Assembly: GCA_977016875.1 (NCBI GenBank)
Contig: CDRNST010000084.1
Coordinates: 1,674,001 to 1,738,000 of the forward strand
Reading direction: 5' to 3'
From: Pavona decussata
Taxonomy: Eukaryota
Length of the DNA stretch: 64,000 nucleotides
Position numbers and translations under genes: made by a program. Positions 1-64,000 of the stretch are shown here, piece by piece. The notes beneath the pieces were generated by a model, which made no database searches, was not told where the DNA came from, and worked only from the letters and a program-made list of their open reading frames with translations. The stretch's first letter is position 1; each line of letters opens with the position of its first letter.

Positions 1-2222
1 CGACAGTACGCAGACTTCGCCCATAAAACACGTCTAATCATATTTCTATTTCTAGAAAATTGTATTTTCAGATGTTTTTGCTACCTTATGTTTCTACAAT
101 AAAATGTGACCTGTGGTCCCGCACCGATGTTTTGCCTTTGATGTCTCCGCCGTGCGACCAATCCAGTCAATAAGACATTTATTACTTCTTGAATGGCTTT
201 ATGCGTCGTGGGTATTGTACGTGAAGAGAGCCAAGCTATGGCAGATCATCAAGATTTCGCCGAAATTCGTGGATAATTTTTTTTGGCCTTTATCTTCCGT
301 TGTGACTCGTTGAGCCACTATGTGGTTTTACAGACGAGTGTTTGGGTGGAATTCTAAAGGATGAACATTTAAATGAAATCTGTTGAGCACTTTCGTGTGA
401 TGAGATTTCTCTTGCTGTGTAAAGTAGTTTTTGGATCTGTTTCTATAGATGAAATGATAAAGTCTAAACATTCAAATGAAAGTTACCGAACAGTACTTTT
501 CTGTCATACTAATCTTGTTTTTAATATTTTACCAAAATAGTTTTGAATCTGTTTGGACTAAGCCGGTTAAGATTAACTAGGTAATTGTGAATCTTGGCTG
601 TTTAAACTGTTAATTCTACCCATGTGAACAAAGTGATATATGGGGTGATACGGAATCCTCTTTCTTCAGCATATTGTGTTAGAATACGCCTTTGAATAAT
701 TAATTCGAGATAAACATGTTATCACTGCTAGTAACTAAAATTTCAGTGCAAAAGATAAGTTTGATCGTGACTTCAGAAACTGCAGCCTTTTGGTATTTGA
801 GAAATTTCAAGTTTTGGATGCAATTCGAATGATTCCAGTGAAAAAAGTTATTAAAACTAGCAATTAAAGCATTATAACTACTTTTTTTTTTTTTAAGGAA
901 AACTAGCTTTCATTTACCCAGGCGTCCTTAGACACGAGAAAGCGAACGTTTAACTGAAGGTCAAGAGTGAGTCAATTGCCGACCATTGCGGGAATAAACT
1001 TGAATATGTTTAAAACACTTTTTGTTTGTTATTTCCTCCAACATTAAGCACTCTTAGTCAGTAAAGAGAAAGAGTGTCTGATTTAAAAATTCACTCAAGT
1101 GTAATAAAGACTTTCTCTTCCTCCTTTTTATTAAAAATTCAGAGTTTGATTTAACAGTTAGCTTGCCTCTTAAATATTCATAGAACGCTTATATCTTTAA
1201 TAAATTACTACCAAATTTGTGATTTTTTAAGCCATTTATGGCCATCTTAACACACCATCATGGTAATCTCTTTTTTTGCAAACTTGAGACTTTCTAGTTA
1301 AACCTCCGTAAAACTAAAACAATATTTTAGCCAATTCAGCTGAACTGCACTGGGCCAGAAAGAGTTTGTAGTGATGCTGTACCACTTACAACAACTTCCT
1401 TGAACCGAAAAAAGTTAGCAGTTTAACAAAGTTTCATAAACACATAAACACCAATTTCTTAGAAAATATTTCGTATGGCACTTATTTTGAATTACTGATC
1501 AGTACTGAGTTGTTTAAATGTTTCTACCAAAAGTTCAGACGTGACAGTTTTTTTTTTTCAATAAATGTTATTGAGTTACTGAAGAACTGCAAGTTACTGA
1601 AGAACGTCAGGGTTTGGGTATCTAGAGAAGGTGATGTAATATAAAATATGAAGCAACAATTGTCACGAGCTCATCAGCAGGTGAAGGGCAAGTCCACTGA
1701 GACGTAAACAAAACACTACCATCACCAGCTGTAAGGCCGGGCTGTAAGGCAAGTCCACTTGAGATGAAAACAAAATACTCCCATATTTGTGTGACTTCGC
1801 AATTTCTCTGCCAAGTCCACAACGTTTGAGTTGTACATAGTTGCAACCGAAAGCGGGAGTGGGGCCGCAATCACATTTATTGCAAAACAGGAGTACATCA
1901 ATCTCTTTTAGAAAGAAAACTTTAAAACAGAGAGGCTGGTGCGATAAGACTTTGAACGTTGACTAATTTTAAGCTTGAAAAATTGAAGGAGAAACCAGGA
2001 AATATACGATGCTTCCATCAAACTTCAATCAAGCAACATCAGACGAAATGCGGGTATAATACGCTCTTAACTATAATATAATGAGCAATACACAGCAATC
2101 AAATTCACGAATCTAGTGAGAAGGCAAATAATCGCGTTTCTAAGCCTTTAATCTGGCCGGAACAAGCTGCCCTTTGGAGGGTGCTAAGCACAGAAGCGTA
2201 ATTACAAATCAGTTCCACGTAC

Positions 2223-2631
2223 CTTGGTAGCAATTGTCCGTTAATTTTTCGTTCGTGACGCTGATGTCGCTTAAGACGTGCTCTGGTTCCTTCTCTCTCT
2301 GATTCAGGGGCTCCGGTGGTGGTAAGACCGGCTGCGGAGTGAGGGAAGGAGGTGTGTAGTAATGACAGTGAGTTTCGTAGCTTTGCCTTGGTGCTGCTAG
2401 GTCTGCTAGACGTGATTCACTTGGGTAGTGGATCGCCGATGGTGCTGACGGTGGGATGTGGTTGAACGGAGGCGGGTTAGCGCGCGTGAACGCATTGAAA
2501 CCGTAACGCGGCGCGTTATAAATGTATGGCTGGTAAGACGGATGATGAGGAGAGTTTTGCTGGGGAATATGGTACTGTGGATTGTAATGTCCATAGCCCT
2601 GGCCGCCATAACTGAAGCCTCTAGCGTACAT
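2223..2631 (-). CDS. Mox: Exon 1 of Mox-like paralog 1 (Pro/Tyr/His-rich N-terminus); homeobox exon not in window
   Basis: ATG at 2631 (MYARGFSY...) runs 136 codons + 1 nt to donor CAA G|GTACGT. It shares the phase-1 donor and N-terminal motifs (MYxRG, PY(I/V)Y..RY, HIPP, CxQ|G) of the + strand Mox gene. No homeobox is visible in 1-2222, so the family call is inferred. Confidence 0.75.
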
Positions 2632-4586
2632 GTTTCCCGAGTCGAGACACAGCATCACCAGCACCTTCTGCTGATTAAAAACTTGATTTCCTCCACGGTT
2701 ACATGTGGTTTTAGATCAAACTGCGACTGTTTATGTCGTGCCCCGCTCGCGTAATTGATATACCATACATTCAAGCATGTGCGCTTTTAAAGCCGCATAA
2801 GGTCCTTGTGTCAGTTGATACAAGTGGTCGATTTCAGAGACCTGTGCCAGTGCCCCTGTCAGTGAAATAAGTACATTTCCAAACCTTACTCGATCACCCC
2901 GTTGCGTTTTTAATCTCGTTGGAAAACCATTAGCTGTTAATCGATGACTTGGGTCGCAACTCAGGAAATTTCCCGGTGGACGAAAGCTTCCAAAAAGGAT
3001 CTGCATTTGTCGGCAATGCCGACCACACGAAAAACAAATAACCCATGCGATCCGCAGAGTCCTGATAAACGTTTTCTTTGAATTTGCCGACCTTTATCAG
3101 ATGCTAAACGAATTAGGGCTTACCCCAAGAAAATATTGCCTCATCAGATTTAGATTTTTCGACTAAAACAATATCCATCGGCCAGTATCTAGTTTTCTAG
3201 CTAATTAACATAAAAATTGGGCCTGTAAGCTTTTCAAGTGTTGGTGCCCTTATTGTGCTTTGTTTAAGTGGGTTCAATCATGTGCAACCTTTTTAGTTTA
3301 TTTTTTGTGTTGTCATAGTAAACACAAGAAAGCAATTTATTTAATCTCGTTATAGGAGTCTAAAAGTTTTCAAAGGCGTTCCAAACTTGGCCGCCAGATT
3401 TTAATTTATGCTAGAACAAAAGAATCAACGGACGAGAATATTCATGATTAGCAAACTGGAGGCAAAACCTGGAACTAGCACTAATGTTTAAATTGTCGAT
3501 TAATCTGTCAAGATCGGTATACAAGCTACCTAATTGGCAAGTAATAATTTCCTCGAATTTAAATAGACTTTCTTCATCTTTTATTTCCGCCCATGCTTCC
3601 GATGCCTTCTCGTTTGTTTGCATGAATCTTCAGGTTGAGTATATGTACAGCTCTTGGTAAAACTTTACCTGAGTCAGTGAAGACTATTTAACAGTTCAAT
3701 TCAGAAATTTCCCGTTATTTGCTTGAAATTAAAAACCCTCTTATCAGAGGACTTGATTTATACGCGCCGTTGTGGGAGTCAATTGATGTCCTTGTTGACC
3801 TGGGCTTGAAATTCCACGAGTTCGATGTCATTTGTTTTTCTGAACTTCTGTATTAAGTGATAAAACTTGATTACTGTAAGTGATGTCTTTACTTTCGCAT
3901 ATTTATTAGAAGAGGATATCCCCTGCGATCCTCGACCTAGTCTTGCAACGTTATTCTATGCAAGTCCTTGACGCCAAATGGCATTCATACCAAATAGCAT
4001 AAGGTGCAAATTCCGTTATAACAGACATCTGCAAAGGACATTACCGTACTTTATTGTTCTCTCACTTTTTAACAAGCCGTCATCTTAAGGCTTATCACAA
4101 CGTTTTATACTGTGTACAGAAATTAAATTATCATTATTTTCTTCTTATACTCCCAGTACATCAGTGGGAGTCTCGAAAAATTGGCACAAAGTTTGTAACA
4201 GCAGTGAATAATAATATAGTAAAAAAAAAACAACAACAAAACAACAACAACGAGAAATGCAAAAAAAAAAAAAAGAGCCCTACGCATTGGGCGGACCAAG
4301 TTTATTTTCCCAACCAAACCTGACGAACAAATTTCAAATATTTGTCGTTCACCAGGAAACAGGACGACGGCGCGTTTGAAGTTTGGGAAGGCTTGCTAAA
4401 ATTTGCTTGGAATTAAAAAACGACGTCTGCAGCTGTACAACGAGGAAAATGCAATTGATGAGAGGTGATTTTACGAAGTAAATAGCAATTTGACTAGTGC
4501 CAATGGATGCGGAGTGAAGGAATAAACATACAGATAGCAAGTAAAACAAAACAAAACAACAACAACAACAAAAAAGAAGAGATTTA

Positions 4587-4808
4587 GGTTGCGTTTGATT
4601 GACCGTATTCCGGAATAAGAATAAACGGAATAGGAATTAGATTTCTCTTTTTAGGTGAATTTGGGAAGACATTTGTGCAAACTTTCGCTGATTCACGATA
4701 ATTTAAGAACCATTTTGTACTCCTGTAACTCAAAACACCTATAATGAGGGATTTATTGTCATTATTGCGGGTATTTCTATTCCGGAATAGGATCAATCGA
4801 ACCCACCC
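4587..4808. mobile_element. PIF/Harbinger (Tourist-like) MITE
   Basis: ~31-bp TIRs GGTTGCGTTTGATTGACCGTATTCCGGAATA / TATTCCGGAATAGGATCAATCGAACCCACCC with TTA TSD on both sides. Confidence 0.8.
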
Positions 4809-6499
4809 TTAAAAAAAAACGAGAAGGGGTACATCATTGATGAAATTATATTTAATTCAAGATGAAATAACAATTATAAAAAACTTACTTCAAAGCGTCA
4901 TTTTTAACCTTAACAAGCTATATTTACTTCAGGGTGCCTATGTAAGAGTATATTTAGTTACTGATTTACTTTCCGAGTAGCTGAAAATTGAAGATTTGGA
5001 TACTTAGGGACCAAATTGGTTTTTCCCATAAATCTGTTTATGGTAGTTTCCTTTCAACAAAATTTTTAGGTGAACCCGAATTGAGCAAACATACGTACGG
5101 TAGCTTTAGCCGGCTGCCGTCATGATATTGGCAGTGTTTTTATTGCAAATCATAAAAACGTTTTAGCGTTGTTAATAAACCTCTACTAGACGGCTTTCCA
5201 GTGGAAAATGTGAGCTAGTTAGTCCTGTAGTGAATCTGAAAGGAAGCGACTTACTTCCTTGAAACAGAAACTTGACAACAATTTTTCTACACCTCGGTAT
5301 ACTGAATTGAGTTGGTGTGGTCAATGACCCTGGTCAGTTTTTGGAAATTTGCTTCAAATCTACGTTTGTTTAATATCTGACCCTTTACAATAAGAAATAT
5401 GACATTTGGGCGGACCATTTGATAAATTCCAGCTGAAAATTCCAATAGGTTAGGGAAGATTTAAAAACCTCACTGAAAAACAGTTGCTAAGAAGTAATGG
5501 CTAGTAGCTTTTTTGTGAACACGCTCAGTGTCAGAACATAGTTAATAAAAGGCAATGGTTATGAAGCCTGACAAACTTCTTTGTTATAATAAATTTTGAA
5601 ATGTGTTGGAGCCAATAGAAATGTTCCTGTAAAGATATTTAACTGTAGCGTGAACGTTAAAACAAAGGATTGTGCTCTGTCGCGGCCCTTGTTCAATTGA
5701 CTATGGCCAGAATGCTATCGGCTCTTCAGTCATTTTTCTATATTTTATGTTTTAACAAAATTTATTAAAGAGAAAACTTCGGTTTCTTAAATTGAAACAT
5801 GACATTCAGTTCCCCTTTGCAAAGTGTTGTAATCAAATTCCAAGATTGAACGTCTGTTGCCCACTTGGAAAACTTAATTTTCACACCCCTGGTCGATTCA
5901 AATAATGGGGTTCACAGGTGGAACAATAAAAGGTAACCATTCAAATAAATTCTGTTGGGCGGTATTATAATACAATCAGATATCAAAATTGCCTATGTGA
6001 ATAGCCTCCTTGCCGCCATCTTTGTTCAAACGAATGCTTCCCAATACCTGACTTGGCCTCATGGCTACACCTTTTCAAGTAATATATCAAACACAAGGAA
6101 GAGTGTTTCATGTTATCCAAACATCGAGAAGTGGCCGGTTGAAAACATGGGGCACAGCCAAGGTTAGCCAACTTCGAGCTGTTTGGACTCTTTCGAGTGT
6201 TTTTTTAGCTTCTCAATCAGTCTTCCCATCAATAATTCTTGTAGAAATTCAAAGCAAAAGTGCACCAAATTTCATGATAATTAAGATCAAATTTCCGAAC
6301 CTTGTTCCTTTGTTTTCTCTTCATGGATTATTAATAAGTATCAGAACTCAAGATCAAGGAGGCTATTCACAGAAGGTGGGAACAACGCAGGCCTTTTGGT
6401 CTTAATGTTTCCTTTCCGCTATTATTTATAGTTATAATGACTGTTCTACATTGTCAACGCTGTTACTACTCATTTTCACCCTGTAATCAGTACATAGTA

Positions 6500-6886
6500 C
6501 AGGGGCACCCAACGGATCGTTTCGGTAAATTATCTGTTCAGAAGGCCCTTAATCCCCTACAATTTTCAAAAAATAATTTTCTCCTCGAACTTTCGTGATA
6601 TGGGAAATTTAAGGCCTGGTGTTTTCGGATTGATAAAAATGTTGTTTCGAGTACCGCAAAAAGGTCAGCTAAGATTTTCGGAAAGGAAATAAGACCTAAG
6701 TTTTTTGGGAAATGGACAAAAATGCCCTAGTTATTTCGAAAAGACTCAAATTCCCCTAGAATGACCGAACAGATAAAAATATTAAAGCGCATCTTTATTT
6801 GAATCTACAGAGCTTTAAAGGCACTCCAGATAGCCTAAAATAGCGTTTCAAAGGATCTGAGGGAAAACTCCTATTGGGTGCCCGTG
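6500..6886. mobile_element. Non-autonomous TIR element with 6-bp TSD
   Basis: TIR CAGGGGCACCCAA / TTGGGTGCCCGTG; ATAGTA duplicated at 6494-6499 and 6887-6892. Confidence 0.75.
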
Positions 6887-9800
6887 ATAGTATTAATATT
6901 CATCGGTATTCCTACACTTCATAAGTTTATATATTATTAATTTGCATTTGATCCATTTTGCAACTGACGGTGGGTGTTACACATCGGAAACATATTTCCT
7001 GAATTCAAAAATGCCATTGTCTTCTTTGAAAATATAATGTTAATAACAATATTTATGGGTCGATGAGAAGGGTTGCATCAAGTTAAAACAAATAAACTGG
7101 AGTGGCCCTTAAGTAATCTTTATTTACAATTAGCTTAAAGAACTAATAATCACTCGAGGCGAAAACGTATTGGTACAACTTGCCATGCAACAAATGTTAC
7201 CTTGCAAGTTGGGAATGTTTGTTGTTCGTATTACCACCTCCAAGCGCAAAGAAACTTTCATGTCGCAGAAAGTAGTGCAACGGGAAACTGATTTGTTGCA
7301 CGTGGACGTTGTAATAGGCGCATCAGTTAAAACAATATCGCAACTTAAATCACGACATTTGTTGCGCGACACGTTGTGAAAAATTGTTGCCCATGTTACT
7401 TGACCTTAAATTTTCTTGTTGGGTGGAGTCATTCTTGCTGTTTTCCAAAACTACTTTACACGACCATCGGATTTCAGCAGTCTTTTTTGTTTTCGCCACT
7501 TTCGGCCAGATCCCTATGTAGCAAACTTGCGCACTTCTTAGTTTGACCCATTTAGTAAGTAAAATTGCGTCAAGTGTGAAAATTTGTATGGAGTGTTTAT
7601 GGAAAAGCTTACATTATGGGGCGTATGGAAGAAATCAGTCCGCTCTTGTCCTAAGTAGCCTCAGCCGAGCATCAAGGTCTTATAATAGAAAATAATAATA
7701 ATAAAATAATTTCTACTTAAAATATTCTAAAGCACTTTACAAATCTGAGAATAATTTAAAAGTATATCAACAACAAATATTAGACATGTTAGAAACAAAA
7801 ATATAATTAAAATATATTTAAAAGATTAAAACTATAAAACCAGTTAGGTTGAACGCTTAAGCTTATTTCAATTTAAAAACCAATGTGAAATCACTAGACT
7901 GAAAACATGTCATCTAAAGCAAAAAACTAATTGAATCTTTTCTAGTATGTATCTCATAATTTAGCATTTGAAAGCATGCAGTTCTGAGGAAATAGGTCTT
8001 GAGCCTAGATTTAAAGCATTCTACACTTCCACTCTCACGGATATAGAGAGAAACAAAAACAAAACAGTCTTAACAGACTGTTTCGTAAATGTATATCTTG
8101 GGCGGTATTTTGGTGTACAACATGTGATATATTTTATTTCTCATTGGTTTTTGTTACTGTAAAAATCAAGTTACTTTTGAAGTCATGACTGGTAAAGACA
8201 CTCAGTTCACCTTCGGAAGGGAGCTTCTGTCAGGATTTACTAAAACAGTCTAATTTCTTTGCTGGTTTCGGGAAGAGTTACTTCATATCTTTACTTTCAA
8301 TTTGCTCTTTGTTTAGCCAGTTTTCTTCGTAAGCGATTTTTTTAAACTGAAATTAAGAGGGTTAAAACTCACACCGCGATTGTTTCAACGCGATGGGGGC
8401 TTGCATCAGCACCATATCCATTACATATCCACTGATAAACTTTCATCAAGGTCTTGAGTTAAGCATTTAACACAAACCGCCGACATGGCGCTTCGGCTAA
8501 CCCCGCTCGAGTCGGAAACGGTTAGGCTGATCAAGTTTTCTTCTGGCGAGAAAACGGTTTCCAGATGTTTTGCTGAAGAATGTCTTTGGAATTTGACTTC
8601 CCGTAAGAGCCTGGTAAAAATAAGTGGGCCCCATGTGTGCATCATGAAGTTTTCAGCCGTACATATCCCGTGTAATTTCGTTCTGATCACGGTATTAAAA
8701 GCTTTGTAGTGGGTCAGTGTTGAGTTCTGTTGAGTTATTTAGTAAATTGACTAAATTTAAAGGAAAGACTAGCAGCACCGTGTGTTGTTGAAACAGCTGG
8801 AATGCAAAGAGGAAAACTGAACCGAATTCAAGTGGAGATAAACAAGATACACATTTGAAAGCGTTTTCCGAAACAAGTAAAAATAAACGAAGAGTTAATC
8901 TATCACAACTTTTTGTTTTACAATGTACTTCTGGAGCTGAAATCAACGGGTATTCGTTAGAACAGTACATACACATCGCCACAAAAAGTTTGATCAAAAA
9001 TTTATATTTTGTGGTAAGTGCAGCCCTCAGTTTCAAGTCCCCTTTCGTTACTCTTCAAACTTTTATTTTCAGTGAGCTATGTTGTTAACTGCACTGCTGC
9101 CCAGTTACCCAACTGAGACAACTGCGGACATTTTGACTAGTTATACCGAAACTGCTTTGACGCGCATTTTGCTGAGTGACGTCTTCTTACGAACTTTTCC
9201 GTAGTTTCTCCGCTTTTGGCATTCTATATTGAATTCTTCAAGTCCTTTCAAAAGACTCAAAACGTAAACTCCTTGACCTGCTGATGATACGATTATTCAG
9301 TGGTTTAATCGCCCATATTGCATCCCTTACTGACCTTGAAAAGCCTTTCCATAGATTGCCTGATTAAAAAAGGGTGCAGCTATCTCGAGATCCCAACGGC
9401 TTTCTGAATGTTTTCGACTTTTGTGTGTTCGTGGTACTGGGATGTACTTACTTGTGGATGTTGGCTCATCTTGATTGATCTTCCCCTTATCCAGCATGCA
9501 AACGCATCAACTCGAGCTCTAAATTATACCATAAATATCGCACTTTCTTTGACAATTCAGCTGGATAATATATAAAGCAGTGAAGAATGCTAGAACATTT
9601 GCAGTCTGCAAACATGCAATGAGCAATTCTATACGAAGTGATTTACCTGACTCGATCAAACTACGAACATAAAACTCAGTCTTCAGTCCGTCTTTGCTCA
9701 CTCCATGGCAAGGAAAATCAAACGTGGGGGTTCAGTGAGACTTTATTGACCACCAATACCTGATTTAAAGAAATCTGAAGTTCTACGTACAACCATTAAG

Positions 9801-10370
9801 ATGAACTGCTCAGCTGAAAGTCTATATAGATATATACTTGTAAGCTAAATATAGTTCAGTAGCAAATTGTATTGAGACACAACTTGAACACCAAGCTCAA
9901 GACGCCTATTTTAGTAATTTAAGTGGATGTTTGAAAGTACGGAAAATGTCGTTCCTTATGTTCACAATTTGAAGCACACTGTATACATTCGTATATTTTA
10001 TATGCCCCTTTGAAACAGCCGAACTTTGCGAGAATAGTATTATACGTGTATGCTATTTTCTTGTCACTGCCAGAGTCCTAATCGGCTCCAGGCGGAAGCT
10101 GAATGCCTTGAACATCAAAAAAAAATTTCTTTAGTCATGGTTTTCTGACTATCGGCTGTCAAGTGGGAATTCTTTCTTTTTTCTGTCTGTTGCTCTTGAA
10201 CACAGAGCCTTTTTGTTGGGTTAAATGGCTAATTTTGTTGGAATTCCAGCTCATTTTTCCATATCTCAATGAGTCGTGTCATTTTTCTCGCCGAATACAG
10301 TATTTCGGGAGTATGATCAGTTTGTTCAACAAGGACATGACAGTTTTCCAGTTCCTAATAACTCTTTCAA

Positions 10371-10660
10371 CTAAGTTGCTTTTTCATTCTCGGTCACATC
10401 GACAGAGTAATTACTTTTCTTCTGTAACGGCTTGCCTTTTATCCGCTTCCACTTCATTCGCCGATTTTGGAACCAAACCTTGATTTGTCTCTCGGTCAAG
10501 TCCAAGCTCACCGCAATCTCGTATCGCCGCAACCTTGTGAGGTAATTGTTGCGAATAAATTCGTTCTCAAGTTCTTGGAGCTGATGTTTTGTAAAAGCCG
10601 TCCTTTCTTTTCTTTTCTTGTTGTTTGTTTCTCCAGTTTTTTCTTCGGACGTAGGGGAAT
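10371..10660 (-). CDS. Mox: Exon 2 (homeobox 10616-10437) of Mox paralog 2; spliced protein 209 aa
   Basis: Acceptor TTTTGTTTTTCCAG|AT. Encodes [60 protein letters not shown]; RKERTAFT and [13 protein letters not shown] are diagnostic of Mox/Meox. TAG at 10373-10371. Confidence 0.96.
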
Positions 10661-13080
10661 CTGGAAAAACAAAACACAACATGGAAAATTCAGTCGGTGT
10701 ACGCCGGCTGTGCAAGGCGCGCCAGGGTGTCTACAAAACCTAGCTACTTTCTCATTTCCTCACAAGATATAAACTCAGATGTTAAAGTAATTTAAACGGA
10801 AAATCTCCGTTGTGGGTTTTTAATGGCCATTCCAGTCTAGGTGTATGTTTTGAGTGCTTATAACTCAAAACACAGACTCTGTAGGCATCTTTGAGCGCAA
10901 GATAGGCGCGTGTTCTTCACGCGGTGAAGAAGGGCGCCGCTAATGGCCTTCATGTAGGCATGCAATGAAGGACGGATTCATACACAATCCCTTGGTTTGT
11001 GGACAACAAAGAGTGACCCGACATGACCATAGGAAAGAAGAAATTCCGGCAAGCTAGGTGACGCAGTGAATTGTAAGTGACTCATACCTCAATGGCCTCG
11101 CCAGTTGACAGTGACAATGTAGTACCAACGGTTGTGAACTGAAATTACGAGACTAGTTGATCCATTCATGACCGTCCCGAGTGCACGTATCGCAGTTCGA
11201 TTAGATTTAGTAAGCGAGAATAGTGTGTTGTATACGTAGTTCTCGAGAGATAAATTATAGTGAGAGCTTGAGATAGCAGTATGACTTTGAACTGAGATGT
11301 TCTCATTAAGATGCCGCCATGACACATCGGCTAACAACTTTCGTATATCGGCGAAAACTAAGCAAACTGACATAAGGGCCTCGACAGTGATTTCAGTAAG
11401 GGCGACTGATGTGTTATGCTGCGTACTCATTTCAAAGGCAACTTCGATACGGGTGTTCTGTAGCTTTCGTTGGACAGATAATTAATTGTCCTGAGGTTAT
11501 CTACAAGGAAATTGCGCCATCCAGGAAAGGAGATAAAACAAGTCAACGCTTGGCAATAATCCGACTTAAATTTTGACAAACAGATTTTCCAGAGTTCGGC
11601 CGATCACTTAGTGGATTTACCGTTTTCATCAAATCCCCCTATATTTCGAATTTCGGTGAAATTAACGGAGAATCTTGAATTAAGGAATTGCTACGAAATT
11701 TCCAATTTTGCAATTGCCTTGGGGCAGTTTTCCCTTCTAATTATATCTACCCAGAAGAAGGTGATTTGATTGTTTGTTCAGCAACTAAATACTTAAAGTT
11801 CGTCAAAAGTAAGAAGATAAACTGATTCTCTATCAAGAGAGAAAAAAAATCCAGTTGTGTACGTCAGTTAACGTTACAAAAACAAACTACTTAAGCACTT
11901 TGGAAAGGTCTTTCTTTTTGAAGCCGAAATATGCGAGAATGTTGTGATGACTTTCAGATGGGTCTATTTACCTGCCCTTTGTTTTAGTAGTCACTGCCAT
12001 TAAACAGTTATTTAGCTTACAAGAGGAGCACATGTTTAATTAAGGTTATGGTTTTTCTGTTTCCTGAACCCACAAATAAATCATTAGCTAAGGCTTTATT
12101 CGACTGCAAGAGAAGGGATATGCGGTGTAGTCTCTCAGATTGAGGTAGTCACGAGGTACGTCCGACGTCTTCACGATCAATTTCGGTATCTTTTGAAGCT
12201 CGCTGATGTTAACCGCACCTAAAGGAGTCCGCTAAAATCGACATTTTTGTGGTGGATCAATGTCGATTGCTTAACAAATTGACTAACATCTAAAAGCGGA
12301 CACAGAAAATCCATTTTGTGGTTTTATCCTGCTTTGATGCTTGTTGCGTTGGGCGTACAAGTTTGCAGAACAAAAGAAGTGAGGTTATCCTACGCAAAGT
12401 TTGGGTTACACTGCACTCTACCTGCGATGAAAAAAACGTCTATAGTGGTATGAGAGGACGGCTCTTCATCTTTTCCCAAGACTTTGTCTTGTAAGTTCAG
12501 TGTTTGAAAGCTAGTTAAAGTGTAAATTGTAACAGGAAAACGTATTTCCAGCCGGCCTGACAGTCTTCAAGGTCGCCATTCTCAGAAGCATTCCTGAAAA
12601 GCAAATTATGACTCATAGGTTTCATGGTCGTTTGTTGTGATTTGAAGACATTCGGACGATATCCTATTTGTTTCACTACAATATATCACATGGTCTGGGT
12701 GACAAATTGACGATGACAAGCTGTAACTTTCTCAAGCAACTTTTAAGCAGTCATGATCAGTCAGGGGATATTATTAAACCATGCCGAGAGAGTTGAAACA
12801 AGTCATACGATTCTGACGATGCATGCTTAGCTTGCCTTTTCTATTCTGGACTAGTTTCCCTTAATTTGTAACGAGGTCAGATACAGATGCAAACTTGTTC
12901 TGTTAGATAGGAAAAAGGCTCATGCATTCAAACAGCTCCTCTGTTTTGAATAGCCGACATGATTGGTTCCGGAAACATGACGAATATCTTGTATGAGATG
13001 ATCTTTCAAGAGATGTTGGGCTGCTTTCTCAAATTGTCGATAGCATAACTGATTACAATTTCCCACAATGGATGGGAACC

Positions 13081-13532
13081 TTTAAATTCCTCCTTTATAA
13101 GGCTTTATTTTTTCTTATATTCCTGACAGTAATGCCTCCGTTAAAATGTTTTTCGCTGCCCTTATTCTGGAAGAAGAATACACAATTTGATCACCAGTCA
13201 AATCCGGCGGCAATCTTAAGCCACAAGAATAAAGATACATCTTGCATTTTGTGTGTTGACCATAGTCATCAGATGTTTGGTTCAGATGGGCCTTAAAAAT
13301 GATGTTTTAAATTCCTCCTTTATCAGGCTTTATTTTATGTTATATTTCTCACAGTTATGCCTCCGTTAGGATGTTTTTCGTTGCCCTTATTCTAGAAGAA
13401 GAATACACAATTTGATCACCAGTCAAATCAGGCGGCAATCTAAAGCCATAAGAATGAAGATACCTCTTGCATTTTGTGTGTCGACCATAGCCATCAGATG
13501 TTTGGTTCAGATGGGCCTTAAAAATGATGTTT
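13081..13532. repeat. Tandem duplication, two ~225-bp units, in the paralog 2 intron
   Basis: TTTAAATTCCTCCTTTAT...GGGCCTTAAAAATGATGTTT occurs at 13081 and 13306 with scattered substitutions. Confidence 0.9.
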
Positions 13533-15779
13533 ATCAGTTTCGTTGCACATGTGAGACATGATTTCGATAATACAGCTAATAGCTTGAGTGATGAAGTAAA
13601 TCCTAGTGTTAACTCCTTCCTTGAAGACGTGAATGATACTTTAACAGTGATCCGGCTTTATCTCCTAGCACTCCAGTCAAACAGTTACGAGAAATAAATT
13701 GCAAAGACTGCCAAAGGTTGTTGTTATCGAATAAACACGGATTGTTATTTTCGGCGGACTTTATAAGTTGGAGCAAATTTTGCAATGTTATTCCTGCTTA
13801 GCCGTATTGCCAAGCGTTCCATTTGGTGTATATGCAATAAGCTCGGGTTATCCACCTTGGAAGAGATCATGGATCCGTGAGATCATAGTGCTAAAGCAAA
13901 TCTGCATTGATGAAACAACGAAATTCAGCGAAGAGCTTTGTTTCGCACAATAAGCTCTTCTCAGTTTCTTTTTAACTGAGCACACCCAAGTTTGCACTAT
14001 CTAAAGACAACAACAAATTTTGAAAGAAACATAATGGCTCAGTGGACAAGTCACACACTAGGGTTCAAAGAACAACTGAAAAGTTAGAAGCAACTTGTTT
14101 CAAGAAATCCCTGCTCAGTAACTTTTATTTGAATGATGGCAATTGGTCAAAATTTCATCCACATACCCAAAACTAGTACCATTTAGCAATGCAGAGGTCT
14201 GTATCAGTCACTAAAACAGTACCTTGCACAATTATATGAAAGTACTGCTCAGTAACTTTTATTGAAGTGATCACATTTTAAAGGCTATTTCCTCCATATC
14301 CAGGCAAGTAGAACCATATTGTACAACATAAGGTCCCAGAAAATCATCGGCAAAGGCTTTTATCCAAAGTGCCACTATTGAGGTTTCGTCGAAAATGTTG
14401 GGCATGATTGGAGCCGTATGTGGTTGGACCTTCCTGTTGTAGTGGAATTGTAGGTTATTAGAAGTCCGGTTCCTGGGGGCTATTATCATATAAACTCAAA
14501 CGTATATACTTTGATTGTCGCTATTCGAATGGCTAATTTCAACTGTTTTAATTGAAACGAAAATAGGCTAGTAATATTGTTCAAACCACAGGAATGGAAT
14601 TTTCACTGAGGGTAGATGCTATCAGCCCTTGAAGATGGATGACAATTTGTTGACTGGGAATCCTTTATTCAAGTTTAGCTGGTTATTTTAATGCTGTGAG
14701 CTGCCCATTCAAGACATATTTGAGGTCTTTGAAGTTTTGCTCACACATACTAAGAGGCTATGGTTCAATAACTTAAACATCCTGCATGTATAGCAAACAA
14801 GGAAGGCTTAAGGTCGTTTCTTAACCAAGACAGTGCTAATGGTTCACGTTTCTAACACCACCCATCCAAGAGATTTTTCACCTCATTCGGGAAATTGGTT
14901 TTTCTTCGTGTAGCATGTAGCGTTTTAGGTATCTACCTGAATTCGTAAATTTGCACAGCTAACAGTAGAAAATTAATGTTTTCATCATCATGGAACAGTG
15001 CCATGAAGTGTCTGGGTACATCAAATTTATGCTTGCTAAGTGACCCTCCTAACTCTTTAAGTTCTGTAGTCACCTCCAAACTTGAATGGAGAATGCCAGT
15101 TTTTGTACAGACGCAACCGATTATTTAGCACTAAGGCTATAAATGAGGAGAAAACAACCATTCTCTTGGTTAAGTGGAAGATCACACCTCAATCATAGCT
15201 TTAGCTATCTGTCTAGTTGATATAATGTTGAAACTTCCGCACATTGTCTTAAGACACTCTAGAGAGTTTTTTAGGGTCGTCTTCTTGGTTTAATGACTTT
15301 TTACTAAATTTAATCACTGAATATTCTCTACATGGTCTTTAACGGGGATATTTGTTAGCCGTAATTGTGATTACGACCTCGATGTACAAACCGGGTGCAG
15401 CGATTTGGTAGAACAGGCATTCAATGGAAAGTAATACGTGAAAAGCCGGCGTAAATGTATTTGCGAACAGCAAATCTGATCCATCAAAGTGGCATGTTAT
15501 CAGGTTATTCCCACTTATAATCTGTGAAGTATTGTTATTTTGCCTGTGGAGATATTAACGCAAATGCAATTCTTCCTTCTTGCCGAAAGCCTCTTCAAGC
15601 GCGACACTAGTGATTCCGGTTATGGGTTAGAGAAATCGAACAGACAAAATAGTATGTTTTAGTCTTGCTACAGAAGAAAAGACAGGAAAACAACTATGTA
15701 CTTCTATTGTCGTTTAATTAAATTTGGTGCAAGCAGTTAATTTGCGTGAAACCCAACTCAATTGCTCCAGTTATATTAC

Positions 15780-16119
15780 CTTCTACACCGTCTTCTATTG
15801 AATCACCGTCATTTTCCTCACAGTACTCCTCGCGTTCGTTTCCTATGCAGCTTCGATCTGGTCTCCAGTGTTCTTGAAGCATGCACGAAGGCCGCTCCTC
15901 AACCTGGCTTCGATAATGTCCAGTTTGTTCCACTGTTAGATGCGTTAGCGGTGGAGGAGGAGAGCGCAGCCCTGACGGGATCTGCGTGTGTATAGGTGGG
16001 TTGTAGGTAGCATATCTCGGTTGGCTGTAGCCATGAGGATAGTGAAAGCTTCCAGGGATATTCTGGGGAGCGCACGAGTATGAGTTAGGCTGTACACAGT
16101 CGTACGTTCTTGGGTACAT
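15780..16119 (-). CDS. Mox: Exon 1 of Mox paralog 2
   Basis: ATG at 16119 (MYPRTYDC...), 113 codons + 1 nt, donor GAA G|GTAATA; phase matches the acceptor at 10661. Confidence 0.88.
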
Positions 16120-17904
16120 TTCCGAGGATAGTAAGATAGAAAACGGTGGGGTTTCACGTCGGTCGCTGTAACAGGCTTCTCGTATCAAAGGTAATTAAGT
16201 GGACTTTCTCTCGCTGAGATCAGACCGCTCGGAGAATTTGCGCTGAAATCGATACCGTCCACAAACGGACCGCGCCGATTGTGCCTGTCAACCGATCAGC
16301 TGCGCTACATTTCAACAATGCCGTCGTTTTGTTGTCTCAAACATCAGCAAGGCTCTCAATAAGGTTCGCAAAGGCGCATAATGTGCAGCAATGTCCAGCC
16401 AGAGAACTGTCACAAACCTGCGATATTTTGCACACGCGGAGCGCTAAGTTTGCGGTTGCACCACCAGCGCGCGGTAGAAATTGTTGATTGCCTGGATCGA
16501 AATTCCGCGTCAGGTCGTTGTTATCTGATTGAGACATTGATAGCTAACGCTTCTTGATATACATTTGAAGTTTTTGTTGGTGAGTTTTGTTATTTCTTTT
16601 ATCCTACTTTTGTTGTTGTTTTGAGTAGCTCGCCACGAGTGAGTTGCGAGTCCGAGAATGAGGAGTATTTTTTCGTTGTAAATTAGCCCGGTTTACAGGA
16701 GTTGTCGGAGTGATTAAAAAGCCACAGGTATTATAGCTTCCAGCCGTTTATTTATAACAAAGAAAAGCACCGACACATCACCTCGAAGTTTTCATAAAAT
16801 TCCGTGAAATGTGCAACAGATGTGAAGAAACTGTACGCGTTGAACATTGAGCATGCGCGCGCTGCACCGTTTCTCGGCAGGAGAGGCATATTTCGTTTGT
16901 AAATTCAGTTGTTTGTCGTAGGTCCTCGTCGGCTATCGCCTGACAATTTCATTTATGATTTTTAATCACTGGTCACTCAGGTTGGAGTGCTTCCTTGTTA
17001 AATATACAGTTAAATGTATACCTGTTTTGGAAGGCATTTGAAGCAAAGGTATTTTTAAGGCTCTGTTTATATATAGACAAGTGTTTCAGACTACACCCTT
17101 TTTCTCTGCTTCTTCGAAGCAGGTATGCGGTGTATTTCGGTTCCAACGTACCAGTTTAACTAAGAGTAGTACAACGTTCTCTTTCCTTATGTGAGAAAAT
17201 TTGTGTCATCATCAATTTCTCCCTCGCTTGTGTTGATGGCAGAACGGTTTCGCCGGCGCAAAGAAAACGTCTCGTCACTGAATTGATAGCACCGACTCAT
17301 TGTGTGCAGAGTAGTCTTCTTCCTCCCTATTGAGTTTTGCTCTATAGTGCAAGGTACCACCATTGATTGTTAGATCTTTCTTTAGCATGTGCATGTGTAT
17401 ATTTTGGTGTTTGGACACTGATTGAGAATGAAATCTACTTAACGAAAAGTGCCCTCCTTCGCCGGTAAGTGATAATTTTTTTATTCATAAATGTATTGGT
17501 TCTTTGAAATTAATAAAAAATATTATGAGGAGAAAACATGAATCGTCTTGATTTTTTTTAGTTATATGGCCCGTCTTCCAGATTGAAACAAAAATGTTCT
17601 TGTGCGTTTACATTTTACTCTACTAGACGTGACTCTACTCCGTTTTGATAATGAATTAATACAGGTGCGTTTTCCACGCACACACAAAAGGCCATACAGA
17701 GTTATCTTTGCGTTTTGCAAGTCCTTGTGATATATTATTAGTCGTACTTTATAAAGTGACTCTTGAATTGTGCAAGGACCACTTGTACAAACAGTAGCAA
17801 AGTGCAGCCGGATCTTTGTGTAGATCAGGATACTAGGATCAGCAATGTTGAATAAAACGTAAAATCAAATGCATGGCTGATCGGACAGCTAAAATAATTT
17901 TATT

Positions 17905-17946
17905 GCCCAATATTTCTGTTAGACAATACTAACCTTCTTCAGGGGC
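17905..17946 (-). ncRNA. Second minimal hammerhead motif, opposite strand
   Basis: GCCC-CUGAAGA-A-GGUUAG(UAUUGU)CUAACA-GAAA-UAUU-GGGC; one stem II mismatch. Confidence 0.6.
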
Positions 17947-17991
17947 AGCAAAAAGTTAAGTTTATTTCCAATTTTTACTTAGCTTTTTGCA

Positions 17992-18033
17992 GCCCCTGAC
18001 GAAGGTTAGTATTGTCTAACCGAAATATTGGGC
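17992..18033 (+). ncRNA. Minimal type-I hammerhead ribozyme motif (Penelope type)
   Basis: GCCC-CUGACGA-A-GGUUAG(UAUUGU)CUAACC-GAAA-UAUU-GGGC: intact core boxes, 6-bp stem II, 4-bp stem I, palindromic AUAU in place of stem III. Confidence 0.7.
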
Positions 18034-20322
18034 CATAAAATTATTTTAGCTCTCCGATCAGCGTTGCATTTGACTTTACGTACTACACAAAGTATGTTAA
18101 GGTCATCGACGTTGGTTGGGTGCCTGGGTTTAGGTTCCAGAACGTTCTTATTCAAAGCTGTTAACATTACTACCCCATACCCCTAGCATATCGGACAAAT
18201 CTGGCGGAAATCGGTATATACGACCAAACAACACGATAGCGGATCGGTAACGACGAGCCAAAAGAGCGTCTGCGAGGAACCCCTCCCTCCCCCCCACCAA
18301 TCAATATGATTGTTCCTGAGGTATTGTCTTCCAAAATGGCGGAGCTGGATGTTCCTCTTCAGCCGTTTGACATACCCTGGAATTGTGCCAGTTTTGTAAA
18401 CGAAGATTAATGAACGTTATGTTATTTTATAGCGGTCACAGTAATTAGCTTGGTGTTATACATGTAAAAAAGATCAGTTTCATCACTGAAGGCTTTAGCA
18501 AAGTGCTACATCCGGTGGCAAACCTAGCAAAAATTCTGCCTGATGTTCTTTCCATAACAACATACTCTCATACGCTATGCGATCTGCATAAAAAATGAGA
18601 CTAACTCGAGTGAAAACATGTTCTCTATCCTCCTCTGATCTACTACCCTCACAATTGAAACTTTTGTGTCAACTGGGAGACTCATGGGTCGCGTTGAGTT
18701 CGACTCAATTGGTATTGCTGTTCAAATGTAATCATTTTGTGTGCGGAAGTTGTGTCTCCGATACATTAAAAAAATGGCTTTCTTCAACAGGAAGATAAGG
18801 AGAGAATTTGTCACAGTTCATCAGTTCATAACGGAGCTTTCAATAAATCAGTGCAAAGTCAAGAGAGAGCTTCCCCCCAAAATAAATAAATCAATCAATA
18901 AAGATGTTCGGACTTCAAGTTCCTCTCTTTGGTAAGTCAAGTTCCAGTTCCTCCTTCAGGTTCCTTCCTTCGAGTTCCTCTTTTTCGCAGCCGGTTTCAG
19001 AGGAGTGCTTGCAACACGTGTCATCTTCCATAAATGGAGAACAGTCGCGTGAAGTTAATCGTACAACCTGCAAAACAACAGCAGCAATTAAACATTTGAC
19101 AGCTTTTCCTCCTGTCCTTGGTTATTTCTTATGCGGATAATAAGGCGAGAAAATCATTTAGTGCGCGTTGTCAACGGCCTCTTCAAAAGCGCGAACATTC
19201 TTCAAATCAACCAGGTTTCCACACCCAATCAAACTGCTTCGCGTTAGGATCCAAGGTTCCGATTACAAAATTTTAATTAATCTGTGGTCTTCAGCTTAGC
19301 AGTACTATAATTTGTTATGGTGTCTCTTGCAAACGAATTTTCTGTGTACCTTGTATACCGTGTTACTGATTATGTCTCCACGTTTCTAAATCGCTGGCGT
19401 ACTGCTCGACTTCACCGACGTATGCAAGGCATTGCGCACTACCTGTCAGCGTGTCACTCAACCACAGTTTGATTCTAGCAGCAAGGCATCGAAATGCCCC
19501 CTCAAACTCACAGCATTGATAAATTAGCTCCGTGGTGAGGTGAAGAAATTCCGGTTTACGCGGCGAGAAGTTTAAGAGCCGCCCAGCACGGAGCGTTCCA
19601 TCCAGCTGAGCGTCTTTCAGTTAGTGTTTATTTCTAAGCTCTTGCCTCCTCAAATACTCACCAATAAATTACTTAGTCACTCAATAAGGTTTTCTGCAAA
19701 CCTGTTGGTTTTTGACGTGCAGTACGGCGTGACATTTTTTAACGTTTTTAGAGATTTTCGAGCTTTGCGATCCACCAAAATTACCTGATCCCATGCAAAA
19801 CTATTTTCCGACCTCTCCCCCAGAAAAAATGAATAAATAAAAGTGAACCGGGGGAAGCGGTAACTTCCTTAGATAAGCTCAAAAATATACTCAAGATACA
19901 CCTTAACTTAGGAGGGGTTCGTGAGGTTAAGTCCCAGGATTTTGCCCGGGTACTATTGGTCTGAAGTGTTAGGGTTTGGAGAAACCGAAGGTGGCCCCCA
20001 CCAAATCCGATGATACCCTAGTGCCCCGCCCCCGGGAAACGTAACACTCATACGTCCACTGCACAGTAAATAACATAACAGAAAACTAATACTCCTGGGA
20101 AACTTTGGTGCCACATGACATTACTTCGTCCAACTATTATAGAATTCAGTTCAAAATAGGTTTGTTCAGTACATAGTTATGTTACACATTTGCGACAGTC
20201 GCTGTTGTGATTTTTAGGTTCCGAAAAGGCTTTAATGAAAAGTTATTCTATTTTATTTCTACAGCTGATGATAAAATAGTGAACTTGAAGTGTTGAGAGG
20301 TTATTGCTGTAAGTAGACATAA

Positions 20323-20788
20323 TTAACAATTATTCCAGGAGCGCGCGTTCGATACAAGATGAGATAGCCAACGAGGCGCGCAACTCGGCGAGCCAATGTG
20401 GCGCGCAGCACCGAGTTGGCTATAATCATTCCGTATCCAACAAGTTGCGGGTGGAATTATTGTTTTGTTAAAACAACCATTTCAATAAATCCTGCTGATT
20501 TCTCTCTGACTTATCATATTTGTGGGGCATGGTATAATGGCTCGTATATCATGGCCGCTAAACCAATCAACCTGTGGAACTACGTTATCCAATGAGTCAA
20601 GAATGAGTCAGTTTTTTAATAATATCCACTTTCTTTTTGGTTAGTCCTTACAGCTTTAACCTCTCAATACCTGAAGTATTAGCTGCGTATTAGCTTTAAC
20701 CTTTTAAGTATCTGAAGTAGTAGCGGCGCGCCTCGTTGGCTATCTATCATGGCTTGTATCCAACGCGCACTCGTGGAATAATTGTTAA
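20323..20788. mobile_element. Non-autonomous element with ~60-bp TIRs
   Basis: TTAACAATTATTCCAGGAGCGCGCGTT...GATAGCCAACGAGGCGCGC is inverted at 20725-20788. Confidence 0.7.
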
Positions 20789-22808
20789 GTATTGGTCGAA
20801 AAACCTTTGTATCCAGTATCCAACAAATCCGCGGCTTTATGACGTCCAATCGTGTGTTCATTTTTGGAAGAAGTTATTCTATTTTTCTCTAAAGTTGATT
20901 ATAAAGTAGTCAACTTCAAGTATCGAGAGGTTGCAGCTGTAGAGACTGTGTAACAGGAATTTTGATTTTTTTTTCTTTTTTTACCGTCGACTACATGTTA
21001 TTGGTGACACGCCAAGTGCATTCCTATGGTACTAGGAATTCGGAGCTTTTTCATTTACCACAATGCAGGACTAACATAAGAAAGTTCTCCATCAGTTTCC
21101 AAGGTCCTAATTTTTTTTTTAACTCTCTTAGTTGAAATTCGAAATGCAACAAGTACCGCTTCCTTTTGTAGAAAGCTGAGGGCATTCCTCTTATCATAAG
21201 TATTCATTTATTTATTACCTCTGACTTTTCACTTTCATTTTTGCTATTTTTTTTTAGCCTAACTATGATTAATATGACTATGTAATATATTTTAAGATTA
21301 ACTGTAGCTTTGCCATAGATTTTGGTCCCATTTATAACCATAATAATACTTTGTTCTAATTACTTAACTGAGGGAGCCCATTCCTTATAAGCCCGGTGGC
21401 TTCCCTTTTTTACATTTGTACTGAACTTATGACAAAATCAATAAACTGAACTTAACTGAACTACCTGCTAGAGAAGGTAACCATTCATTTTTTGCGGGGG
21501 AGGGTGAGGAGGAGTTGATGGAGTTTTTTCCCAACCAAATTCCTCCTCCTCCTCCCCAAAGTTGTTTGTTTGTTGCTTTGTTTTGGTATTTCGGATGATC
21601 CCACCCCTACCAACAAAAAAGGGAGGAGAAATTCGGTTACTCCTCACATCAAGTTGATAGTTTCCTTTGATAATTCTGGGAATTGTTTCAGGCCATCTGA
21701 TCCCCTTCATTTTAATGACTTCCCTTTGAAGCCAATCCGTTTCTCCCAGTGTAAATAAATAAAAAAAAATAATAATAATAATACTAAGGGTGCCTTAGCA
21801 GATTTTTGACCGAGATTAACAGGGACTGAATGGTTCATTGGAGACGGGAGACCTGCGGACGATTTGATGCAGTGTCTTGGCGATCTTTGAAAGTCGCTCG
21901 GTTTTTGAAACATTCTAAAATCAGCAGTGCTGAAACTAAGGAGCCAATTTCAGTCTAAATTAATCCGCAATTTTTTATAGTGCTTTTTTAGCTTGAAGAG
22001 AGAGAGTAAAAAAAAAGAGACAAAAAACAACAACAATGTTAATAGGATTTGTTACGGTAAATAATCAAATTTACTCACTATAGCAGTTGTGCGCGTTCAG
22101 TTTTGACCTTCGATACGATTTATAGGCGGTATATGTCGGCCGTCCCAACGTGTTGACATGCTCGTTTTGTATATTTATAGCAACACAATTTAGTTAATTG
22201 ATAGATTTATTTTAGCAGTCCTGGTCTAAAAATATTAAATAAGAGAACCGCTTCAGACTTGTTGATAAACGTATTTGTAATCCAGTTCGACCTAAGTCCA
22301 GCCTTCTTCAGTCAGTAGCCATTTCACTAATAAAAACCAAACCTACGTGTTCGTAGAAAAAAATAGAATGATTCAGGTTACTCCTAAGAAAAGTATAAGC
22401 ACGTTGAGGGTGTGCCTAGCCTCCAATCCAGCGTAAATGACGCTTGAGTTTTCGGAAATCAATTGATAACTTATCTGAAAAAAGTATCTAGATGCCTCCC
22501 GACAAATCCTCAATGAAACATTCCTTAGGAAATAAGGGGGATAATATTCGATATTAGTATTCAGGGAATTTTTGGAACGCGAAAGTTTGATGAGGTGGAA
22601 ATTTCAAGCACAAAGTTATTTAATTAGCTTGACGCTGATACGCATACAACAACAAACGAAATTGGCAAGTCTTACCGCTGATTTTTGTCAATGTCCTGCC
22701 ATCTCACGTCAGCTAATTTGCTAAAATGGTACTTTATTATCATTACCGGTTAAGGTTTTTGCATTGTTTAATCAATCTTACATATATGTATCTACCAGAA
22801 CGACGTTA

Positions 22809-23147
22809 GGCACCGTCCACAAGAAGCCGTTTTCGTTGGTCAAGAAAACGGAGAGTTGTTTCAATTGTTGTTTGTCCGGTTAGGCGGACGAATCCGAACG
22901 AAAACGATTGAAAACGCTTTGAAAACGGAGATTAAAAACGCCGTCCAAAATAAAGAGATTTTTTTTAAAAAAAAAAGTAGATGGACGGCAAAAACGGGGG
23001 TTTTCTAAAATGGTTACGTAATATCATCGATGGAAGTCGCTAGAAAGTGACCGAGAGTACTGTTTTCGAGGGCCGTCAAACATTGCCTGTACGTGTGGAG
23101 AGAAAAACGAAACCGCATCAGTGATAACACAACCATGTTGACGGGCC
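22809..23147. mobile_element. Degenerate Harbinger-like MITE
   Basis: GGCACCGTCCAC / GTTGACGGGCC ends; repeated AAAACG motifs inside. Confidence 0.45.
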
Positions 23148-23240
23148 TTCAATAATTATGACTTCTATGTAAAACACTACAAAACGCAAGTATTTGTTTT
23201 TGTAACTTCAAAATAAAGCTGTTGTTGTTGTTGTTGTTGT

Positions 23241-23379
23241 TATAGAGTGTGTGCACGACGGCCATGTTGGAGGACCGAAACAATACAATGATTTTCCTTT
23301 GGAAAATATTTTCTATTTTTATGCAAACATCTTCTTTTGTTTTAGTCCTCCAACATGGCCGCCGTGCACACACTCTATA
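23241..23379. mobile_element. 139-bp MITE, copy 1
   Basis: ~35-bp TIR TATAGAGTGTGTGCACGACGGCCATGTTGGAGGAC; a second copy is at 36738. Confidence 0.8.
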
Positions 23380-24476
23380 CTGCCAAACATGGAAACATGA
23401 CAATGTTTAATAACCATCGCTTCCTGGTGTAGATTTCAGTTCACACAAATAAAACATATTTTTTTCGTGATTCCACAGGACGAGTAGAGGATTGAGTGTT
23501 CGCAGAACTTCTATCGAGTTCTCTCACCCTGAGGGTGGATTTAGGAAAATAAAAAAAATATATAAAAAAAAGAAAGGCCAAAATATTTGCGATTTCCTTT
23601 ATAACTTATAACTTATAAATATACCCATAAAAAAATTCCCCGTGTTTCCATGACATGGCTTTCAACCAATCAGAGTGCGAGTTCATGAAGCACAAAAAGG
23701 TGCAAATCCGGCTTACTTCCCGCGTTCTCAAATCGTTTGGTATCCCACATCCTGCCAAACTGTATTTGGACCAGCATTACCACAGTTGATCAAAATGTTT
23801 AAACTGCGCAACGAAACTGCACTTACAGGAGACATTTCCTCGCTTCTAGCAGCATTCGCTTGCTTATCAAGGTTTATAATTGTTTTAAGAACATCTATGC
23901 ATCAGATTTCCGTAAGGCAAGTATCAGCCGATGATCCCTCCAAAAAAAAACTATTTTTCTTGGTTGACCTCAAAAGGCCAAAAACTCGAACGTTACGCTT
24001 AGTGCAAACCCTTTTATTTTACCAGTTCTAATGTTTATATAGTCGCTTGTTTTAACCAAGGCCATCCAATAAATTGTCAGTGGGTCAAATTGCGTGCAGT
24101 CATTGCCTTGTGAAAGACAGTGAAAAAGGAAGAGTCTAATAAAGGTAAAGTAAGGTAAGACTTTAGTTAACAAGTATTTAAAATAAAATATTTCTACTTG
24201 GAGTTTTGGAAATGGGCCCGTTGGAAGTCTGGCTTCTTAGACACTGCGGTTGAGTTGCCAATATATAAACAAATTTTTAATTTGTCACTCCCAAGCCGTG
24301 AGATTTTCATCAATGTGCAGAGATTTTGTAGTCGATTCTTAATTTATCGAGAACAGTAATTAATTTTGATACTAGGATTCGCTGTAACATTTGATAATCT
24401 CTGCCCAGAAGCAACTCAGCAGACATTCTGTCTCAGTTCGTCATATTTAAGGTGAATTTGTTGACTGCAAGCCACG

Positions 24477-24645
24477 AATAGACCAATTTCAATATATTAA
24501 AATTCTAGTTTGACTACGAGGCTCAGCCGGGAATAATTAACCAAAGAAAATTATTCATCTGTGAACCTCATTGCAGTTTCTTTTGTTTTATTCCCCTTAG
24601 CTTCGTAGCCAAGTACGAATTTTAATCTATCGAAATTGGTCTATT
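24477..24645. mobile_element. MITE
   Basis: TIR AATAGACCAATTTCAATATATTAAAATTC / GAATTTTAATCTATCGAAATTGGTCTATT. Confidence 0.7.
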
Positions 24646-27600
24646 CTGGCTAAATTCAAGTTGATGTAACGAGTTATTTCCTCAACATCACTCTTTCCGA
24701 AATACCAGCAAGTCTGCATACATTACTGGTTGGGAGTGAAGGAGACAATAGGTAGATCATTTATTTAAAATAAGAAAAAAAAAAAGGGAGAGAGACCCTA
24801 GAATCGTTCCTTATGGAACACCACATTGACCAGACGCCATTTTGAAATTTGCTAGACACGTTTGGGTGCGGTTTTCATATAAGAACAAAACCATTTGTTA
24901 GTAGGAAAGTGCCGAATGCCATAAACCTGTAATCTGGAGAGAAGAATTAATATTATGGTCCATGGTGTTGAAGGCCTTCTTTGAGGGTCTGCGTGGGGTT
25001 GCTGGTTTAATTATCAACTGTCAGTTAAAATTGAAGCCATTTCTCGGGTTCGAAATTAATTACGCTTGAACTTAGTTCACCTTTTTTTTACTTCTCACGT
25101 ATTTTGTGGTTTTGTATCGGGGATCAGCGGTTACCCTCTCATTGATCAGCCAAACAATTCAATTCAATTTAATTTTTATTTTCACACGTACAACGAGATT
25201 CAGTACAATACATAAAAAACAATAAACATTTATATTACAGTGTTGAGTATCGTCCGAGGACTTCCGAACAACTTTTGAGTGACTCCAATCTCTTTCCAGA
25301 CTTTACGGAACACAGCTTACCATCTTCGAACGACCAAAGACAAGTTGTAAGAAGCTACCACCAACTTATATTATTCTCTTGAGATTAACTACACTTTTTT
25401 GGCAAGTTATTTACAAAAAAATACAGACTAAATACTCAGGAAAAGTACTGCAGCCATCCTAGCTAACAGTTGTCTTAACGTTAGTCAGCTATCAGTTAAA
25501 AAAAATGTGGTACAATTTCTCATTCCCCCCATGCATGCACACCTTCTTCTGGAGGAGAACCACGGCAATCATGAATCCTCGATCAGTGTTCAAACATTCA
25601 AAGACCACCCTGATCTGTTGCTTTAATAAATGCTGAATCATTGTGAGATGCAAAAACCGGATTGGTGGCTGGAAAGAAGATTATTAATTTACGATTTGGA
25701 AATGATAGAACGGATCATAACTTTTACAACTGGAATAATCACGATTGGTCGATAAACAGGCGGATCATTCCTCTTTCCGGACATTTCGTTTGAAAAGTGG
25801 AGCTAATCTATTCGTCAGGGAAAATTGTAGCTTCATTAAATTGGTTGATTGAATTTAAGAATGGTCTAGACACCAAGTAGAACAATTGATTCTTGGAATC
25901 GCGGTTCACCGGCCGATTGCCGGTTACCTTTGTAGCTCCAGGCTAGACACACTCATTCATTTGGGTTTGACGGTGAAGGCGGCAGTGTCAAAGCCAGTTT
26001 TGCAGATAACAGTTGTACTTTGGCTTGGTTCAAAACATGTGTTTCGAAGCTGGTGGTCCGCATTAATTTGGACACACACGAAACCAGAGAGATTCGTATC
26101 TATCTTCCCGGGGATACATATCGAGGAACTGAAACTAACTGTGTTTCAAATCCAACTACATGCTACATTGTGGCAAAACTCTCTTTACAGCCATTACACA
26201 CTACTCACTCTCGCAGCAACAGCTAGAGATATCACGAATGCTCTCACAATTTGATTGGCTGCTAGCGTGCGCTGCTCACTATATCTTTCCTATGATTGAA
26301 AGTGAGCAATCAAAGGCACTGTTTAAACTTTTTCATTTAAGTGAATATTAATCAAGATTTCAATTAAAAGTCCTTATTGGCAATGAGGATCATTCTATCT
26401 TGCCGTTTCCCTGCCTGATAGTTTATTCGGGCCACACCCTTATCCACGGGTAGATTTCTACTAATTACGGACAGTTGAGTTTTGGTGGACATCAATCAAA
26501 AATGATCAAAGAAAAGCCATTAACTGTTTTAATATTTTTTGGCTCTGTTGCCTTGAAATCCTGTCAGAAATTAATTTAAGGATTGACCTATTGTTCACCA
26601 AAGTTCGGTCATTGTACTTCGGTGCTGTGCCAATTCCATTCTACCTTTGCAACATACAATTCTCGTTTTCAATCTTTTTTTTCACCATTGAAATGTAAAA
26701 GAATGTACCCTTTTTCAGATCTACTATGCTGCAGTCCCTTTCCGAGATACACGTCGAGCGAGCTCAGTATCACGAGAAGTTACGAGAGCAAAACAAGGGG
26801 ACTGAAACATTAGCTCGACGGAGCGAACCAGCTAGCATCTCTTCCTATGTGGGTTCTCCCTTCGATGGCCGAGCTTCCGTTTATCATGCTTTCACACTCG
26901 CCCTCAAGATTGACTATCCCGAGACTAAAGAGACCGGTAGTAGTATATGTTCAGAGCAAACTGGCTCTCTCCACCTGAGCAACCCTCGGACATCTGAATT
27001 TTGGAAGATTGGCTTGTTCAAATTTCCGCCCCGAAGCCAAGAAGCCGATCGTAAAAATTTCCTACCCTATTAAATGCCTCTCCTGCGAACAAATTTTCAT
27101 CTTCAATCAATGCGTCTTGTTCGTGCGTTGGAAAAAATTCTTTTAAAACTTCTTTTGAGTGAGCCATTCGTTCACAAAGGCGAAATCTGGTCCTTGAAAA
27201 ACTCCTCGACTCCCACAATCCCAGGGAAAAAAACCCACGCGCGTACAGGCGACCGGACATATCCAGTCTGTACAAGAGCTTATCAGTACATCCCGAGCCC
27301 TCGCCACAACGTTGCAAGCAATCAATTAAAAAGGATCATGATAGTATTCAGTTTGACAAACGACGAAACCACCTGTTTGTCATATTGGCTGGGCAAGAAA
27401 TGAATTGCGCTAAATAAGGTTTATTATTTCTAAAAATACCCCGTCTATTTTGGATACCAAAACCGCGTACGTTATTGCCTTTCACTGAATTAAATAAATG
27501 ATTAGCAACTGCGTTTGACCTTTCAAAGTAATTTAATTGTTCATTAATGAGATGACCTTGACGAAAGAGGTTTGTTAACTGAAAATGAAAGATATATCCC

Positions 27601-30600
27601 AGACTCAAATTTATGATCAATTCTGAAGGTTTCGCGTTTTTTCACTCGCGCAATACTGTATAATTTTCTTGTTATGGAGAAATGCGTTTCAGTTTAAAGG
27701 ACAAAATAGAATCTACAATGGAAGGTTTTGCTCATAGTAAAGATATTTTGAAGAAAAAATTTAAAGACAACGAAGGATGTGATATTCATGGACCAGAAAA
27801 AAATTGAGATCCAGTTCCAAAGTTCCAAAGGTAACAAACGAGAAAATCTAAAAATAAATGTCTTCAGGGTTATCTTCAACCTTTCATCCACCCCCGAAAG
27901 AAATAACCTTTAACTCACCTTTTTAATGGGGACGAAAACAAAACGGGAAAACAATGCACACATTGTCTAGTTAATGCATCAGCCATTTCCAACAGTAAAC
28001 CATACCAATCACATCCCCCGTCCCCTCCCCGAGCCAAATGGCCCATGGTAAAGCCAAAAAATTTTTTGATTTCTTAGTTTCTGGGCAGAACCTTACTTCT
28101 GATCGAAGCTAAGAGCGAGAGTAACTGCTCGTTCTGTGCACCTACCATCTCATTTCGTTCTCCTTAGATAAATGGAAGTGACAGCGCTGTAAAGTGAAAA
28201 TCACGAGACCGTCATCCGTTTAATGTCCCGGGGAGGTGGTCAAATAACGGTAGGTCTCGCAGACTAATCCCCAGTCACCCGGGCCGGACAATGACGAAAA
28301 TTGCCCTACTAATGCCCGGGAGGGGGGGGGGGAGGGAAAGAAGAGGGAGGGGAGAGGGGTAGAGGGGATAGGCACTACTGGAGTTGACATGGCTAAGTAA
28401 ATATATTTGACGGAAATGTGTTTTTGTCGTTGATGTTGTCTCTTTCCGGATGGGTGCAAAATTAAGCTTTTTTTGTTTGTTTTTTCTTCCACATTTAGCA
28501 CAATTAACTTTACCGATCAAATGTGAATCACCATCATCGGACGGGTGGGCATTTAAAGAGGATGGGAATTTCAAGAGAGTCCTTGTTACGCTTTTTGCCT
28601 CCCTATGTCAATAACGAGAACGAAGCCTGCGCTGCACGCAAACAATGGATCACTGACCAGACAAAGGATTTAACCACTGCTTCCGCTAACAGAGAACTTT
28701 GATCTCTGGCAAAAGTACAAATAAACTATTTTGGTTTCTTAAATCGTCTTCACTGACTTAGAGAATTTATCACACTTGAGACTACATTCAAGCTTGAATG
28801 GTCACTCTTTAGGCCAGTTTTAGAGGGAAAGGAATACACCCCTTCTGTTGTCAGAACTTATCAATGGAGTTGTCGATAAACCGTGCCGGAAAACACTAAC
28901 CGCGCTTATTCGGCACGTGCGAAAACCTTTCAACGATAATAAACGTGGCAACCTTTATTTGGATCAAAAACACGCAAGGATATTTTTCTTGGTCCGATTA
29001 TCTGGGTACCTTGAAGGTCACGGTTCGCTTGCGGAAAACCGCACGCTTCTCCAAACAGAGAATTTCCAAATACTCGCTCCTATTTTTCTGCCAAATAAAG
29101 GTGATTAGTGCACGAGGAAAAATATACTCTGTAACAGGCGTTCACATGGTGGAAAGCGGCGCGAAAAAAATTGCGATGCGCGCGTGCGAACAATGAAGGT
29201 GAGCCCGCACTTTTCTTCGCGCGGCTAGAAAACTATGGCGAATATTACTTTGTGAGGCACAAGTTCCATTTATTAAACTAATCTTGTTTTTTTTTTATTT
29301 TTTTTTTATTTCCGTCATTTAATTGTTACATGAAACTGTAAAGAAAAGATATACAATCAACGTCTGCATTTTTATATCCTTTTTTGGGTAAACATTTTTC
29401 AAAGCATTCTTGTAAATAATCTGGTATACCAATAAATAGCGATAATATAGAGAGACATGCAATCTCCACAAATTATGTGCAGGACTTTCAAGAAATCGTT
29501 CACTCTTATAACTACTTCATATTGTGTGGGGCTAACAATTTTTTGGAAGGCTTTTAAACAAACATGAGTGAATTTAACCTAAGAATGTCCCCACAGAATA
29601 AAATGTTAGATTAGAGACTATTTCGATAATTTGCTACTCAGTTTTGCTAATCATTTTGCCGCCGTATCAGTTAATTCTTTCACTATATTAACGAAAGGTT
29701 TTTAGAAGCAGTCTGCAGGAAAAAACATTTACCAAGCTCACGTGCTATGGCGCTATCCAGCAAAATGAACATCCTAATTCCATTAAATTGTAAAAAATCT
29801 ACAAAAAAGAAAGACTCACCCTTCCTTGGTGAGTATAACGGAACAACGGACCAAATTTAGAAATCTTCCTATTTACAAAAGTAACAACGTAAATCATGAA
29901 TGTTGAAGTACACAATATATAACCTAGAGGAGATATTCCACCATCTGGTACAGTTTTCTCAAAACACGTGGAAGGGTAACGTCGTGGACTATGATAAAAT
30001 TAATCCAAATAAAAGCAAGGTATTCATTATGCACTGTGCATGCTACAACACAAATGTTGGGTAGCAATGTACCCCACACTTAGTCGATGAGGATTTCGTG
30101 TTGGTAATAGTTGTAGTGTTTTGCAATGAAACGTTTATAATCTTCTTAGTTTCTGTTCGTGTTTGATCGAAAATTATGGCGAAATTTCACCTGGCTAATT
30201 TTGCTCAATTTTCGCGAATGAAAGACTCTAAGAACATAACACACTAGATTAGTATGTTTTTATGATCGGTAAAAATCGACAACAGCGTCCTTAAGTAAGA
30301 AGTTAATTTTAACGAACATGAACAAGTAACATAACTTGAAATAAAACTAATGAAAGTATATACTATTCTTAAAATACCAAGATTGAAATATGGAATAGAA
30401 CAACTTTACGATCATTGAAAGTTCAATTTCTAGTTCTGAATTTGTTGGGTCAGTTTTTGTAAATTAGTAATTATAAACTGATAGAAATTTACAAAGTTAT
30501 CATTCTAAAACATCCCGGATAAAAAAATCGTGGTGCAGTGGTGCAGATTAATAAAGTTAAATGGGATGTGAGATAAATATCATCTTGTATTCTTTACAAT

Positions 30601-30620
30601 AATCAAAACTGTACCACTGT

Positions 30621-30889
30621 TCAACAGATTGTTAAATCCATCTGATCCGCAATGTTATTCTTTTTTGGTGGCATTCCGCCTCGTACTCTCTTCCATTTCA
30701 TTCTCCTGTTCTGAAACCAAACCTTTACTTGTCTCTCTGTTAAATCCAAGCTGACCGCCACCTCGTATCGCCTCAGTCTTGTCAGATAATTGTTTCTGCC
30801 GAACTCTTTTTCCAGCTCGTGAAGTTGGTACTTGGTAAATACTGTTCTTTCCTTTCGAGACTTGCCTTTCGTTCCCTCTGTCTTTTCGT
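30621..30889 (-). CDS. Mox: Exon 2 (homeobox 30860-30681) of Mox paralog 3; spliced protein 209 aa
   Basis: Acceptor TTTGCATTTTTCTAG|AC. Manual translation: [89 protein letters not shown]. The ORF track shows only a wrong-frame ORF here. Confidence 0.95.
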
Positions 30890-30979
30890 CTAGAAAAATG
30901 CAAACGGATACGTTTTACCACCGAGTTCTTTATTTGCGTGTGTGTGGGGTTTTTTTTTTCGGACACAAGTTTCATCAGG

Positions 30980-31160
30980 TATAGACCCTATGCAAAAATA
31001 GCGCGGGATATTCTTTTGTTTGTATTCAAATTAGCCCTACTTAACTCGTTCTTGAGTTCGAAAGTGAAAAGAATGTTTACCTTGAACAAGGCTAGTCGGG
31101 CTAATTTGAATGCAGACAAAAGAATATTAAAATATCAACAATTTCTGCATAGGGCCTATA
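30980..31160. mobile_element. MITE in the paralog 3 intron, ~90 bp from the acceptor
   Basis: TIR TATAGACCCTATGCA / TGCATAGGGCCTATA. Confidence 0.65.
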
Positions 31161-33747
31161 CGTGCAACTCGCAACAGAAACCAACTGGCAATCAATAGCA
31201 TGAAATTATTATGAAGTTTAGATACAGAAGGTTATTTCCTAAGTAAATCGTACTAAAACTTGTAATTTTATACATTTGAATAACTAACTTAAGTAATGCC
31301 ATGTATAGATATGGAAATACCTGAATAAATTGTTGTTGTTGTTGTTGTTGTTGCTTAGAATAATTGTCTACATCTAATTTTCAGAGCAACGAAATAACGA
31401 TCTGAAAGGCTAAATGACAACAGACACAAGTGCTTGCACAATATAATGGATAAGCTCTAGTGCAGAGAGGAGAAAATTTAATCCATTAATCTGACACAAA
31501 CAAACACCATGACTGGCAATCGCTGTACGTTCACAAACTATTTCTTTAAGATCTCTTCCATCAAAATGCTTTAGCTTCTATGCCGAGTTCTAACTGCTTT
31601 GAATATCCTGAATTTATGATTTGTATTCAGACAATTGTCTCGGTTGCTTCGGCATGGGCCTGGATTTCATCTAACTAACTAAGTAACAAAATAGCGCTAT
31701 AACATGGACTGATTATAACACGTGCAGTCTATAGCTGTCGCAAAAAATACGTCACTTTTGTTTTGATGTGGTGAGCCCCTATTCCGCACTAAGAGTGCGA
31801 CCAAAATCTTGCTTCTCACTTTTGATGTTTTAAAATTCTCTCTAACTTCGTAGAAGTGTATTGCCATAAACGTGCTATGGCACGAGCTAGTTGGTGATAA
31901 AGATTGTCTAGATCAGTTGTCTGAATTTTAGATGTGGTCAGATGAACTGGATGATATCAAATTCTCCCCAGTTTTCGAAGGAAAACAACACTAGCTTCAT
32001 GCTGTGGCCTCGTGTGGTCGATTTAGACTTCAATCCCAACAAAGACAGGAAAAGACTGATTAACATGCCCTGACTTAGGAGCCTGGAGTTAGACCAGAGA
32101 TTTAAAAATTTTGTTCGACAAGGGCTACCTAGCCATCTGGTTATTTCACCAGCCAGTGCAATCTTCAATCTCGTTTTAAAATATAAAATCCCTTGCATTC
32201 TTACTAACTTACTATTTTAGGTTTAATGGTACTGCAGTGGTTTAGCTGCACACAAACACAGAAAGACTGGCTAATTTTTTTTTCCAAACCAATGGAGAGT
32301 TAAATTTAGAGAATTGTTTCGCATCTATTTAGCTGGAGGCCCTTAGGAATATAAATTCGGCATCATGAAAGCTGTTTTCTGAACGCATTTGCCATGGTTA
32401 AGTTTTCTCTAAAACAATTGAGTTCCAAACTGTTTTAGCAATATTATGTCACAGTGTAACATGGATTTTCACCCAAGTAATCAGTTATAGGCAGATTTTC
32501 CAGAAACGTCCCACATATTTTCCCAGAGAGATAAGTTGTTCAGTATTAAACTCCATTTTACTGACGTGTTTCGTGTTGGTTCAGAAGGTATAAATTACTT
32601 TCGAAAAGTAAAACTTGCGCCATCCACTAACTTTCTTTAGTAAAAAATCTTAGTAATGAAGCCAAAAGCTCAGTAGACCTCTCAGTAGCGTGCAGTGTTC
32701 AACATAAATTATGTGCCCCGGTTTGAAAAGCTATTTTAAATACCGAAACGGTCCTATTCCACTCCGTCCTCTCAGCTGTGTAAAATTGCACCAGACTTTT
32801 CGCATGAAAACAAAAGAGAGAACTAAAAGTTCTTGTCGTGATCAACCGTTATATATACCAGTCCAGTAAATGGTTATTTGGAAGATAAATGTCGCGGTGA
32901 TAATTTTGACATAAAAATCTGACATCCGATTCTTACCATTTCCTCGGCGATCTTTGGATACATGAGTGACGCATGTCTAGTTAGGGTGGTTCCTTTGTGT
33001 AGACATTTGGTACCCCAAAAATACTCGAACAGTGTGGAAATAACTCGATTAAGACAAGCGAGTTTTATTTACGAGTAACCCTAAGGGCTTCCCGAAATAA
33101 TGAGACAATTTCCTTGACAATTTTTGCCAGTTCATGATCATCCGGCCCTTGCATGCCAACGCACAAAAACTTCGCAGAAAATTGTATTGTTTTTTTTAAA
33201 TGATATTTGTTCTAAAAAAAAGAAATATTTTCCATAGGTTGCTGAGGCTAGACAGCGCGGTGTATTCCTAGAAAACGTTCTGCAAGATGTTGGCATCGAC
33301 GACAGTTGTATCACGGCATAAACGCGCGCCCGCTCCATGGCGCGATTGGGACGATTGGCAGTTGAAAAATTTTACGCTGTATATTGTACACTAACAGTAC
33401 TTCAATTTAAATTTGGTGCAATCTTTAAACGAAGTAGCTTTACGAATTCAAACATACGATAGCCAAGTACTGGTTTTAGGATAGTGTACTCGGAAATAGA
33501 GGTAAAGCAAAACACCTACGTATTGTGTTGACCATTATTTTCTCATTACAAAGATTGTAGAAACCCCGGAGTATACTTGAAGCAATCAAATTTCAGAACG
33601 TACTCCAATAATAATTAACAGTTCACAAGGTCGAGTTAAACCAACATTTTAAATAACAGATACAGGAAATTCATAAGTAAGTCTGAATTAAATACACCAT
33701 GTAAAACCGATTGCGTTTGTATCGACCTACGCAGTGGGTCATTTTAC

Positions 33748-34108
33748 CTTCGTCGCTTAGTTCCTCAATGATCTTGTCCACGTTGCACGATTTTTTAAGT
33801 GGCTCGTCGTTGAAACCTCTGATGGAGTGCGTGTTTGATGGTGGAGTTGGAGGAAAGTGATGCAGCGTTCTTGTGTAGTTGTCAGGCTTTGAGGGCGTGT
33901 TGTCTGCGACCATTCTCATACTTTCCACTCTGGCGACGTTTGGTACCCGCTCGCAAGGAGGAAACCTTGGTCCATTGTGCCCCGTATGGAATCCATAGTT
34001 TGGAAAGCGATAGCTGCAAGAGGTATTCATCTCAGGATTTCTGTACGCATAAGTGCTGGGATACGAAGGCGCCTGATAGGCGAAATTCGTCGAGTAAAAA
34101 TCGTACAT
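33748..34108 (-). CDS. Mox: Exon 1 of Mox paralog 3
   Basis: ATG at 34108 (MYDFYSTNF...), 120 codons + 1 nt, donor GAA G|GTAAAA; phase matches the acceptor at 30890. Confidence 0.88.
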
Positions 34109-34162
34109 AATTGTATTGGCTCTCGCGACTCGATCTACATGGTATTGACGGCGGCATCGCTC

Positions 34163-34169
34163 TTAAATA
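34163..34169 (-). promoter_or_regulatory. TATA-like box of Mox paralog 3
   Basis: TATTTAA about 55-60 nt upstream of the ATG in a GC-richer context. Confidence 0.4.
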
Positions 34170-36648
34170 AGCCACCCTTAGTGGGGATCTGTCATCGCGG
34201 AAAAAGATCTACTTCACTCTTTGGTGTCGCAGTCTTTGAAGTTTGCAATCCATACCCCAAGTTGTCCATCAAAAAGCGGCTTTTTGCAGTCGGAAGATGG
34301 CGATGCGTCATGTATTCCGCACCGACGTTTAGCAGATAGGGGGAGTGAGCCTAGGAAATTGATACAATCGCCGCCATTTTCCTTTTACGATTGTTTTGAT
34401 CATCTCTTGTACTCAAGAACACTCTTGAGAAATCTCACTTTGTGTGCTTTGGATAATTGCTTTCGAATGGAGCTCTATTGTTTTATTTGTCACTTTTCTA
34501 CAAATATTGAAGATTGTTTATGCAAAGAGCAAACCATTAGAGGTGTTTATTTATTCTTGCTGTTTTTGGCCTGGGGTGCGTTCCCACGCGCTCGATCGTA
34601 AGCGTTAGCCCTCCATAGCTATTAGAGCAGAACTTTACGTTTCTTTCAATTCTCGCTGATTACGACTTGACGAAATGCCACATTCTCAGACAAATCATAA
34701 CTTTACACCGCCTCGCAACACTTTGACCCGCGATAAACACAGCACAGCCATGCATACCGGGGAACGTCTCACCACAGATGTAAAGTCTCATTGTACTACA
34801 AAAGAAACCGCCGAGGGGGCTGAGAGCGCAGCTTCCTTCTCATCTGGAAATATTTATGTGACGTGCGGAGCAGGAGAAGACCAGAAGAGTCAGCACATCA
34901 CGTACGACGCCATTCTTGACAGCCGAGTTCAAAACAATGGAGTAACATTAAGCCAAATCACAACACCAAAGGTTAGCGAAATGGAAGCAAAGGGCAGCGC
35001 GCGCGCTCGCTAAAGAAACAAATTCAGTTTATTTCAAGAGGGCATTTTAAGACCGGAAGTTGTTTGAAACAGTACTCTTGAAACCACTTGATACTCCTGC
35101 TAATTGCATTATAAAAACCTTGAGGAAAGCCGGCATCTGAGCAATTTTTTTATACCCCCTAGATACGCGCTGTTATCTGGCAGAAACGTTTTCAGACGGA
35201 CTAGTTAATTTATTAGCCACTGTTTGCGAATTTGTCGCGAAAATTAAATTGAAAGTTCGACCTCAGGCTGAGGCTCGGTTTAAGAACTCACACGGTGTGA
35301 AATATTTCCGGTCATGTCACGCTTTCTTTTCACGCATTATTTTGGACGTTTCTTAACGTTTCCTGGGTTTCATCGGCTCCTTTTATTTCTAATTACAATG
35401 GAGATAAATCTGGGATTGATAACAGGTGATAGACGTGTCGCCAAACTGCTCAAATTGCCCGCAGTCCTGGGAAATGTCTTCAACCGCGAAATCGTGCCTC
35501 ATCTTGTGTTGACTAATTCCGTTTAAAAGCCTGCTTGTTCTTGAGTATCGTACTGACAAACACTGTCCGGACGTCTCAAACATAGAGCTGCTGCAGCTAC
35601 TGCAGCTAATTCACAGGCTCGAGTGCAACGTTCCGTGTTCCTTGCGGAGATTTTCTCGTCACAGCTTTACGTGTCAACTGCCCGTCCCCCTGCTCAAAAT
35701 GTTTGGTGTTCCGGCCAAGAAAAACGAGGAAATGGCAGCTTTTAACGTCTTTAACGGAGGCTAAACATACCGGCTTTTATGTGGCGCGAGAAAGGACGAG
35801 AAAGAGAAATGACGAAAAGCCCTTCTCTTTCATGTGGAGCGAAAACTTGAAATGACGAAAACTTACGTAAGGAGCACATTTTAGAGGAAGGTTTTAAAGG
35901 GTGTTAAGTGATCAGGGAAATTGTTCTAATGTTTCAAACATTAGAACAATGTGGAACATTGGAACAAAGTGACGGGAAATAGGTCAATACGTGTCTTTTC
36001 TTCCTTTAATCGGGGACCTCACGAAAACGCGACGGCGACGGTAACGACAACGCCTTAATGAGCAAAAACAATCGCTCTGCACGTGCGTTTTAAATTTTAA
36101 CTACATTTCTCTGCCGATTAGGGAGCTTTAGCAACGACGACGGTGACGGCAGCGAAAATGTCACTATTAAAATGTATTCGCGTTTTTTGAAACATCCTCG
36201 CGATTATAAATGTAGGTGAAATTTTCTGGAGTTGAATTCTTGGAGACCGCACCCTAGTTTAGAAAGAGTCAGAAAAATTCGTCGTGTCAGTTTTGTCTTC
36301 CCTAAAAAGTCCCATCAAGAAATTCTGATTTCACGTCCTAGTTACGAGTGCGGATACGCGGATGCCGTATGGCAAAGGCCTGTGAACAGGCTCCCAAGTG
36401 GGGTCAAGGGCGAAGACAAAAATCGAGCTCGAAGAGAAGGGGGAGAAAGAAAGGGAGCTTTCTTTCTTCCTCGCCCCATACCGCGCTCCGCTCGCCCGGC
36501 TCGCCGAATTTTCTTTTCGCCCTAGCTATACCCCACATGGGAGCCTGTTCACAGGCTAGATGGCAAAGAAACTGGAACCAAAAAGTGTCATGCACGTGCA
36601 GAGTTGTTGTTTTGGTACGTTATTAAGCCTCTTGTTTTCTTGACGTTC

Positions 36649-36650
<2 letters not shown>

Positions 36651-36697
<47 letters not shown>

Positions 36698-36716
36698 TGT
36701 TGCCGTTGCCGTTGCC
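36651..36716. repeat. (GTTGCC)n array within a MITE subterminus
   Basis: Read directly from the sequence. Confidence 0.9.
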
Positions 36717-36737
36717 TTCGTCGTTGCTAAAACTCTC

Positions 36738-36876
36738 TATAGAGCGTGTGCACGGCGCGGCCATGTTGGAGCTAAAACAATAGAAGATATTTGCATGAAA
36801 ATAGAATATATTTTCCAAAGGAAAATCATTGTATTGTTTCGGTCCTCCAACATGGCCGTCGTGCTCACACTCTATA
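36738..36876. mobile_element. 139-bp MITE, copy 2 (opposite orientation)
   Basis: Same TIRs and interior as 23241-23379, reverse-complemented. Confidence 0.8.
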
Positions 36877-37319
36877 ACGTGAAATGACCAAATTCAAGGT
36901 TTTGTTTAGAACGTTAGTTCGCACAAGACGGTGAATTTTTCATTCTCCAGTCTTAACTTGAACGCCACTCCTACCAATTTGGTTCCTGGGTAGTTTGTCG
37001 TTTGTGAGAAGTTGAGCGAGTTAATATAATCACAAAGTAGCACAAATGAAACAGAGTTATATTTTCAAATGACTTTTTCGTTGGCTTTACCGTCTTGCAT
37101 TCGTAAGGTCGTAAAACGTGGTACGGTCTGCCCAGTGCGTACACAGCGGAGAGGCTAGGCTTCACTGCTAGGGACAGTGAAATTAAATTGAAAATATTTT
37201 TTTAAGAGTCGCAAGGATGTACTGTGAATCGAAATTGAAGGGCAGCGTGAATTCAGGATCCAAATATCAAAAAAGACCGAAACTATTTCATAAACAATCA
37301 ACACCACGAGAATATACAC

Positions 37320-37610
37320 TTCTCTTCTTTAGATTTGAATGGTCAACGTGAGCGTGGTTTCACGTTATCTAGAACACCCTTCAGAACATAGCAGAAAACT
37401 ATCAGTACCACAGGAAAGTACAGCTTAATAGCTTTAAAAGCTTTCATGTGATCATGAATGATCACACTTTAGAATTTCATCTACAGACTCAAAAGTTAAA
37501 ACAATCTTGTAGAGCACAATAAACAGCACCGCAGGAAAGTACTGCTTAGTAGCTTTCATTTGAATGGTCACACTTTTATAGAATTCAGTCGTCCGCAGAT
37601 TCAAGTAAAA
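37320..37610 (-). repeat. Dispersed satellite-like repeat (~105-110-bp unit); related copies at ~346-510, ~14080-14280 and ~59446-59605
   Basis: Recurrent GGAAAGTACTGCT.AGTAGCTTTCATTTGAATGGTCACACTTT or its reverse complement. Confidence 0.65.
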
Positions 37611-40255
37611 CCATTCGATCACCTTGGCGATAATTCAGAGATACTTTGGGTAAAGAAGTGCTGCTCTGTCCCGTAAACAGGGTTTGATTTTGCCTTACGT
37701 CGATGCCGATAATTTATTTGTGAGATGGTATTATAGAGTCAAAAAGTAGAAGTTACATCAAATACAATAGGAAACAATATTTTATTGTTGAGTTGTCATT
37801 TTCGAAGGGTCGCTACTTTCGGGTGGGCCGTTACTTTCGGAGTTTAATAGAAAGATAAAGAACTAACGTTACTTTCGGGAGCCGTTACTTTCGGAATTCT
37901 AAGGTATCATCAAATAAGAGAGTACCTTCCAGAAAAGGAAGAATCTGTTACAAATCAAGTTCGGCCCGTGAATAACCAATGGTGGTGTAAATAGACAAGT
38001 GCTAGCCTTCAACGGAGAACTTTAATTTCTAAACAAAGACGAGTGTGGGCCACGGACAAGATAAACGTTTCCCTTTTAACGCTTTCTTGTAATTTCTAAC
38101 ACCATGGCATCTGTGTTTATTTGGAAATCCATTGCAAACAAAAACAAGATATTTCCTTTGCTTAACAGAAACGAAAACACAGCGCAATCTCGTTTCCAGA
38201 GCGTTTCCCTTCATGTCATTTACAAGGAAAAAGGCTTGGGAACTAGTTTGAACTTGGTTAACAAAACTGGGACATTGATTTTCGCGTCGTTGTCCGTGTA
38301 AGGCTGTGTTTAAGTTCACGGTAATGTTTCGTCGGCGTCTACGTTCACACTTCAGTAATTCACTCAAATCAGTAAACAAACTTCTTTGTTACAAGGTTTT
38401 ACTATCCAACTCATTATTGGATAACAGCGCGAGACGAGAACGAATACCCTGCGATATGGTTCGGTTACTTGTAAGTAGAAAACAAAGCAAAAACCGGTTT
38501 GCTCGTCCTGTTTCGGTTTTTCTCATAAAAGGTTTAGTTGGGTAATAAATCTCTTATCAGGTGTTTTGGTGTAAAGTATCGCTGTACTCGTTGTTTGTAT
38601 TTTGGTTCGCCCAACGAGCTTGTCAAAATATGGCACAACTCGAAAAATATACAGCGGTACTGCACACCAAAACATTTAATTGTTGACCTTGACCGTGGCC
38701 ACAATTTAACCCCGCCAAAAAAAAAACGCTAAAAAACAAGAAAAGTACGTCAAAGATAAGAGCTCAATGATGATAATTTTTTTTGTGAGTCTGCGAATGT
38801 ACTGAATCATTTTAGAATATATTAAAAAAGTTTCAGGAACCATTCATGAGTGAATTGGTTTTCCGCATGTCTCACATTGAAATAGAAAAACAAAGACACA
38901 CAGTACCGCTTTAAAAAACTTCAACTTTTTTAGTAAATCATAAAACGATTTAGTAAACTTACAAATTCACAAAAAACTCATCTTATCTTCAGTTTGACGG
39001 GCTTTTCTTCTTATTATTTATTTATTTATTTTATTTTATTTTTTTCGTTCGTGGTTAAGACCACAATACAGACAATAGTGTTAGTAGTGTTGGAGGAATT
39101 GACCATAAATAGAAACATTTCTTTTAACTGCAGTGTTAGTGAATGGTAGCGGTCTCTGTGATGTTTGATTGACACTTATGAAGTTATGGACTGACGATCG
39201 GTTTTCTGTACATGAGGTGTGAATGGGCTATCAAAAAAGGAAATCACCTCGACCCCTAATACCGTGAATTATTTCCTTTTGTATAGGAAAATATTTGATT
39301 TATTGCCATATTTCCAGAACGTGCGAACCAGGCAAAAACAAACTGCGAAAGAATGGCATACATTTGCAGCTTTTGTTCCTGGAAATCTAGGCTTCATGCG
39401 TTGTATTTTAACAATTTTTAACAGTAGCCGGGTTCTAAGTACAGTAAGTACGACATGCTGGCATGAAAAACATTTAAAGCCTGCAAGAAAACATTTAAAT
39501 CGCCAAACCTGAGAGCCTTTAGACACCAAAAATAGACTAATTATCCACACAAAAAAAACACCGCAAAAATTTTATCACTTTAGAAACGATTTCAACTCAT
39601 CAGACATCTAATCTAAAAAACACTTCATGGTCAGCTCTAATACCCCCCAAATCTCGTTTGAACTAACAAATGTGGATATTAACTATTTTGATATACATTA
39701 ATCTGAAGATCCATGTGTTGGAAACTACGCTTGTTAACACAGGGTGCATATACCAATGAGTAGATTATGCATGCATGTGGTCTTTTGATGCACGCTCTGT
39801 CTTTTAAAATTGTACGTGTTTCAGAGCTTAATCTGCAGCCCAAATCCCCGGATTTCTGTCAACAGAGGCTTGTCCAAGAAGAGGATTATGGTGAGGAAGT
39901 TAAAGTAGCCGAAATATTTTAAGACTTAAAAGAAGTAATTTTTACACTTTCTGTCTTCCAAATATAGACCTGTTTACGTTTTAACCAAACTTTTAACTAG
40001 CGAGAGTTTTTTCGTTCGCGTTGGAATTGTATAAAACGGAGATTAAGTAAAGCAGATTTGTCCTCTTTTGGCCAGCGTACACAAGTCGTCTGAAGAACGA
40101 AATATGCATATGACGCACAGCGCAAGCCAAAATTCCCCGCGTGTAAGGTTAAGAGTCACCGGACGCAACTTCTTCTTCCTCCTTCTCTCCTAGAGAATTT
40201 TTCATACTATGTGAGTACAGTATAATAATATTAATAAATTTCTACAGTGCCATTT

Positions 40256-40782
40256 AGGGGTATGGAATCGGTCTTTGCCGGCGAGCATTCCCGAGCATGC
40301 GAGCACGAGCAGTGATCAGCTTTGTTTTGCGAGCAGCGAGCATTTTAGAAAAAGACAACTCAGTGTAAGCAGCGAGCACTTCGTAAATTTTCCTCGGTTT
40401 TGTTTTTTTAATTTCGCACGATTTTTTTTATGAGAATGCACCTAGAAGTCTAAGTGACAGCTCCACAATACACAACACTTTTACCTCTATGTTAACTTAT
40501 GTTTTTGTTCTGCTTTCAACTGAACTTGACAGCCAGATTCATAGGATTTTACGCAGAGATAGAATTAGTTCGGTCTGTACCCCCCTGAAAAACCTACAAA
40601 GCACGATTTGCGTAATTTCGAGCAATCTACCTTTAACAAGACCAAGAATCCGAGCATGCGAGCAACTGCGAAAATTTTGCGAGCACGAGCAAGCGAGCAC
40701 TCGTCTAATTTTTGCGAACAAATCTAGCAAAGGCCAAATTTTGCGAACACTAGGTAATTTTGAGCGACCACTCGATACCCCT
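40256..40782. mobile_element. Non-autonomous TIR element with 6-bp TSD and subterminal CGAGCA repeats
   Basis: TIR AGGGGTATGGAATCGGTC / GACCACTCGATACCCCT; CCATTT duplicated at 40250-40255 and 40783-40788. Confidence 0.75.
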
Positions 40783-40877
40783 CCATTTCACAAGGATCCA
40801 ATGGCGCTTTACAAAATTGCTATTTAATTAAATCTACAATAATGAATAGTAAAACTAGAATAACAAATTCTTAATAG

Positions 40878-41240
40878 TACACTATTGCTTTTATAAGAAC
40901 GTCTAATTTTGGGGCTGAGGCTGAAGGTTCTTTTTTTTGGCAATTTAAGCCTGAAAAGTTCTTAATATGTTGTTATTCAATTTGTTATAGTATTTCAATA
41001 AATCTATGCGAACGTGATCAAGGTGCCTATTATTTGGGTCAATTGGACAATATAGACTGGAATTTTTCATGTATTATTTTATCCGTATTTATACTGTTCA
41101 TTTTAAAAATATTGGTTGGAATAAAAATGTTCTAAACTGGCTCTCAGCCTGGGTAATGTTCTTAATATGTTCTTAAATTATAAGTTAATCTCAGCCTCGA
41201 CGCTCTTATAAAAAAGGTGCTTACATAAAAAAAGAGTGTA
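40878..41240. mobile_element. MITE with TACACT...AGTGTA ends
   Basis: Imperfect TIRs and internal GTTCTTA repeats; no TSD seen. Confidence 0.5.
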
Positions 41241-43171
41241 ATCATTATCATAATATCGATTTCTTAAAAAAAAAAAAAAAGATTAAAACTTTCAAAATAG
41301 TAATCGAAAATAGTAATACTACTCATGACGATAAATCGGTTTAGAAGTCCTCGGTTAAAAGCCACGCCTTTAGCATATTATCACTGGGCTCGCCCCCTTT
41401 TGCAGCCGCTTAAAATGGTTATCCCCTTCCTCGATAATATTCCAAACGTCCAGGGCCCATCTTTGATATTCACGGAGATAAATCATTAGCCAGAGTATAA
41501 AATGTATTAATTGGAGTATATTTTATTCGTTGTACATATAGCAACTTGTAATGTACTGTTACGTTGTCTGTTCGTTGAACAACCGTGGCCAGCAATACTA
41601 AATACAGCCTCTTGAAGGCCGGTATGACGTGCCGGGACGCAAGTTTAAGCTGTTCGAGGATGAAGCTAGTAAGACACATGACGTGTAAAGCGGCGCTTAA
41701 CGCCAGGAAACAGGGACATACGGAAGGCCTCAGTGTGGAGGAAAACTATTTTTACCACCTGAAACAAAGAAAAATTAAATCCTTTTGTTTCGAAGAGACA
41801 AAAAATGTCGCTTAGAGTAAGAAGTAAGGTCAGCTAGATTTTTCGGAAAGCCACAAAAACAGCTCGTAAATTCGATGGATTGCGGGCAGGACTTAACAAT
41901 TTAGGTAAAGAATTTGGACGAATTAAATATGTTAGCGCACACAAATACCTTTGAAAGGCCCATAAAAGGTCTTGAAAAATAGAAAATGACATTTCTTTTG
42001 AAGTATTTTTCTCAAATATTCTCGTTGGGTTACGGCTCCCGAGCCAGGAAATCTTTCTTTTCTTGTTTTTGTACTTGAAACAAGAACAACAAGTAGCTTT
42101 CTTCCAGTACAGTTTTGGAAGACACAAAATTTTAATTATATTATGAATCAAAATGACAGTGAGCTTTCAAGCAAAACAAAACATGATGAAATGAACTTTG
42201 GGTCGCCCTGGATACTGACCAAGCAGACGCAACCGGAAACTCAATAACCAGAAAACACGGTTAGCAGTGATCTGAGTCCGTGACAAGTCATGGCCTCCTG
42301 ACACTGTTTCCTATTGACAACCAAAAACAACAGTAGAAAAGAGGAGCACGTGCTTCGATTCCTTTTATGTCAATCATAATGCTTACACTGCATTCAGTGC
42401 GCGGGATACTAACTGTAATGGCAGTGGGCTATACGAGGCTAGGAGGCTCCGCTCGAAAGGGGTTATTTTTCAGGCTGGTACATCAAAGGATAGGCATTTC
42501 ACGAGCTGAAGTATAGAAAAGAGTAGTGGAAATTGTCATTTAGGTATTTTAAAGGGCCTTTTACTGAATATCTCGGACACTGACCAATCGAAAAGAGATG
42601 CATTTTTTCTACATGTATGTGAACTGAAGTGACATTTGAAAGGGTAAGGGTTTCAGGACCTTTGTGCATTATTACTTTTTCTTAGGTAAAAGATCAATTG
42701 CCTTAGAATGATCTAAATGTATGCACGCGTGCGTTTTCCTCTCGCTGATATTTTCCCCATGGCCTATTCACTAAGCTTGCACGAAGGCTCTTTGGCTCGC
42801 TTTTATACAGAGTCATAATTATGATAGCCAATGCAAGGTGCCACGTTTGGTGACGAGGTTGTCCGTTGCTTGTGCTATCGTGTTCAGAAGTCGAGTTAAT
42901 CGTCTTGTCTATCCACATTCCGGAATTTTGTTGTTATTGTATTCGCGTTCGATAAAGAACAGTCATACTTTTTTGCTCAATTGGCAAAACACGAACTGGC
43001 TTTGATCGAGCAACGGTGCCCAGACTTCGTCTCAACTCAAGTTCAGAGAGTTCTGTTTCTTTCACATGACTCTTCCTCGAACAACGGGCAGGATCAGCCT
43101 TGATGGGCTTTGAGGAAGTATTTTTGTCTTATGAATTCACTAGGTTTAAATAATATTGGTAGTTTTTATGC

Positions 43172-43776
43172 TTGTATCAAATCACTAAACTACAACGAGT
43201 CCAAAACACCACCACTAGGTTAATAACGAGCACTAGGAACAGGAGTATGACCATATCACTCCAGTTCTCTATGAACTTCACTGGTTGCCATGCAGTGCTT
43301 AACAACAACAACAATTTATTTACAGATTCAGATTATATAAAGGGCTTGTCCCGCAAATAGCCACAAAGCTAGTCGAGGCGGGACAAGAAAAAAAAATTTA
43401 CAGTAAATTACAAACATGCTGGAAAACGGAAAACTTAACTTTACATAATGATGCAGATTTAGATAAGGCATACATCAAAATTAATGACATCAAAATTTAT
43501 CCCATCTAGTTTAAATGTTAATTATCCCTTTTGAGGCCATACATAGCATGTCACCTAGTTACATCAGTAACATAGTCAGCATTAGGTCCTGTTCTGCATA
43601 TTCATTACGATCGAATATGCTCGTATAGATCGTATAGATCGTCCAGAGGTGCGCATGCTCACAACTTTAGCCGCTCGTTCGAATTTTTATTTCGCTTTTA
43701 TCTAGGCTATTTCCTAATATTTGTAAAGCACTTTTGATCATTTTTATGTTAAAAGGCGCTATAGTAAGTTGATAAA
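43172..43776 (+). mobile_element. Decayed L2/CR1-clade LINE 3' fragment, interrupted by another insertion
   Basis: Frameshifted KLQRVQN..RLIT / DHITPVLYELHWLP, later AIHSMSPSYISNIV..YSLRSN, then a TGTAAAGCAC...GGCGCTATA 3' end and a microsatellite tail. Confidence 0.75.
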
Positions 43777-43856
43777 TCATCATCATCATCATCATCATTA
43801 TCATTATCATTATCGTTATCGTTATCGTTATCGTTATCGTTATCGTTATCGTTATC

Positions 43857-43933
<77 letters not shown>

Positions 43934-43947
43934 GATCATCATCATCA
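43777..43947. repeat. Compound microsatellite (CAT)n(TATCAT)n(TATCGT)n(TAT)n
   Basis: Read directly from the sequence; explains the homopolymeric ORFs here. Confidence 0.95.
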
Positions 43948-44579
43948 CAGATACGCAAGGTTCTATTAAAGTTTGGCGGTTAGGCTTTTTTGGCCTTTTC
44001 TTGGTGGCGAATGGCGGATACGTTTTCATTTTTGTGGCGGTTTACGGTTACTTTTCTGCACAGTTTTCGGTTTTACCAATTGCTTAGGAGTGGATTACAG
44101 TAATAAACAGTCTGCGATTCGACCCGTCCCTTATTCTTCCTCGGAACTGGACTAAAAAGTGGCATTCTCGGTGTAGAATAGCAAACTGGCTCTGGATGAT
44201 CATTGGCATTAAGGGCTTTCTGGCCGCTTAGTGGGCTGTAAATAACGCTCGACTGCTTGTGTTAAAGTGTTTTTGACCGATTTTTTTTTATTTGCTTCAT
44301 CAAACCTTCATGTTGTTCTCGTACGAAAATAGTAAAAAAAATTGCCTTGTCAATTTTTCTTCCCCCGTTTGGGGCGTCTAACCGTATTTCACTTCCAGTT
44401 GGATACAATACCGCGCAAGGCGGGGGAGTGGTGATAGTCAGGTAGGGCTGTGACGTCAAAACAGCAACGTTAGTTTCGCGATTTCTGTAATCCTCAGTGG
44501 TTTTTCGTGCGCAGAGGAAGAAAACTGGGTGGACGAAAATATGAATGGGATTGTTGAATACTCAGAACTGGCCGACTCT

Positions 44580-45010
44580 CTCGTGCAGACGTGCCTACCA
44601 CAAGACTAAATTGTTTTTCTCTGTCTTCATTCAGTTCCAAGCTACTTTCTATCATATTTTACTAGATTTTCTAACATTCATGACTACACAACAAGGCAGA
44701 GTCTTAGGTTATCCCTACCAAAGGTTAAACTTAATTATGGTAGAATGACTTTCCTCTTTAGTGGCGCAAAAATTTTTAATGAACTCCCGTAAACAGTGCA
44801 AATGCATACACACCTTTTGCCGCCGAGCAAGACATTTTTTCCTTATCATGACTTTTGATGACGTTTCCTTGTAATTTTATTATATTTTAGGATTCTTAAA
44901 TGATGTAATATTAATTCTTTATGCAAGAAATTATTAAGATGCAGAGCCCCTATGGATATCAGCCTTTGAGCTGAATGGTTGAAATGAAGTTTTTACTTAC
45001 TTACTTTCTT
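44580..45010 (+). mobile_element. LINE (CR1/L2) 3' fragment
   Basis: Encodes LSLPKVKLNYGRMTFLFSGAKIFNELP; ends in a (TACT)n tail. Confidence 0.65.
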
Positions 45011-45843
45011 ACTCAGAATGAAACTACTTGTGGAGACTATTCATCGTCATCATCATTTACCCTCGGATTTTACGCTTGCGTTTCCTGTGACGCTTGGGTT
45101 TCCAGTGACAAGGCCATCTTGGTTAGAGAAGCAAGAAACTGAAAGCGGGTAAGGTAAGCAACTGCAATACATTTGGCTTCTGCCGCAGAATAGCCCTGGG
45201 GATAGTTTTTCAAAAGTCCCGATAACTAACCGGCCCCGACAAATGAGTCTTGAAATCCACTCAGAATTATAAAGATTTTAAATTTATGGTCGCTTTCAAG
45301 GCAGGCATAAGGTGGAGCGAGGGAAGGAGGGACGAGCAGTGGGAAGAGAGGAGAGAGAGAGCTCAGACGACAGAGGAGTACATCGCCGCCACAACAGCTG
45401 ACTCGCCTCCACCTGCAGAAACTGTAACAAAGTGTGTCGTATCAAGCTTCCGCTGCACTGCCTCAGCAGACGCTGCAGTGTCAACCTCGTTCTCAGGACC
45501 CTGGGAACGAGGTTGACCCTGCAGCACCATTGTTGACTTACCTATGGTGCACAGGCCACTGTCTCCTGAGACAGACGGTCGCCAACATGTATTTACGATC
45601 ATCTAAATCAAGCTACTTGTTGTCAGTAAACCGAACTGATTACGAGGCTGACACTACGGCAAAGGAACAAATCACTTAATGACTAGCCCCTCGAGAAACC
45701 AGTTAACTTTGTTTCCCTCGAAGTCAATGTTTTCCTCGACTTCGTCTCGGGAGACGTGAGACATGGGATCGAGACCAGTCATTAAGTGTTAAATGTTTAC
45801 GTTTAAGAGCCGTTATTTTCTCTTACTGTGACTGGCCCTGGGG

Positions 45844-46301
45844 CAGCCTCGTTCAACAATGGTGACCGCCGACCGGTTAGCTCAATTGGTAGAGTGCCGG
45901 ACTACCGTGCGGGAGGTCGTGGGTTGAAATCCCGGCCGGACCAACACTCAGGGTCTTTAAATAACTGAGGAGAAAGTGCTGCCTTTGCTCTGACAGCTGC
46001 AAATGGTTAGACTTTCTAGTCTTCTCGAATAAGGACGATAAACCGTAGGCCCCGTCTCACAAACCTTGTTTGTAAATAACTCTATGGGACGTTAAAGAAC
46101 CCACTCACTGTTCGCAAAGAGTAGGGGACGTAGTTCCCGGTGTTGTGGTCTGGTCTTTGTGTGTATATTATCATGGTTGGGTGGGAAAATGCTCGGAGAC
46201 ATTAGCTGCATTAAGCTACTCTACAATCCGAGGGTAAATAAAGATTGATGATGATGATGATGATGATGTTCCCAGGGTCCTCTCCCACTCGCACGAGGAT
46301 G
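45844..46301. mobile_element. Tiny TIR element (CAGCCTCGT...ACGAGGATG) interrupted by the SINE
   Basis: The halves CAGCCTCGTTC and GTTCCCAGGGTCC...ACGAGGATG rejoin; flanks gCCCTGGGG / tCCCTGGGG form a near-perfect 9-bp TSD. Confidence 0.6.
45865..46268 (+). mobile_element. Full-length tRNA-derived SINE with Deu/Nin-like central domain and (GAT)n tail
   Basis: A box TAGCTCAATTGG (45878); B-box-like GGTTGAAATCC (45922); centre TAAACCGTAGGCCCCGTCT...GGACGTTAAAGAACCC...AAGAGTAGGGG...TTCCCGGTGT resembles the AmnSINE1/DeuSINE domain; AATAAA then (GAT)n. Confidence 0.8.
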
Positions 46302-46864
46302 TCCCTGGGGAAAACAAGTGGTGGTAGTTGAAATATTGGCCCAAATAAACTTCTCAGTTTTCGTAGTGACATCCCTGCAATCTGTTTGGTGTCACTTTGT
46401 ACGTAAAGTAACGTAGTATCTCTACTACAAGCTGACGAAAAGTATTCAGATCAGTTTGTGCGTTGTGCGGCATTCCTCTGCATTCAAAAGTTTCGTACTG
46501 GTTGCTGTTGTTGTTGTCAGTGAGGTTTTGGGGGACTTTTTCGAAAATTAACGGTTATCTGGATAATACCTGCATAAAATGCTGTGAACCCGTTATCGCA
46601 GTTAATGACACACAACGGTTGAAACTGAGACACGAGTCAACTTTATCATAAAACCTTACACGAAAAAATTTTCTGAATCTTCGCCCTACACCGTTGCATA
46701 GATGTCGTCAGAGGTGCCGGATTGCCGCTCTTATTTTTTTCTCGGAGAGTTCGACAGGAAAGTCAGTCATAGCTTGCGAGCAGTTCTTTTCGGTGGGGTG
46801 GTGGTGGGGGGTGGGGGAGGAGAACAGCCTGAAGGGAACTTGCTTGCTGGTTTATTCAGTCAGT

Positions 46865-47022
46865 ATAGGTGGTTTGCATTGCCGCCATGTTGGTGGACAA
46901 AACAAAAGAAAATTTGCCCACAAATTTTGCATAAAAATGGAAGTGAACTCTCAAAGGAGAAAAATCTTATTGTTCCTGTCCACCAACATGGCCGCCATGA
47001 CGTCACATGCAAACCATCAATA
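46865..47022. mobile_element. MITE (GCCGCCATGTTGG family)
   Basis: GGTTTGCAT..GCCGCCATGTTGGTGGACA / TGTCCACCAACATGGCCGC..ATGCAAACC. Confidence 0.65.
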
Positions 47023-47089
47023 GTGCACTGAACTTCAACTTACAAGGCAGTGTGATGTTCTTTTAGACAGCCTCTGAGGGTAATGAAAT

Positions 47090-47175
47090 CTGACAAAGCG
47101 CTAACGCTCGAAAAGACAGCTCTCCAATCTTTTTATAGTGCTCACTGAATTACCTTCTCAACGCAGTTGGTAATG
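47090..47175 (+). mobile_element. Degenerate Penelope-type repeat with decayed hammerhead core
   Basis: CTGACAAAGCGCTAACGCTCGAAAAGACAGC resembles CTGACGAAGGGCTAACGCTCGAAACGTCAGC (recalled consensus) with the core mutated. Confidence 0.45.
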
Positions 47176-47608
47176 TAACAGGGGCTTTTGGGAAATTTGG
47201 CTCCGTGACTGAGCGAGAGGTCGCCTGTTACCTTTCGAGATCTTTTTTACACCAAGTAGACCAGATCTTCTTCAAGGAACGTAGTGTTTATTGCAGATCT
47301 TGACTCATTCTGGTAAAAGCAGGACTCAAGAGCTTTTCCTAACGAATATTAATTATTTTGTCATATAAGACCCGTAGCGTTATATTATTTAGACAACTCA
47401 ATCTCACTTGCCTAAGCTTAGCAAATAGAGAAAATTCTAAAGTTATTACTTTTCGCGCCTTTACAAACTGAAGCTTACTTCTTATTCGAAAGAACAGCAG
47501 GTGTTCAGCACCTATGTGTTTTACTTGTCGGTTACAAAGGCTGCGATATTTCCTAAACTGAGTGAGATCTTCTTTAACTTAAAAGTGTCCCGTAACAGTA
47601 AAATCGAA

Positions 47609-47799
47609 TACAGTCAACTCCCTTTATTGCAGACACCTTTAGGACCGCAAGTTAGTGTCCTTAATAGCGAGATTCCGTAACAGCGGGGATTTATTTCAGA
47701 CAAACGTCTGTAATTTATTTTTGCCAGGGATTTAACTGCTGTCCGTATTATCGGGGTGTCCGTAATAGCGAGGTGTCCGCAAGGCGAGAGTTGACTTTA
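47609..47799. mobile_element. Tc1/mariner-type MITE
   Basis: TA-CAGTCAACTCCCTTTATTGCAGACACC / GGTGTCCGCAAGGCGAGAGTTGACTT-TA. Confidence 0.65.
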
Positions 47800-49300
47800 T
47801 TAATTTCAGTACGTTTTTCTTGTGGTTGGTGTGAAGCAAACCTCGAATTGAAGAACATGGGTACTGGAGAATTTTAGTGATTTTCTTTTTTAACTGTAAA
47901 AAAAAAAGGCTTTTTCTAATTTCTTTTAAAGCAGAAGCCGAAATGCTGAGCTAAAGACCTAACTCCGAAGAATTACAACACATGATGTGGTTCGTTCTTA
48001 TTGACTCAGAAATCCACCCTCTTAGTATGGATTTCCAAATGTATAAAGTAGAAATACTGTTTACAATAGTTGCGGCTGTATTCAAAATATCGTACATCTT
48101 TAAACGCAACTTTTCTCCATCGAAGGCAAGTAAAAAATGGTTAAAATTTACCGCTGTCCTCGTTATCTTCTAATTATAAATCAGTGTTGAGTTTCGTGAC
48201 CACACCCTGTTAACCTAAAAAATTTCCATAAACACTCGCGATCGCGTCAACAAGCATTCGACACGGCATACATCGTGAATTTCGTGACCTTTGCCCAGCT
48301 TCTAGCTGAAGAGCATTTCTGCAGTATATTTTTCATACATACTAAGTAATTCTTTGGATGATTGTTGTGTGGTCGTTAGGGGAGGTTATTTTTGAGGGTT
48401 GGGGGCCCTTTTTGCTGACCGTTGCCATTATCGAGAGTGGGCTGTTGAAGGGAGGTTAAAATAAGAGCAAATGTATGGTCATGTATGGATCGTGGGCCTG
48501 GTCGTTAGTAGAGGTTCACTACTGTATTCAGCAGAATACGTTTTCCCAGGAACTTAGAGGACAGAGAAACCGCTAAACAAACGAACAAGCAAACAAACAA
48601 AATAAAAACACGGGCAATTCACAGCTTACCAAAAGGACTGAAGCATCTCCTGCTTTTTAAAAATAGGTTTGAACATACACCATTCGCTAATGAAAAAAAC
48701 AGATGCGAGATTCTCATGGGGTAGTCAAATATAAAAAGCTGCAATTACCAATCGATTATCCAGCTAAGCCGTTTCTGTTCATCTGGCATCCCTTCTAAGT
48801 TCAATAAACTTTGCGGCGAACTTCTGTCCTTTGCAAATTATGCATCAAGCAAACTCCCTCACCCTAACCGCCAAAAACGTGCTGATTAGTGCACGTTTGT
48901 CACCCACTGCGTTTCATATAAGTAAACAGGAAAGTTGAGCATTGTACGGTCGGCACGCTTAGATCGTCGGCTCGTACTTTCCTGGCCTCACCCATTCGGC
49001 TTCCGAAAGTAATTTTATAAATGCATTTATAATATTCGACAAATCAGGACAAATTGGCTTGACGTTTCGGACCCAGGAAGAATCCTTTAACGCTCCTAAT
49101 AAAAGTATGCGGCTCTAAGACGAAAAGTAAAGTTTATGATCTTTGGAATTAAAGCGAACTAGGATATACCGTGATTAAAACTGAGAAGGAGATTGATAAT
49201 AGAAGTCCCGTGATTTGTATCGGAATAGTTCTGCTTATTATAAACTTGGAACGGATTTTCCTTTAACAGTTCGTTTGAACACTTAACGGTGATTCACTGA

Positions 49301-49367
<67 letters not shown>
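49301..49367. repeat. (AAT)n microsatellite
   Basis: Read directly from the sequence. Confidence 0.95.
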
Positions 49368-50880
49368 TAGTTTGATTCTATTAAAACCTGAGTGATTTCA
49401 CAGTTTGCTGTCATAAAATTGTAAAATATCAACATCTTATATATAAAAGCTAATTTATATGGGTTTGGTTCAGAAGATAAAAGAACAATTTCCATTGATG
49501 TAATAAAAATATATATACCCTCATAATAAGAATATTCTAAATAAATACCCAGTCACAGTGTTTCCAATCATACACTAAAATGAGAAAAATTCAGAAACCT
49601 ATCAATCAACCCATAATGAAGTTTCTATAGCAGTCTAGGAAAGTCCAGCTTGGCCGTTCTCTATTTCGAGATCCCTCTCCTTAACGTCTAAGTTCCTCCT
49701 TCTCGGGGTTCTCGATCCTCTTAGGCATAGGAGCGCGCTCCGCAAAATTGCAAAGGACACTTTCGCCCTGACCCACGAAATTGAAACAATAATAATAATA
49801 ATAGGGAGGGAGGGAGAGGACTACGCCAGCACCGTGTCTTGGCTAAGAGCAAAAGTATCCTTTGCTATCCTCTTCTCGGCTCTCCTCTGCCTTAGAGGTT
49901 TCAGAGGAAGAAGAAGAAATGTAGACCTTCAGGACACAGACATTAGAATCGAGAATAATAATAAATGCAGAGATGATATGGACCATAGCCAATTGCTGTT
50001 CACCAATTACCAATCCAATGGCCGAGTATTTCGGTTCAATATAGCGTGATGTAGACGTTCGATGAATGTAGCTGAGTTTGAAGAGATTTTCATAAATACT
50101 TATAGAAGAATGCCCTTTTCCCTTCCTTTAGAAAAGTGGACAGTGAAATTATTTCTTAAGAAATTGTGAGAAACTGCTTCATGTTCAAAGCTGCATTCCA
50201 TCTATGCGTGATGGCTGCGTTAATTCTGGTAAAAATTTTACATGCAACGTTCAACTGAGAACGAACTTTCTCGTGCTAATGATATATTCTTGACAGGTCT
50301 ATAATGATAATGCATTTTATTTACCACTTTTGCCTACGAATAGCAACAAAGTTCGGTATTACAAAATTCGTCTACCAGTAGCTAAGCTACAAAAATACAA
50401 GATAAGTTTAAAAAAACTTGAAACATGTGCAAAGTAAAACTTCTAAGCCAAATTACGTGAAACTCTGAGGAAAAGGACGCTTTTTCATGTCTAGGTCTTT
50501 CTATGTTAGACCCTTGTCAGCTCTTCGATCTTCAGCCAGGGAAATTATAATCGTGTACAGAGGCTGCTGAATAAGTCAGTCAGTTGTCAGTTGTTCGGAA
50601 GCTCTTCACCTTTCTATACTTCTTAGAAATAAATATGAGTCGGTTAGCTTTGTTACTTTGTAGTTCACCGCAGAAAAGGCTGCAATTGAGTGCCCAGTAA
50701 TCCAGCTATCCGACAGGGTTCGATGATAACAACAGGTTTACAACACGTGTTCGTTTGAAAGCGTTACTTCCTTTCCATTGTTATCCACTCCGTCTTACTG
50801 AAAACCAAAGACTAAAGCTGTAGAAATAAAAACAAATATTTTAAGAAGGGCATTCGTAACAGAAAACAAAAGTATTTTAA

Positions 50881-51584
50881 GGCGCTGTTACACTAGGCAA
50901 TTTTCTTTCAACTTGTCTCGCAATTTCGTTGCGCCGTTGTCAACCAAGTTGAAACGGATCGTTGTCTGGTGTAACATGCCCTGAAAATCAAATCAATGTT
51001 TTTTATTTTTATTTTTTTTTAAATAAATAGACTGAAATGAAAATCAAATAAAATCAATGTTTATTTGATAGCATGAGTACTGTCTTGCTTGCCTCACTTT
51101 GTGACATTTAAGGCTGCGTTCAACTGACCGCATTCCGGAATACGAATAAGCGGAATAGCTGTTAGAAGCGAAGAACCATTTGAATTTTTTCTTACGCAGA
51201 TCCGATATATAGCGTTGTATCTCATTCCATAGTTTTACACCATTCGAGAGAAGGAATGCTTTTGTATCTCTAATCAAGAACTAACACGTCCGGAGCTGGA
51301 TGATCATGTGTTTGTATGAATGGACACTGGACGTTTTCCCAAACAAATGTAGCATGTTTGATGGTGGGATTGTTATGAACATGCCTCGCAACGTTTTTGT
51401 TGCAGTCGCCTTTGCACGAAGTAGAACCGACTTCTACTTCTCGCGCGCAACGATTGCAGCAACAAAAAAATTGCGAGACACGTTCGTTTCAGGGCATGTT
51501 AGACTAGGCAATGATTCGTGCAACTTGTGTCACAACCATATTGCGAAACAAGCTGCAAGAAAAATTGACTAGTGTAAGAGCGCC
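50881..51584. mobile_element. Harbinger-like MITE containing a nested LINE 3' fragment and a half-MITE
   Basis: TIR GGCGCTGTTACACTAGGCAATTTT / AAAATTGACTAGTGTAAGAGCGCC; internal minus-strand GVKLWNEI...FK (LINE ORF2 C-terminus); one end of the 4587 family at ~51112-51158. Confidence 0.65.
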
Positions 51585-51872
51585 TTGTCAAGTTTGATGC
51601 AAAGCAATTTCTCGTAGTACACATTGTAATAGAGCGGCGTTATTTTAAAAATTGTGCTGTTTTGCAACTTATGCCTCTCTAGGAGTTAATTGATTTTATG
51701 AACATTCTCTGTCTTTCAAAGTTTGAGTGTTTTTATCGACAGGTTCCTTAAAAGTTCGACCGCAGCAAAACGATAGTCAGCTACAAAAACTTACTAATTA
51801 AAGTAAAACCGTGTGCTTTCCGGCAATTTCTCGACTCTGTACTCGTGTGCGGTGTTCAGTTTGAACTTATAC

Positions 51873-52014
51873 TATACTGGTTTGCAACCAATCCCTAGAG
51901 ATCCAGGCTACGGACAAATTAAAGGTGTGGCAGCCATGTTGGGTTTTGTCATCCAACATGGCTGCCATAGTGTTGTCTTTCTGATCTCTAGGGATTAGTT
52001 GCAAACCACCTATA
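51873..52014. mobile_element. MITE
   Basis: GGTTTGCAACCAATCCCTAGAGATC / GATCTCTAGGGATTAGTTGCAAACC inverted ends. Confidence 0.65.
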
Positions 52015-52758
52015 ATCCAATTATTTTTAGCTCTATGGGTTTATCGCTAAGCTTTGCCTAAAGTGAATATGGATCTTCACCCGAGATCTCAGCAATCAAG
52101 CACTAAAAACAATCAACGTCTTGTAATAATTATAATAACCTTTATTTATGCATCGACACGACAATACGGTTAAAGCCAAAGGCTTATGGGATCCTGTATC
52201 ACCTTGTTTCTAAGCTATTAATCAGTCCCCATTCAGCCAGGAAAGGTCTTTTCTGATCGTCAAGTTTAGATAGCTAAACAGTTTATCGGTATACCGTTAA
52301 CTCATCTCGACAACTTAAACCCTATAACGGCAATTACAAATGTGCTCGATTTTAATGAAGTTCGAGCGAGGGTACCTATGTTAACACGCCTATTCTGCTT
52401 TTAAAACTATTTCAACATTCATAATTTAAGTTACTTCTTTTCTCAAATATCATGTACATATATATGTATTTATTTATGTATTTATTTATTTATTTTGCAA
52501 AATGTAATTATTTCCCATGTCTTATATTGTACTGCCTCATTTCTTATCTGTGTGTGTCGAGTTCATGTGTCGTCTTGAATATACTGCATATTTATTTATA
52601 TTTTACACTGCCCGCCTCGATTACTTTTCGCTGCTTGCTTTCAGTGTAATTAACTTAAAAATTGGTAGCCATATAACAAAGATTTATTGACAGAAGATTG
52701 CGAGTTATCAGTTACTACAGGCTGTAGCAGCAACTGTATTTGACTTGAGAAGGAAGCA

Positions 52759-52889
52759 GGCCTCAATTGTTCATAGAGCGGATACTGACTCGCTATCCAG
52801 CCGATAAAGTGTACTCCAACTTATTTTGTCCGCTGGATAGCGACTTATCCGCTGGATAAAGTTATCCGACTCTTTGAACAACCAGCGCC
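52759..52889. mobile_element. Harbinger-like MITE with GGATA/TATCC repeats; related degenerate copy at ~41470-41590
   Basis: GGCCTCAATTGTTCATAGAGCGGATA / TATCCGACTCTTTGAACAACCAGCGCC. Confidence 0.55.
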
Positions 52890-53088
52890 AGGTTAACTTT
52901 TACGGCATTCCCTGAAGAAATGCATCATATATGCTGTCTACATATTATAAGGATCGAGACAGTTAAAGAAGCCGCCAATGTTACAAAGTAAAGCAACGAA
53001 CTGGCTGAATTATAAAAATCAAGATAAAATGGAAGACAAAACCGATAAAAATAGTTTCTTCAAAGACTTTATTCAGCCAGTAACAAAC

Positions 53089-53161
53089 CACCCTGCGAGC
53101 AGAGGCCCTTCCTCTTCCCGACTTATCTAATCTAGATCGAAGGGTCTCTGCTCGCAGGGTA
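53089..53161. mobile_element. 73-bp MITE with 9-bp TSD (AcademH-like)
   Basis: TIR CACCCTGCGAGCAGAGGCCCTT / AAGGGTCTCTGCTCGCAGGGTA; exact GTAACAAAC TSD. Confidence 0.8.
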
Positions 53162-56100
53162 GTAACAAACTAAAAGAACAGAATTATTTCTGGTAGCAAG
53201 TCATGACACTTGTTACGGGTAAACTGACGAAAATACGCTAATTCAGCAACCGCGGATTCATCTGGTTCTGTACTCAGTCTGGTTCTTCTTGGTGCTTAGC
53301 ACAGTGGCAATCTTGATGCGAAAGGAAACAGCGGTTTATTAACTCAACCTTCGGTAGCTTGGTAATGAGAACTGACAACAATACGGAATATTTCGTTCGA
53401 CTATGTCCTTGGCTATCAAAAAACAATGATAGAGGAATGTTTGTCAGATTGAGCAAAGGCTAGTTGAGCTACAATTGTAGCTACTCACTGGTCAACTTTG
53501 TGGGACACGAAAAATTGCTCGAGATAATGGCCTTGGGTCTTCAAGGCTCGGTTGGTGCCGGAACCGTTTGTTACCGAAAGATGGCCGGGGTTAAAATAAT
53601 AAACTTGCCTAACAAAATGGGCTCACACTATGTACCAGCATTTTGTTTGCTAGAGTTAATTTGTTATATACTCCCTCGGTAAATATTTTTGTCTGGCTAC
53701 GGGCCTACCGGTTAGTGGACAAACTCGATATTAAACTTTGCTGTCCCAACCTAGCGCTCTTCAACTCGTGTTTTCGCTTTGCTATGATATATCTATGAAA
53801 CACCCACAGAACACAAGCTACATTAATTTGTAAACAGGCTTTCGCAATACGCAGCTTTGATCTCGATAATGAAAACTAGTGTTGTCATATGGGCAGTGTG
53901 TATGGAAAAACGTAAAGCCTTTAGCCAGAGCTTGATGATACAATCCACACTGAACTGTGGTTTTGTCCGATTCAAAACTGATGATCGGCCATTCTTGATA
54001 AGAAACACAACCGCTGAACAGATATTGGCATAACCCTTACTTGCTAGCTAAGTTACTTCGGTTCAGTTCGTTGAAGAAAATGATTCAAACATATCTGATT
54101 TAAGCGTGATGACGGAAATTAGAATAAAGTGGGCTGGAAATTGTGAGAAACGTTCCCAGTTTATGCATCGAGTTGTACTTTGATGCAATTTAACGAGCAA
54201 CAATGGTAACATAGATCAATACAAAAGTTATAAAAAGGTGCCTACAGAAAAGATTATTCGGTGAAAAAGAGACGAAACTAGATTCATAATTTAAAGTAAT
54301 TCTTTAACCTCGGAAGAAAATAAGCCGAGTTATCTTTATAAATATAGTCTATTTGCAGTGTTCGTCCATTGTGAGAAACTTGATTGCAACCATCAATTAA
54401 TGCCGGCATGAATTTCAAATATTTAGAGTGAGCTAATATAAACTCATTGCATGCAGACACTATGTCATCCACATGCAGTTAAAACTTACCACTTCAATCT
54501 ACTTATCTCTCCTAGATATATCAGCAAAAACCGCGGATTGATCTCGAAGTGGTACGGTCTTTCCGCCATTGTATCCAAATGGCACAAAGTTTTCCTTAAC
54601 AGTGAAGAGGATTCTATCGAAATAAATACAGTTGTAAAAACTGTAGAGTGTAGAGCGGGCCGAGAAGACAGCAATTACTATGTTCGAATAATTGGCGGTT
54701 GCTTGCTTACTGACAGCACACCTATTGGCTCGCCTTGAAGCGAAGAGACAACGGAACTGCAAAATCATTCAGACAAAACGACCGCCGTGACATTTTAGCA
54801 TCTCACAGGAACGTTATTTGTTTACGTAATGCGGTCCTGACAGATCATGTGAAGCTCTTCTCAGCTATAATGAATTTTGGTATCCTGTTTGTTTCGTGGG
54901 CGCCAAGAGAAAACACAATAATTATCTTCTTATCTCCAACATTCGAAGTCAAAGTAGACTTACGTATTATCGCTAGGCACTTACCGGCATACAGTTCGAT
55001 AACAAATGTATCTGCCTTTTCTAAACAGGGCAATTTTCAAAGATGTTTTATGACTTTTATCATCGTATCTCTATCGGCATTTGAAAGTAAAAGTATCGAC
55101 TGTGTTAATAGTTTTTTTTTCTTTTGTTCGAAAATGAACTTATAAGCTTTGTATATGAACACAATTTGCGAGTTACAGACCCTTAAACCAAATATTTATA
55201 TTGACAGCCTCTCATGCAATGAAAATATCTTCCACACCATTTTAATCTCAAGTAGTTTTTCGTGTAATAGCTGACAGAACCACTTGAGAAAAGCCCTTTT
55301 CGTTTCAGTGGCCTCTTGAAACACAATGGAATATTTTACCCATAAGGAAGACATTAATGACGTGGCAAACTTATAATTGCAGCAGATGGGGAAGGCGGCT
55401 CGAGGCCCTTGTCCATGAAGTTACACTGCGGCCTTGTTGAAAATCTGGCTTAGATGGCTATCGATTTATGAAGGGCCGATGAAATGCCATCCAATGAAGA
55501 TCAAAGGAAGGTAACACATGCCATTCGCTTTTAATTAAAACCGAGAAAGTTGTAAAGCAATTAGATGACGGCTCTGTCAAGATTTTACAAGCTTTCCGCC
55601 CAAAAATTAATTCTGGTTTTCCGAGGGGTGGGTCGGAATGCATCAGTTCTAACGCTTGCAGTGTGGTTTTAGTGAAAGCTAACCGGTTCCATGTATTGTT
55701 GCTCCTTTAGTTAAAAGCGCTGTACACACAATTAACCCATTGTTCATGTGACCTGCTATCAACAAGGGCATTTTACAAAGGAAACAGCATTTAGGATGTG
55801 ACTGTTAACAGTTGGCGAACAAACTATTTAATCACTGCGTTGTACTTACAGAAATTCAAATAAAGTCGCTCGCTGCACATAAAGCCGTAAGTTCAGTTTG
55901 CGTTAAATCTGTGCAACACATTTGTGGAATAAGTCCAAATTAAATGCAAAAAACCCTTTTTTCTCCCTTTTTGTGTGACTCATAATATAGTCTTTTATAG
56001 TTTGCATGACAAGGAGGTGAATCTAATAAACACGCGATTCTCAAATAAGATTGTCAGTGGCGAAGAGTATAATTGCGCAATTAATGTGATATCATGATAT

Positions 56101-56925
56101 AGTGATGGAAGCGTTTGAAATGTCAAGAGACCGGAGATCAGAACTAAACCCGGGCTCTCTTTCTGAGATTAAATTTTGTTAACAGACGCAAGTAGATTTA
56201 TGACGTCTGTGTTAGCGAATCACGTGCTCATGTTTTAGTTCAGATGTCGCCGCAAAAAAACACGCCGCGTGCGTGGTGTATAAGACATGTAAACGTGTTT
56301 CTCGCCGCTGCAATTTACACCTGCGCGCAACGAACAGCGTTGAATCATCACTGTTCGTTTACTTCTGATAAACAAAATGCAAAACTAACAACTGAGAATA
56401 AAAAACACATTAGCACCAAGCAAATGAACAATTTAGCGATGCAAAAGTAGGACAAGAGAAGAGTTATTTACAAGTTAATGCGTTAAACAGCTGAAAGCGT
56501 GCGGCACATGAAAGGAGCCACCGAGGAAAGAAATATTATCAGATTAGGTGGATTGTTTGTTTTGATTGTCGCTGGAGAGATTTGGCCAAGCCGACTGCAA
56601 TAACGTGTCTATTTTTCACCTTCTGCCAGCAGAAAAATTATTTCGTTAAAAGCAATCGCTTCCCTTGAAGCTAACAAACCGAACTAAGCCCTTCACGAAA
56701 TATTCTTTGCAAAGGAATGCTGAAGGATAGAGTTCAAACAGAATTAAACCGACAGACAATAACCTCGGATCGATTACACTTTCAAAAGTGGCGCCCGGGT
56801 ATCACTTTCACCCCAGCTAGCGGCTGCGCGATAAATGCGTGCCTAAATGGGTTGCATGCAAATCGTGCGACTCTAGCAGAACACAACAAACGTGTGAGGA
56901 ACAGGTCAACACGCCGCTTGGAGAT

Positions 56926-57283
56926 ATGTACCCGCGTGGTTATAACTACAACCGACCACCGTATCCAGTTAATCCACATGATTCGCATGCACCGCCACCA
57001 CTATCGCACCCACCGTATGTTTACAGCCACCCATCCCGTTATACCTGCAGTACGTACCCTACTGCTAGCAGCTATCCCTTGCCTAATAGCTCGCCTTCAT
57101 ACAGTCACATCCCGCCGCAGTCGTTAACACACTATGGAGATCCAAGGTACATGGAGGTGAGTCCTCGAGAGGAGCTACCAATTCTGCATCATCTTCCTCA
57201 ACAGCCAAGCTCGATGGATCCTCATCCAGACCACTCGCGTCAATCCATGGAGAATGCTGCGCTACTGCCGAGCTGCCAACAAG
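56926..57283 (+). CDS. Mox: Exon 1 of Mox paralog 4
   Basis: ATG at 56926 (MYPRGYNY...), 119 codons + 1 nt, donor CAA G|GTAATA. Confidence 0.88.
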
Positions 57284-59054
57284 GTAATAAGACTATCTGA
57301 TGCTTTTATTGGTGTTTATTAAAGATCACACCTTTCTTAAGTGTTATTACTGCACTTGGAGTATTTAACACGTTGTTTGGCGTGCGCTTAAAATAAATTT
57401 GAGTGTCTATTAGCTTCGCTAGCAGCGTGATAACTGATGAATAACTCCTTGAGACCGCACTGGCTGTAAACGATCAAACGTTGGTGACTGTTTTCCATTT
57501 TTAAGCGAGTTGTCTTTTGTTAAGAGTGTACCTCTTCCCTGCAAACGTAAACCTTAATTATTAAGGGCAATGGTAAATACGAAATTATAGTAAAGTTGAG
57601 CGAAAGATTCCCGCTGTGGAAACGTTTACTTTAAAATTCAGACTGGAGTGCTTAGATAAGGCATCATACAAGTGGGATACAAAAAGCTACAAAGTGTTAA
57701 TAAGGGGAAGGAGAATCCAAATTTCCTTTATTTTATTATTATTTTCTTTAGCAAGCAGTTCTGTATGTAAAATATTTCAGTGTTGACGAAGAACAGGCAG
57801 CTGTTTCTTTAGAGAATTCATTGCTCCTTTGAAACTTAACTAGTATCTTCTTGATCTGCCCAGCTCCCCTATGAATCATGCTTAGTGTTTCCGCTACCCT
57901 GCATTTATACTTGTGTATAAATGAAACTATGAACTATCACTTGACGTCTCAGAATTTGTCTGCTAACTAACCAGCTTTTACTATCAAACTTTTCTAATTA
58001 GAGTATTCTTCCATGAGAAATTAAAATCTAGGAAAGTGATTATCTTTATCTTGTAGTTGCCAACAAGACTTGTGTGTCTTTAGATTTGATTTCGCTCAGC
58101 TGCTTGAATAGCCTTGCAGATCAATTATGATAAAAAACTACTTGGGAGTTTTGATAATCACTTGTTCCGCAGCTCTGTGGAATATACGTGGTTAACCGCT
58201 GCTATTAATATTGGAACGTTTTTTAAAACCAGCTTACTGAAGTTAAATGCTGGTTGTACAAAGAAAATCACTCGAATATTTTTTAGTACTCGAAGTTCAA
58301 TTCGACTACAGCGTGTCCTCCAGATTAAACACTGTTTGTTTGGTGAGCTAGTTTTAAAAGGAAAGAATATTGTTGGAGAGCATAACGGTTTTGAAAAGTT
58401 TACATTAACTTCAAGGGCAGTTCTTAACAAACACATCTGCTCATCTGCTATAGATTGGTAGACCAGCTTAGCTATAAAAGCTGAGATTTCATTACCATTC
58501 AATTTGTATAGCTATGGGAAAGCAGAACGTAAATATAAAAGCTTTTAACCGTACGTTTCTTTTCATTATTGCACCGCATTGCTTCTTTGGAAATACGTGT
58601 CCAGATTTCCACAAAATTGACTCTTCTCTTCTAGCCCCCTATCGAGATGTGAATTCTTCACCATTAATTCCTCTCACAAATGTCTACAGGAAGAGCAGTG
58701 TTATCCTCAAACCAAACAAGTGTGCCATGTTCCGAAAGCATGTAATGATCAAGAATTTTTTAGGTTAAGCTCTTGAAAAGAAGTTTAACTTTGTGCAAAC
58801 TGCTCAGGATGAGGTTAATAAATTTACATCATTTAACTCGCGCGCTGTTACGATCAAGACTGAACCGCAGCACACATGAAAGCTTGCGAACATAACAAGG
58901 AAGATGACTGATTTGCTGTGGTCACGACGAAGGGGGTATTTTGGATTCCTCAACAATTGGGAAGTTTTTTGCGCAGAAGGAAGGATTCGTTTTGTATGTA
59001 ACTTAGTGCATACAAAAGAGGAACTCTAAATTGAAAGCAATAAATGCCTTTTAG

Positions 59055-59290
59055 TGGTGCAGTTTTGAGAGCACTTGCCTCCCACCAGTGTGGCCCGGGT
59101 TCGAATTCCTCAAACGTGGGTTAAGTTTGTTGTTGGTTCTCGTCCTTGCTCCGAGAGGTTTTTCTCCGGGTACTCCAGTTTTTCCCTCTCCTCAAAAACC
59201 AACACTTCTAAATTCCAATTAGAGCTGGAAAGTGTCCCCAATTAGTTCCCTGCGCCAAATACATTGGCACTTACATAAAGCGATTTATTT
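59055..59290 (+). mobile_element. tRNA-derived SINE with V/Meta-like central domain in the intron of paralog 4
   Basis: tRNA-like head with B box GGTTCGAATTCC, centre GGTTTTTCTCCGGGTACTCCAGTTTTTCCCTCTCC, AT-rich tail. Confidence 0.75.
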
Positions 59291-62200
59291 TACTTAATAA
59301 AACGTCGAATGATATCTTTAATACTCGGTTCTCCTTGGTCGCGTACCTCTTTTTTTTTTCCAGTCGCACACATATTCGGCAAGGAAGCTCGCCATGTAGC
59401 GTTCAATATGCTTATAGCTCTTTGTTCCGTGGATTCATTTGGCTGCTAAAATGTGACCATGCAATGCAAGTAAGAGCTCAATGTCGAGCACCGCTTCCTA
59501 GTGGAACTGTTTATTTTACTGTACAAGGCGTTGAATCATCTTTTGACTCCACAGGAAATGAACCCTAAATCATGATCATTCAAACAAAAGCTTATTGAAC
59601 AGTTCAACCTAGTTCGTACTTACAAATTTGGAACTGCAAATTAATCATAAAGTTAACCTAAAATGTAGTCTGGTTTTTTTCCAATGTTTCAGTTGCAAGG
59701 ATTTTTAATATTGAACCAGGGTGCCACATTTATATTGGAAATGAAAAACTGGGGTACAAGACATGGCGGACCGTGATATTCAAGGGATATTACTACATAG
59801 CCCTCGGTTCTTGCACTGAAGCCCGAACACATTTATATCAACCACCTTTACAGCAAAAAGATAAAAGTCTGACAAAATTTGTTAGCCTTTACTGATCCCG
59901 TGGCAAGGAATCGTATATATTTAAAAACTTCAAAAAATTACGTGCATGGCAAAGACTCGAGCAAACTTAGACAAACTAAAGCCTTTAATTGAAGTCTTCC
60001 CTTTTAACGATTTCTGGCTTTAAAGGCTCTTGAGAAACTGACGAGCCCTTAGAATTGTTACGGGAAAATTATCGAAAATACATCGCGCTACTTTCTGTAA
60101 GCCATAATTATTAGTCGTGCAGGGTAAATGAAAGTTATCTCGATTTATGAACACAGACATTTTATTCATTGCACCATCGCACTCTCACAGGTAAGCTAAA
60201 TTTGAATTCTTCTGTATTCGATGGCAGTTCTAATATATATATTTTTTCAAACACGTTATTGCAACCGAAACTTGAAAGAACTGAAATAACCTCTTGGAAA
60301 GTCGAAGCGAGCCAAAAACTCAGCGTAGGGAACCGAGTCTACACCCACAAAAAAGTACTGTCCTAAACAAGCTGCAAGCAAAAAGTCTGAAAGTGTCAGC
60401 TAAATTAAGCTTATAATAACAGCGAAGCCTATATGACGAAGATTTGCAAAAATCATGCCTTGTTCATTTTTATCAGAAGGTTTCTTCGAAACCAACGCAT
60501 TAAAGTAATATCCTTGTATCTCTTGCCGAAAAGGGAGTGTTCTGCAATCATTGCCATCATAGGTCAACATACAACAAAATAGTCCTCATGTATTGAAAAT
60601 GTAACTGTAAAGCAACAATACTGTATTTTGTTAATTCAAGTTTTTCGTGAAATTTCTAAAAACGAAGAGAACTCAAATGTTCAACAGCTTTAATGTAAAT
60701 AGTGACATCTGGGTTTTTAACAGACTCAAAATCAGAGCCGCATAGCTCTATTGTAGGTTTCAGTTTTGGACTGGAATGTTTAGATGAAACTTTAGAGGTT
60801 TCTTCTGCAGCCAAAAACGCTTCATTAATCGTGTGAAAATTTAAACGTAGGAGGTCTTTACTGAACATATTGCAGTCGCAATTTCAACGCAAACCCGCGG
60901 TAAACCAAGGAATTCACTTAGTATTAATCTCTGTTTCGGCTTTCTTTGCGGATTTCCTATCAGTAATATTGTGTTAACAGGATTAAAAATGTTTCTAAGT
61001 AATAGCTTTTTCAGTACTTTAAGGATAAAGTAGAGTCTTAGCCGAAACATCAGACAAAAGATACGAAGAAAACATAAACAACTTGCTGGTCAGCTTTTGG
61101 CTCACATCCGAGGAACAAGTGGCTAATTATAAGAGCTTCCTTTTTCACACTGGAGTTGTTTTTGTTGAAGAATAATCGAAAGCTGAGCTGCAAGCTGCTT
61201 TTTTTAGCTTTCAGTTCCATAGCGAACCGATTTTAAGTAAAACAGTGGATAGGAAAACGAAATTTCTGCAAAGATTTGGCTTAATAGCGCACATAGCACC
61301 AACGACATTCTATCCTTCAGTACGGAGAATGCAGAAAATTTGAGGACAAGTTATAATCTAAGGACTGTCTAAAGTTTTGTTTGCAGGCCGGTTCTAAGGG
61401 CTACAAGTTGTCTTGAAGTTTCATAGTTCTCCTTTATGATAATGTCAGTATTAAAAAGCCGTGCAGTTTAGTGCGAATCAGTGTTTTGTCACAAGCTGAA
61501 AAGTCAACATTTCTTCCCCCCGCCATATTGAGAATTTGGTCTGTCTATGTTTCTAGGTTTTTGTCAGTATATTTTTCCAACCCTCTGCATTTGGCCCGCT
61601 AGGCTTCATTTGTGCGCTTAGGTTTAATTAAACGTCTTCATAAACTTAACATTTCTTATTATAATAATTCCAATTAATATAAGGCAAACTGCCCATTCGG
61701 TTAGCTTCCCGTTTCTAATATTTAAGGTTATATTGTAGTGGTAATGTTTCAAAATTCTCAGTTAGGTTTTGTAACAAGTTCATATTTAAGAGAATTGCTT
61801 TACAAGATGAGAAAGATTAAATCATGCCTAGCAAAAAAAGTAAGAGAGTATTTTTTTGGAGTTAATTCGCGCAAGGTAGGTAATGCGAGAATGATTTATG
61901 TGTGGCAATTGTAATATACACCTAACCAGATGAGGAGGAGTTGAAGGAGATCGAAGAAGCGCCGAGCTGAAGGCTGCGCACCTAACTTGAACTGGAAAAC
62001 ATCCCCATTTCGACGTTGACAAAAAGTTTACATTTGAACGCAAAAGTTTCGATTATTGTCATTAATGTCGAAACAAACTGACCATATTTTTTTAATATGA
62101 AATTTTGGTAAAAGAATTCTTCCGTTAAATTTCCAACTATTGAAAAATGTTTTTCAAAAGGAACTGCAGTATGTTTCCAGGTCTACCGTTAGTTCTTCAG

Positions 62201-62335
62201 CATTGAACAGAGATTAATAATGGCACTGTTTTCCGCATATTGGGTATAGAATTGGTCTAACTTTAGATTCTGGAAATGAAACTCTAAAGTTCGACGATAA
62301 CAATGAACTGTGTTTTTATTCTGTTGCTTTTGCAG

Positions 62336-62631
62336 CTGCGAAAACCGGAAAATCTACCGGAAAGAAAAGGAAGGAAAGAACAGCTTTCACCAAACATCAA
62401 ATTCAAGAACTGGAAAACGAATTTCAGAGAAATAATTACTTAACCAGGCTCAGGAGATACGAGATCGCAGTAAGCTTGGACTTAACGGAAAGGCAGGTCA
62501 AAGTTTGGTTCCAAAACCGTCGGATGAAATGGAAGCGCGTCAAGGGAAAAAGATTGGAAAAGAAAGCTCCAGTGGCCAAAAACCTAAGCAACAACTCAGA
62601 TGAGGAAAGAGCCCAGGAAATTCATATGTAA
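62336..62631 (+). CDS. Mox: Exon 2 (homeobox 62365-62544) of Mox paralog 4; spliced protein 217 aa
   Basis: Acceptor TTGCTTTTGCAG|CT. Manual translation: [97 protein letters not shown]. Absent from the ORF track. Confidence 0.96.
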
Positions 62632-63684
62632 CATTTAACTTATGCGCAGCTGAAGACGTTTAGGCTTATATAAAGAAGAAGGATTGCAGCCGAACACTAA
62701 TTTCAATACAAGCCTTGACCCAAAACAACACGGCAGCAGAATCAAATGATTGAATGACACAGCCAGTTAAGAGTTAGCTGTGTTGCAAACGAGGAGATAG
62801 CCTCTTTTCGTGAGAAATATTTATGTGAGGAACTTCTCCCATTAGAGCGATTCTTATCGTCGCTATTGCGATGGTTTCTGTTGTATACAGCTATTTTATT
62901 TAACGTTGTCGGATCAAAGTATAAAGCTATAAGACAAGACTTCAAGATTCCGTGGATTTTTTTTATGAATAAGTTCATCAAAGTCAGCTATGCCTCCTCT
63001 GTCCAGTAAAGATATACTATGGCGAGCCATTTGGATGAAAGAAATGTTAGGATATCAAATGGATGAGGTGGCAGCCTCTTTGAAGATGTCTTTAAGCTTT
63101 AAGCTTTCATCCGACAACTTTGATTGAAATAGCTGTATACAAGCGACTTGTTGATACTGACCTGTGATTTAAAACTATCAAGGAAGACGAGGAGTGGCGC
63201 TTACAGAACTCAGTTGTCTTTCGCTTCCCGGAAATTCGAAAGCCTTTTTAATTTTTTTCCGTGAGAAATATCAGTACATGGAGAACACCTTTCGCCAAAA
63301 GCATTTCATTTTTGGCGCGATGATGCTGTCGTATGCGATGATTTATCATATAGAACTAACTCTTCGAGAAATTATTCTAAACTTTATTCAAGTCTAAGGC
63401 AGACATTCATTGAAGCCGCTCACCGTCTTGGTTGTGCGAATGGTCAGGCCGTGATAAACTTTCAACAAAAATTGCTTCTGAAGTCACAATACTTGAGGAA
63501 AACAATATTGACCTGAAATCTCGGTTACTGTACTGTCTTTCGCAAAATGTTTGGTGTACATGTCTTCTTTAAACGCATTTTAACTGCACGCGGAATGTAT
63601 AGCATTTCCTGAGAGAGGGCCATCTGTGTAACCCATCGAAAAAAAAAAATAGCAACTGATCTTCTCGATTTATTTTATTGTATA

Positions 63685-63698
63685 AATAAAACAATAAA
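63685..63698 (+). terminator. Candidate tandem poly(A) signals for Mox paralog 4
   Basis: AATAAA at 63685 and 63693, about 1 kb after the stop codon. Confidence 0.35.
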
Positions 63699-64000
63699 CT
63701 GAAGACACGGCTCTCGTTGTGCAATACTTTAGATCTATGTTGGGATGAAAATTATTCGAGCTCTCTCGTGTATTATCCAGAGGATACTATCTAAATGGAA
63801 ATATAATTTCAAACTGAAATATTTCAGAACCTCTCATTAATAAGTTTATTTATGACCAACGACTCGAAAGCTAAATGATGCTATCTACAATGTGATGTTG
63901 TGTCCATGCTATTGCATTCCTATGGTGGATTTACTCTACAATAAACAAAGTTCAAAGGTTTCGTTTACTGATTTAAAAGTTATCAGCGGCCATCTTGTAG

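What the first reader, a model, noticed from the sequence alone, without database searches (positions are those of the whole stretch)
2223..62631. Four-gene Mox/Meox homeobox cluster (three tandem, one inverted) with no intervening genes
Seen: three Mox homeoboxes and four similar first exons over at least 60 kb, oriented <- <- <- ->, with no other convincing CDS between them. Known: most bilaterian invertebrates have a single Mox and mammals have two, whereas Nematostella has four clustered paralogs (MoxA-D). Inference: this is an old anthozoan Mox cluster. Heavy synonymous divergence between the homeoboxes argues against recent duplication or gene conversion. A retained cluster free of other genes may be co-regulated, with a Hox-like 'Mox code' in the endomesoderm.
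Basis: partly seen in the sequence, partly recalled or inferred. Interest (0 to 1): 0.78.

Follow-up and report, generated by a model that had tools for sequence, protein, structure and literature searches.

The report
Conserved coral Mox homeobox gene cluster
This stretch of a stony-coral-like genome holds the coral counterpart of the four-gene Mox developmental-regulator cluster already known from the sea anemone Nematostella; gene order is the same as in other corals and anemones, but one gene is flipped here.

Summary
The window carries three intact Mox-type homeoboxes and four Mox first exons. The fourth homeobox, for the leftmost gene, lies 3.2 kb beyond the left edge of the window. That gives four complete two-exon genes (244, 209, 209 and 217 aa) across 66.1 kb, all with a phase-1 intron at the same position. 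These are the only Mox-type homeoboxes in the 602-Mb genome.

No open frame of 80 aa or more between the genes has any Pfam domain, and no Rfam family or tRNA was found there. The spacers hold interspersed repeats.

Each paralog pairs with an ortholog in other stony corals and in sea anemones. A species-specific clade is rejected (AU p = 1.4e-7). Synonymous sites between the homeoboxes are saturated.

Gene order D-C-B-A, next to a WD40 gene, matches all comparison species. In those, every adjacent gene pair I could see lies on one strand. Here gene D, with at least 1.8 kb of conserved upstream DNA, is inverted.

This is the Nematostella MoxA-D cluster (Ryan et al. 2007) in another hexacoral: a new member of a known kind. 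The four Nematostella genes were reported to be expressed indistinguishably.

RNA reads could not be obtained. Spliced Pocillopora transcripts support the C and D models.

The parts
2223..2631 (-). Mox gene A, exon 1: 136 codons plus 1 nt, ATG at 2631, donor CAAG|gtacgt after 2223. Exon 2 with the homeobox lies outside the window at L001:6532-6854(-) = C84:1670532-1670854, with a TAG stop. The protein is 244 aa.
   Evidence: Exon 1 aligns from end to end with A-type P0121 (76% identity) and with Actinia tenebrosa MOX-1-like P0122 (40%).
10371..10660 (-). Mox gene B, exon 2: homeobox with HD codon 1 at 10616, phase-1 acceptor ttccag|AT at 10660, stop TAG at 10371-10373.
15780..16119 (-). Mox gene B, exon 1: 113 codons plus 1 nt, donor GAAG|gtaata. 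The protein is 209 aa and the intron 5119 nt.
   Evidence: In the 209-aa B-type protein P0031, exon 1 covers residues 1-113 and exon 2 covers 115-209, leaving exactly one residue for the split codon.
30621..30889 (-). Mox gene C, exon 2: homeobox with HD codon 1 at 30860, phase-1 acceptor ttctag|AC at 30889, stop TGA at 30621-30623.
33748..34108 (-). Mox gene C, exon 1: 120 codons plus 1 nt, donor GAAG|gtaaaa. The protein is 209 aa and the intron 2858 nt.
   Evidence: The junction agrees with Orbicella P0131 and Acropora muricata P0130 (209 aa). Pocillopora C transcripts L012 and L013 are spliced at the orthologous site.
56926..57283 (+). Mox gene D, exon 1: 119 codons plus 1 nt, donor CAAG|gtaata. 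The protein is 217 aa and the intron 5052 nt.
   Evidence: The alignment of the Pocillopora spliced D transcript L009 to the window ends exactly at 57283.
62336..62631 (+). Mox gene D, exon 2: homeobox with HD codon 1 at 62365, phase-1 acceptor ttgcag|CT at 62336, stop TAA at 62629-62631.
   Evidence: The homeodomain is 60/60 identical to the D orthologs of Pocillopora, Porites, Actinostola and Nematostella.
55139..62645 (+). Smallest segment that is inverted relative to Pocillopora, Porites and Actinostola: gene D plus its conserved upstream DNA. The left breakpoint lies somewhere in 35577-55138. The right breakpoint lies between 62646 and about 87700, beyond the window and before the WD40 gene.
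   Evidence: Collinearity maps from blastn and tblastn.
55139..55819 (.). Conserved non-coding block 1.1-1.8 kb upstream of the D start codon.
   Evidence: 72% identity over 683 bp with Porites L015 and 73% over 463 bp with Pocillopora L007. Matches occur in several frames and on both strands, so it is not coding.
56233..56925 (+). Conserved proximal upstream region and 5' UTR of D.
   Evidence: The L009 transcript starts 339 nt upstream of the ATG.
34109..35576 (-). Conserved upstream region of C.
   Evidence: 68-69% identity over about 1.4 kb with Pocillopora L007 and L011 and with Porites L015.
16120..16904 (-). Conserved upstream region of B. A further block lies at 19452-19711.
   Evidence: Pocillopora L011 and Orbicella L028.
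11915..12263 (-). Two conserved blocks in the B intron: 11915-12013 and 12175-12263.
   Evidence: Orbicella L028 at 76-79% identity; Pocillopora L011 at 77%.
8383..8570 (-). Conserved block in the B-A spacer.
   Evidence: 78% identity over 192 bp with Orbicella L028.
2632..4136 (-). Conserved upstream region of A: continuous to 3197, then blocks at 3782-3875 and 4026-4136. The stretch 3024-3116 also matches Nematostella.
   Evidence: Orbicella L028 at 75% over 1244 bp. Nematostella L014:4864-4956 at 72% over 93 bp, E = 6e-7.
45865..46268 (.). High-copy interspersed repeat of about 400 bp in the C-D spacer. A second family of about 480 bp lies at 49301-49783.
   Evidence: Dozens of copies at 93-97% identity (89-95% for the second family) on other contigs; 21,053 first-look candidates.

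Best explanation
This is the orthologue, in a stony-coral-like hexacoral, of the four-gene Mox (Meox) homeobox cluster first described in Nematostella as MoxA-D. It comprises four separate two-exon genes, which I label A, B, C and D from left to right. Each encodes a Mox-class homeodomain transcription factor. Each has its own start, a phase-1 intron at the same position, and its own conserved upstream DNA.

The four copies arose by tandem duplication before stony corals and sea anemones diverged. They have stayed in the order D-C-B-A next to a WD40-repeat gene. In this genome the spacers have grown through repeat insertions: the cluster spans 66 kb against 23 kb in Nematostella. Gene D together with its upstream region has been turned around, so C and D now face away from each other across 22.8 kb.

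Inferred, not shown: the recognition helix is nearly identical in all four, so they probably bind the same TAAT-type sites. By analogy with Nematostella they probably act in endomesoderm. The paralogs differ mainly in the N-terminal exon and in their flanking regulatory DNA.
For: Family:
- Pfam Homeodomain in all four.
- The best named hits outside Cnidaria are all MOX/MEOX.
- The four group with bilaterian Mox and apart from 12 other ANTP homeodomains of the same genome, with support 97/93*.
- There are only four such homeoboxes in the genome. The score drops from 122 bits or more to 81 bits for the next best.

Gene models:
- Donor and acceptor phases are consistent.
- The exons align from end to end with full-length proteins of relatives, leaving exactly one residue for the split codon.
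- Spliced Pocillopora transcripts of D and C use the same junctions.

Age and orthology:
- The D homeodomain is 60/60 identical in the window, Pocillopora, Porites, Actinostola and Nematostella. A differs from Nematostella A by one residue.
- The C clade holds corals and anemones at 98/95*.
- Exon 1 of A groups with the Actinia A type at 92/86.
- The four window genes as one clade is rejected, with a log-likelihood difference of 177 and p-AU 1.4e-7.
- Ortholog clades for A, D and B are not rejected: p = 0.59, 0.42 and 0.235.
- The homeoboxes are 72-77% identical at nucleotide level and synonymous sites are saturated.

Synteny:
- Pocillopora verrucosa has D> C> B>.
- Porites has WD40< D> followed by the C upstream region.
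- Actinostola has WD40< D> C>.
- Orbicella has B> A>.
- Actinia and Nematostella have B> A>.
- Ryan et al. 2007 (PMC1779807) report four Nematostella Mox genes in 23.2 kb, all on one strand, with a PF20-like (WD-repeat) gene 9 kb upstream and no BLASTX hits between them.
- In this genome the WD40 gene lies to the right of D at L006:3722-5051(+).
Against: - No RNA evidence from this species.
- The B orthology is weak. In the exon-2 tree the stony-coral B genes sit next to stony-coral D (87/100), while the anemone B-like genes sit apart. Only exon 1 (85/85), the homeodomain signature and position in the cluster link them.
- The ortholog groups were named after the sequences had been seen, so the AU tests are permissive rather than confirmatory.
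- The inversion of D rests on a single assembly.
- The duplications could not be dated beyond Scleractinia plus Actiniaria, because no identified octocoral or ceriantharian sequences were available.
Confidence: 0.85

Rival explanations
1. The odd orientation of D is an assembly artefact, such as a mis-oriented segment or a collapsed haplotype. The true locus would be four genes on one strand, as in other hexacorals.
For: All comparison species that show the D-C junction have D and C on one strand. Both sides of D are repeat-rich, which is where assemblers make errors. No independent data for this genome were available.
Against: The region has no N runs and lies in a 3.69-Mb contig. I take the long contig to mean a long-read assembly; that is my guess, not a recorded fact. 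No long, near-identical inverted repeats flank D that would confuse an assembler. The only such pair is 74-82% identical over 100-170 bp.
Confidence: 0.15
2. One reading: the cluster stays free of other genes because the four Mox genes share regulation, and they give a colinear or nested 'Mox code' in the endomesoderm.
For: Order and adjacency have been kept across Actiniaria and Scleractinia with no genes in between. Conserved non-coding blocks lie in the spacers and introns. Mox genes are endomesoderm- or mesoderm-associated in Nematostella.
Against: Ryan et al. [quoted passage not shown] The conserved blocks found are mostly within 2-3 kb of individual genes, which fits gene-by-gene control. 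D has been inverted here without visible damage to any gene. Anthozoan genomes keep local gene order in general, so retention alone is weak evidence.
Confidence: 0.1
3. The four copies are recent, lineage-specific duplicates, or have been homogenised by gene conversion, and only resemble the Nematostella cluster by convergence.
For: The homeodomains are 83-93% identical in protein. The exon-2 tree places stony-coral B next to D.
Against: The species-specific clade is rejected at p = 1.4e-7. Synonymous sites between paralogs are saturated, and 27-33 of the codons for identical residues differ. Each copy has collinear orthologs with conserved flanking DNA in other corals.
Confidence: 0.01

Closest known systems
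Nematostella vectensis MoxA-D cluster (Ryan et al. 2007, PLoS One 2:e153, PMC1779807; also Chourrout et al. 2006, from memory)
   Same: Both have four Mox paralogs, two exons each, adjacent, with no other gene detected between them, and a WD-repeat (PF20-like) gene on the D side. The last two genes are B-type then A-type in both. The homeodomain of type D is identical, and that of type A nearly so.
   Different: This cluster spans 66.1 kb against 23.2 kb, with the spacers swollen by interspersed repeats. D is on the opposite strand here, whereas all four Nematostella genes share one orientation.
Mox clusters of annotated stony corals (Pocillopora verrucosa, P. damicornis and assembly GCA_942486045.1, Porites evermanni, Orbicella faveolata)
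   Same: The paralog set, gene order, exon structure and upstream conserved blocks are all the same.
   Different: In those genomes D, C and B (and, where seen, B and A) lie on one strand with spacers of 6-8 kb. Here D is inverted and the spacers are 7.7, 14.5 and 22.8 kb. Automated names in those records are inconsistent: MOX-1, MOX-2-like, Hox-D9a-like, 'motor neuron and pancreas homeobox 1-like'.
Bilaterian Mox/Meox (one gene in most invertebrates; MEOX1 and MEOX2 in vertebrates)
   Same: They share the homeodomain family. Bilaterian MOX/MEOX proteins are 63-89% identical to these exons over the aligned part, and they form a joint clade against other ANTP homeodomains.
   Different: Bilaterians have a single copy or copies produced by whole-genome duplication, not a tandem four-gene array. 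No N-terminal similarity to the bilaterian proteins was detected. The vertebrate homeobox is split by an intron (from memory), whereas here it is uninterrupted.

Membership tests
Mox/Meox homeobox family (ANTP class, Hox-linked) | Contains a 60-residue homeodomain | tested here: met
   PF00046 at E = 6e-25 to 7e-24 for all four, matching the full profile length 1-57.
Mox/Meox homeobox family (ANTP class, Hox-linked) | Closest named relatives are Mox/Meox rather than Hox, Evx, Gsx or others | tested here: met
   All named non-cnidarian hits in the top 120 of both searches that carry a family name are MOX-1, MOX-2 or MEOX. The next best homeoboxes in the same genome are only 51-65% identical.
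Mox/Meox homeobox family (ANTP class, Hox-linked) | Forms a clade with bilaterian Mox, apart from other ANTP homeodomains | tested here: met
   A 44-row Mox clade against 12 other ANTP homeodomains of this genome, support 97/93*. The outgroup branches are long, so relationships inside the clade are unreliable.
Mox/Meox homeobox family (ANTP class, Hox-linked) | Chromosomal linkage to Hox and Evx ('SuperHox') | not testable with these tools
   The Mox cluster is on contig C84. The Hox-like homeoboxes are on C180 and other contigs. No chromosome-level information is available.
Hexacorallian four-gene Mox cluster (Nematostella MoxA-D type) | Four tandemly linked Mox paralogs with no intervening gene | tested here: met
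   Four genes in 66.1 kb. Nothing else was found by ORF and Pfam, Rfam, tRNA or relic searches. Short-exon or unknown non-coding genes cannot be excluded without RNA data.
Hexacorallian four-gene Mox cluster (Nematostella MoxA-D type) | All genes in the same transcriptional orientation | tested here: not met
   A, B and C are on the minus strand and D on the plus strand. D is inverted relative to Pocillopora, Porites and Actinostola.
Hexacorallian four-gene Mox cluster (Nematostella MoxA-D type) | One-to-one orthology of each paralog between coral and anemone | tested here: inconclusive
   C is clear (98/95*) and A has moderate exon-1 support (92/86). D rests on an identical homeodomain, exon-1 similarity (76-92 bits) and position; no tree resolves it as a clade. 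B is supported only by position, homeodomain signature and a weak exon-1 grouping (85/85). AU tests do not reject any of the four groups.
Hexacorallian four-gene Mox cluster (Nematostella MoxA-D type) | Conserved gene order and flanking WD40 (PF20-like) gene | tested here: met
   The order D-C-B-A is pieced together from Pocillopora, Porites, Orbicella, Actinostola, Actinia and Nematostella. Orthologous WD40 exons lie at L006:3722-5051 (PMC1779807).
Hexacorallian four-gene Mox cluster (Nematostella MoxA-D type) | Expression in pharyngeal endoderm or endomesoderm | not testable with these tools

The most novel reading that the evidence does not exclude
The cluster is held together by shared long-range regulation. 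In corals, unlike what was reported for Nematostella, the four paralogs would then have distinct or nested endomesodermal domains. The natural inversion of D, which puts the C and D promoters head to head across a 22.8-kb repeat-filled spacer, would be a ready-made test of whether orientation matters for that regulation.
Probability: 0.1. Interest if true: 0.55.

Novelty: new member of a known kind. Interest (0 to 1): 0.3.

Why it matters
The result shows that the four-gene Mox array is not peculiar to Nematostella. It is a stable hexacoral feature, with the same order, intron position, neighbouring WD40 gene and near-invariant homeodomains in both stony corals and sea anemones. That gives a clean set of orthology labels for genes that automated annotation currently names inconsistently (Hox-A4, Hox-D8-like, Hox-D9a-like, Mnx1-like). 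It also supplies a short list of conserved non-coding blocks to test as enhancers. The single-gene inversion shows that a common orientation is not strictly required for keeping the genes intact. None of this changes current understanding of Mox or Hox-linked gene evolution.

Tried and rejected
After that I ran the large protein searches with genes D and A rather than B. The Pfam sweep of open frames did include frames from that stretch.

Spliced models. 

Look-ups that found nothing. The look-up of encoding contigs had no record for Nematostella P0051 and P0024 (these are isoform X2 products) or for Montipora P0015.

Mechanism of the inversion. A search for inverted repeats flanking D found only weak copies of a 106-bp satellite family, 74-82% identical, at 37.4 kb and 81.6 kb. 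This is not convincing as the cause.

A possible intervening gene. The TrAA12 Pfam hit is a GN-repeat low-complexity frame that scores below the curated cut-off.

Not used. The big representative-protein search, structure prediction and the third homolog search were not needed.

Limits. I could not name the species. Its affinity is with stony corals: 53-79% identity in exon 1, against 40-55% with anemones. I could not map my labels onto Ryan's MoxB, MoxC and MoxD. Only A = MoxA (last gene) and D = the first gene next to the PF20-like gene can be inferred.

Full report
**What is in the sequence**

A six-frame scan finds three uninterrupted homeoboxes in the window: two on the minus strand near 10.5 kb and 30.7 kb, and one on the plus strand near 62.5 kb. 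Each lies in an open frame with a good polypyrimidine/AG acceptor in phase 1, at 10660, 30889 and 62336, and each runs to a stop codon.

Four open frames start with MY and end in a phase-1 AAG|gta donor: 2631..2223(-), 16119..15780(-), 34108..33748(-) and 56926..57283(+).

The window is G000:C84:1674001-1738000. A search of the whole 602-Mb genome with one homeobox exon gives four strong matches, all on this contig, scoring 122-196 bits. The fifth-best scores 81 bits. The fourth strong match lies 3.2 kb to the left of the window, at L001:6532-6854(-). It also has a phase-1 acceptor and completes gene A.

The locus is therefore four complete two-exon genes, which I label from left to right:

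| Gene | Strand | Protein (aa) | Intron (kb) |
|---|---|---|---|
| A | - | 244 | 5.4 |
| B | - | 209 | 5.1 |
| C | - | 209 | 2.9 |
| D | + | 217 | 5.1 |

The whole cluster spans 66.1 kb. A tblastn of all eight exon peptides against 124 kb around the locus finds no further relics.

**Are the gene models real?**

I could not obtain RNA reads. 

Indirect support is good. For all four genes the two exon translations align from end to end with full-length proteins from relatives. They leave exactly the one residue expected for the split codon. Examples are B against the 209-aa P0031, C against the 209-aa Acropora muricata P0130, and D against the 216-aa P0013.

Transcript contigs from Pocillopora for D (L009) and C (L012, L013) skip the intron of the genomic loci. 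The alignment of L009 to the window stops exactly at the predicted donor, 57283.

**What family is this?**

Pfam finds only a homeodomain, in every second exon, and nothing in the first exons. Word-index protein searches used the D and A homeobox frames. The top hits are coral and anemone proteins, followed by bilaterian proteins named MOX-1, MOX-2 or MEOX.

In a tree of the homeodomain plus flanks, the four genes group with cnidarian and bilaterian Mox. They separate from 12 other ANTP homeodomains of the same genome with support 97/93*. These are Mox genes.

**How old are the copies?**

The homeoboxes are 72-77% identical in nucleotides and 83-93% in protein. Of the codons that encode the same residue, 27-33 differ in each pair, and Nei-Gojobori dS is saturated.

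Each copy carries a distinctive signature in helix 1 and in the basic tail after the homeodomain. The same signature recurs in other species:

- **D type.** The homeodomain is identical at 60 of 60 residues in the window, Pocillopora, Porites, Actinostola and Nematostella P0024.
- **A type.** It differs by one residue from the Nematostella copy (L014, P0127) and matches Actinia tenebrosa MOX-1-like P0122.
- **C type.** Stony corals and the anemones Actinostola and Actinia form a clade at 98/95*.
- **B type.** This is less clear. The exon-2 tree puts stony-coral B beside stony-coral D (87/100) and the anemone B-like genes elsewhere. The exon-1 tree puts coral B with anemone B-like at 85/85.

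AU tests gave the following results:

| Constraint | Result |
|---|---|
| Four window genes as one clade | Rejected: log-likelihood difference 177, p = 1.4e-7 |
| A clade (coral + anemone) | Not rejected, p = 0.59 |
| D clade (coral + anemone) | Not rejected, p = 0.42 |
| B clade (coral + anemone) | Not rejected, p = 0.235 |

I named these groups after seeing the sequences, so the non-rejections are permissive only.

The first exons of the four paralogs are only weakly alike: z = 4.8 for A-D but 0.9 for B-C against shuffles. The description 'four similar first exons' is therefore true of layout and composition more than of sequence.

**Synteny**

Loci fetched around orthologs give the following arrangements. 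In all of these species the adjacent Mox gene pairs that I could see lie on one strand.

| Species | Arrangement |
|---|---|
| Pocillopora verrucosa | D> C> B> |
| Pocillopora (two assemblies) | D> C> |
| Porites evermanni | WD40< D>, then the C upstream region |
| Actinostola | WD40< D> C> |
| Orbicella faveolata | B> A> |
| Actinia tenebrosa | B-like> A> |
| Nematostella | B-like> A> |

Ryan et al. 2007 (PMC1779807) reported four Nematostella Mox genes in 23.2 kb, all in one orientation. They found a PF20-like (WD-repeat) gene 9 kb upstream and no BLASTX hits in the spacers.

The ancestral layout is therefore WD40< D> C> B> A>. In this genome the layout, read left to right, is A< B< C< D> followed by WD40> at L006:3722-5051. 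Order is conserved, but D is inverted in place.

D has carried its conserved upstream DNA with it (window 55139-55819 and 56233-56925). C and D now diverge from each other across 22.8 kb.

The breakpoints can only be bracketed, to 35.6-55.1 kb on the left and to 62.6 kb through about 87.7 kb on the right. No long inverted repeats flank the segment.

The inversion rests on this one assembly. The region has no gaps and lies in a 3.7-Mb contig. I rate it about 0.8 likely to be real.

**What lies between the genes?**

- None of the 105 open frames of 80 aa or more has a Pfam domain other than the three homeodomains. The one other hit at E below 0.001 (two more at E about 0.009 were not followed up) is a GN-repeat frame below the cut-off.
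- There are no Rfam families and no tRNAs.
- The C-D spacer holds young, high-copy interspersed repeats.
- Annotated relatives also show no genes between their Mox genes.
- Between D and the WD40 gene, outside the window, there are reverse-transcriptase fragments and a broken TauD-like frame.
- Conserved non-coding blocks lie mostly within 1-3 kb upstream of each gene, with a few in introns and spacers. One 93-bp block upstream of A is even shared with Nematostella.

**Function**

Shown: four intact Mox homeodomain genes whose homeodomains are almost unchanged between orders, which points to strong purifying selection.

Inferred: the recognition helix is nearly the same in all four, so they probably bind the same sites. 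They probably differ through their N-terminal exons and their own regulatory DNA.

In Nematostella, Mox genes are expressed in pharyngeal endoderm and endomesoderm, and moxC behaves as a mesoderm-associated factor.

Ryan et al. state that the four patterns are indistinguishable. The inversion of D shows that a common orientation is dispensable for keeping the genes intact.

**Verdict**

However, this is the known hexacoral Mox cluster in one more genome.

The modest additions are:

- The explicit D-C-B-A orthology and order across stony corals and anemones.
- The conserved WD40 neighbour.
- The set of conserved non-coding blocks.
- A lineage-specific inversion of D.

Earlier notes of this scan call the genome a stony coral and describe another conserved tandem homeobox array in it (s1-480615). 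My sequence affinities agree with the stony-coral reading. This Mox locus itself had not been noted before.

Noticed in passing
L001:7126-7926 (intron of gene A, left of the window); also L002, L003, L005 and window 37465-37576: A 106-bp tandem satellite, 7.6 copies at 85% match. Its family also occurs inside the intron of the Porites evermanni D gene (L015:14036-14256, 77-82% identity), so the repeat family is shared between distant corals.
   Followed up: partly
window 45865-46268 and 49301-49783: Two short interspersed repeat families with many copies across the genome: about 400 bp at 93-97% identity and about 480 bp at 89-95%. The search gave 21,053 first-look candidates. The end of the second family recurs in inverted form at 43828-43935.
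   Followed up: partly
L005:1437-3412 (about 75.4-77.4 kb in window coordinates, right of the window): Three consecutive plus-strand open frames of 307, 136 and 134 aa. The last has a TauD/TfdA dioxygenase domain (E = 8e-15). This looks like a broken or multi-exon TauD-like gene between Mox D and the WD40 gene.
   Followed up: no
L004:7099-8861 and L006:2105-2806: Reverse-transcriptase (RVT_1) fragments of retrotransposons in the stretch between Mox D and the WD40 gene. Ryan et al. also noted a retrotransposon beside the Nematostella cluster.
   Followed up: no
L028 (Orbicella faveolata MZGG01001796.1): The B upstream region with exon 1, the B intron blocks and B exon 2 each occur two or three times in the same order within 25 kb. 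An annotated 231-aa gene joins exon 1 of A to a second copy of B exon 2. This is most likely a duplication artefact in that draft assembly that produced a chimeric gene model.
   Followed up: partly
P0024, P0015, P0131, P0137 (public records): Automated names of clear Mox orthologs are misleading: 'Hox-A4 isoform X2' (Nematostella D type), 'motor neuron and pancreas homeobox protein 1-like' (Montipora D type), 'Hox-D9a-like' (Orbicella C type) and 'Hox-D8-like' (Actinia C type).
   Followed up: yes
window 10371-10660 compared with 62336-62631, and their orthologs: The two exons of stony-coral B give different trees. The homeobox exon and its basic tail (KGKPLQKK) resemble D (KGKRLEKK), whereas exon 1 groups with anemone B-like genes, whose tail resembles A instead. 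This might reflect an ancient conversion of one exon, or just too few informative columns. The AU test cannot decide (p = 0.235).
   Followed up: partly
window 13081-13532: A 225-bp unit repeated twice (92% match) inside the intron of gene B.
   Followed up: no
window 43670-44041 and 49286-49552: Long ATT/ATA-type microsatellite runs that read as poly-isoleucine open frames. They are not genes.
   Followed up: no
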